IMG/VR virus record: IMGVR_UViG_3300044296_000239
Length of the DNA stretch: 25,944 nucleotides
Source: a virus
Taxonomy: Duplodnaviria; Heunggongvirae; Uroviricota; Caudoviricetes
Strand: one strand, 5' to 3'
Shown here: positions 1-25,944 of the stretch, piece by piece
How the letters are laid out: the number at the start of each line of letters is the position of its first letter
Numbering within the stretch: the first letter of the stretch is position 1
Made by a program: the position numbers and the translations under genes
The notes under the pieces: generated by a model
The model's input: only the letters and a program-made list of their open reading frames with translations
Told to the model about the DNA's origin: nothing
The model's database searches: none

Positions 1-93
1 TCTTGGATGTGCATTTTTCAAATAAGTATAATATATTGATGGATCTTCTGTAAATTGTGGATATCCAAATGAAATAATTTTATCAAAATTCAT
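1..93 (-). CDS. Hypothetical protein, N-terminal 31 aa only (runs off the window edge)
   Basis: ATG at 93-91 preceded by AAGGA (ttgaacaaggatttaacATG). The frame is open to position 1 (MNFDKIISFGYPQFTEDPSIYYTYLKNAHPR). Not in the supplied ORF track because it is truncated. Confidence 0.55.
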   Translation of the reverse strand, partial: MNFDKIISFGYPQFTEDPSIYYTYLKNAHPR

Positions 94-103
94 GTTAAAT
101 CCT

Positions 104-141
104 TGTTCAAAAAATAAAGGGAGATTAGTAATCTCCCTTTA
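104..141 (-). terminator. Probable Rho-independent terminator
   Basis: Inverted repeat taaagggagatta (115-127) / taatctcccttta (129-141). On the minus strand the stem is followed by a T-rich tail (tttatttttt), about 20 nt downstream of the 175-aa gene stop. Confidence 0.8.
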
Positions 142-162
142 TATATGCTTTATAATTTTAAT

Positions 163-690
163 TTATTTTGTTGGAACTGTCCATCTACCAGCTTCAATAT
201 CAGCGTGCAGATCTAATGCCATTTGTCGCATATCAATATATGAACCATATACACCAGTTTGACGTTCAGCTTCTTCTAAGATAAGCTTACAACGACGAAC
301 GATTTCAGCATTACATGCATTTACATAGTCTGGATCATCTTTAGGGAAAATAGCTTTAATTTTCTCTTGTTCATTTGCCCAAATAGCCAAAGGATCTTGT
401 TCACCAGATTTTTGTGCATGATATAGACGATCTAATTGCGCACCGATTTCTCCATAGTGAACTCTACGTGCGACATTATATTCAGTACCTGGAATTGTTG
501 GAGCAATCCATTCACGTGTATCTGGATTTCGTTTCCAATCACGTGAATCAACTTCATCTGGACATGCAATCCATTCAAAGTTTTCGTGTACTTCGAAGCA
601 ATCATCAACTGATGCAACTACTTCATGAACACGCTGTGAACCATCTGGAGACAGCGGTTCTGTTTTAAAAATTAATGCAAATTTACTCAC
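163..690 (-). CDS. Putative tail-fibre assembly/chaperone-like protein (175 aa)
   Basis: GTG start with a GGAG SD inside the end of the upstream gene. Contains YNVARRVHYGEIGAQLDRLYH...W...IKAIFPK, matching the recurrent 'R..xY..IGxQLDxLYH...W...K...PK' pattern of small fibre-associated proteins in T4-like marine/freshwater phages (recalled pattern, not searched). Confidence 0.6.
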   Translation of the reverse strand: MSKFALIFKTEPLSPDGSQRVHEVVASVDDCFEVHENFEWIACPDEVDSRDWKRNPDTREWIAPTIPGTEYNVARRVHYGEIGAQLDRLYHAQKSGEQDPLAIWANEQEKIKAIFPKDDPDYVNACNAEIVRRCKLILEEAERQTGVYGSYIDMRQMALDLHADIEAGRWTVPTK

Positions 691-695
691 GTTTA

Positions 696-2318
696 TTACT
701 CCTGATTATTGTAATAATGTTGTTTTAACCATTGATAATGAGTTGGAAGTTTATCAAGTGAAAGTTGTAATTCTTTTACGTGATTTTCCCAATCTTCTCT
801 TACTTTCTTTAAATTATAACCTCTATTTATATTAAAACGCTGCGCTTCATCATCAATCCATCTTTTGGAAAGAGGGTTATAACCATGCCCTGCAGCAATA
901 TAAATTATACCACCTTGATCCGGTCCATATGTATGATTAACTAGATTTCTATAAGATAAGTCAGCATATGGATTACGAATTAAAGCTTGCCATTCTATCA
1001 TACTTGGAGAATATGTAAATTCTTGGGTTACATGCTTCCAGTATGGTGTATCATCACGAACAGATAATGCATAATGTAATGAAATAAATTCTTTAAATCC
1101 TTTAGTTTGATCAAATAATGCAAAGTTAAATGCATCGATATCATATTGATTAACTTTACCATCTCGCATATCAAGTGTATCAATTAACTTCATGATAGCT
1201 TCATGCGTTAACATTAATCCAGTAGATTCTAATGGTTCAATAAATCCATTAGCAAGACCTACACCTACTACATTTTTAATCCACGAACGTTTATGACATC
1301 CATGTTTAATCTTTATATGTCTAAATTCTGCTTGTTCAGCACGCTCTTTAGATCCTTCTCCAACATAATCCATTCTATCTGAAGCTAAATGTTTTCGAAA
1401 TTGCGCTTCTGCTTCTTCTTTAGTTGCAAACTTTGAAGAATAGACATAACCAGTACCGATTCTATTATATAATGGAATATTCCATACCCAACCAGCATCG
1501 ATACCAGTACAATTTGTAACGCTTGACATTTCCTTATCTTTATCTAAATAAGGAATAACAGTTGCAATAGCGCTATCATTCATTAGTGTATCATGAAAAG
1601 AAACAAATTCTGCTCCCATTGCGCCTTCTAATAACATCGATTTAAAACCTGTACAATCAATGTATAAATCGGCTTTTAAAACACCATTAGTAGCAGTTGT
1701 TACACCTGTTACGTAATCATCTTCATTTTGTATAACACCTGTTACATCATCAACTATATGCTTTACACCTTCAGGTATACAAATATTATTTTTTAAGTAT
1801 TGACCAAACAATGCCGCATCCATATGATATGCAGTGTCAAACTTAAAATTAAATCCACGAATTACATGATCTTCATTTTTTGTAAATTTCAATTGATTTG
1901 CCATAATGACATGATCATGATAAAATTCAGCAAAATTTTCTGGTGGAATTGATTGGTCTTCTAATTGCATATAGAACCAATCCATTGTTCCACGCTCTTT
2001 ATCAGTTAAATCAAATACTCCAAATGGATAGTGAAAAGTATTTGGTTTTTCATTTTTTTCTCTAAAGTCAGTAAAGCGAATAGATGTTTTATATGTTGCA
2101 TTACATTGCGGCATCCATTCATGATCTTTATCTTTTAAACCAATAGCCATCATATAGCTATTAATTTGTCCGATAGTAGACTCTCCTACTCCAATAGTTG
2201 GAACTCTATCAGACTCAACTAAAGTAATATCGATATGTGGTAATTGTTTTTTGAGGGCCGCTGCCGTCATCCAACCAGAACTACCACCACCAACAATCAA
2301 AACACTTTTAATGTGCAT
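696..2318 (-). CDS. Flavin-dependent halogenase, tryptophan halogenase (PrnA/RebH) family (540 aa)
   Basis: N-terminal FAD motif IVGGGSSGWMTAA; GVGEST; CNATYK (position of the catalytic Lys); WxWxIP motif GWVWNIPL; FIEPLESTG motif. AAGGA SD. Confidence 0.9.
   Translation of the reverse strand: MHIKSVLIVGGGSSGWMTAAALKKQLPHIDITLVESDRVPTIGVGESTIGQINSYMMAIGLKDKDHEWMPQCNATYKTSIRFTDFREKNEKPNTFHYPFGVFDLTDKERGTMDWFYMQLEDQSIPPENFAEFYHDHVIMANQLKFTKNEDHVIRGFNFKFDTAYHMDAALFGQYLKNNICIPEGVKHIVDDVTGVIQNEDDYVTGVTTATNGVLKADLYIDCTGFKSMLLEGAMGAEFVSFHDTLMNDSAIATVIPYLDKDKEMSSVTNCTGIDAGWVWNIPLYNRIGTGYVYSSKFATKEEAEAQFRKHLASDRMDYVGEGSKERAEQAEFRHIKIKHGCHKRSWIKNVVGVGLANGFIEPLESTGLMLTHEAIMKLIDTLDMRDGKVNQYDIDAFNFALFDQTKGFKEFISLHYALSVRDDTPYWKHVTQEFTYSPSMIEWQALIRNPYADLSYRNLVNHTYGPDQGGIIYIAAGHGYNPLSKRWIDDEAQRFNINRGYNLKKVREDWENHVKELQLSLDKLPTHYQWLKQHYYNNQE
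824..831 (-). promoter_or_regulatory. Possible T4-type late promoter TATAAATA inside the 3' end of the halogenase gene
   Basis: Exact TATAAATA on the minus strand 134 nt upstream of the 175-aa start. Intragenic and in AT-rich DNA, so it may be chance. Confidence 0.3.
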
Positions 2319-2350
2319 TACAAAAATCCTTCAATGATAAAAAAAAATAA

Positions 2351-3013
2351 TTAATTATAGTTATATACTATACAAATTCCAGATGCACCATATGCACCGC
2401 GTGAATGATTAACGTGTTCACCACAGCCACCAGCTCCTGGAGGAACATGTCCTTCATGTTGATGTGAGAAGTGATGATTTGGCCAACCTGAGAATTTAGA
2501 ACCACCAAAGAATGATGCACCACCACGTCCTCCACGGTTATCATGTCCTGAAGCACCGCCGCCACGAAGGTTAATATCTCCACCAGAACCTACACCACCG
2601 TGACCTCCACAATGACCCCAAACACTATTAGCACCTTGACCACCAGTGGCAGACAAATAACTGCCAAATGATGTAGTACCACCAGTGCCGGCACCGTCGT
2701 TTGAGTGAGCTCCGCTACCTTGTCCACCAATTGTAATACTAACGTTAGTGCCTACAGCCCAACTAGATACATCGATTCGTTTTTCAGAATATCCACCAGC
2801 ACCGCCAGATTGACCATGACCACTACCACCACCGCCTCCGCCACAAAGCATAACACGTATACTTCTACAACCTGCTTGTTTTGTCCATGTTCCGTTACCA
2901 GTCCATGTTTGGATGTTCATCAATTGACCAACATCATCATTCGAATCATATTTAGTAGATTGAGTTGATGAATTTGGAAAAGTGACAGTTGTTTGACCTA
3001 ATTTTACTGACAT
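2351..3013 (-). CDS. Glycine-rich tail/adhesin-like protein, paralog 3 (220 aa)
   Basis: N-terminus MSVKLGQTTVTFPNSSTQ; TWTKQAGCRSIRVMLCGGGGGG; repeated Gly tracts; C-terminal G.CIVYNY. Gly-rich (polyglycine-II type) phage tail domain. Confidence 0.8.
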   Translation of the reverse strand: MSVKLGQTTVTFPNSSTQSTKYDSNDDVGQLMNIQTWTGNGTWTKQAGCRSIRVMLCGGGGGGSGHGQSGGAGGYSEKRIDVSSWAVGTNVSITIGGQGSGAHSNDGAGTGGTTSFGSYLSATGGQGANSVWGHCGGHGGVGSGGDINLRGGGASGHDNRGGRGGASFFGGSKFSGWPNHHFSHQHEGHVPPGAGGCGEHVNHSRGAYGASGICIVYNYN

Positions 3014-3967
3014 ATTAATCTCTTCTTAACTATAATTATATACGATGCAGCAACCTTGAACACCATAAGCACCTCTAGAGTGTGATGTCCATTCTCCTGA
3101 TCCTCCAGTACCTGGAGCACAGTGATTTAAACCTTCTGACCAATGCGAATAGAAATTTCCACCATGGTGACCAGATACATTAGCACCACCAAAATATCCT
3201 TCTCCACCTTTTGATTGTCCTTGATCTCCGTGTGATCTTCCACCGCCACCGTGTAAGTTAATATCTCCACCAGAACCTACACCACCATGACCACCGGTAT
3301 GTGAACCCCAAGTATTAGCTCCATTGCCACCAGAGGCAGATAGATAACCACCAAATGATGTAGTACCTCCTCCGCCGCAACCTTGATGATAACCACGACC
3401 ATCACCAGCACCACCAATAGTTACTGTTACTGATGTGACGTTTGTAACGTCAATAACTTTTTCAGCAAATCCACCACCACCACCAGCTTCACAGTGACCA
3501 CAACCGCCGCCACCGCCACCAATAACTTGAACTAAAATTCTTCTACAACCGGCTGGTCTATTCCAAGTAGTACTACTAGTCCAAAAGTCAACCCTTAGAA
3601 TTTTACCTTTGTCTAAAGATGTATCGTATTTACTAGTTTGTACTGAAGAGTCATTATAAGTTAATCCAGTTTGACCTAATTTTACTGTCATTTTATTCCT
3701 CTTCTATTATTAAGCGTAACTGTAGACAACAACCATGCCATCTGATCCATAAGCACCGCGTCCATGATTTGTAATCCAATTACCAGCTCCTCCACCACCA
3801 GGTGCAGTATGGTTTGTACCTTCAGCGTAGTGCGGACGATAGCTGTGGTGATTACCAAAAGATCCACCACCAAAATATCCTGTGCCACCCTGTGAAGCAG
3901 CTTCATTATCATGTCCATGACCACCACCACCACGAAGGTTAATATCTCCGCCGGAACCTACACCGCC
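2570..3967. repeat. 30-bp block shared by the three Gly-rich paralogs (2570-2599, 3257-3286, 3938-3967)
   Basis: gttaatatctccaccagaacctacaccacc is identical in the first two copies. The third has 3 synonymous third-position changes. Encodes GGVGSGGDIN. Confidence 0.85.
3026..3691 (-). CDS. Glycine-rich tail/adhesin-like protein, paralog 2 (221 aa)
   Basis: Colinear with its neighbours: MTVKLGQTG, TWNRPAGCRRILVQVIGGGGGG, GGHGGVGSGGDINLHGGG, RGAYG, CIVYNY. Confidence 0.8.
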   Translation of the reverse strand: MTVKLGQTGLTYNDSSVQTSKYDTSLDKGKILRVDFWTSSTTWNRPAGCRRILVQVIGGGGGGCGHCEAGGGGGFAEKVIDVTNVTSVTVTIGGAGDGRGYHQGCGGGGTTSFGGYLSASGGNGANTWGSHTGGHGGVGSGGDINLHGGGGRSHGDQGQSKGGEGYFGGANVSGHHGGNFYSHWSEGLNHCAPGTGGSGEWTSHSRGAYGVQGCCIVYNYS

Positions 3968-4381
3968 ATGACCGCCAGAATGACCCCAGTTTGTATTAGC
4001 ACCTTGACCACCGGAAGCACTTACATATGAACCAAATGACGATGTTCCGCCACTACCACAGCCCTGGAAATAGTTACGACCATCACCAGCAGAACCAATA
4101 CTTACTGATACAGCTGTATTAGTTGCCCAACCTGAAGTATCAATCCACTTTTCAGCGAATCCGCCAGCACCGCCCGATTCAGTGTGACCACAACCACCTC
4201 CACCTGCGCCAACTACTAATACACGAATCTGGCGTGTACCAGCTGGTTTATACCAAGTACTACTGCCAGTATATGTTGCAATTTGTAATAATCCACCGCT
4301 ATCATCGTTCGAATCAAATCGCTGGATTTGTACTGTACCATCTGGGTATTCAACCCCAGTTTGTGTTAAACGAACTGTCAT
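3710..4381 (-). CDS. Glycine-rich tail/adhesin-like protein, paralog 1 (223 aa)
   Basis: MTVRLTQTGVEYPDGTVQ, TWYKPAGTRQIRVLVVGAGGGG, GGHGGVGSGGDINLRGGG, RGAYG. Starts 2 nt after the long fibre stop (TAATAATG). Confidence 0.8.
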   Translation of the reverse strand: MTVRLTQTGVEYPDGTVQIQRFDSNDDSGGLLQIATYTGSSTWYKPAGTRQIRVLVVGAGGGGCGHTESGGAGGFAEKWIDTSGWATNTAVSVSIGSAGDGRNYFQGCGSGGTSSFGSYVSASGGQGANTNWGHSGGHGGVGSGGDINLRGGGGHGHDNEAASQGGTGYFGGGSFGNHHSYRPHYAEGTNHTAPGGGGAGNWITNHGRGAYGSDGMVVVYSYA

Positions 4382-4383
4382 TA

Positions 4384-7300
4384 TTATGCTCCAACTTTTG
4401 CACGAAGAGCTTTAACTTCCTCTTGTAATTCCTTAATACCTTGGATTAATAGAGGAACAAGCTTTTCATAATTAACTGCTAAATATCCATTATCACGCTT
4501 AACAACAACTTCTGGTTGTACAGCTTGAATTTCCTGAGCGATAACACCAACATCGTGTGCTTCACCTTTATCTGCTTCTGGTTTCCAATTAAATGTGTAA
4601 CCACCAATCTGAGCAATCTTATCTAATGCACCAGCGATAGGTGTAATATTAGTTTTTAGATCGCGGTCAGAAGAATACCAAGCAGTAATATCATTACCGA
4701 AGAATGAAGCGTTCTGGACATATAAACCACCAGTAATACCAACACCACCAGAAACCTTTAATGCACCCGTTGTATAACTTGATGTTGCTGTACCAGAGCC
4801 TAAACTTACATCGCCAGCAAAACTACCTGCACCACCAAAGGAAGATGCACCTGTACCACTGAATACTGCTGCACCAGTAGATGTAACTGAACCACCAGCA
4901 TAAATTGCACCGCAATCAAATACAGCCTTTGTTGTGTTAGCAAATGTGATAGTAGTACTTGGTTTATTATATACTTGATATGCTGTAAATAGTTTATAAC
5001 GACCATCAATGTGATCACGCGCTAAACCAGCATAACGTAAACCATTAACAAATGTATTTAATGTAGCAGTACCACCAATTAAACCACCAGTAAATGTTCC
5101 ACCAACTTTTGTTACTGTAATGTTGTTCGCATCAACAATTGTAATTGTTGTATATGTACCATTATATGATGTTTGATTTGTTACACCGCTAATAGTAATT
5201 GTGTCTTTAGATTGAGCACCATGGCCAACTTTATAGATGTTTACAGTTGCTCCTGAAGTAGTAATAGTGGCTCCGGATAGTGCTGCAGATGTATATGAAT
5301 CTGCTGCTGCGCGATAAGAACCAACTGCGCCTAAATCAACTAGATCTGAAGAGTTACCATCACCTGAGAAGATAAGAGGATCAGAAACAGCTAAGTTTTG
5401 TGATGTAACAGTTGTTGAACCACCAGCAATAACAATCGTACCTTGAATTGTTGTATCACCAACAATATTAACAGAACCACCAACGTTTAAATTACCTTGT
5501 AGACCGATACCACCTTGAACACGTAACGCACCAGTTGTTGTACTTGTTGATTGACTTGTTGAATAAATTTCAACACCAGGTTGATGTCCTGAGCGTGATG
5601 TACCAATAATACGCATTCTTTCAAATGAGCTATTAGCAAAACCACCCGTTGAGAACACGATATCATTCATTGTACCATAACCAGATGTAGATAAGTATAA
5701 ATTACCTTTTTCATCTGTAGAACCAGCCTTAGCTGACATAAAAATGTAGCCGTCGCCTTTGCTTGTTACTCCATAGCTTGGATCGTTATAATTCTCAGAA
5801 CAAATACCCATATCAATCCAACCTGAAGTATTATCGCCCTTAGACGAATAAAGGATCAAGTCAGTAGAAGCTGATGCACCAGTATTAAAATTCTTTAATG
5901 CCATCTGAACAAAGTCATTAGCATTGCCTGTCATGATAGCAGATGCATTTGTTATACCAGTATAACCAGTATATGAATAGTTATCTTCGGTTAAACGCTT
6001 AGCATTCGAACCCTGAGTAATCATACCCATTTCAGCGCGAAGATCACCTTTAGTAATGATGTTACCTTGAACACCAAGACCACCAGTAATACGTAAAGCT
6101 CCTTGATCATATGCTTCAGCAACAGAATCTAGGTAGATTTCAACACCTGGTTCTATTGTTTTACCAGTTGGTATACCAGTAGATGCTTGAATTTCTGGAC
6201 GAGCTGTACCAATAAGCTTCATCTTAATCTGCGAAGCATCAAAACCACCAGTAAAGAATGTAATATCATTATGAGCACCATTACCACCGGTACCAATAAC
6301 TAAGTCACCATTACCGGTTGTGCCAACAGGAGCATTACAGAATAAGTAACCATCATTATTCTTAGTTACTGTCCAGTCTGGAGAACCATAACCAGAAGAT
6401 GTGATACCCATATCCATCCAACCGGATTCATTATCACCATTATCAGCATAAACGATCAAGTCAGTAGAAGCTGCGCTACCGTTATTTGTATTCTTAAGAG
6501 CGAATTGAACGAAGTCATCAGCATTTTTAACGAATACACCAGATGCATTAGTAATACCTTTATATGCAGTTGGTGTTCTTAACTGAACATTTAAATCACC
6601 TGCATTACCTAACCATACTGCAGATGTGCCGGTTAAACCAGCCACGTTCATAGTAATAAATCTAGAAGTGGTGTTAATACTTGCAATAGTAAAAGTACTA
6701 TTTGCAACAGTATTAGGATCTGGAAGACCAGAGATAGTGACAGACCAACCAATTGCAGCACTAGCTAATTGTGAACCAGCTGAATAATTAAATTTCAATA
6801 CACCAGGAGTTTTAGATGCTGATGTAATTTGTGTAGAGATATCGTAAATGCCAACGTCTACTTCTAAACTTTGTGCATTGTTTCCCTGATAAACTTCACC
6901 TTGAACAATATGAGCATTGCCGCTAACTGTTAAATCGCCTGGAATATTAACACTAGTTTTCCAAGCTGGAATTCCAGTAGTACTATCTACTTGAAGAACA
7001 GCATCACTACCACCAACTGGTAAACGAACTGCTCCGCTAGTACCATATGTTGGTAAATCGCCTTTAGTTGTAATTACTGATGAATCTGAACCCTGAACAA
7101 GATTTTGCCAATATGTTTCAGAGATATCATTAGAAGGATCATGATTTGTATGTGTTTGCTTAGCACTATAAGAAGAAGATGCTTTCTTAACTACATCACC
7201 TGGATGATATGTTGTTGATGATGACCAAGCTCCGCGTTGACGCAATCCATATACAAAGATACCCCAAGATGTAGTATCTGTTTCTGGAGAAGCATTAGTA

Positions 7301-7758
7301 TTATCTTGCTTAGCTAGATATGTGTAACCACCATAACGAACGATATCACCTACTTGATACGCAGCTGAAGAAGACCAATCGCCTTCTAATTCAACACCAT
7401 TAACAAAGTTATCCCAATTACCAACATCTTGATCTGCTAAGAAATCTGCACCAGCAGTGTTACCATTAATACAGATATATGAATCAGAACCAAACTTAAC
7501 TACATCACCTACCTTGTAGTATGTGCCAGTTGTCCATAGTCCTTGCCATGAAATACCATCAGTCATCAACTCCCATTTGAATGGAGCTGTTTCGAGAGCA
7601 GTATAAAAGCTCTCATCATTTGAACCTGATGTGTGTGCGCCTGTACAAACATATGACTTTCCGCCAAAACGAACTACATCGTCCTTAACGTAAGCTTGGC
7701 CAGTTTGCCATTCGCCCTTCCACCAGAACTTTAGTCTACCAAGTTTAAATTCTGCCAT
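4384..7758 (-). CDS. Long tail fibre with N-terminal carbohydrate-binding-like repeats and C-terminal intramolecular chaperone (peptidase S74) (1124 aa)
   Basis: MAEFKLGRLKFWWKGEW start; four W-x5-Y-x3-D-[VI]-V repeats; ~200-aa internal duplication; C-terminal SDRDLK...GVIAQE...VNYEKLVPLLIQGIKEL (4387-4671) with Ser and Lys(+5) of the auto-cleavage dyad retained. Confidence 0.88.
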   Translation of the reverse strand: MAEFKLGRLKFWWKGEWQTGQAYVKDDVVRFGGKSYVCTGAHTSGSNDESFYTALETAPFKWELMTDGISWQGLWTTGTYYKVGDVVKFGSDSYICINGNTAGADFLADQDVGNWDNFVNGVELEGDWSSSAAYQVGDIVRYGGYTYLAKQDNTNASPETDTTSWGIFVYGLRQRGAWSSSTTYHPGDVVKKASSSYSAKQTHTNHDPSNDISETYWQNLVQGSDSSVITTKGDLPTYGTSGAVRLPVGGSDAVLQVDSTTGIPAWKTSVNIPGDLTVSGNAHIVQGEVYQGNNAQSLEVDVGIYDISTQITSASKTPGVLKFNYSAGSQLASAAIGWSVTISGLPDPNTVANSTFTIASINTTSRFITMNVAGLTGTSAVWLGNAGDLNVQLRTPTAYKGITNASGVFVKNADDFVQFALKNTNNGSAASTDLIVYADNGDNESGWMDMGITSSGYGSPDWTVTKNNDGYLFCNAPVGTTGNGDLVIGTGGNGAHNDITFFTGGFDASQIKMKLIGTARPEIQASTGIPTGKTIEPGVEIYLDSVAEAYDQGALRITGGLGVQGNIITKGDLRAEMGMITQGSNAKRLTEDNYSYTGYTGITNASAIMTGNANDFVQMALKNFNTGASASTDLILYSSKGDNTSGWIDMGICSENYNDPSYGVTSKGDGYIFMSAKAGSTDEKGNLYLSTSGYGTMNDIVFSTGGFANSSFERMRIIGTSRSGHQPGVEIYSTSQSTSTTTGALRVQGGIGLQGNLNVGGSVNIVGDTTIQGTIVIAGGSTTVTSQNLAVSDPLIFSGDGNSSDLVDLGAVGSYRAAADSYTSAALSGATITTSGATVNIYKVGHGAQSKDTITISGVTNQTSYNGTYTTITIVDANNITVTKVGGTFTGGLIGGTATLNTFVNGLRYAGLARDHIDGRYKLFTAYQVYNKPSTTITFANTTKAVFDCGAIYAGGSVTSTGAAVFSGTGASSFGGAGSFAGDVSLGSGTATSSYTTGALKVSGGVGITGGLYVQNASFFGNDITAWYSSDRDLKTNITPIAGALDKIAQIGGYTFNWKPEADKGEAHDVGVIAQEIQAVQPEVVVKRDNGYLAVNYEKLVPLLIQGIKELQEEVKALRAKVGA
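5480..6570 (-). repeat. Internal tandem duplication (~190-200 aa unit) in the long fibre; end points approximate
   Basis: GITNAS...DFVQ.ALKN.N.G..ASTDLI.Y...GDN.SGW.DMGI...PGVEIY...GALR..GG.G.QGN occurs twice. The 20-mer gatcaagtcagtagaagctg is identical at 5854-5873 and 6454-6473 (offset exactly 600 nt). Confidence 0.9.
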
Positions 7759-7786
7759 GTTTGGTCCTCGTTACCTTGTATTATTT

Positions 7787-7795
7787 TATTTATTA
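7787..7795 (-). promoter_or_regulatory. Possible late promoter variant TAATAAATA upstream of the long fibre gene
   Basis: One mismatch to TATAAATA, overlapping the stop of the upstream gene, about 30 nt before the ATG at 7758 (GAGGA SD in between). Confidence 0.4.
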
Positions 7796-8161
7796 GACAT
7801 CGGTTGGATAGTTTCTGTCAGCACCAACTGATGCTACAAATTCGCCATTTTCGTCGATGTAGTACGAAATTTTAACTCTATCAATACGCCACTGTTGATA
7901 ATATAACGCCTCTTCTGGATTAGAAGCATCTGTATCATAAAGTTCTCTTTGATTAAAAAATTCATGAAATGGAATTGGTGAAAATCCACCATCGCGTGTT
8001 AAAGGTTCAGAATACAAACGAACTGTATCATTTGGATTCTTAATATCTGCTGAACCTAGCCAAAGAGTTCCCTCTTCATCACGACGAAGACCATAGTAAT
8101 AACGTGGTCTTTCATCTAGGTTTGCAAAACCTTCAGCACTAGCGCCAATTACATGAGACAT
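7793..8161 (-). CDS. Conserved hypothetical phage virion-region protein (122 aa)
   Basis: AGGA SD; RYYYGLRRDEEG...YQQWRID...SYYIDENGEFV pattern recalled from T4-like environmental phage tail regions. Confidence 0.7.
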   Translation of the reverse strand: MSHVIGASAEGFANLDERPRYYYGLRRDEEGTLWLGSADIKNPNDTVRLYSEPLTRDGGFSPIPFHEFFNQRELYDTDASNPEEALYYQQWRIDRVKISYYIDENGEFVASVGADRNYPTDV

Positions 8162-8186
8162 TTTTTAATTTCCTATTTTACTTATT

Positions 8187-8528
8187 TTATGTGTAAGTAA
8201 TTACAACTAAACTTAAAAGTGCATCAATGCCAGCATCCCAACTTGACACAACCTTTATAGTATTATTTGGCGCAAGAAGTAATTTTTCTCCGCCATTAAT
8301 AACTCTTAAGCTACTCTTAGGTGCAACTAAGACATCTTTAATGAAATAACCTTCATTACCATCTGCATCAACTACTGTAACTGAAACATATACACCTGTC
8401 TCAACAATGTTGCAAAGACTTAAACCAACTAAAGCAGCTTTTTGATTAGATGCAGTTGATGCTAAAACTACTGGAGTTCTACCAACATCTGGATGTACTT
8501 TATTTGTAATATTACTTACTGATGCCAT
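8187..8528 (-). CDS. Small beta-rich virion-region protein (113 aa)
   Basis: VGLSLCNI...VSVTVV...YFIKDVLVAPKSSLRVINGGEKLLLAPNNTIKV; same general pattern as the 119-aa protein at 13764-14123. Confidence 0.7.
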   Translation of the reverse strand: MASVSNITNKVHPDVGRTPVVLASTASNQKAALVGLSLCNIVETGVYVSVTVVDADGNEGYFIKDVLVAPKSSLRVINGGEKLLLAPNNTIKVVSSWDAGIDALLSLVVITYT

Positions 8529-8535
8529 TTATTTA

Positions 8536-8817
8536 TTATCCAAAAATGATAGCTTGTACAAGTGCAATTTCTTCAGCACCTGAAGCATTGACCGCATCAC
8601 CAGCTTGTGCAGCTGATTGCCATTCATTGTTCGTATTAAAAATTTCAACAACTCCGCGATCTGAGTTTAAACGAATCGTTCCTGGAATTGCTGCTGGAAG
8701 ACCTGCTGTACCAGGACGATCTCCATCAAAACCTGTTGGAATAACAAATTGACGACCTGGTTTTTGATCGATAACCAGGTCATCTTTAACTATAAATGCT
8801 TGTTCTTTTGTAGCCAT
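8536..8817 (-). CDS. Small tail-fibre-module protein (93 aa)
   Basis: IPTGFDGDRPG...PGTIRLNSDRGVVEIF...W is the 'xPxG....RP.....G.IRFN.....E.y....W' fibre module also present in the 463-aa protein. Ends ALVQAIIFG. TATAAATA lies just upstream. Confidence 0.7.
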   Translation of the reverse strand: MATKEQAFIVKDDLVIDQKPGRQFVIPTGFDGDRPGTAGLPAAIPGTIRLNSDRGVVEIFNTNNEWQSAAQAGDAVNASGAEEIALVQAIIFG

Positions 8818-8822
8818 AGCTC

Positions 8823-8830
8823 TATTTATA
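8823..8830 (-). promoter_or_regulatory. T4-type late promoter TATAAATA
   Basis: Exact consensus in the intergenic gap, 5 nt before the ATG at 8817. Confidence 0.7.
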
Positions 8831-8834
8831 TCTC

Positions 8835-9308
8835 TTATGCTTGCACTAGTGTCTTAGTCCATTTAAAAGAAACATTTTCTTCCAAAGGAGTTACTAATAG
8901 TTGAAGTTGACTATCAACTATATCAACTGAAAATGTTGCAAGTTCAGATGATGTATACATTAAACCATATCTAGTGATATATGCAGTAGAACCATCATGC
9001 ATTATTAATATTTCAATTGTTTGAAAACCAATAACTGGATGAGTTGTCTGAATAACATATTTAGCAGATCTATAAACACTAGCATCAGTAGAATCAAGCA
9101 CTTGATTACTATCAAGATTACTTGTTTCGCCATAATTTGATACTACAGTACCAATCGATTGAGTTAAAACTACACCATCATCACGCTTTGTGAAGATATT
9201 AGCGTCAGCAGTATTAATAGCTAATTCTGCTTGATATAATGCTTCAGCAGAAGGCACTACATCATGCGTAGTATTCTTTTTTAGCGTTACAATAGTGCCG
9301 TTAGTCAT
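8835..9308 (-). CDS. Virion structural/tail protein (157 aa)
   Basis: N-terminal VTLKKN...P...L..AELAINTAD..IF.K motif (Mtd-N-like fibre anchor) plus YRSAKYVIQ...FQTIEILIMHDGSTAY..YG module common in T4-like virion proteins. Confidence 0.7.
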   Translation of the reverse strand: MTNGTIVTLKKNTTHDVVPSAEALYQAELAINTADANIFTKRDDGVVLTQSIGTVVSNYGETSNLDSNQVLDSTDASVYRSAKYVIQTTHPVIGFQTIEILIMHDGSTAYITRYGLMYTSSELATFSVDIVDSQLQLLVTPLEENVSFKWTKTLVQA

Positions 9309-9511
9309 TACTCTTTAATTTCTGATGGTTGGAATTCAGCGCTGCTGTCTTCTTTTTTCTGTTCTACTTCAAGTTCTTTAACACGTTCAGTGGCTAACGC
9401 TAATTGCGTCTCTAACATGATGATCTTATTCATCATGTCAGCAATTGCTCTTTGCTGTCTTTCAACAAACTTATTAACAAAATTTTGACTAGCTTCAACT
9501 TTATCTGACAT
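9308..9511 (-). CDS. Small coiled-coil hypothetical protein (67 aa)
   Basis: AGGA SD; heptad-like IIMLETQLALATERVKELE; stop overlaps the next start by 1 nt. Confidence 0.7.
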   Translation of the reverse strand: MSDKVEASQNFVNKFVERQQRAIADMMNKIIMLETQLALATERVKELEVEQKKEDSSAEFQPSEIKE

Positions 9512-9530
9512 AATATAGTCCTATGATTAA

Positions 9531-10922
9531 TTAATATGTGCCACAATCAATGTGGCTAAAAACTGGTAAACCAGATGAATTCATTTGAAGAACTTGACCT
9601 GTTGTATCTCCACCATTATAAGCACTAGTATTATCTCCAGTGATGAATGATGTATCACCATTCACGTCAACCCAAGGTACTGAGTTTGCAGTGAATACTG
9701 TGAAAGATAAATCTGTTAATAACGCATTACCAAAACGAACATTTGCTGGAGTACCAGAGAATGTATCATTTGTATTAGTTGCATCTTCAATGAATGTAAA
9801 ACGATTAGCCGATGAGTCATAACCAAAGAAACCTGATTTAGCGGATGAACCATCATGCCATCTAAATTCAATACCTTTATCAAGACCATCTGGTGCTGTT
9901 AATAAAGTTTCACTGCCTTGTGCATCTGATTGATAACCCAAGATAATAGTTGGATCATTAGATTTTGTAGATGCAGCATCAACAGTAGTTGTAACACCTT
10001 TAATTGTTAAGTTACCTTCAATAACAACAGAACCAGTATTATCTGTGCTACTAAAAGAAGGATCAAGATAAAGGATATCAGAACCAACTGATTCAATTCT
10101 GTTGTTGATAATTCTTGTACCAACTGGACTTCCAGCTGTTAAGTCTTGTGAGAAGTATGTAGAACCATCATTGTCAACACGCTGACGTTCTAAGCCGTCA
10201 GTAAAAATACGCAGTTGATTGTTGTTAGAGCCAGGAGTATTTTCTGCAGAGACGTATGTATTACCATCAATGTCTTGAACTCTAGCACCACCTAATGTGT
10301 TCCACGCTTGACCATCATAACCTTCAAACATGCCGAGTGTACTATTGAAACGAACCATACCAGCAAGCGGTGATGCATCACGTGATGATGTATTACCAAC
10401 TGGCATGCGAATAGCGTTTTGACTAGAAAACTGTACATAACCGGTTCCGCTTGGTTCAATGAAGATGTTTCCATCTGTACGTGTAGAACCTAGTGTATCA
10501 ACGTTGATGTATGTTAAGTCAACGGCTGATTCAAAGCGAATAGTACCTGTACCGTTAGCTTGAAGGATTAAATCTCCATTAGTTTCAGTAATAGAAATTG
10601 TATTACTATTTAAATTAATATTATCAATGTTTAATTCATTAATTTTACTTTCAGAATCAGTAATAATTGCTGAATTACCTGTTAGAACACCATTTTCATG
10701 ATCCAACATATCCATATAATACTTACCACCGATATGTACAATATCAGTAGCTTCACCAGCAACTTCAGTACCAGTACCAATATAAAGACGATCACCGCCA
10801 TTAGTTGATACAACACCTTGAATAGGTAATTGTTGTAAATAAGAATACGCTAACTCGCCTGTAGCAAGCGTACTTGGTGAGCCGCTATTGCCCGAGTTTT
10901 TAATTTTGATGATTGTTGCCAT
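9531..10922 (-). CDS. Tail-fibre-like virion structural protein (463 aa)
   Basis: MATIIKIKNSG...P..LATGELAYSY (Mtd-N-like), IGGKYY, MPVGNTSSR...GMVRFNS...FEGYDG.AW, DKGIEFRWHDG...GFFGYD, ends IDCGTY. All are typical phage fibre modules. Confidence 0.8.
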   Translation of the reverse strand: MATIIKIKNSGNSGSPSTLATGELAYSYLQQLPIQGVVSTNGGDRLYIGTGTEVAGEATDIVHIGGKYYMDMLDHENGVLTGNSAIITDSESKINELNIDNINLNSNTISITETNGDLILQANGTGTIRFESAVDLTYINVDTLGSTRTDGNIFIEPSGTGYVQFSSQNAIRMPVGNTSSRDASPLAGMVRFNSTLGMFEGYDGQAWNTLGGARVQDIDGNTYVSAENTPGSNNNQLRIFTDGLERQRVDNDGSTYFSQDLTAGSPVGTRIINNRIESVGSDILYLDPSFSSTDNTGSVVIEGNLTIKGVTTTVDAASTKSNDPTIILGYQSDAQGSETLLTAPDGLDKGIEFRWHDGSSAKSGFFGYDSSANRFTFIEDATNTNDTFSGTPANVRFGNALLTDLSFTVFTANSVPWVDVNGDTSFITGDNTSAYNGGDTTGQVLQMNSSGLPVFSHIDCGTY

Positions 10923-10925
10923 GGC

Positions 10926-11153
10926 TTAGTACTTTCCTCCGATAATCTTTGTCTTTGATCTTGGATGATCTATCGTAGCTGTTAATTTGAATTTTGCGGT
11001 ATCAGCATCATAAATCATCATCGCACCGTCTTCTAATTCGGTTGCGTCAACATCGTTTAAGTCAAGCAAGTTAAGAGACGTGATACCAAGCGCGAATGTA
11101 CGCACTGTAACTGGTGTGTCTAATCTAATTTTGGATTTTAATGCGACTGACAT
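10926..11153 (-). CDS. Small virion-region protein (75 aa)
   Basis: AAGGA SD; LNDVDATELEDGAMMIYD...KF...GGKY pattern, recalled as typically following the 112-aa gene type in T4-like phages. Confidence 0.7.
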   Translation of the reverse strand: MSVALKSKIRLDTPVTVRTFALGITSLNLLDLNDVDATELEDGAMMIYDADTAKFKLTATIDHPRSKTKIIGGKY

Positions 11154-11162
11154 CTGTTATCC

Positions 11163-11501
11163 TTATGAAGGTCTAGTTGCTCTAGGAGTTACTGTTATCT
11201 GTCCTTCAACTACGCGAATTACTGTGCCTAATTCTGCGTGGACAATTTCAATATCATAAACATAACGACCATCTTTTAATGCAGATGTTTGTGTGTTTGT
11301 TAAACTTAATTTAACTTCACCTCTATTAGTTGTTTTTGCACAGCCAATATTTGTAGATTGTAAAGATGCATAAGCTTTTCTAACTTGGCCGCGTACATTG
11401 TATGGGGCCAAATCAAGTGCATTACCGATAGAGTCTTGTACATCAAGAGTAGCTACAAAGTCTGAACCTTGATCGACAACTAAGTTAACTAACTGAGACA
11501 T
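11163..11501 (-). CDS. Virion structural protein, Ig-like/BppU-N-like fold (112 aa)
   Basis: NLVVDQGSDF...DL..Y.VRGQVRK.Y.S...G.VKLSLT..QTSALKDGRYVYDIEI...RVVEG.ITVTP..T, a widespread T4-like phage tail-region family. Confidence 0.8.
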   Translation of the reverse strand: MSQLVNLVVDQGSDFVATLDVQDSIGNALDLAPYNVRGQVRKAYASLQSTNIGCAKTTNRGEVKLSLTNTQTSALKDGRYVYDIEIVHAELGTVIRVVEGQITVTPRATRPS

Positions 11502-11533
11502 TTAATAAATCCAAAAAAAGTTATTTCTGGCTT

Positions 11534-11541
11534 TATTTATA
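11534..11541 (-). promoter_or_regulatory. T4-type late promoter TATAAATA
   Basis: Exact consensus in the 51-nt intergenic gap, 32 nt upstream of the ATG at 11501. Confidence 0.7.
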
Positions 11542-11552
11542 TGTTTCTCTGT

Positions 11553-11924
11553 TCAGGCATCTTCTGGAGGAGAACTAAATTCTAGCCATTTTTGATTAGT
11601 TTCATCCCATTCATAATAATGATCAGCTATATTGGGACACATTATAGGAGCTTCCCATGAAAATGTAGTAGTGTTTAAAACCCATGAAGGATAAAGTTCA
11701 GGCTTTGGAGGAATAAATGCATCTAAATCTTCATAATACTTAAAACCAATTCCTGCAAAGTTTGCTCTTAATGGAGTACCTCCATTAATATGAACTCCAT
11801 TCTTAGTGTTGTATGAAGTTTTAATCCATCTTCCAGGAACACTATCAATCACATTATCAGCACACTTAATAACATCTATTACAATATTATCATCATCTAA
11901 CTTAGCGTAATGTCCAATTTCCAT
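11553..11924 (-). CDS. Putative tail-fibre assembly-like partner of the Gly-rich protein (123 aa)
   Basis: HYAKLDDDNIVIDVI...WIKTSYN...RANFAGIGF.Y....DAFIPPKP..PSWVLN....WEAP...YEWDE...W pattern, recalled as following Gly-rich tail genes. Confidence 0.75.
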   Translation of the reverse strand: MEIGHYAKLDDDNIVIDVIKCADNVIDSVPGRWIKTSYNTKNGVHINGGTPLRANFAGIGFKYYEDLDAFIPPKPELYPSWVLNTTTFSWEAPIMCPNIADHYYEWDETNQKWLEFSSPPEDA

Positions 11925-11932
11925 ATTAAACC

Positions 11933-13132
11933 TTATGTTGGAATAACATATCTAATAAACACAATTCCAGAATCTCCATTTGATCCTGCTCTATATGCAG
12001 TACCTCCTGATTCGCCATGACCTCCAGAACCTCTACTAGTACCTTGACCAATACCATCTGAGCCAGCAGTACCATAATACGTACGACCAGCTCCACCCCC
12101 ACCAGCATAATATTCAGTAGTTCCATCGCGAGCAAAGTCAATACCTCTTCCAGGACCACCATTTCCAGCAGCGCGTGATCCAGCATTACCACCTGCACCT
12201 CCTGCTCCTCCTCCACCCCCACCAGCTGAAGAAGTTCCATTATCATATCCACTACCACCCCAATTACCTTCACCAGGAACTGGATTACCTGCGCCAGCTC
12301 TACCGCCTCCACCGCCACCGCCGCCACCGCCTGAACCACCATAACGACCCGCAGATCCACCATCACGTGAACCTCCACCACCACCGCCAGTGCATCCTAT
12401 TACACCATCAATGTATGAACTTCCGCCGTCAGAACCATTATTGCCACCGCCAGACCATGAGCCACCGCCACCAACTTGGACCCATCTTCCACTAAGATTA
12501 GCCGGAATAGTTACATTGTCCCATCTTAAACCGCCTGCTCCACCACCGCCACCACCATTACCGCCGCCGCCTCCACCACCAGCAACTACTAATACTTCGC
12601 ATGGAACATTCTTAGCAGTATAAATCCAATTTGAATAAGTAAATTTATGATAGCGATAACCGTTACGATCAAATACTGCATCTCCTCCTCGTACATAGTC
12701 ATTCAAAGCCAATACAGGAGTTGATGCAATAATTGGTCCAGCAATAGACTCTGTTCTAAATACTACTGTCCACTGTCTATTACCATCTGGAATTCTATCA
12801 GATACGAATTTTTTTGTAGTATTATAAGTATTATTAACTATATTTGCTGTTCCATCCAATACTTTATCTGTAAAGTCAGCGGTTGAAAGTGTAGTACCAC
12901 TCAACGTATTAACAGTCCAATACAGATTGGTACCATCGGGTAAACCAGTAGTATTAATTGATATTGAGATTGAATCGCCTTCTGTATATGACGATGCATT
13001 AGCAGTCACTGCAGCATCAAAATGCCATAACCCATCTTCCAAGAAGTTTCTAACTTCTCTGGCATTTCTAATACCATTACCATTAAAATATGTTGGTAGA
13101 TTTTTTTTACCAATTATTCCACCATTATACAT
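11933..13132 (-). CDS. Gly-rich tail protein with Calx-beta/Ig-like middle domain (399 aa)
   Basis: N-terminal GGIIG..N.PT...W anchor; EGDSISISINTTGLPDGTNLYWTV...DF...G...I (Calx-beta-like); C-terminal EVLVVAGGGGGG...GGGGAG...GDSGIVFIRY Gly-rich domain. Confidence 0.8.
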   Translation of the reverse strand: MYNGGIIGKKNLPTYFNGNGIRNAREVRNFLEDGLWHFDAAVTANASSYTEGDSISISINTTGLPDGTNLYWTVNTLSGTTLSTADFTDKVLDGTANIVNNTYNTTKKFVSDRIPDGNRQWTVVFRTESIAGPIIASTPVLALNDYVRGGDAVFDRNGYRYHKFTYSNWIYTAKNVPCEVLVVAGGGGGGGNGGGGGGAGGLRWDNVTIPANLSGRWVQVGGGGSWSGGGNNGSDGGSSYIDGVIGCTGGGGGGSRDGGSAGRYGGSGGGGGGGGGGRAGAGNPVPGEGNWGGSGYDNGTSSAGGGGGGAGGAGGNAGSRAAGNGGPGRGIDFARDGTTEYYAGGGGAGRTYYGTAGSDGIGQGTSRGSGGHGESGGTAYRAGSNGDSGIVFIRYVIPT

Positions 13133-13764
13133 TAAATAATACCTCTTTTAATAGTAACATTATCAATGTATCCACCCAAACCATAACCCCAAAATCCAAT
13201 ATTAGTTCCATTATTAAGAACAGGTTGAAAATCTCTATACTGATTTTCAGTAAACCAATCAATGCGTGCAGAATTATACATACGAATTCTAACATTAAAC
13301 CATGTATTTACTGGGGTTACAGGCCCTGAAGTTAACTCTCCGCCAACTTGTGTCCAACCTCTAGAGTATGATACACCAGTATATTTTCCTGCGCGTGTAT
13401 CGAATTTTAAATATGGTCCTTGGCCAGTTGTTGCGCACATAAAATTAACAGCAACAGCACTGTTTGTTGGTATATAAACATCAAATAAAAGAGTAGAATA
13501 TAATAAATTTTGTCCAGCAATTGGTTCTATATAACAATATGAATTACCACCAACATAAAAATTTCCATTAGATGAATATACTCCATTATTTGACCAACCT
13601 GTCATACTATCACATGGATTATAATAAATCGATTGGTTAATCCATTCATAATTAGTATTTTCAGTATATACTTGTTTCAAATTCCAAACACCACTAGCTC
13701 CATCGGAAGCAGAAACTCTGTTAAACCCGATATAACTACCTGGAAATTTGTTCCATTGAGACAT
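13132..13764 (-). CDS. Putative lectin-like (ConA/jelly-roll) tail protein (210 aa)
   Basis: N-terminal ASGVWNLKQV...W anchor motif; beta-rich C-terminus NTWFNVRI...IGFWGYG.GGYIDNVTI. TAATG overlaps at both ends. Confidence 0.6.
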   Translation of the reverse strand: MSQWNKFPGSYIGFNRVSASDGASGVWNLKQVYTENTNYEWINQSIYYNPCDSMTGWSNNGVYSSNGNFYVGGNSYCYIEPIAGQNLLYSTLLFDVYIPTNSAVAVNFMCATTGQGPYLKFDTRAGKYTGVSYSRGWTQVGGELTSGPVTPVNTWFNVRIRMYNSARIDWFTENQYRDFQPVLNNGTNIGFWGYGLGGYIDNVTIKRGII

Positions 13765-14123
13765 TACATAATACTTTCATACGAACAAGTCGCATGAAGA
13801 TAATTATTTGCAGAGGCAACAATACGAAGTGTATCACCCTCTTCCATATACACAGCTGCATCTTTTGATAACACTACAAGCGTTGAATTGGCTGGAACAT
13901 AAATTGTAGAAGCAATTCTATATTCAGTGTTGTTTCTATACATGTATACCGTAATTTGCGCAGCTGCACTGCCGTTAATGTTAGCTATAATAATACTATT
14001 GACTTTCAATAATTTTCCACTTGCAGCAGCATTTACCAAAAAGTCTTGAGGCGTAGTAGTGGGTGCAATATAAGCTGTTTTACCAGTAATATTACTAACA
14101 GCAACAATATTTGGTGCAGACAT
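13764..14123 (-). CDS. Conserved small phage virion-region protein (119 aa)
   Basis: MSAPNIV.V..ITGKT...SGKLLKVNSIIIANING...ASTI.VPANSTLVV..K....Y.EEGD.LR..AS, a very common environmental-phage family. GGAG SD. Confidence 0.8.
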   Translation of the reverse strand: MSAPNIVAVSNITGKTAYIAPTTTPQDFLVNAAASGKLLKVNSIIIANINGSAAAQITVYMYRNNTEYRIASTIYVPANSTLVVLSKDAAVYMEEGDTLRIVASANNYLHATCSYESIM

Positions 14124-14135
14124 CTTTTTCTCCGA

Positions 14136-14786
14136 TTATTCTTTTTGTGTGATGTATGTTCTGTTTAACATAGTATGATTGTGATCTGTTGGACCCCAAT
14201 CACCATCTGGATGGAAAGCGATAACTGTCATCTCTTCATCTTTTGTCATGAATCGATGTTGTTCTCGTTCTTCTATACAGAACATTACACCTTGTTTTAA
14301 TTCTATTTGTTCTTCATCATATGATTTCTTTATACAAGCATAACCTCTACCACGTACTACAATACCAAGTCTAATACTTGGATGAATATGGTATGATTGT
14401 TTTACTCCACTTGGAAAATGCAATAAGTTTAGTGATGGATCTCCCATTCTAGGAGGATACACTAATAAACTATCACTACAGTTATTAATATAAACCAATC
14501 TTCCAGTCTTTTCTATTGGACCACCAATAGTATTTTGTCCTTTATATCCCATTCGAGTAAAGATATACACTTCTCCAGAAGTATCGATAGATTCACTCTG
14601 TAAAGACCAAAAACAAAAATATTGTCCTTCTACTGCAACGCTACCATTTGGAAACTTTACATCTCCGCTCATCACATATCCATATATTGTTGAATATGGT
14701 TTTGTATGATAAAGGGCATTTACAACTTTTTCACCAATCGATGGATACATCGTATCCAAAGCCAAAATTTGGTTATTAATAATCAT
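14136..14786 (-). CDS. Cupin-fold putative metalloprotein (216 aa)
   Basis: Cupin metal motif 1 LHFPSGVKQSYHIHPSIRLGIVVRGRG and motif 2 LKQGVMFCIEEREQHRF...MTVIAFHP. ATGA overlap with the upstream gene. Confidence 0.7.
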   Translation of the reverse strand: MIINNQILALDTMYPSIGEKVVNALYHTKPYSTIYGYVMSGDVKFPNGSVAVEGQYFCFWSLQSESIDTSGEVYIFTRMGYKGQNTIGGPIEKTGRLVYINNCSDSLLVYPPRMGDPSLNLLHFPSGVKQSYHIHPSIRLGIVVRGRGYACIKKSYDEEQIELKQGVMFCIEEREQHRFMTKDEEMTVIAFHPDGDWGPTDHNHTMLNRTYITQKE

Positions 14787-15916
14787 TTCATCATATCCGC
14801 AAAAGTATTACTTTGGTTAATATATTCACTATCAGGAGTTGGAAACTCTTTTGTGAATGACATATCATCATTTAAAAACATGACGATTTCTTTTTGTTTA
14901 ACTAAATTAGTGAGACTACCAACTTTAGGTTTACTATAGTATGACTGATCTCCATTAAATGCTAAAATGTAATCCTTAATAATATATTTAACGCTTTCCT
15001 CTGTGTTTTTAACTAATCTATCACTATTATTCATAGCCCAAAGTTGAAATTGTTCAGGACAATAAAATGTAGTATAATTCTCTAATATTTTAATATTTCC
15101 AATTGTTTTAGAATATGGTAATACTCTAACATAAACAGATTGCCATTTATTAGTAAAATTAATCCACCATAAAAATTTATAAAGAGTATCAATTGGAATT
15201 GGTGCAGCTGCGCATAAATGCTTAAACATCTCCATATATTTTGGAGCATAAGGTTTATATTCATCTTGTAATCTACCAATCATCCATGATACTATTTCAT
15301 CTTCTGCTTTATTTAAAGGTTCGAACAGAAATTCATATGGTCTATATGATGAAAATTTACCAGTTACCTGAGATCCAAAACATTGATCTGCACATTCTCC
15401 AGAAATTAACAGAAAGTCATCATTACCCACAAAATATGGAAATCTAAAACTTGATACACATTCAAATTTTTTAACTACATAATTTTTATAAAAATTAGGA
15501 TTTTCTAAAATAGAATGATCACTTAATAATACAACAACATGATCTTTTAAATCTTTTTCAGAACAATTTTTTAATAATCCACATAGAATAGCAGTAGAAT
15601 CAATACCTCCACTATACATAACTGCTAGTTTTCGACCTGATTCTTTAACCTGATTCATCAATTCAATAGCACGCTCATCGATTAATTCACCAAAATCTCT
15701 ATCAAACTTTTTAAATTCAGGAAGCTTTAAATGATCCATAATATCAGTTTTGATGGGAGTAGTAAATGTATTTGTCCTATCATGAGTACTAATATTATTA
15801 GAGAATAATTGATAATATCCACGCATAGCATGGCCACCTGGTAATTTATTGCACGCATCATAATGAGCTGGATTTACAAATAAATCATAGCTATTAAAGA
15901 ATATAGTTTTTTTCAT
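14783..15916 (-). CDS. Asparagine-synthetase-like N-type ATP pyrophosphatase, synthetase domain only (377 aa)
   Basis: PP-loop VMYSGGIDSTAI (SGGIDS at 15596-15613) and LLISGECADQCFGS (15371-15403), corresponding to the AsnB SGEGADELFG motif. No N-terminal Cys glutaminase domain. Confidence 0.75.
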   Translation of the reverse strand: MKKTIFFNSYDLFVNPAHYDACNKLPGGHAMRGYYQLFSNNISTHDRTNTFTTPIKTDIMDHLKLPEFKKFDRDFGELIDERAIELMNQVKESGRKLAVMYSGGIDSTAILCGLLKNCSEKDLKDHVVVLLSDHSILENPNFYKNYVVKKFECVSSFRFPYFVGNDDFLLISGECADQCFGSQVTGKFSSYRPYEFLFEPLNKAEDEIVSWMIGRLQDEYKPYAPKYMEMFKHLCAAAPIPIDTLYKFLWWINFTNKWQSVYVRVLPYSKTIGNIKILENYTTFYCPEQFQLWAMNNSDRLVKNTEESVKYIIKDYILAFNGDQSYYSKPKVGSLTNLVKQKEIVMFLNDDMSFTKEFPTPDSEYINQSNTFADMMK

Positions 15917-16653
15917 AAGCTGCTGTATTGAGTGCTTTCAGTCATAAAGGCATTAAGAATCGATTTGAGTTGTGTAATATCATTATTGTCTCTAACAATA
16001 TACGAATACTTTAATCTAAAATTTTCAGTTTCTGCAAGTCTACTAGCCATAGTATCATGTTGAAACATGATACGTTTAGCAGATTCTTGAAGGGTAAGAT
16101 CATGCAATTCAGCATATCCAGTAGTAAAAGGATATTGTAATAAAGGATCAGCTTCTATATTATTTTCTATAATATATTTAGCTTCTATATACTTTGAAAA
16201 ATATATATTTTGTTGACTATCAGTTCCTTTAGTAATTAATCTTCTAAATCTATCAATCTCAGCTTGAATAACATCTAATAAAGCAATCTTCTGGTTTATT
16301 AAAATATATCCATGTAATTGTTCAATAGTTGCAATATTTGGAGAATCTACCCAACTATAACCATCATCACTAATACGCATTCTCCAAGCTTTATTTCTAC
16401 TAAAGATTGTACGTTGAACTCCATTTTTCATACTATCAAAAATATAAGAATATACAACTTGCTTATCAAAGGATGATAATGCTCTTACACTGCCTGAATA
16501 AACACCAACTCCAAAGATACGCTTATCAGTAACATCAACTAATATATTAGATTGCTTATTATTTAATGACATATCTAATAGTTTATCATTAGGATTAATA
16601 AAATACTGTAATTGTGTTTTATAATATTCATCAATTTCTAAATCTGTTAACAT
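15913..16653 (-). CDS. Hypothetical protein, paralog of 16655-17380 (246 aa)
   Basis: C-terminal 89 aa align without gaps to the neighbour with 37 identities (hand count). The Y..KY.EA...YP...YA...LQ..A..I...AE.EN.R pattern resembles fibre-assembly chaperone tails. Confidence 0.75.
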   Translation of the reverse strand: MLTDLEIDEYYKTQLQYFINPNDKLLDMSLNNKQSNILVDVTDKRIFGVGVYSGSVRALSSFDKQVVYSYIFDSMKNGVQRTIFSRNKAWRMRISDDGYSWVDSPNIATIEQLHGYILINQKIALLDVIQAEIDRFRRLITKGTDSQQNIYFSKYIEAKYIIENNIEADPLLQYPFTTGYAELHDLTLQESAKRIMFQHDTMASRLAETENFRLKYSYIVRDNNDITQLKSILNAFMTESTQYSSL

Positions 16654-16654
16654 A

Positions 16655-17380
16655 TCAATATTCTCTATCTGACATAAATTGTTCTACGATATCTTTTAAA
16701 TTTTCAATCTTGGTTTCATCTAAGATACGTTTAAAGTATTTTAATCTCATATTTTCATACTCAGCGACAGTTGCATTTCTATTTTCGTATTGTAGTTTAA
16801 TATCTCTAGCAGCATCTTGTAAGCTAGAATCAATAATCTTTGCATATCCATCAACAAATGGATATTGTCCATCCAATGCATCAACTACATCTGATTTTAA
16901 TATATCACATGCTTCAATATATTTGTAAAAGTATATTTTTTCTTGATGTCTTAAATATCGTGAAATATGTCTAGTATTTCTTCTAATTCTAGTGGTAATA
17001 AAATCAATTGCTGCTACTTTTTGAATATTTAAAATTGCATTATATAACTCTTCAGTATCTTTAAAATCATAAACTTCACGCCATTCTAAATTCACAGAAT
17101 CTGTATATACAAGTTGCCATCTCCAGCAATCATTTAAACCAAATTCAATTGGAGTATCATAGGTTGGTTCTTTTAATATTCCAAATGCATTTGGGTCTTT
17201 TTGAATATATCGTAATGATTTAAAGTATTGACTAAGCGCAATAATCCTTCCAAATTTATCATTACTCATTAATATTGCAAATTTCCCCCTAGTAGCAAGA
17301 TTCATGGATACATCTTCATCCCTTATAAAATAAGGATAAAGCGACATATAAAATTCCCATGATTCTTTTTTACTTAACAT
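16655..17380 (-). CDS. Hypothetical protein, paralog of 15913-16653 (241 aa)
   Basis: Long ORF coupled on both sides (TAATG overlap; 1-nt gap). Shares IYFxKYIEA, QYPF..GYA, ENxRLKY with the neighbour. Confidence 0.75.
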   Translation of the reverse strand: MLSKKESWEFYMSLYPYFIRDEDVSMNLATRGKFAILMSNDKFGRIIALSQYFKSLRYIQKDPNAFGILKEPTYDTPIEFGLNDCWRWQLVYTDSVNLEWREVYDFKDTEELYNAILNIQKVAAIDFITTRIRRNTRHISRYLRHQEKIYFYKYIEACDILKSDVVDALDGQYPFVDGYAKIIDSSLQDAARDIKLQYENRNATVAEYENMRLKYFKRILDETKIENLKDIVEQFMSDREY

Positions 17381-17682
17381 TAATATTTTACTGGAGGAGT
17401 ATTGTTTAAAATATAATCGTCAATTCTAGTTTTTATACTATTAATTACCGATGGATGCATATTGATATTATTATAAACTTCATTCGGCAAAAGAGTTGTA
17501 AATCTTACAAACACATCTTCTGCCATTGTACTTGGAACAATGCACAATATGTTTATTCCATCTTGGCCAACCTGATCAACAAATTTTTGCTTTAATACCT
17601 TATGAAAACGTACTTGTATTACATGATCAAGTTGTTCAAGCTGTTTTATTAGCTGTATTAAATTTTCATTATCAGTTAACAT
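17380..17682 (-). CDS. Hypothetical protein, paralog of 17685-18035 (100 aa)
   Basis: 26 identities in an 86-aa ungapped alignment with the neighbour (hand count); tight coupling. Confidence 0.75.
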   Translation of the reverse strand: MLTDNENLIQLIKQLEQLDHVIQVRFHKVLKQKFVDQVGQDGINILCIVPSTMAEDVFVRFTTLLPNEVYNNINMHPSVINSIKTRIDDYILNNTPPVKY

Positions 17683-17684
17683 AA

Positions 17685-18035
17685 TTATGCCTGTAAATCA
17701 TATGCTACAGCTGTTGCCATATCAGTCATTTGATCTGGGAGAATATCTTTGTAAATATAATTATCAATATTCATCTTAAATTTTTGTACAATTCCTTGAT
17801 GTTTATCAATATTAGTTATATCTTCAACATGAATATAATCTCTAAATTGAATATAATGATCGGCACCATCTCTGCGCTTAACCATACAACAAATATGAAG
17901 ACTCTCTCCTCCAAGCTTGGCTTTTACAGCTTCTCTTAAGACTTCATTTGCGCGTACTTGAACAACGTTTCCAATACTTGCAAGAAGTTCAACTAGTGCT
18001 GATAAATTTTCAATGGTGTTGTTTAAAATAATCAT
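17685..18035 (-). CDS. Hypothetical protein, paralog of 17380-17682 (116 aa)
   Basis: ATGA overlap with the radical SAM gene stop; shares ENL..L...L.....V.QVR...VL and H......K..ID.YI with the neighbour. Confidence 0.75.
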   Translation of the reverse strand: MIILNNTIENLSALVELLASIGNVVQVRANEVLREAVKAKLGGESLHICCMVKRRDGADHYIQFRDYIHVEDITNIDKHQGIVQKFKMNIDNYIYKDILPDQMTDMATAVAYDLQA

Positions 18036-19474
18036 TTTTCTGCCCTTGCTTGAGTGTATACTTCTACATCATCTAATTTTACTTTTTCATTAATTACCTT
18101 GATTGGAATAACCTTTCTCTTAGGTTCTTCTTCATGTTTAGATAATGTACCCCAAATATCTTTTCTATCTTCAGGTAATATATCACTATTTATGTAAAAT
18201 GGGATGTAACCTCCAGTGATTTTTTGAAATGCAATTGCAAAAAGCACTATATTATCGCTATATGCATTATCACATGTAGTATTCCAATATTCATCTTGTA
18301 AAAACATACATGATCCTTTACATAGATGTAATACTGGACAATCTCCACATTTTGGTCTATTCATCCAATGAGTAGCCGATTTAATTAAGACATTGTCATA
18401 ATCATCTAAATTGCCGCTTAAATGTGATTCTCCATTCATTGCAGTTTCTACAGCAGAAACATTTTGACATGTTAAGACATTACCTTTCATATCAATTGCT
18501 AAGACGTGTTCGTTGTCCATTCCACATTTTTGGCCAAGATAATAGTCTTTTTTCTGATGTAAAATAGATTCAATAAAACCATTAATTTTTTGAACTATTC
18601 CATCAAATCCAATATTTGCATCTACACTAAAGATATCATTAAATGCTGTTCGTCTAAACTCAAAATGTTCTTGCTTTGTAGTTAGGCAATTATTCATTCC
18701 ATCAGCATCATATGCATCTACTAATCCACCTTCACCCAATATAACATTTTCATCACCTGTAAAATTTATAAACCATTCATGAATCTCTTTACGACTCTTG
18801 TTTTTAGAATTCAACATTGAATTAAAACTAATTCTACCCAAAGGTCGCATCATCTTATAAAATTCTAATACAATCTTTTTATTTTCTGGATCTTCGAATG
18901 GATCTGGACCACGCACACTTTGACCTGGACCATCATGACTAATTGAAACTGCAAATCCATTATACATTAACCACATACAAATTTCTCTAGTTAATATAGA
19001 TCCGTTTGTGATAACAGAAAATTTAGGTGCTTTTTTCCAATGAGAAAACCTCTCGCGAATTGCTTCAGCAAGAGGTTTCATAGTCTTCCAATATACAAAT
19101 GGTTCACCACCCCAAAATTCAATACTTAGACCTTTCTCTTCACAAAATTCTAATACATCTAATTTTGCAAGAAAATCATCAATATCTTTTTTAGATGTTT
19201 CTGGCGGACGTCCAACAAATTTTTGTGAACAATAATCACAAGAATAATTGCATGAAAGACCCATTTGGATCTTTAATTTTTGTATTTGTTTGGATTTTTT
19301 TAGAGGTGTGTCTTTTGAAAACGGCACTACTGGAGGTGTAATGTCATCAATGTTTTCGCTAGTTGGTATTTGAAATACAATACCATCCTCACTAGTAAGA
19401 GTACTAAGTTGGTTATCATACCAAAATAGTTTTCTGTCTTCTGAATGGCGTTCAGCCAATATTTCAAAAATCAT
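18032..19474 (-). CDS. Radical SAM enzyme with SPASM domain (480 aa)
   Basis: CxxxCxxC CNYSCDYC (19229-19252); FWGGEPF; VITNGS; SHDG; SPASM Cx13Gx4C (CGMDNEHVLAIDMKGNVLTC), Cx2Cx5Cx3C (CGDCPVLHLCKGSC, 18308-18349) and a further downstream Cys. AAGGA SD. Confidence 0.93.
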   Translation of the reverse strand: MIFEILAERHSEDRKLFWYDNQLSTLTSEDGIVFQIPTSENIDDITPPVVPFSKDTPLKKSKQIQKLKIQMGLSCNYSCDYCSQKFVGRPPETSKKDIDDFLAKLDVLEFCEEKGLSIEFWGGEPFVYWKTMKPLAEAIRERFSHWKKAPKFSVITNGSILTREICMWLMYNGFAVSISHDGPGQSVRGPDPFEDPENKKIVLEFYKMMRPLGRISFNSMLNSKNKSRKEIHEWFINFTGDENVILGEGGLVDAYDADGMNNCLTTKQEHFEFRRTAFNDIFSVDANIGFDGIVQKINGFIESILHQKKDYYLGQKCGMDNEHVLAIDMKGNVLTCQNVSAVETAMNGESHLSGNLDDYDNVLIKSATHWMNRPKCGDCPVLHLCKGSCMFLQDEYWNTTCDNAYSDNIVLFAIAFQKITGGYIPFYINSDILPEDRKDIWGTLSKHEEEPKRKVIPIKVINEKVKLDDVEVYTQARAEK

Positions 19475-19495
19475 TATATTAATCCTTCAAAATAA

Positions 19496-19504
19496 TATTT
19501 ATTA
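19496..19504 (-). promoter_or_regulatory. Possible late promoter variant TAATAAATA upstream of the radical SAM gene
   Basis: One mismatch to TATAAATA, overlapping the Cys-rich gene stop, about 20 nt before the ATG at 19474. AT-rich context weakens it. Confidence 0.35.
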
Positions 19505-19969
19505 GCCGCCGCAAGCGTCTCCACATGCACAAGCACAAGCACAAGCACAAGCACAATTATATGAAACTTGGCTTTGAACACAATTATAGGTGCACGCACA
19601 GTTACAATTTGGTTGTAACCATTCTTGTGAATCACAATTAACACAATTTACTGTAGAAGTAATTTGACAGTTCGTGCATTGAATATTACCACAATTTGCT
19701 GCAGCAACTGTACAATTACCATTATCACAATTACCTGCATTATTTTTTTGATAATAAGCATAACCCAATACGCCTGAAAGATTAGCTATATTATCTCTAT
19801 ATGCTGGTTTAGTATTATTTTGAATCCATGATAAATTTGCCGAATATGTATTAACTTCTGCTGTAATACCAGAAGCTGTTACAGTACCTTCAATATAAAC
19901 ACCGGCTTTTTTACGAGCTTCCTTATATACATCCGCTATTGTAATTGGACCTGTTGATTGTAATGTCAT
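19502..19969 (-). CDS. Cys-rich protein, candidate radical SAM substrate / fibre-tip protein (155 aa)
   Basis: GAGGA SD, TAATG overlap with the fibre stop. No Cys in residues 1-80, 18 Cys in residues 81-155, 10 Asn-Cys dipeptides, ends CACACACACACGDACGG. Confidence 0.85.
   Translation of the reverse strand: MTLQSTGPITIADVYKEARKKAGVYIEGTVTASGITAEVNTYSANLSWIQNNTKPAYRDNIANLSGVLGYAYYQKNNAGNCDNGNCTVAAANCGNIQCTNCQITSTVNCVNCDSQEWLQPNCNCACTYNCVQSQVSYNCACACACACACGDACGG
19523..19555 (-). repeat. Hexamer tandem repeat (TGTGCT)x4 plus TGTGCA and TGT, encoding the Cys-Ala run
   Basis: Plus strand acatgc-(acaagc)4-aca read directly. Confidence 0.9.
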
Positions 19970-21057
19970 TATCTATCCTCAAGAGCTTTTACTCTTTCAG
20001 TCAATTCATTAATGGCTTGTAAAAGTAATGCGCCCATATTTCCATATGCAACGCCTAAAGTACCATCTGCTTCTGTATGTATTAATTCTGGAGCTTGCTG
20101 CTTTACTTCTTGAGCAATGACACCAATCTTGTGTTCATTAGTAGTAACATGATCATAATAAACACCACGCATTTTATTAACTATGCTTAATGCATCTTTA
20201 ATAGTTTCAACGTTCTTTTTAAATTTAATATCAGAATATGCAACTACGTCACCTGCCATAACTAAGTGACCGCCAGGTTGAATAGCTCCACTAATTACAC
20301 CCTGATTAGTAAAACAGATGTAACCTTCAGTTGACCAATACAAACCTGTATCTTGATTTGTATCAGAAGAGAATCCAATACTTGGTTGAGTCTGTGAACC
20401 ATTACCAACTAATAGTCTATTACCAATAGTTGCATTAGTAACAGCTATTGAAGAAGTACTTAAAATCTTTGCGCCGCTAAGACCTGTGATCCAAGATGGA
20501 TCATTATAACCAGCTAGTGTAGAAACTGGTGTATAGCCACAACTAGCAGTAATATCGGCTAGATTTGCATTAGTCGCAGATGTTACGCGGCCATCACCAC
20601 CAACTGTTACTTTAGTATATGTTCCTGGTACAACTCCACTAGGATTAAGTGATAATGCAGCGCTTTGATTTGTAGAGCCATCAAAGGTAATATTCCATGT
20701 GGCATCACCAGTAATTGAAATAATACGTGCTGTTCTTAATTTAGTAGTAGTATCAGCATTACCGATTAAGTTGCCAACGCAGTCAGCGTATAGTTTACCT
20801 TGAAGTGTAAGATTACCGTTCTGATCTAATACAAGTTCTGCACCATCAACTGAATCGATTTGTACAGAAAAATTATTTCCATACGTGTTTATTGTACCAC
20901 TAATTGGAGCGAATGAACGCACCTCATTAATAGCTGCAGCTAAACTTGTTGAGGTTGTTAGAAGAGAAGCTTGATCACCAGCAAAAGAACTAATTGCATT
21001 TGTCTTAACTCGCCACTGTTCAAATGTATCTTCTAGACTCACATTGATAACAGACAT
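19969..21057 (-). CDS. Short tail fibre with C-terminal intramolecular chaperone (peptidase S74) (362 aa)
   Basis: N-terminal DTFEQWRVKTNAI anchor; SGVVPGTYTKVTVGGDGRVT and GSQTQPSIGFSSDTNQDTGLY fibre modules; SDIKFK...IGVIAQEV...VAYGNMGALLLQAINEL chaperone (19972-20235). Confidence 0.88.
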   Translation of the reverse strand: MSVINVSLEDTFEQWRVKTNAISSFAGDQASLLTTSTSLAAAINEVRSFAPISGTINTYGNNFSVQIDSVDGAELVLDQNGNLTLQGKLYADCVGNLIGNADTTTKLRTARIISITGDATWNITFDGSTNQSAALSLNPSGVVPGTYTKVTVGGDGRVTSATNANLADITASCGYTPVSTLAGYNDPSWITGLSGAKILSTSSIAVTNATIGNRLLVGNGSQTQPSIGFSSDTNQDTGLYWSTEGYICFTNQGVISGAIQPGGHLVMAGDVVAYSDIKFKKNVETIKDALSIVNKMRGVYYDHVTTNEHKIGVIAQEVKQQAPELIHTEADGTLGVAYGNMGALLLQAINELTERVKALEDR

Positions 21058-21068
21058 TTAGTTCTCTC

Positions 21069-21305
21069 TTATTTCTGGACATTTGCTAATATTTGAGTTA
21101 GCAATTGCTTAATATCGCTTATTTCCCCTCGCAGATCTTGGATGTCCTGTGAATTCTGGTCAAGTTGTTGTTTAGATCTAAGTAAATTTTCGCGTTGTCT
21201 TAAATATGCTTCATGTGCGCTATCATCTGTGTTAATGATAGCGCCTGAAGACATATCTCTGACTAATCTACTTTCATTCTCAACTTTAACTTTAAGCACA
21301 AGCAA
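21069..21305 (-). CDS. Small conserved coiled-coil protein (~76-78 aa; GTG at 21299 is an alternative start)
   Basis: KVENESRLVRD.SSGAIINTD..A..AY....I..L..EI..IK.LL pattern, recalled directly downstream of DUF4815/VrlC-like genes. GAGGA inside the upstream gene is better spaced to the GTG. Confidence 0.75.
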   Translation of the reverse strand: MLVLKVKVENESRLVRDMSSGAIINTDDSAHEAYLRQRENLLRSKQQLDQNSQDIQDLRGEISDIKQLLTQILANVQK

Positions 21306-24300
21306 TGATCCTCAAATCTTTCACACGAGGTACTTGTGCAGTGTTTGCGCCTTTAAATACTAACTTAACTACAACGGCGTCAAACGCTGGAAGGTTTAAT
21401 TGATCATATTCAACATCAACGAATTCGCTTGTATTAGATGTTTTTCTGATACCTTTAACAGCATTAGTTGCTCTTACGAATGGATACAAGCTAATATCAC
21501 CATTTGTACCGGTTGGTATTAATTTATACCAAACTTCAACATCTGAATCAAGTGTTGGTGGTACATTAGCTGCAAACATGATCTTCAAGAATGTTGAAGG
21601 TTTCTCTAAGTTAACAACTCGTGTTAAATATTTAGAAACTGCAGAACCGCCGATTGGAGCATCTTCAGCAATATAGCTATCTTTTAAAGTAACTGTTGCA
21701 GTTGATGGAGATTCTGTTGTAAATGTTCCAGTTGTTTCAATATATGAACCATCGGTTGCAATTGAAACAACACGAACTGGAGTAGACGTATTATTACTTG
21801 TAGTACCAGATACTGAAACATATTTACCAATCGCAACACCCTTTGCATTTCCACGAACTGCAGAAGGCATATAAATCTTCGTTGGATTACCACTATCAAA
21901 CGTGATACCAGATACAGCATCTGCAATCTTAATGTCATCTAACTGAACTACGTTCTTAGTAGTTACAGTAAGATTATCAATTCTATTCTTGATAGTAGTC
22001 ATTGATAGACGAGTTGTATCGATGATTGGTGATAATGCATCATTAGTAGATGATAAATGTGCTACGACTTCTAATGATTTATTACCTTCGCCAAGTAAAC
22101 TGTTTGTTTGATTGATAGGTGAAGCAACTAATCCGCTTGAAGTAAAATATAATGTTTCGTTTGGAATAATTGGCGACGTATCTAAATCTTTATTGTAAGA
22201 AGTGTCAGTCGTAATTACACCAAAATCTAATGCAGTATCAGAGAACACTTGGTTTGTAGTTGCCAACTGAATAGCATCATAAGGAATATTTGCAGTAGCT
22301 ACAACGTTATCTCCGCCAACAAAACCTGTAGCAGTAGCATTAGTATATACTGTAATTACATATGAATCAACTTCGACGTTACTAATAGTAAATGTACCAT
22401 TTAAACCAGTTGATGATGTAGTAACAATACCATTGTATGTTGCAGCTCCAACGTTACTGATAATTACTGATGAACCGGCTGGCATACCATGATTACGCTG
22501 GAACACACGAACTTTGTTTGTACCAAGAGTTGTCTTAAATGGGCTACGATCTAATGTTGCTGGCCCAATGATGTCATTAGTAAATGTTGCTAAACCTTGA
22601 GCAGCCGTATTAAACTTTGCGCGATATACAGTAAACTTCAAATCTTGTTCTTGGTTAGCTGTCCACGTAGAAGCGTTTTGAGATTTAAATAAAACACCAG
22701 TATATGGTTGTTCTGAAATAAATCTGTCAGAATTGATATTCTTTTCACCGAGTTGAGAAATCCATACACGATAGTTATTCGAATCAGACAATAACACAAT
22801 ACAGTGCTCGACCTGATCATTCACAAATACTGGAGATTCGAACGTGAATCTGGTTGGTACAGATGCATCAGGCGATGTATTAATCTTATCTGGTGTTAAC
22901 GAAACTTTGGAGAATGGAAGAATACCAGGTCCTGGATATCCATTAACTGTTTCACGAATTTGCAAGTTTACAGGAATGCTTGCATCTTTAGTATAGAAGT
23001 AAATGTCAACTCCTGTTAAGAATGCACCACCTGAAGATTGAATCATGATAGTCTGTGCAAGAGGATCATACCAACCAGTATCACGAACTAAACGTTCTGG
23101 AGAGAAAATTTCCTGAGTGCGTTCTTCAGATGCTGGAACTGTTACAACTTCTGCATTACGTACAGCATTAATTGAACGTTGTTTAGTCTCTAAGATACCC
23201 TTAGCAGTATAACTTCCACGACCCTGTGTAGTATAATCACGACCATCAGCAGTAGCACTATCAGTTAATCTAAATTCACGAGTACCTGTACGGAAACGCG
23301 CAGCATCAGTATTTGGAATTGCAAATACACCGGCTAAGTTACCATTAAAGTTTGTACTTAGTGTACTACCCTTTGCTTGAGCAGTAATATTTGCTGTTCC
23401 AGCTGGAATAATATATGTCGCACCAGAAACTGAACCCTTAATTGTATCACCAGCTTGGAATGTACCAGCAACGTTTACTAGATAAACGGCTTCAGCGCCA
23501 GTTTCAACTGATTTTTCTGTCAACACTGCAACTCCACGCGCTGGTGAAGTGATTTGTGAGTTATATGCAGTGCCATTACGTGAAGAAACATATACAACAT
23601 CACCAGTATTATAACCAGTTTCAGGAGCACCATTCAATTGACGACCAATATCTCCAGATGCAGCACCAACGTTAGATGTTGTATCAAATGCTACGGATCC
23701 ATTATTAACACATACAACCTTTGATGCTGGATAGCAATAGTTTGCGATATTTGTATCATCAAAGAATACGTTTAATTGTGCATTTGGTTTTAGTCCTCTA
23801 CATACGAACACTAAATCACGCGAACGAATGTATGGAATAACTGCTGTTTGAAGAACTTTATCATCAACAACTTGATAATCAGTTTTTGGTACAATAGTAG
23901 TTGTGATACCAGTACGCGCTTGACCAATAGTTGTAGCGGTTGTTTGATATGTTAAGACACGAGCTCCAACGCCATCTTGTCCATAGTTGACAGCATTACC
24001 ACCAATAGCTGCAAGTTCAGCTGCAGTAAATGTATGACGATCAGACCAACGACCGCCACCTAAACCATAATCTGTACCATCAAATCCACGAGTAACTTTT
24101 AAGCGATCGATAGTACGTGTTGCTCCAGTCCATGTAGTTTGCCATGCATTCCACACAGTACCAAGTGCTCCAGCTTTTTCTAGAGCTGACTGAGTAGCAG
24201 AGAAATTACCTTCTACGTTAGTAATAACATCAGGACGACGATCTGTTTCAAACCAATCATCACCAGGAGGATTTAATGACATCTGACCTAAGAATGTAAA

Positions 24301-25944
24301 CACCGCAAATGGGTTTACATTTTCTGTACGAGAAGCATATGGTTGTTTAATGAATTCCTGATTAACATATGGTAATGTGATGATATGACCTGTTAACTGA
24401 TAACCATGAGCAATACGATCACTATTATTTTGATATTTTTCAACTAAGTTTACGTTATCCATTGTATAGAATGGACGCAATTCTTGATTAGTCATATCAA
24501 TAGAGCAACGATAGTCTAATGATGCCACGTCTCCAAGATCTGATCCTTTAAAACTATCAACGATAAACCCGTTTTTATAACGTTCTAATCCAACATCATC
24601 TTTGATAGACATACTCTTAGTATCAGTTTCCAATAATGAAAGAGCTGTATAATATTCTAAGTTTTCAATACGTTTATCAAGCTTGCCGATATCACGCATC
24701 GTATAGCGTTTGTTATCAGTAACTTCAATAGAAACTGATCCCTTATCTGGGAATAATGTATATGGAGAAACAGCTAATTTAGCCAATAACATGTCAAGTG
24801 ATGGATCTTTTGGCTCTTGTGGAGCTAATCCATCTGTACCGCTGATGTCATAAAACTTACCATTAATGTCTAGAGCAATTTTATCTCTACGTGATAGGTA
24901 GTATGAATAACTTGCAATCGTTTCAAAACCTACTTTAGGTAATTCTGAACCAGATGCGCCGGTTGATGTGTAAGTTGCACCAGCATCATCAATACGTGGT
25001 CGGAAATCCATTACATCAGCAAGTGCAATCACGCCTACAGTTGATGTATAATATGGAATTTTTTCATATGGAATTCCATATGAGTCAACAGTGAAATAGT
25101 CACCAGCATTACCAGCAGTATGACTAAAATAATCAAACACAACTCTTACAGCACCAGTTGGATTTGGATATCCGTTTTTGCGTGTAATACTTGCTAAATC
25201 ATAGAATGTATCACGTTGACCATCGTCAAATGAGAACCAATCTGTAATATCAGTTGTGAGTGATGGATCAGATGAAGCTGTGAAGCTTCCATCTTTGCGC
25301 ATTAAAACTGCAACAACACGATAGCCATCAGCATGACCAAGCGATAGTTTTAATGGAGCAACTGCACTAGCACTAGTGAAATCAGCCGTTGCATTTAAAA
25401 CGAGAGTCTTTTTCTTTTCTTGAGCAGTAGTACCAGATTTACGAACTGGTGCTAGAACAGTATAAGAAGAAGATGCTGAAACACCGCTAATTACTGCATC
25501 TGCACCGTTATTGGCTAATGTAACTGCTGATGGATTAACAGCACGTCCAGTAGTTCTATTAATAACAATGAATTGATTTTTACTAGCAGCCGGGTTAAAT
25601 TCAGTACCAACAGTAGTAACACCAATAGCCGCACCCACTGAAATAGTGATAGACGTCTGTCCACTAGATGTAGTCGCTGTAAACTTCTGAGTTGTTGTGT
25701 AGTTGGTTGCAATAGTAGCATCGTTTGTGCCACCGCGAACTTTACGAATGAATGAATATGCAAGCGGGAATAATAAGCTAGTATAACTTGGATCAGATAC
25801 ACCAGACATCACGCGTTTAAAGATTACACCAGTGATTGTACCGCTAAATGCAGTAGCAATTGCTAAAGCTGTATTATTAGTAATAGCTGTTACACGACGA
25901 GTTTCATATGTGCCGCTTGAATTCAATGCATAGATGTAATCACC
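21292..25944 (-). CDS. Large virion structural protein, DUF4815/VrlC-like (5'-truncated, >1550 aa)
   Basis: The frame stays open past the TTG at 25926 to the window edge (GDYIYA-L-NSSG), so the true start is outside. Motifs RYKNGFIVDSF, CSID....ELRP, ENVNPFAVF, DPLAQT, GVDIYF..KD..IPV.LQIRET.NGYP, QPYTGVLFKSQNASTWT..Q..DLKF, P.VKDLR.IA. Confidence 0.85.
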   Translation of the reverse strand, partial: GDYIYALNSSGTYETRRVTAITNNTALAIATAFSGTITGVIFKRVMSGVSDPSYTSLLFPLAYSFIRKVRGGTNDATIATNYTTTQKFTATTSSGQTSITISVGAAIGVTTVGTEFNPAASKNQFIVINRTTGRAVNPSAVTLANNGADAVISGVSASSSYTVLAPVRKSGTTAQEKKKTLVLNATADFTSASAVAPLKLSLGHADGYRVVAVLMRKDGSFTASSDPSLTTDITDWFSFDDGQRDTFYDLASITRKNGYPNPTGAVRVVFDYFSHTAGNAGDYFTVDSYGIPYEKIPYYTSTVGVIALADVMDFRPRIDDAGATYTSTGASGSELPKVGFETIASYSYYLSRRDKIALDINGKFYDISGTDGLAPQEPKDPSLDMLLAKLAVSPYTLFPDKGSVSIEVTDNKRYTMRDIGKLDKRIENLEYYTALSLLETDTKSMSIKDDVGLERYKNGFIVDSFKGSDLGDVASLDYRCSIDMTNQELRPFYTMDNVNLVEKYQNNSDRIAHGYQLTGHIITLPYVNQEFIKQPYASRTENVNPFAVFTFLGQMSLNPPGDDWFETDRRPDVITNVEGNFSATQSALEKAGALGTVWNAWQTTWTGATRTIDRLKVTRGFDGTDYGLGGGRWSDRHTFTAAELAAIGGNAVNYGQDGVGARVLTYQTTATTIGQARTGITTTIVPKTDYQVVDDKVLQTAVIPYIRSRDLVFVCRGLKPNAQLNVFFDDTNIANYCYPASKVVCVNNGSVAFDTTSNVGAASGDIGRQLNGAPETGYNTGDVVYVSSRNGTAYNSQITSPARGVAVLTEKSVETGAEAVYLVNVAGTFQAGDTIKGSVSGATYIIPAGTANITAQAKGSTLSTNFNGNLAGVFAIPNTDAARFRTGTREFRLTDSATADGRDYTTQGRGSYTAKGILETKQRSINAVRNAEVVTVPASEERTQEIFSPERLVRDTGWYDPLAQTIMIQSSGGAFLTGVDIYFYTKDASIPVNLQIRETVNGYPGPGILPFSKVSLTPDKINTSPDASVPTRFTFESPVFVNDQVEHCIVLLSDSNNYRVWISQLGEKNINSDRFISEQPYTGVLFKSQNASTWTANQEQDLKFTVYRAKFNTAAQGLATFTNDIIGPATLDRSPFKTTLGTNKVRVFQRNHGMPAGSSVIISNVGAATYNGIVTTSSTGLNGTFTISNVEVDSYVITVYTNATATGFVGGDNVVATANIPYDAIQLATTNQVFSDTALDFGVITTDTSYNKDLDTSPIIPNETLYFTSSGLVASPINQTNSLLGEGNKSLEVVAHLSSTNDALSPIIDTTRLSMTTIKNRIDNLTVTTKNVVQLDDIKIADAVSGITFDSGNPTKIYMPSAVRGNAKGVAIGKYVSVSGTTSNNTSTPVRVVSIATDGSYIETTGTFTTESPSTATVTLKDSYIAEDAPIGGSAVSKYLTRVVNLEKPSTFLKIMFAANVPPTLDSDVEVWYKLIPTGTNGDISLYPFVRATNAVKGIRKTSNTSEFVDVEYDQLNLPAFDAVVVKLVFKGANTAQVPRVKDLRIIACA

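Follow-up and report, generated by a model that had tools for sequence, protein, structure and literature searches.

The window analysed here, a stretch of 25,944 nt from an uncultured T4-like marine phage (IMGVR_UViG_3300044296_000239), contains two groups of genes that we refer to as module A (short fibre A, a Cys-rich protein, a radical SAM enzyme, or rSAM, and the genes that follow it) and module B (long fibre B, three Gly/His-rich proteins, a halogenase and a 175-aa protein; Table 1). A sequence-only reading of this DNA had already described these genes, their overlaps and a Ser/Lys(+5) pair in both fibres, all of which was borne out when ORF coordinates, Pfam domains and motifs were checked, with every named gene present on the minus strand in its described position. 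Both fibres resemble endosialidase-type fibres with an S74 intramolecular chaperone, having the C-terminal domain and the Ser/Lys pair (Ser275 and Lys280, in the motif SDIKFK and invariant among five orthologs, in fibre A; Ser1030 and Lys1035 in fibre B). The Cys-rich gene overlaps the fibre A gene by 1 nt and the first Gly-rich gene lies 2 nt from the fibre B gene; since the whole window is tightly packed (-14 to +51 nt at every gene junction), such spacing is nothing special and proves nothing.

Table 1. Features of the two modules and of the genes around them.
Feature	Coordinates	Strand	Evidence
175-aa Syn9-gp40-family protein	163..690	-	phrog_1787; 'Gp40 family' cluster
VirX1-type flavin-dependent halogenase	696..2318	-	Trp_halogenase PF04820, 358 bits
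Gly/His-rich proteins of receptor-binding type, three paralogs of 223, 221 and 220 aa	2351..4381	-	Gly_rich_2 PF21722
Long tail fibre B, 1124 aa	4384..7758	-	Four N-terminal CBM_5_12 repeats (PF02839); C-terminal S74 PF13884, 66.7 bits
123-aa partner of the fourth Gly-rich protein	11553..11924	-	phrog_7759
Fourth Gly_rich_2 protein, 399 aa, fibre/RBP-type	11933..13132	-	PF21722, 47.5 bits; phrog_2295
Cupin-domain protein	14136..14786	-	PF07883, 29.2 bits
PP-loop (SGGIDS) ATP-pyrophosphatase-like protein	14783..15916	-	Motif in sequence; homologs in 25 rSAM loci
Paralog pair of 241 and 246 aa, possibly fibre-assembly-like	15913..17380	-	31% identity, E 2e-29
Pair of small accessory paralogs downstream of the rSAM, 116 and 100 aa	17380..18035	-	29% identity, E 4e-16
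Radical SAM/SPASM peptide-maturase-like enzyme	18032..19474	-	PF04055; CX3CX2C at aa 75; SPASM CX2CX5CX3C at aa 376
Cys-rich Asn-Cys-repeat tip protein (putative), 155 aa	19502..19969	-	N-terminal MTLxxxGxI motif, Cys-rich core, (CA)5C tail
Short tail fibre A, 362 aa, C-terminal S74 intramolecular chaperone	19969..21057	-	Peptidase_S74 PF13884, aa 275-325, 40.9 bits
Coiled-coil protein, 78 aa, lying between the VrlC and short-fibre genes	21069..21305	-	Homologs at the same position in 23 loci and G001
Giant virion structural protein (VrlC-like, DUF4815)	21292..25944	-	PF16075, 86.7 bits; 5' end outside the window

Module A occupies a conserved slot, the start of which is marked by the VrlC-like gene; this gene matches the VrlC gene of S-SSM5 and precedes the short fibre in the related loci L004, L007, L051-L055, L068, L072, L242 and G001. 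In G001, a close relative, another rSAM cassette with a CHxS-tailed protein replaces module A in the same slot, and only aa 1-205 of fibre A (predicted mature length ~274 aa) are common to the fibre found there; by this comparison, exchange of the cassette takes the distal third of fibre A with it.

The 155-aa Cys-rich protein contains 18 Cys, all beyond residue 80, and 10 Asn-Cys dipeptides, and its gene adjoins that of the rSAM in all close relatives sampled. Many of its 177 homologs are fused to Peptidase_S74 right behind the x-Cys (xC) repeat (...CDC-IFSDDRLK), with an rSAM gene immediately downstream of the fusion; in phage JWF, gp028 carries NCNCDCNCNCSC followed by a Hint domain, and the side fibre of phage RSP15 has NCQCGN as its C-terminal end. 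Fibres of 365-1082 aa ending in NCNCNC were also found among relatives, those of L051, L053, L055, L068 and L072 in the same slot behind VrlC and the coiled-coil gene, and L064 mirrors the layout of the window: behind its S74 fibre come three NC-tailed proteins (81-87 aa) and then the rSAM. These fusions and NC-ended fibres argue, at the level of sequence, that the Cys-rich protein belongs to the virion as a fibre-type component; the predicted substrate of the adjoining radical SAM/SPASM enzyme is its Asn-Cys/Ala-Cys repeat region. Against this reading count many close rSAM relatives (L010, L014, L033, L038, L044 and L049), where small ORFs surround the pair and no fibre gene is nearby; the Cys-rich protein of these loci has a C-terminal domain with a hydrophobic tail.

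Catalytic motifs are retained in both enzymes of the window, and the SPASM domain of the rSAM scores 32.9 bits with TIGR04085 (cut-off 27). Homologs of the rSAM (45% identical) adjoin the NC-tailed fibres of RSP15 and JWF, and a same-strand ORF with at least three x-Cys units lay within -6/+3 kb of the rSAM in 66 of 78 IMG/VR viral loci. Enzyme class and tip class were associated without crossover (NC repeats at 66/78 rSAM and 0/27 halogenase loci; Gly-rich proteins at 0/78 and 11/27, respectively), Fisher P values for these counts overstating the support because the loci are phylogenetically non-independent. No xC-repeat ORF was matched in 357 kb of control (halogenase) loci. With a stricter motif set and search window, and with RSP15 and JWF counted, the repeat was present at 65 of 80 rSAM loci; among the other 15, the relevant flank was missing in nine, NCRCNC was present in two, the pattern was broken in the homolog of two more and RSP15 (L001) had only the two-repeat NCQCGN, leaving L059 as the sole clear exception. 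Conversely, of 49 loci in which (NC)4 occurs in frame and the downstream flank is 3.5 kb or longer, 40 had an rSAM homolog. This two-way association strongly supports an rSAM that would be dedicated to the Asn-Cys-repeat protein.

The nearest NCBIfam families of the rSAM are PapB, QhpD, geopeptide maturase and CcpM, all far under their cut-offs (81 against 340 bits for PapB), and because no curated family cut-off is reached its chemistry is a matter of analogy only. As in QhpD/QhpC, PapB and NxxcB, a CX3CX2C motif and a SPASM domain are combined with an adjoining gene for a predicted Cys-rich substrate; QhpC is a protein subunit and not a released peptide, and NxxcB joins Cys to the beta-carbon of Asn, which fits the Asn-Cys pattern. 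Apart from its low family scores, the window system differs from all three in that the predicted substrate is a phage fibre-type protein, often of 130-1082 aa, and in the strict x-Cys alternation at or near the C-terminus or just before the S74/Hint cleavage site. By analogy with PapB, QhpD and NxxcB, the reaction would most likely join Cys sulfur to carbon in thioether cross-links, stapling the distal tip.

The repeats might instead form a metal-binding ladder on a trimeric axis, the Cys staying thiolates and the rSAM having some other role. The tip of T4 gp37, with its His-x-His iron sites, is an analogue; strict xCxCxC alternation would put all Cys on one face of a beta-strand, the S74 fusions imply trimers, and the CHxS-tailed family of relatives has both Cys and His. 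We nevertheless consider such a ladder improbable as a replacement for covalent modification, for which the near-obligate two-way linkage to a SPASM maturase argues, its nearest relatives all modifying Cys-containing peptides; the two are not mutually exclusive. Very improbable, and somewhat more so than the ladder, is that module A is a RiPP-type cluster whose Cys-rich peptide is no part of the virion but is released and diffuses, with the host or competitors as its target. The layout would suit this, since it resembles a precursor (Cys-free leader, Cys-rich core) upstream of an rSAM/SPASM maturase, an AsnB-like PP-loop enzyme and a cupin, as would the position of several close relatives amid small non-structural ORFs and the three tandem short precursor-like genes of L064. 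Domain searches of the window genes, however, found no protease or exporter in the cassette, and the repeat that would be the peptide core elsewhere terminates long fibres or abuts the S74 and Hint self-cleaving domains typical of fibre ends. The MTLPxSGxI N-terminal region of the Cys-rich family, moreover, is conserved and folded-protein-like, and in L022 is fused to a Gly-rich fibre domain.

In module B, each of the three Gly-rich paralogs has 10-12 His, with conserved Gly tracts and variable loops. An AF2 model (pLDDT 84) had the Pam3 fibre gp24 as its best PDB match (7ypx_A, E 2.4e-8, TM 0.61), followed by Bxb1 tail-tip chains and the Gly-rich domain of ALK/LTK, and together with the PF21722 assignment this suggests that the three proteins are Pam3-gp24-like receptor-binding domains. 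They differ from gp24 in having no long helical docking domain and in being three paralogs instead of one gene, and from S16 gp38, which sits on gp37, in giving no match to Pfam GP38 (PF05268). As gp25 follows gp24 in Pam3, a two-domain protein of ~140-175 aa follows the Gly-rich genes in relatives, gp40-like homologs lying directly behind them in most. The model of the 175-aa protein combines an N-terminal beta domain with a helical C-terminal one; the beta domain aligns to the chaperones Pam3 gp25 (Z 4.4, a weak likeness) and Mu Tfa (Z 3.1). The earlier label 'chaperone-like' is thus moderately supported for this protein, a probable assembly chaperone of the Gly-rich proteins. We know of no enzyme in the tip systems of Pam3 and S16.

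The halogenase has all four motifs GGGSSG, ATYK, WVWNIP and EPLES, and its best match among solved structures is VirX1 from cyanophage Syn10 (PDB 6QGM; E 7e-145, full length; ~45% identity to the Syn10 gene). Its gene context matches that of Syn9. Gly-rich genes, then the gp40-like gene and then the halogenase is an order conserved among Syn9, P-TIM40, S-RIM44 and S-CREM1, and all matches to the Gly_rich_2 model lay directly upstream of the halogenase in four of five whole records. Position relative to the gp40-like gene varies: the halogenase precedes it in the window and in L081 and L082, and follows it in L083-L089, Syn9, P-TIM40 and S-RIM44. Unlike the VirX1-type context, the window halogenase sits between the Gly-rich genes and the gp40-like partner; no dioxygenase array was seen in the window or in L081, with no Pfam oxygenase domain among the downstream genes checked, and in both fibre-type genes continue on either side of the halogenase region. 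No Gly-rich gene adjoins the halogenase in S-B64, HTVC008M and L091-L097 (47%-identity group), and the more distant halogenases of S-B64 and HTVC008M are surrounded by replication or packaging genes. The link to the Gly-rich proteins, which the halogenase may halogenate, is one of synteny only, within one halogenase clade; two Gly-rich paralogs of L087, without any Trp, count against this.

On a competing account, small molecules and not the Gly-rich proteins are what the halogenase acts on, the enzyme being auxiliary or part of secondary metabolism and merely located in a hypervariable island next to the fibre genes; the same may hold for the PP-loop and cupin genes. The same halogenase family lies downstream of tail-fibre genes in Syn9, P-TIM40, S-RIM44 and S-CREM1. 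A Syn9-type halogenase/2OG-dioxygenase cluster has been published as secondary-metabolite synthesis, the two halogenases and ten dioxygenases of Syn9 being read as a metabolite pathway, as are bacterial halogenase-dioxygenase-TonB-receptor neighbourhoods; the available part of that article draws no link to the directly upstream Gly-rich fibre genes (Iyer et al., 2010; PMC2938197). VirX1, reported as a trimer with a large and open active site and with its natural substrate unnamed, can halogenate numerous small aromatics in vitro (PMC8407142), and the surroundings of the halogenases of S-B64, HTVC008M and L091-L097 point the same way. We give this account serious weight, at a little under even odds: what speaks for the Gly-rich proteins is their position directly upstream in most whole records, a linkage that outlasts the rearrangement around the gp40-like gene, and, in the window and L081, fibre-type genes on both sides in place of a dioxygenase array. 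It is rather unlikely, in turn, that the small tip proteins of both modules are independent mini-fibres or receptor-binding proteins docked on the baseplate or an adaptor, their adjacency to S74 fibres being mere clustering of tail genes. Pam3 gp24 is a homotrimer docked directly on the baseplate (PMC9608196), those Cys-rich relatives that have an S74 domain of their own resemble complete trimeric fibres, and in L111 one of these comes after an SU10_adaptor gene; an S74 fibre is nearby in few loci, and the tight packing of all window genes makes the overlaps uninformative. The Gly-rich proteins, on the other hand, have only ~35 residues before the TNF-like part where gp24 has its long N-terminal helical docking domain, and for module A the fused forms, in which a fibre in that slot itself ends in the NC tail, the exchange of the distal part of fibre A with the cassette and the arrangement in L064 all speak for attachment to the fibre.

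The gene content, motifs, folds and statistical associations observed here are best explained as a whole, with a probability of about 0.6, by two tail-fibre tip modules in each of which the conserved functional unit is a tip protein with its enzyme; from them we infer the relation of enzyme to substrate, its chemistry, and the place of the tip proteins on the virion and as caps. The four-part pattern of S74 fibre, tip, enzyme and chaperone previously proposed as the unit did not hold: S74 genes were nearby at only 11 of the 78 rSAM loci and at only 5 of the 27 with a halogenase, and the recurrent element is the tip-enzyme pair. The idea of a dedicated enzyme for each cap stood for the rSAM and the Asn-Cys-repeat protein, giving module A strong support; for the halogenase and the Gly-rich proteins its support is synteny in one clade only and it fails in S-B64 and HTVC008M, support for module B being moderate. 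That each fibre is capped by its downstream protein or proteins is plausible, and the Cys-rich protein would probably continue or cap fibre A once the S74 domain is cleaved off. For capping count the relatives with an NC tail on the fibre itself, the swapped distal third of fibre A and the resemblance of the Gly-rich fold to receptor-binding tips; against it count the absence of a nearby S74 fibre in most relatives of either pair and the Cys-rich relatives that resemble independent mini-fibres. We know of no S74 fibre that gains a separately encoded cap after cleavage.

Across the roughly one hundred phage loci sampled, the recurrence of the rSAM with the Asn-Cys-repeat protein suggests chemical modification of host-contacting tips by phages. 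We found no paper describing this link, or that between the halogenase and the Gly-rich proteins. Chemical tip modification as a general strategy is an extrapolation. The fourth Gly-rich protein, which no halogenase or rSAM gene adjoins, counts against it, and cyanophage halogenase/dioxygenase clusters have been published as secondary metabolism (PMC2938197).

The fourth Gly-rich protein and its small partner were absent from the earlier count of such genes; homologs of the partner lie directly behind Gly-rich ORFs in L083, L100, L102 and L105. Among the remaining genes of the module A cassette, the 116- and 100-aa paralogs were assigned to no family by family searches, and homologs come after the rSAM in L004-L007, L021, L025 and L080. 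A single copy of the 241/246-aa gene follows the rSAM in L021, L022, L025 and L080; the claim that the module A paralogs are chaperone-like is only weakly supported, the language-model neighbours of the 241/246-aa pair, which include the Caudo_TAP and HI1402_helical clusters at 0.85-0.90, being a lead only. Profile searches with the PP-loop protein gave no family above cut-off, and the cupin gene co-occurs in L004, L007, L022 and L080.

All 29 substantial ORFs of the window lie on the minus strand, separated by gaps of -14 to +51 nt, and their content (the giant VrlC/DUF4815 protein alongside genes for fibres and for Gly-rich proteins) marks this stretch as the tail and baseplate region of an uncultured T4-like marine myovirus. 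When the window was compared by megablast with cultured phages, the sole match was 79 nt of the VrlC gene of S-SSM5. Every feature named in the sequence-only reading was borne out (genes, Ser/Lys motifs, 1-nt overlap, enzyme motifs and paralog pairs), as was its proposal of an architecture repeated within this phage: a short fibre (fibre A), a Cys-rich protein, a radical-SAM enzyme (rSAM) and chaperone-like paralogs in module A, and a long fibre (fibre B), three Gly/His-rich proteins, a halogenase and a 175-aa protein in module B. By domain and Ser/Lys pair, both fibres fit the Peptidase_S74 (S74) intramolecular-chaperone class and are predicted to undergo autocleavage; the Ser and Lys(+5) residues of fibre A are unchanged across five orthologs. 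Both paralog pairs of module A were confirmed by sequence comparison. The 241-aa paralog showed no similarity to gp029 of Achromobacter phage JWF, and the 116-aa paralog gave no usable language-model match, its structural neighbours being generic alpha/beta folds only. Fibre B also carries four CBM_5_12 repeats (chitin/carbohydrate-binding type) in its N-terminal ~170 aa, i.e. at the expected baseplate-attachment end and not at the distal end.

Features of the window and of related loci (L, sampled related loci from IMG/VR or phages; G001, a relative contig)
Feature	Location	Strand	Details
175-aa protein	163-690	-	module B
Halogenase	696-2318	-	module B
Three Gly/His-rich proteins	2351-4381	-	module B
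Fibre B	4384-7758	-	C-terminal PF13884, 66.7 bits (cut-off 22); S1030/K1035
Fourth Gly_rich_2 protein, then 123-aa partner	11553-13132	-	399 aa; partner phrog_7759
rSAM	18032-19474	-	module A
Fibre A	19969-21057	-	C-terminal PF13884, 40.9 bits (cut-off 22); S275/K280
Flavoprotein	L036:8409-9620, L015:3082-4233, L018:9230-10396		encoded in rSAM/NC-protein loci
His/Trp-rich protein	L081:9225-10517, L083:5764-6993, others		window copy would begin just left of base 163
~300-aa Cys-rich form	L010:7483-8385, L014:7021-8034, L033, L038, L044, L049
Protein ending ...VKAGFKxW...	L053:4987-5922; RSP15 ORF047, L001:5314-6129		240-310 aa
S74-fused Cys-rich mini-fibre	L114:427-4158		between two differing radical-SAM genes (515, 478 aa)
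G001 alternative cassette	L238 = G001:C1:59400-74200		e.g. L238:3056-3631

The proposal that each type of tip protein has its own enzyme agreed with a co-occurrence count of same-strand genes within -6/+3 kb of the enzyme, in which enzyme class tracked tip class with no crossover. At least three x-Cys repeats (here called NC repeats) in a same-strand ORF were found at 66 of 78 IMG/VR rSAM loci (36-75% identity) and at none of 27 halogenase loci, while Gly-rich genes accompanied 11 of the 27 halogenase loci and none of the 78 rSAM loci. Fisher tests gave P = 4e-16 for the NC repeats and P = 5e-8 for the Gly-rich genes, values that overstate independence given that the loci are related; the Gly-rich tally required strict similarity of sequence, and composition alone would admit further loci. 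The S74 fibre did not hold its place as the constant member of these modules, an S74 gene being near only 11/78 rSAM and 5/27 halogenase loci. The lasting core is the pairing of tip protein with enzyme, for which support is very good in the case of rSAM and moderate in that of the halogenase; the small proteins may cap the S74 fibres.

A candidate Cys-containing substrate gene adjoins rSAM, and this association runs in both directions. With a stricter motif and window, 65 of 80 loci (now including the cultured phages RSP15 and JWF) were positive. Nine of the 15 negatives lack the relevant flank, two have NCRCNC, two carry interrupted-pattern homologs and one is the two-repeat tail of RSP15, leaving L059 as the only clear exception. 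The stricter motif was absent from 357 kb of control halogenase loci, and 850 kb of opposite-strand sequence held two occurrences. Conversely, a scan for in-frame (NC)4 placed the motif inside an ORF at 86 loci, and an rSAM homolog was present at 40 of the 49 that had at least 3.5 kb downstream; the remaining (NC)4 loci without rSAM were mostly internal low-complexity runs, several of them in giant-virus bins. By tblastn, rSAM genes 45% identical to that of the window were found in the unrelated cultured phages Ralstonia RSP15 and Achromobacter JWF, in both cases a short way downstream of tail-fibre genes; the pairs are ORF048 with ORF045 in RSP15 and gp028 with gp030 in JWF. A flavoprotein of 383-403 aa, 23-24% identical to the window halogenase, occurs in some of the rSAM/NC-protein loci, so both enzyme classes can share one cassette.

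The rSAM carries the CX3CX2C cluster motif (CNYSCDYC at aa 75; PF04055, 34.7 bits) and a SPASM domain (TIGR04085, 32.9 bits, cut-off 27; CGDCPVLHLCKGSC at aa 376), by which it is assigned to the radical SAM/SPASM superfamily only and to no named family. Its nearest curated families, PapB (81.3 against 340 bits), QhpD (70.5 against 453), CcpM (64.1 against 500), geopeptide maturase and SCIFF, all scored far under their equivalog cut-offs; their NCBIfam names refer to peptide or protein maturation, and several to thioether cross-links. PapB makes Cys-to-Asp cross-links and NxxcB joins Cys to the beta-carbon of Asn. Given these nearest families, this chemistry and the x positions of the repeat (mostly Asn, Asp and Ala), our best guess is that rSAM would staple the tip by thioethers. 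One cyanophage paper labelled a radical-SAM maturase an 'antibiotic synthesis gene' (PMC12801897); literature searches linking radical SAM enzymes to the tail fibres or receptor-binding proteins of phages yielded nothing relevant.

The Cys-rich protein, whose gene overlaps that of fibre A by 1 nt, contains 18 Cys, all past residue 80 and ten of them preceded by Asn. Conservation across its 177 homologs covers the N-terminus (MTLPxSGxIxxxDINxEIG) and a Cys/Asn core. Many are 220-246 aa long with a C-terminal Peptidase_S74 whose cleavage motif abuts the repeat (...NCNCACACQCDC-IFSDDRLK), and an rSAM gene directly follows these fused genes. S74 domains are end markers of trimeric fibres. The side fibre of RSP15 has the C-terminus ...NTNCQCGN, JWF gp028 runs through ...RQNCNCDCNCNCSC directly into a Hint self-cleaving domain, and in distant relatives fibres 365-1082 aa long terminate in NCNCNC. 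Judged from its homologs, the Cys-rich protein is most probably a fibre-type protein rather than a free peptide. Against the PDB, sequence and profile searches with this family returned only a low-complexity cytochrome match.

At five loci (L051, L053, L055, L068 and L072) an NC-tailed fibre occupies the same slot as fibre A, after VrlC and the 78-aa coiled-coil gene; next come a 270-310-aa relative of RSP15 ORF047 and then rSAM. L064, from a 42%-identity lineage, has the window layout, with an S74 fibre ahead of three tandem proteins of 81-87 aa that end in NCNC(A/N)CNC, and then rSAM. On these grounds fibre A and the small Cys-rich protein look like a split form of the NC-tailed fibre, an equivalence that is positional only, since the L053 and L072 fibres with NC tails show no sequence similarity to fibre A. 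Prediction of a complex of three copies of fibre A (aa 150-274) with three of the Cys-rich protein scored 0.00, with a poor partner fold (pLDDT ~45), and so speaks neither for nor against capping. The proteins ending ...VKAGFKxW... that lie between NC-tailed fibres and rSAM (E 4e-7 between those of L053 and RSP15) belong to no family found and are absent from the window. In a further form of the Cys-rich protein, ~300 aa long, the xC repeat precedes a conserved ~170-aa C-terminal domain (SKIICTKLH...) with a hydrophobic, membrane-like end; this form adjoins rSAM and is surrounded by small non-structural ORFs. The form in L022 has an inserted Gly-rich domain.

The closest relative by module B, a 167.6-kb contig (G001, 99% complete) whose halogenase and VrlC are 90% and 62% identical to those of the window, contains no homolog of the window rSAM. 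Its short fibre, in the same slot, matches fibre A over residues 1-205 only and has no S74 domain. There follow a cupin/JmjC protein, four radical-SAM enzymes of which three are SPASM-like, and a protein of 191 aa whose C-terminal sequence is VCHASCHSSCHSSRGRR; synteny with the window restarts at the homolog of 11163-11501. The family of the 191-aa protein has at least 704 members and a nearly invariant tail, CHxSCHxSCH in 104 of the best 120 matches. It recurs together with rSAM genes in other contigs (L240-L243), where the succession VrlC, short fibre, cupin, rSAM is also seen; the related-locus search queried with the CHxS-tailed protein returned only its self match. This comparison supports a swappable unit composed of the fibre end, a repeat-tailed protein and radical-SAM enzymes, and of the indirect arguments for joint action of small protein and fibre end it is the best.

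The three Gly/His-rich proteins of module B are Gly_rich_2 paralogs (PF21722, 32.6-44.5 bits against a cut-off of 24.3). An AF2 model (pLDDT 84) matched gp24 of Pam3 (7ypx_A; E 2.4e-8, TM 0.61), which has a TNF-like plus Gly-rich fold, and further matches were to 7yfw_a (9e-7), Bxb1 tail-tip chains and the ALK/LTK glycine-rich domain; the Gly-rich profile reached E 0.01 against PDB sequences. The T-even adhesin family GP38 of Pfam (PF05268) gave no match at E <= 0.01, and 6F45 was not among the Foldseek matches listed for the model. In Pam3, receptor binding falls to this TNF-like plus Gly-rich part, which forms one end of a homotrimeric fibre; folding takes place with a 162-aa chaperone, gp25, that is absent from virions (PMC9608196). 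Pam3 gp24 possesses a long helical docking domain, whereas the window proteins have none and therefore need something to sit on. No virion data for the Gly-rich proteins of Syn9, gp38 and gp39, were found in the literature searched.

The 175-aa protein belongs to the Syn9 gp40 family; it matched phrog_1787 only, to which no function is assigned, and no Pfam family, Caudo_TAP included. Its model (pLDDT 86), with beta strands at residues 1-62 and helices at 70-166, resembles the two-domain plan of Pam3 gp25, and the beta domain aligned weakly with gp25 (7ypx_a; Z 4.4, 52 residues) and with Mu Tfa (5yvq_B; Z 3.1). Foldseek against the PDB gave nothing under E 0.49, sequence and profile searches of the family against the PDB gave no match, and there was no similarity to the 123-aa protein. 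A gp40-like gene comes directly after the last Gly-rich gene in most relatives. This position, together with the gp25 plan and the weak domain alignments, makes 'chaperone-like' a reasonable but not established description.

The halogenase (PF04820, 358.5 bits; GGGSSG at aa 10, ATYK at 74, WVWNIP at 277 and EPLES at 361) has as its closest solved relative VirX1 of cyanophage Syn10 (6qgm), matched over the full length at E 7e-145, the next match being at 4e-87. VirX1 is described as trimeric, its active site as large and open and its preferred halide as iodide; its natural substrate was not named (PMC8407142). Gly-rich ORFs lie within ~6 kb upstream on the same strand in six of ~8 identity groups (our own grouping of the 27 IMG/VR halogenase loci), and matches to the Gly_rich_2 model were all directly upstream of the halogenase in four of five whole records. 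The order of fibre, Gly-rich genes, gp40-like gene and halogenase(s) is common to Syn9, P-TIM40, S-RIM44 and S-CREM1; in the IMG/VR groups, the arrangement with respect to the gp40-like gene and a ~410-430-aa gene varies.

A metabolic role was favoured in Iyer et al. (PMC2938197), where such halogenases are connected with dioxygenase arrays and metabolite synthesis is proposed; in earlier work on cyanophages, prnA was called transient or its function was given as unknown (PMC1079782, PMC2984593). The halogenase gene also sits among recombination genes in S-B64 and between terminase subunits in HTVC008M, and a 47%-identity group (L091-L097) has no Gly-rich neighbour of the halogenase. A distal-loop Trp (NWGH, TWGSH, VWGH) is confined to the window/L081/L082 group, in which halogenase and Gly-rich genes directly adjoin; elsewhere the position is taken by Tyr or another residue, and in L087 two paralogs are without any Trp. 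With these counter-examples, the metabolite reading and a Trp limited to one group, the link between halogenase and Gly-rich proteins is a good lead, not a finding.

Phage host range is decided by receptor-binding tips, which to our knowledge are treated as unmodified polypeptides in engineering and prediction. The widest reading of these data, to which we give a probability of roughly 0.3, is that phages routinely tailor such tips through dedicated, co-swapped enzymes: rSAM would cross-link Asn-Cys or CHxS tails, VirX1-type enzymes would halogenate Gly/His-rich tips, neighbouring 2OG oxygenases would possibly hydroxylate, and many of the 'auxiliary metabolic genes' that neighbour tail genes would encode virion-maturation enzymes, this phage having two chemistries and its closest relative a third. 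Our literature searches turned up no account of phage fibre tips being modified by rSAM or halogenase. If the reading is true, a cross-link or halogen at the tip would be a hidden layer in host recognition and particle stability; the presence of radical-SAM, halogenase and oxygenase genes among tail genes would be explained, and VirX1-type viral halogenases would gain a candidate natural substrate. Cultured carriers make the idea directly testable (JWF and RSP15 for the rSAM pair; Syn9, Syn10, S-RIM44 and P-TIM40 for the halogenase set).

The ~410-430-aa protein, rich in His and Trp (phrog_1458, with no Pfam family), accompanies the halogenase, gp40-like and Gly-rich genes in most relatives and is a further member of module B. 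At L114 an S74-fused Cys-rich mini-fibre is flanked by radical-SAM genes on both sides. The window also encodes a tip plus small-protein unit adjoined by neither a halogenase nor an rSAM gene, in which a fourth Gly_rich_2 protein precedes its 123-aa partner, and the same gene order recurs in L083, L100, L102 and L105.

What the first reader, a model, noticed from the sequence alone, without database searches (positions are those of the whole stretch)
19502..19969. Bipartite Cys-rich protein: fibre-tip-like N-terminus plus Asn-Cys-patterned core ending (CA)5C-GDACGG
Seen: residues 1-80 have no Cys. Residues 81-155 have 18 (81, 86, 93, 98, 101, 109, 112, 122, 124, 126, 130, 139, 141, 143, 145, 147, 149, 153). 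Ten are directly preceded by Asn, there are CxxC (98/101, 109/112) and CxCxC motifs, and the core has no Lys, Arg or His. This leader/core split is what RiPP precursors look like. The start MTLQSTGPITIADV resembles the 'MxLxSSGxIS' starts of small genes that follow S74-chaperoned fibres (recalled, not searched). Inference: the N-terminus docks on the fibre and/or enzyme, and the core is cross-linked or binds metals or Fe-S clusters in a metallothionein-like way. The terminal GG is also the motif adenylated in ThiS/MoaD-type sulfur carriers, notable given the ATP pyrophosphatase in the cassette, but this is speculative.
Basis: partly seen in the sequence, partly recalled or inferred. Interest (0 to 1): 0.8.

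Follow-up and report, generated by a model that had tools for sequence, protein, structure and literature searches.

The report
Enzyme-matured Asn-Cys phage fibre protein
A small phage protein encoded just after a tail-fibre gene has a docking head and an asparagine/cysteine-rich tail. It is always encoded next to a dedicated radical-SAM enzyme, so these phages probably chemically cross-link part of their host-contact apparatus, which I found described in no paper.

Summary
The 155-aa protein has no Cys in residues 1-80 and 18 Cys in 81-155. Ten Cys follow Asn, and the core has no K, R or H.

It belongs to a large family with a nearly invariant Asn-Cys core, known only from metagenomes and prophages. 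In 85 of 85 related loci, a 44-75% identical radical SAM/SPASM gene lies beside it on the same strand.

The N-terminal 60-80 residues are a generic adaptor. The same adaptor heads many unrelated small proteins that follow tail-fibre genes. In some homologs the alternating x-Cys tail is followed directly by a self-cleaving S74 chaperone or Hint domain.

Accessory enzymes vary with the tail type:
- Trp-ending tails go with a Trp-halogenase-like enzyme.
- Gly-ending tails, as here, go with the PP-loop ATPase and cupin.
- Long-extension forms go with an Asp/Asn hydroxylase-like enzyme.

Best reading: a fibre-associated protein whose core is modified, most likely thioether cross-linked, by the radical SAM enzyme. 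The chemistry and a place in the virion are inferred, not shown. Earlier notes of this scan describe the same kind of system on other DNA. I found no paper on it.

The parts
19502..19969 (-). Gene for the 155-aa Asn/Cys-rich protein (P0001). Its ATG shares one base with the stop of the upstream fibre gene. It ends in a double stop, TAATAA.
   Evidence: 177 homologs
19736..19969 (-). N-terminal adaptor domain, residues 1-78. It includes a lineage-specific beta-hairpin insertion at about residues 22-42.
   Evidence: AF2 pLDDT about 85. Profile A4 finds 555 representative clusters, many without the Cys core. These proteins follow fibre genes, three of which carry an S74 domain.
19505..19735 (-). 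Asn/Cys-rich core, residues 79-155, with 18 Cys. The alternating x-Cys tail spans residues 138-149, followed by GDACGG.
   Evidence: AF2 pLDDT <50 apart from residues 111-122
19522..19556 (-). Hexanucleotide tandem repeat (TGTGCT on the coding strand, 5.8 copies) that encodes the (CA)n tail.
19969..21057 (-). 362-aa tail-fibre protein with a C-terminal Peptidase_S74 intramolecular chaperone domain.
   Evidence: Pfam PF13884 E=2.5e-10; many PHROG tail-fibre families
18032..19474 (-). 480-aa radical SAM/SPASM enzyme. It has CX3CX2C at residues 75-82 and a full 7-Cys SPASM motif (317-336, 376-389, 401). It is the putative maturase of the core.
   Evidence: adjacent to the Cys-rich gene in 85 of 85 loci
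17685..18035 (-). 116-aa protein, paralog of the next gene. In other phages the two are fused into one protein of about 220 aa that follows the radical SAM gene.
17380..17682 (-). 100-aa paralog of the 116-aa protein.
   Evidence: E=4e-16
16655..17380 (-). 241-aa protein of unknown function, first of a paralog pair. Found only with Gly-ending forms of the Cys-rich protein.
15913..16653 (-). 246-aa paralog of the 241-aa protein.
   Evidence: E=2e-29
14783..15916 (-). 377-aa PP-loop ATP pyrophosphatase-like protein (SGGIDS motif). Found only in loci whose Cys-rich protein ends in Gly.
   Evidence: weak hits to LarE, TilS and Asn synthase and to a PAPS-reductase PHROG; co-occurrence
14136..14786 (-). 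216-aa cupin-fold protein, a possible oxygenase.
   Evidence: Pfam Cupin_2 E=7.5e-7; co-occurs with Gly-ending forms

Best explanation
P0001 is a modular phage protein associated with the tail fibre. It is not a free peptide precursor.

Residues 1-78 form a small folded adaptor domain. Many unrelated small proteins encoded directly after fibre genes share this domain. By inference it docks the protein on the distal end of the upstream fibre once that fibre's S74 chaperone has cut itself off, much as T-even gp38 adhesins sit on gp37.

Residues 79-155 are the substrate of the radical SAM/SPASM enzyme encoded 27 nt downstream. By inference, the enzyme binds substrate Cys thiolates on an auxiliary Fe-S cluster and abstracts a hydrogen from a neighbouring acceptor residue. 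The conserved Asn residues (NxxC and NC motifs) and Asp113 are the candidate acceptors. Repeated C-S (thioether) bridges would turn the otherwise disordered core into a compact knot that is independent of redox state and resists proteases.

The alternating x-Cys tail must end in a free C-terminus. In relatives it is followed directly by a stop codon or by a self-cleaving S74 or Hint domain.

The other cassette genes here (PP-loop ATPase, cupin, two paralog pairs) are lineage-specific tailoring or helper functions. They track the Gly-ending tail type and probably act on the tail.

Shown: the architecture, family conservation, gene linkage and co-variation. Inferred: docking, a place in the virion, and the chemistry.
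For: 1. Linkage. In 85 of 85 related loci (80 viral contigs, 5 genome contigs) a 44-75% identical radical SAM/SPASM gene lies on the same strand, mostly directly beside the Cys-rich gene. The pair also holds in L001-L008. The enzyme is very conserved, with a mean column identity of 70%.

2. Enzyme class. It has CX3CX2C plus a complete SPASM motif. The best NCBIfam hits are Cys-peptide maturases: PapB, QhpD, geopeptide, CcpM and SCIFF. The nearest solved sequences are TigE and CteB. The nearest folds are anSME, CteB, TigE and ChlB.

3. Core. AF2 leaves it unfolded despite a 94-sequence alignment with near-invariant columns, as expected for a segment that needs modification. NxxC motifs at 83-86, 95-98, 121-124, 123-126 and 138-141, and Asp113, are (nearly) invariant. 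NxxcB makes a Cys-Asn beta-thioether (PMC9389541). An Asn is almost never kept when the Cys after it is lost.

4. Structural role. The N-domain is shared with proteins that carry Gly_rich_2, fibrinogen-like and other C-terminal domains and that follow fibre genes. In 22 listed homologs the S74 chaperone starts right after the x-Cys tail, at ...CACAC|SDxRLK or ...CFW|SDDRLK, which is where the unfused proteins end. Other homologs carry a Hint domain there. In the cultured Achromobacter phage JWF the fibre gp028 itself ends in NCNCDCNCNCSC followed by a Hint domain, one gene away from the radical SAM homolog.

5. Tail type and enzyme set co-vary over 50 sequence clusters. Trp-enders have a Trp-halogenase homolog in 10 of 10. 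Gly-enders have the PP-loop gene in 6 of 10 and the cupin in 6 of 10. Long-extension forms have an Asp/Asn hydroxylase-like gene in 19 of 20.

6. Precedent for protein-sized substrates: QhpC/QhpD (PMC7876137) and CrpA/CrpC (PMC13692751).
Against: - No chemical or proteomic data exist. Thioethers, presence in the virion and docking are all inferences.
- Only 21 of the 85 loci have an S74 or Hint domain next to or fused to the pair. Many pairs lie among oxygenase and auxiliary genes instead, so the fibre link is not universal.
- The commonest long form carries an uncharacterised C-terminal extension of about 170 aa with a hydrophobic end. This is not obviously fibre-like.
- The closest solved enzymes by sequence and fold perform different reactions: cyclopropyl formation (the 8VPO paper) and, by my own knowledge, formylglycine formation by anSME. 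The reaction type is therefore not fixed by homology.
- The enzyme's N-terminus is modelled as three beta-strands, not a canonical RiPP recognition element.
- Ralstonia phage RSP15 has a 45% identical enzyme but no Cys tail within about 24 kb on either side.
- The co-variation is partly confounded by shared ancestry and synteny.
Confidence: 0.55

Rival explanations
1. The same structural protein and the same enzyme-substrate pair, but a different chemistry. The radical SAM enzyme might oxidise Cys to formylglycine as anSME does, epimerise residues, or make C-C or C-O links. Oxygenases might hydroxylate Asn or Asp. The product would be modified in some way other than thioether stapling.
For: The nearest folds include anSME, and the nearest solved sequence is the cyclopropyl synthase TigE. 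All NCBIfam hits fall far below the family cut-offs. 2OG/cupin oxygenases or Asp/Asn hydroxylase-like genes lie within 6 kb in 70 of 85 loci, on the same strand.
Against: The anSME target motif C/S-x-P/A-x-R (from my own knowledge) is absent, since the core has no Arg. The strongest profile hits are to thioether-forming maturases of Cys-rich substrates. The Asn-Cys coupling fits known Cys-Asn thioethers.
Confidence: 0.2
2. The core is a metal- or Fe-S-binding module, metallothionein-like or a Cys analogue of the HxH iron sites in T4 gp37-type fibre needles. In this reading the neighbouring radical SAM enzyme acts on something else or only assists cluster delivery.
For: Cys makes up 24% of the core, with CxC and CxxC motifs and no basic residues. 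The S74-fused forms imply trimers, in which alternating Cys could face the axis. AF2 cannot fold the apo form.
Against: This does not explain the strict 85 of 85 pairing with a peptide-maturase-type SPASM enzyme. It also does not explain the near-invariance of Asn next to Cys. No metallothionein or ferredoxin family is matched.
Confidence: 0.12
3. It is a classical RiPP precursor. The N-domain acts as leader, and the modified core is cut off and released as a toxin, signal or anti-competitor peptide.
For: It has a leader/core-like layout next to a radical SAM/SPASM enzyme. Many loci sit among auxiliary genes rather than fibres.
Against: No leader peptidase or exporter was found in the cassette. 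The N-domain is a folded module shared with proteins that have no radical SAM neighbour and follow fibre genes. C-terminal S74 chaperone and Hint fusions are features of structural proteins.
Confidence: 0.06
4. It is a ThiS/MoaD-like sulfur carrier. The terminal Gly-Gly would be adenylated by the PP-loop enzyme and thiocarboxylated.
For: This protein ends in GG. The PP-loop gene occurs only with Gly-ending forms.
Against: GG is not conserved in the family, where the commonest ending is CACACW. There is no beta-grasp fold or family hit. By established knowledge, ThiS/MoaD are activated by E1-like enzymes and not by PP-loop enzymes. Four of ten Gly-ending clusters lack the PP-loop gene.
Confidence: 0.02

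Closest known systems
Ranthipeptide and sactipeptide systems: PapA/PapB (freyrasin), NxxcA/NxxcB, SCIFF/CteB, CcpM
   Same: A Cys-rich C-terminal core is encoded beside a radical SAM enzyme with a full SPASM domain. The best profile hits of the enzyme are to these maturases. NxxcB links Cys to the Asn beta-carbon within an NxxC motif (PMC9389541), and conserved NxxC motifs occur here.
   Different: All hits lie far below the family cut-offs, for example 81 bits against a cut-off of 340 for PapB. The substrate is a 130-300-aa protein with a folded N-domain. There is no peptidase or exporter and no canonical RRE in the model. The setting is a phage fibre module, and some forms carry self-cleaving C-terminal domains.
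CrpA/CrpC of Methanococcus voltae (TIGR04463 radical SAM; PMC13692751)
   Same: A protein-sized, C-terminally Cys-rich substrate has an N-terminal domain shared with a neighbouring protein. A SPASM enzyme modifies it with ranthionine cross-links. The Cys region has low AlphaFold confidence.
   Different: The TIGR04463 model scores only 40.6 bits against a cut-off of 525. CrpA has a 17-residue repeat with a CxxQ/D motif, not the Asn-Cys pattern. It is archaeal and cellular, not viral.
QhpC/QhpD of quinohemoprotein amine dehydrogenase, with the flavoprotein QhpG
   Same: A small Cys-rich subunit is cross-linked by a radical SAM/SPASM enzyme through Cys-Asp/Glu thioethers. A flavoprotein then modifies a Trp (PMC7876137). 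QhpD is the second-best NCBIfam hit. Trp-ending family members always come with a flavin-dependent Trp-halogenase homolog.
   Different: There is no dehydrogenase partner. The QhpD-type model scores 70 bits against a cut-off of 453. QhpC has a cleaved 28-residue leader and is exported. The Trp position and context differ.
T-even gp38-type adhesins and other small distal fibre proteins (from my own knowledge, not tested here)
   Same: A small gene after the fibre gene encodes an N-terminal attachment module plus a variable C-terminal module. The shared N-domain with swapped C-domains seen here matches that logic.
   Different: There is no sequence or fold match to gp38. The C-module here needs a dedicated radical SAM enzyme.
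Metallothioneins and the HxH iron sites of T4 gp37-type fibre tips (from my own knowledge)
   Same: CxC and CxxC density without aromatic or basic residues, and possible axial metal sites in a trimer.
   Different: No family match was found. The Asn-Cys coupling and the obligate maturase are not features of either.

Membership tests
Radical SAM/SPASM-modified RiPP precursor (ranthipeptide/sactipeptide type) | Encoded next to a radical SAM enzyme that has CX3CX2C and a SPASM domain | tested here: met
   85 of 85 loci; motifs; TIGR04085 SPASM domain at 32.9 bits against a cut-off of 27
Radical SAM/SPASM-modified RiPP precursor (ranthipeptide/sactipeptide type) | Short leader peptide recognised by an RRE, and removed by a peptidase with export of the core | tested here: not met
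   The N-part is a folded 60-80-aa domain shared with proteins that have no radical SAM neighbour. No peptidase or transporter family was found in the cassette. The enzyme's N-terminus is modelled as three strands only.
Radical SAM/SPASM-modified RiPP precursor (ranthipeptide/sactipeptide type) | Thioether (Cys S to C-alpha, C-beta or C-gamma) cross-links in the product | not testable with these tools
   Needs mass spectrometry of the co-expressed protein.
PapB, QhpD, CcpM, SCIFF or TIGR04463 maturase families (for the enzyme) | Score above the NCBIfam curated cut-off | tested here: not met
   Best scores are 81.3 against 340 (PapB), 70.5 against 453 (QhpD), 64.1 against 500 (CcpM) and 40.6 against 525 (TIGR04463).
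Post-fibre adaptor-headed small proteins (PHROG 26746/26817, function unknown) | N-terminal MTLPxSGxISxSxxNxExG... domain, with the gene directly after a tail-fibre gene | tested here: met
   Profile A4, built from this protein and 61 family members, finds 555 representative clusters. PHROG hits come from core-less relatives; P0001 itself matches no PHROG. Context confirmed in L096, L097, Vibrio phage BUCT194 and Rhizobium phage Pasto. In the window the ATG overlaps the stop of the S74 fibre gene.
S74 (endosialidase-type) chaperone-dependent trimeric fibre proteins | C-terminal Peptidase_S74 domain on the protein itself | tested here: not met
   P0001 has none. The upstream fibre has one, and 22 listed homologs carry one fused directly after the x-Cys tail.
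Metallothionein | Match to a metallothionein family; metal-thiolate clusters | tested here: inconclusive
   No Pfam or NCBIfam match. Metal binding cannot be tested here.
ThiS/MoaD sulfur carriers | Beta-grasp fold with a conserved C-terminal Gly-Gly | tested here: not met
   GG is not conserved. No beta-grasp fold or family hit.

The most novel reading that the evidence does not exclude
Phages run a multi-enzyme, RiPP-style maturation pathway on a part of their own virion. A radical SAM/SPASM enzyme would staple an Asn/Cys knot at the fibre tip, within one chain or across the three chains of a trimer. Tail-specific tailoring enzymes would then finish its C-terminus: a flavin halogenase on a terminal Trp, a PP-loop ATPase on a Gly/Asp tail, or an Asn/Asp hydroxylase. 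The result would be a covalently hardened host-contact tip assembled in the reducing cytoplasm, where disulfides cannot form.
Probability: 0.4. Interest if true: 0.9.

Novelty: new variant of a known kind. Interest (0 to 1): 0.8.

Why it matters
Enzymatic modification of Cys-rich substrates by radical SAM enzymes is known for peptides and for a few cellular proteins (QhpC, CrpA). I found no paper that describes it for a virus particle protein.

If confirmed, it would add a new class of post-translational chemistry to phage host-recognition structures. It would explain a widespread unannotated gene pair in aquatic phages and prophages. It would also give RiPP enzymology a large, naturally diversified set of protein substrates with matched tailoring enzymes.

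The shared N-terminal adaptor also defines a general plug-in system for distal fibre proteins, which is useful for predicting or engineering host range in laboratory phages.

Achromobacter phage JWF is cultured, and Paraburkholderia sp. BCC1886 carries a copy next to fibre genes in its genome assembly. Both make the question directly testable.

Tried and rejected
- Nucleotide search with window 13000-21300 and tblastn with P0001 found nothing in the 50,697 phage records. The low-complexity filter may hide the core. Only more distant radical SAM homologs exist in cultured phages.
- P0001 matched no Pfam, PHROG or NCBIfam family.
- The family profile against PDB sequences gave only a meaningless weak hit.
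- Foldseek of the P0001 model found no fold in the PDB, and only a homolog in the viral library.
- The ESM Atlas feature search returned only unnamed viral clusters.
- The homotrimer prediction (complex prediction, three copies) gave 'no answer'. I do not use it for or against anything.
Expression could therefore not be examined.
- The six exact copies of the gene shown from other samples are identical in DNA, so they say nothing about selection.
- JWF gp029 shows no similarity to the window's 241-aa protein.
- Ralstonia phage RSP15 was scanned over 49 kb for Cys-tail motifs, and none lies in a plausible gene.
- A search for long fibres carrying the full core found only forms of 280-400 aa.
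- The all-disulfide idea is weakened because roughly 40% of short family members have an odd number of Cys.
- Literature searches for phage radical SAM fibre modification found no relevant paper.
Full report
**Observation**

The finding's coordinates hold an ORF on the minus strand, from 19969 down to 19502. The plus strand is closed by stops.
- 18 Cys, all in residues 81-155.
- Ten of them directly preceded by Asn.
- CxxC at 98/101 and 109/112, and CxCxC runs.
- No Lys, Arg or His in the core.

The other 27 ORFs of the window contain 0.91% Cys, so this density has a chance probability of about 1e-20. The Asn-before-Cys bias has a chance probability of about 6e-5. The ATG shares one base with the TAA of the upstream gene. 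The (CA)5 tail is encoded by a hexanucleotide tandem repeat at 19522-19556.

**Surroundings**

All genes here run on the minus strand. In transcription order they are:
- a 1544-aa DUF4815 protein;
- a 78-aa ORF;
- a 362-aa tail fibre ending in a Peptidase_S74 intramolecular chaperone domain;
- P0001;
- 27 nt later, a 480-aa radical SAM enzyme;
- two paralogous small proteins of 116 and 100 aa;
- two paralogous proteins of 241 and 246 aa;
- a 377-aa PP-loop ATP pyrophosphatase-like protein;
- a 216-aa cupin;
- further fibre-type genes with glycine-rich domains.

The radical SAM enzyme has CX3CX2C at residues 75-82 and a complete seven-Cys SPASM motif: CX13GX4C at 317-336, CX2CX5CX3C at 376-389, and C401.

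**The family**

P0001 has 177 homologs at E<=0.01 among proteins of similar length, nearly all from metagenomes. An alignment of 94 of them shows a strikingly fixed core, about GNCxNGNCTxNCNCGNIQCTNCxIxGxVNCxNCDxQxWLQxNCNCACTYNCxxxxVSYNCxCACACAC. Columns C81, C101, C109, N111, C112, D113, N123, Y128, N129, C130, C139, C141 and C143 are invariant. The identical protein occurs on 11 contigs, and the six places shown come from six different samples. The ORF is therefore a real, conserved gene.

**Linkage to the radical SAM enzyme**

I fetched 80 viral-contig loci and 5 genome loci that encode a relative. The genome loci include Paraburkholderia sp. BCC1886, a Polynucleobacter strain and three MAGs.
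- In all 85, a homolog of the window's radical SAM enzyme (44-75% identity) lies on the same strand, in most cases directly beside the Cys-rich gene. It is downstream when the Cys-rich protein is short, and upstream when the protein carries a long C-terminal extension.
- The same pairing holds in the separately fetched contigs L001-L008.
- The enzyme is extremely conserved, with a mean column identity of 70% over 24 sequences.

This obligate pairing is the central piece of evidence that the Cys-rich protein is the enzyme's substrate.

**What kind of enzyme**

- The best NCBIfam matches are all maturases of Cys-containing peptides or proteins: PapB, QhpD, geopeptide maturase, CcpM, nif11-type and SCIFF maturase. 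All score far below the curated cut-offs.
- The closest solved sequences are 8VPO (TigE, cited in a paper on radical SAM cyclopropyl synthases) and CteB.
- An AlphaFold2 model (pLDDT 84) is closest in fold to anSME, CteB, TigE, ChlB and SuiB.
- The modelled N-terminus is a three-stranded sheet, not a canonical winged-helix RiPP recognition element.

The enzyme is thus a new subfamily of peptide/protein-modifying SPASM enzymes. Homology alone does not fix its reaction.

**The two halves of P0001**

With the 94-sequence alignment, AlphaFold2 folds residues 1-78 confidently, at a pLDDT of about 85. It also places residues 111-122 (block mean pLDDT 78), with a strand at 117-120. It leaves 79-110 and 123-155 below pLDDT 50. 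No known fold matches.

A profile of the N-domain alone finds 555 representative clusters. Of the 143 newly listed sequences, 78 do not match my simple core pattern. Several of these are fragments or divergent Cys-rich forms, but many carry other C-terminal modules, such as glycine-rich or fibrinogen-like domains. Their genomic settings:
- In two metagenomic contigs the gene starts at the stop codon of an S74-terminated fibre gene.
- In cultured Vibrio phage BUCT194 it follows an S74 fibre.
- In Rhizobium phage Pasto it follows a T7-type collagen-repeat fibre.
- Sixty-one cultured-phage records carry the domain. Its PHROG families (26746 and 26817) have no assigned function.

The N-domain is best read as a general adaptor of small distal fibre proteins, not as a dedicated RiPP leader.

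**The C-terminal end**

Family members end in one of five ways:
- (i) with ...CACACW;
- (ii) with a Gly-rich tail, as here;
- (iii) with an S74 chaperone domain that starts immediately after the x-Cys tail, at ...CACAC|SDxRLK or ...CFW|SDDRLK, which is exactly where the unfused proteins stop;
- (iv) with a Hint autoprocessing domain at the same place;
- (v) with a conserved, uncharacterised extension of about 170 aa.

By established knowledge, S74 domains chaperone trimeric fibres and then cut themselves off. Forms (iii) and (iv) thus argue that the mature product has a free end after the x-Cys tail, and form (iii) also argues that it behaves like a trimeric fibre part.

In the cultured Achromobacter phage JWF, the fibre protein gp028 itself ends in NCNCDCNCNCSC followed by a Hint domain. 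It sits one gene away from a 44% identical radical SAM enzyme. Ralstonia phage RSP15 has the enzyme but no such tail within about 24 kb on either side. This exception remains unexplained.

**Tail type and accessory enzymes co-vary**

I grouped the loci into 50 clusters at about 80% identity of the Cys-rich protein.

| Tail type | Clusters | Accessory genes within 6 kb |
|---|---|---|
| Trp-ending | 10 | flavin-dependent Trp-halogenase homolog 10/10; 2OG oxygenase 10/10 |
| Gly-ending (as here) | 10 | PP-loop gene 6/10; cupin 6/10; 241/246-aa family 6/10; halogenase 0/10 |
| Long extension | 20 | Asp/Asn beta-hydroxylase-like gene 19/20; 2OG oxygenase 15/20 |

Oxygenase-type genes are on the same strand, and within 1 kb of the pair in 41 of the 85 loci.

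This pattern is what one expects if the accessory enzymes tailor the C-terminal tail. Shared ancestry of syntenic phages is a confounder I could not remove.

**Mechanism proposed**

Shown: the architecture, conservation, linkage and co-variation. Inferred:
- (a) The N-domain docks on the matured upstream fibre.
- (b) The SPASM enzyme links Cys sulfur to carbon atoms of nearby acceptors.

Candidate acceptors are the conserved Asn residues. NxxC motifs occur at 83-86, 95-98, 121-124, 123-126 and 138-141, and NxxcB makes exactly a Cys-Asn beta-thioether in an NxxC motif (PMC9389541). The invariant Asp113 is another candidate. C109 to D113 has a Cx3D spacing, which from memory is the motif used by PapB.

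Supporting hints are weak. An Asn is almost never retained when the Cys after it is lost, although adjacent columns are trivially correlated. Roughly 40% of short members have an odd number of Cys, which argues against an all-disulfide knot.

Covalent thioethers would let a phage harden a Cys-rich tip in the reducing cytoplasm. Precedents for protein-sized substrates are QhpC/QhpD (PMC7876137) and the recently described CrpA/CrpC of Methanococcus voltae (PMC13692751).

**Limits**

- Only 21 of the 85 loci show an S74 or Hint domain next to or fused to the pair. In many aquatic phage contigs the pair lies among oxygenase and other auxiliary genes.
- Presence in the virion is unproven.
- The homotrimer prediction gave no verdict.
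- No expression data could be obtained.

**Novelty**

I found no paper describing this family or radical SAM modification of phage fibre proteins. Earlier AI notes of this scan describe the same kind of system on other DNA and reach similar readings. They are not independent evidence.

I class it as a new variant of a known kind: a SPASM-enzyme-modified Cys-rich protein. The new elements are the viral fibre setting, the Asn-Cys core, the shared adaptor head, the self-cleaving C-terminal fusions, and the enzyme sets matched to the tail type.

Noticed in passing
window 696-2318 (-): A 540-aa flavin-dependent Trp-halogenase homolog (Pfam E=7e-107) lies about 17 kb from the Cys-rich gene. In related phages whose Cys-rich protein ends in Trp, a homolog sits inside the cassette (10 of 10 clusters). 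Here the protein ends in Gly, so its target in this phage is unclear.
   Followed up: partly
window 2351-7758 (-): A second S74-terminated fibre (1124 aa, with three CBM_5_12 modules) is followed by three tandem paralogs of about 220 aa with Gly_rich_2 domains. Their N-termini (MTVRL/MTVKL/MSVKL) differ from the adaptor of P0001.
   Followed up: partly
window 19522-19556: The (Cys-Ala)n tail is encoded by a near-perfect hexanucleotide tandem repeat, which could change length by slippage. The six exact copies shown from other samples were nevertheless identical in DNA.
   Followed up: partly
P0137, P0269-P0331; loci L015-L024 and others: The commonest long form of the family (about 290-330 aa, radical SAM gene upstream) carries a conserved C-terminal extension of about 170 aa (SKIICAKLYE...YRGYIRWAR...) with a hydrophobic end. 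It matches no Pfam or PHROG family.
   Followed up: partly
L021:6908-10556 and 70 of 85 related loci: 2OG-Fe(II) oxygenase, Asp/Asn beta-hydroxylase-like (PF05118) or cupin genes lie on the same strand close to the pair. This suggests hydroxylation of Asn or Asp as a further step, but such genes are also common in aquatic phages generally.
   Followed up: partly
L010 (Achromobacter phage JWF) 2793-4244; L009/L107 (Ralstonia phage RSP15): JWF fibre gp028 ends in NCNCDCNCNCSC followed by a Hint domain, near a radical SAM homolog. RSP15 has the enzyme next to a 277-aa protein (ORF046) but no Cys tail within about 24 kb on either side.
   Followed up: yes
P0001 residues 130-141 (window about 19547-19582): The segment C-x-T-x4-Y-N-C-x-C matches, except at the D/N position, the EGF-type Asp/Asn hydroxylation consensus C-x-[DN]-x4-[FY]-x-C-x-C. 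That consensus is recalled from memory. This may be coincidence.
   Followed up: no
contig of P0099 (no DNA held): An S74-fused family member is flanked by two radical SAM genes (515 and 478 aa), with a 2OG oxygenase nearby. Some lineages may use two maturases.
   Followed up: no
61 cultured-phage records, e.g. Vibrio phage BUCT194 gp065 and Rhizobium phage Pasto gp053: The adaptor N-domain (PHROG 26746/26817, function unknown) heads small unannotated proteins that start at the stop codon of tail-fibre genes in many cultured phages. These are probably a general class of distal fibre or adhesin proteins.
   Followed up: partly
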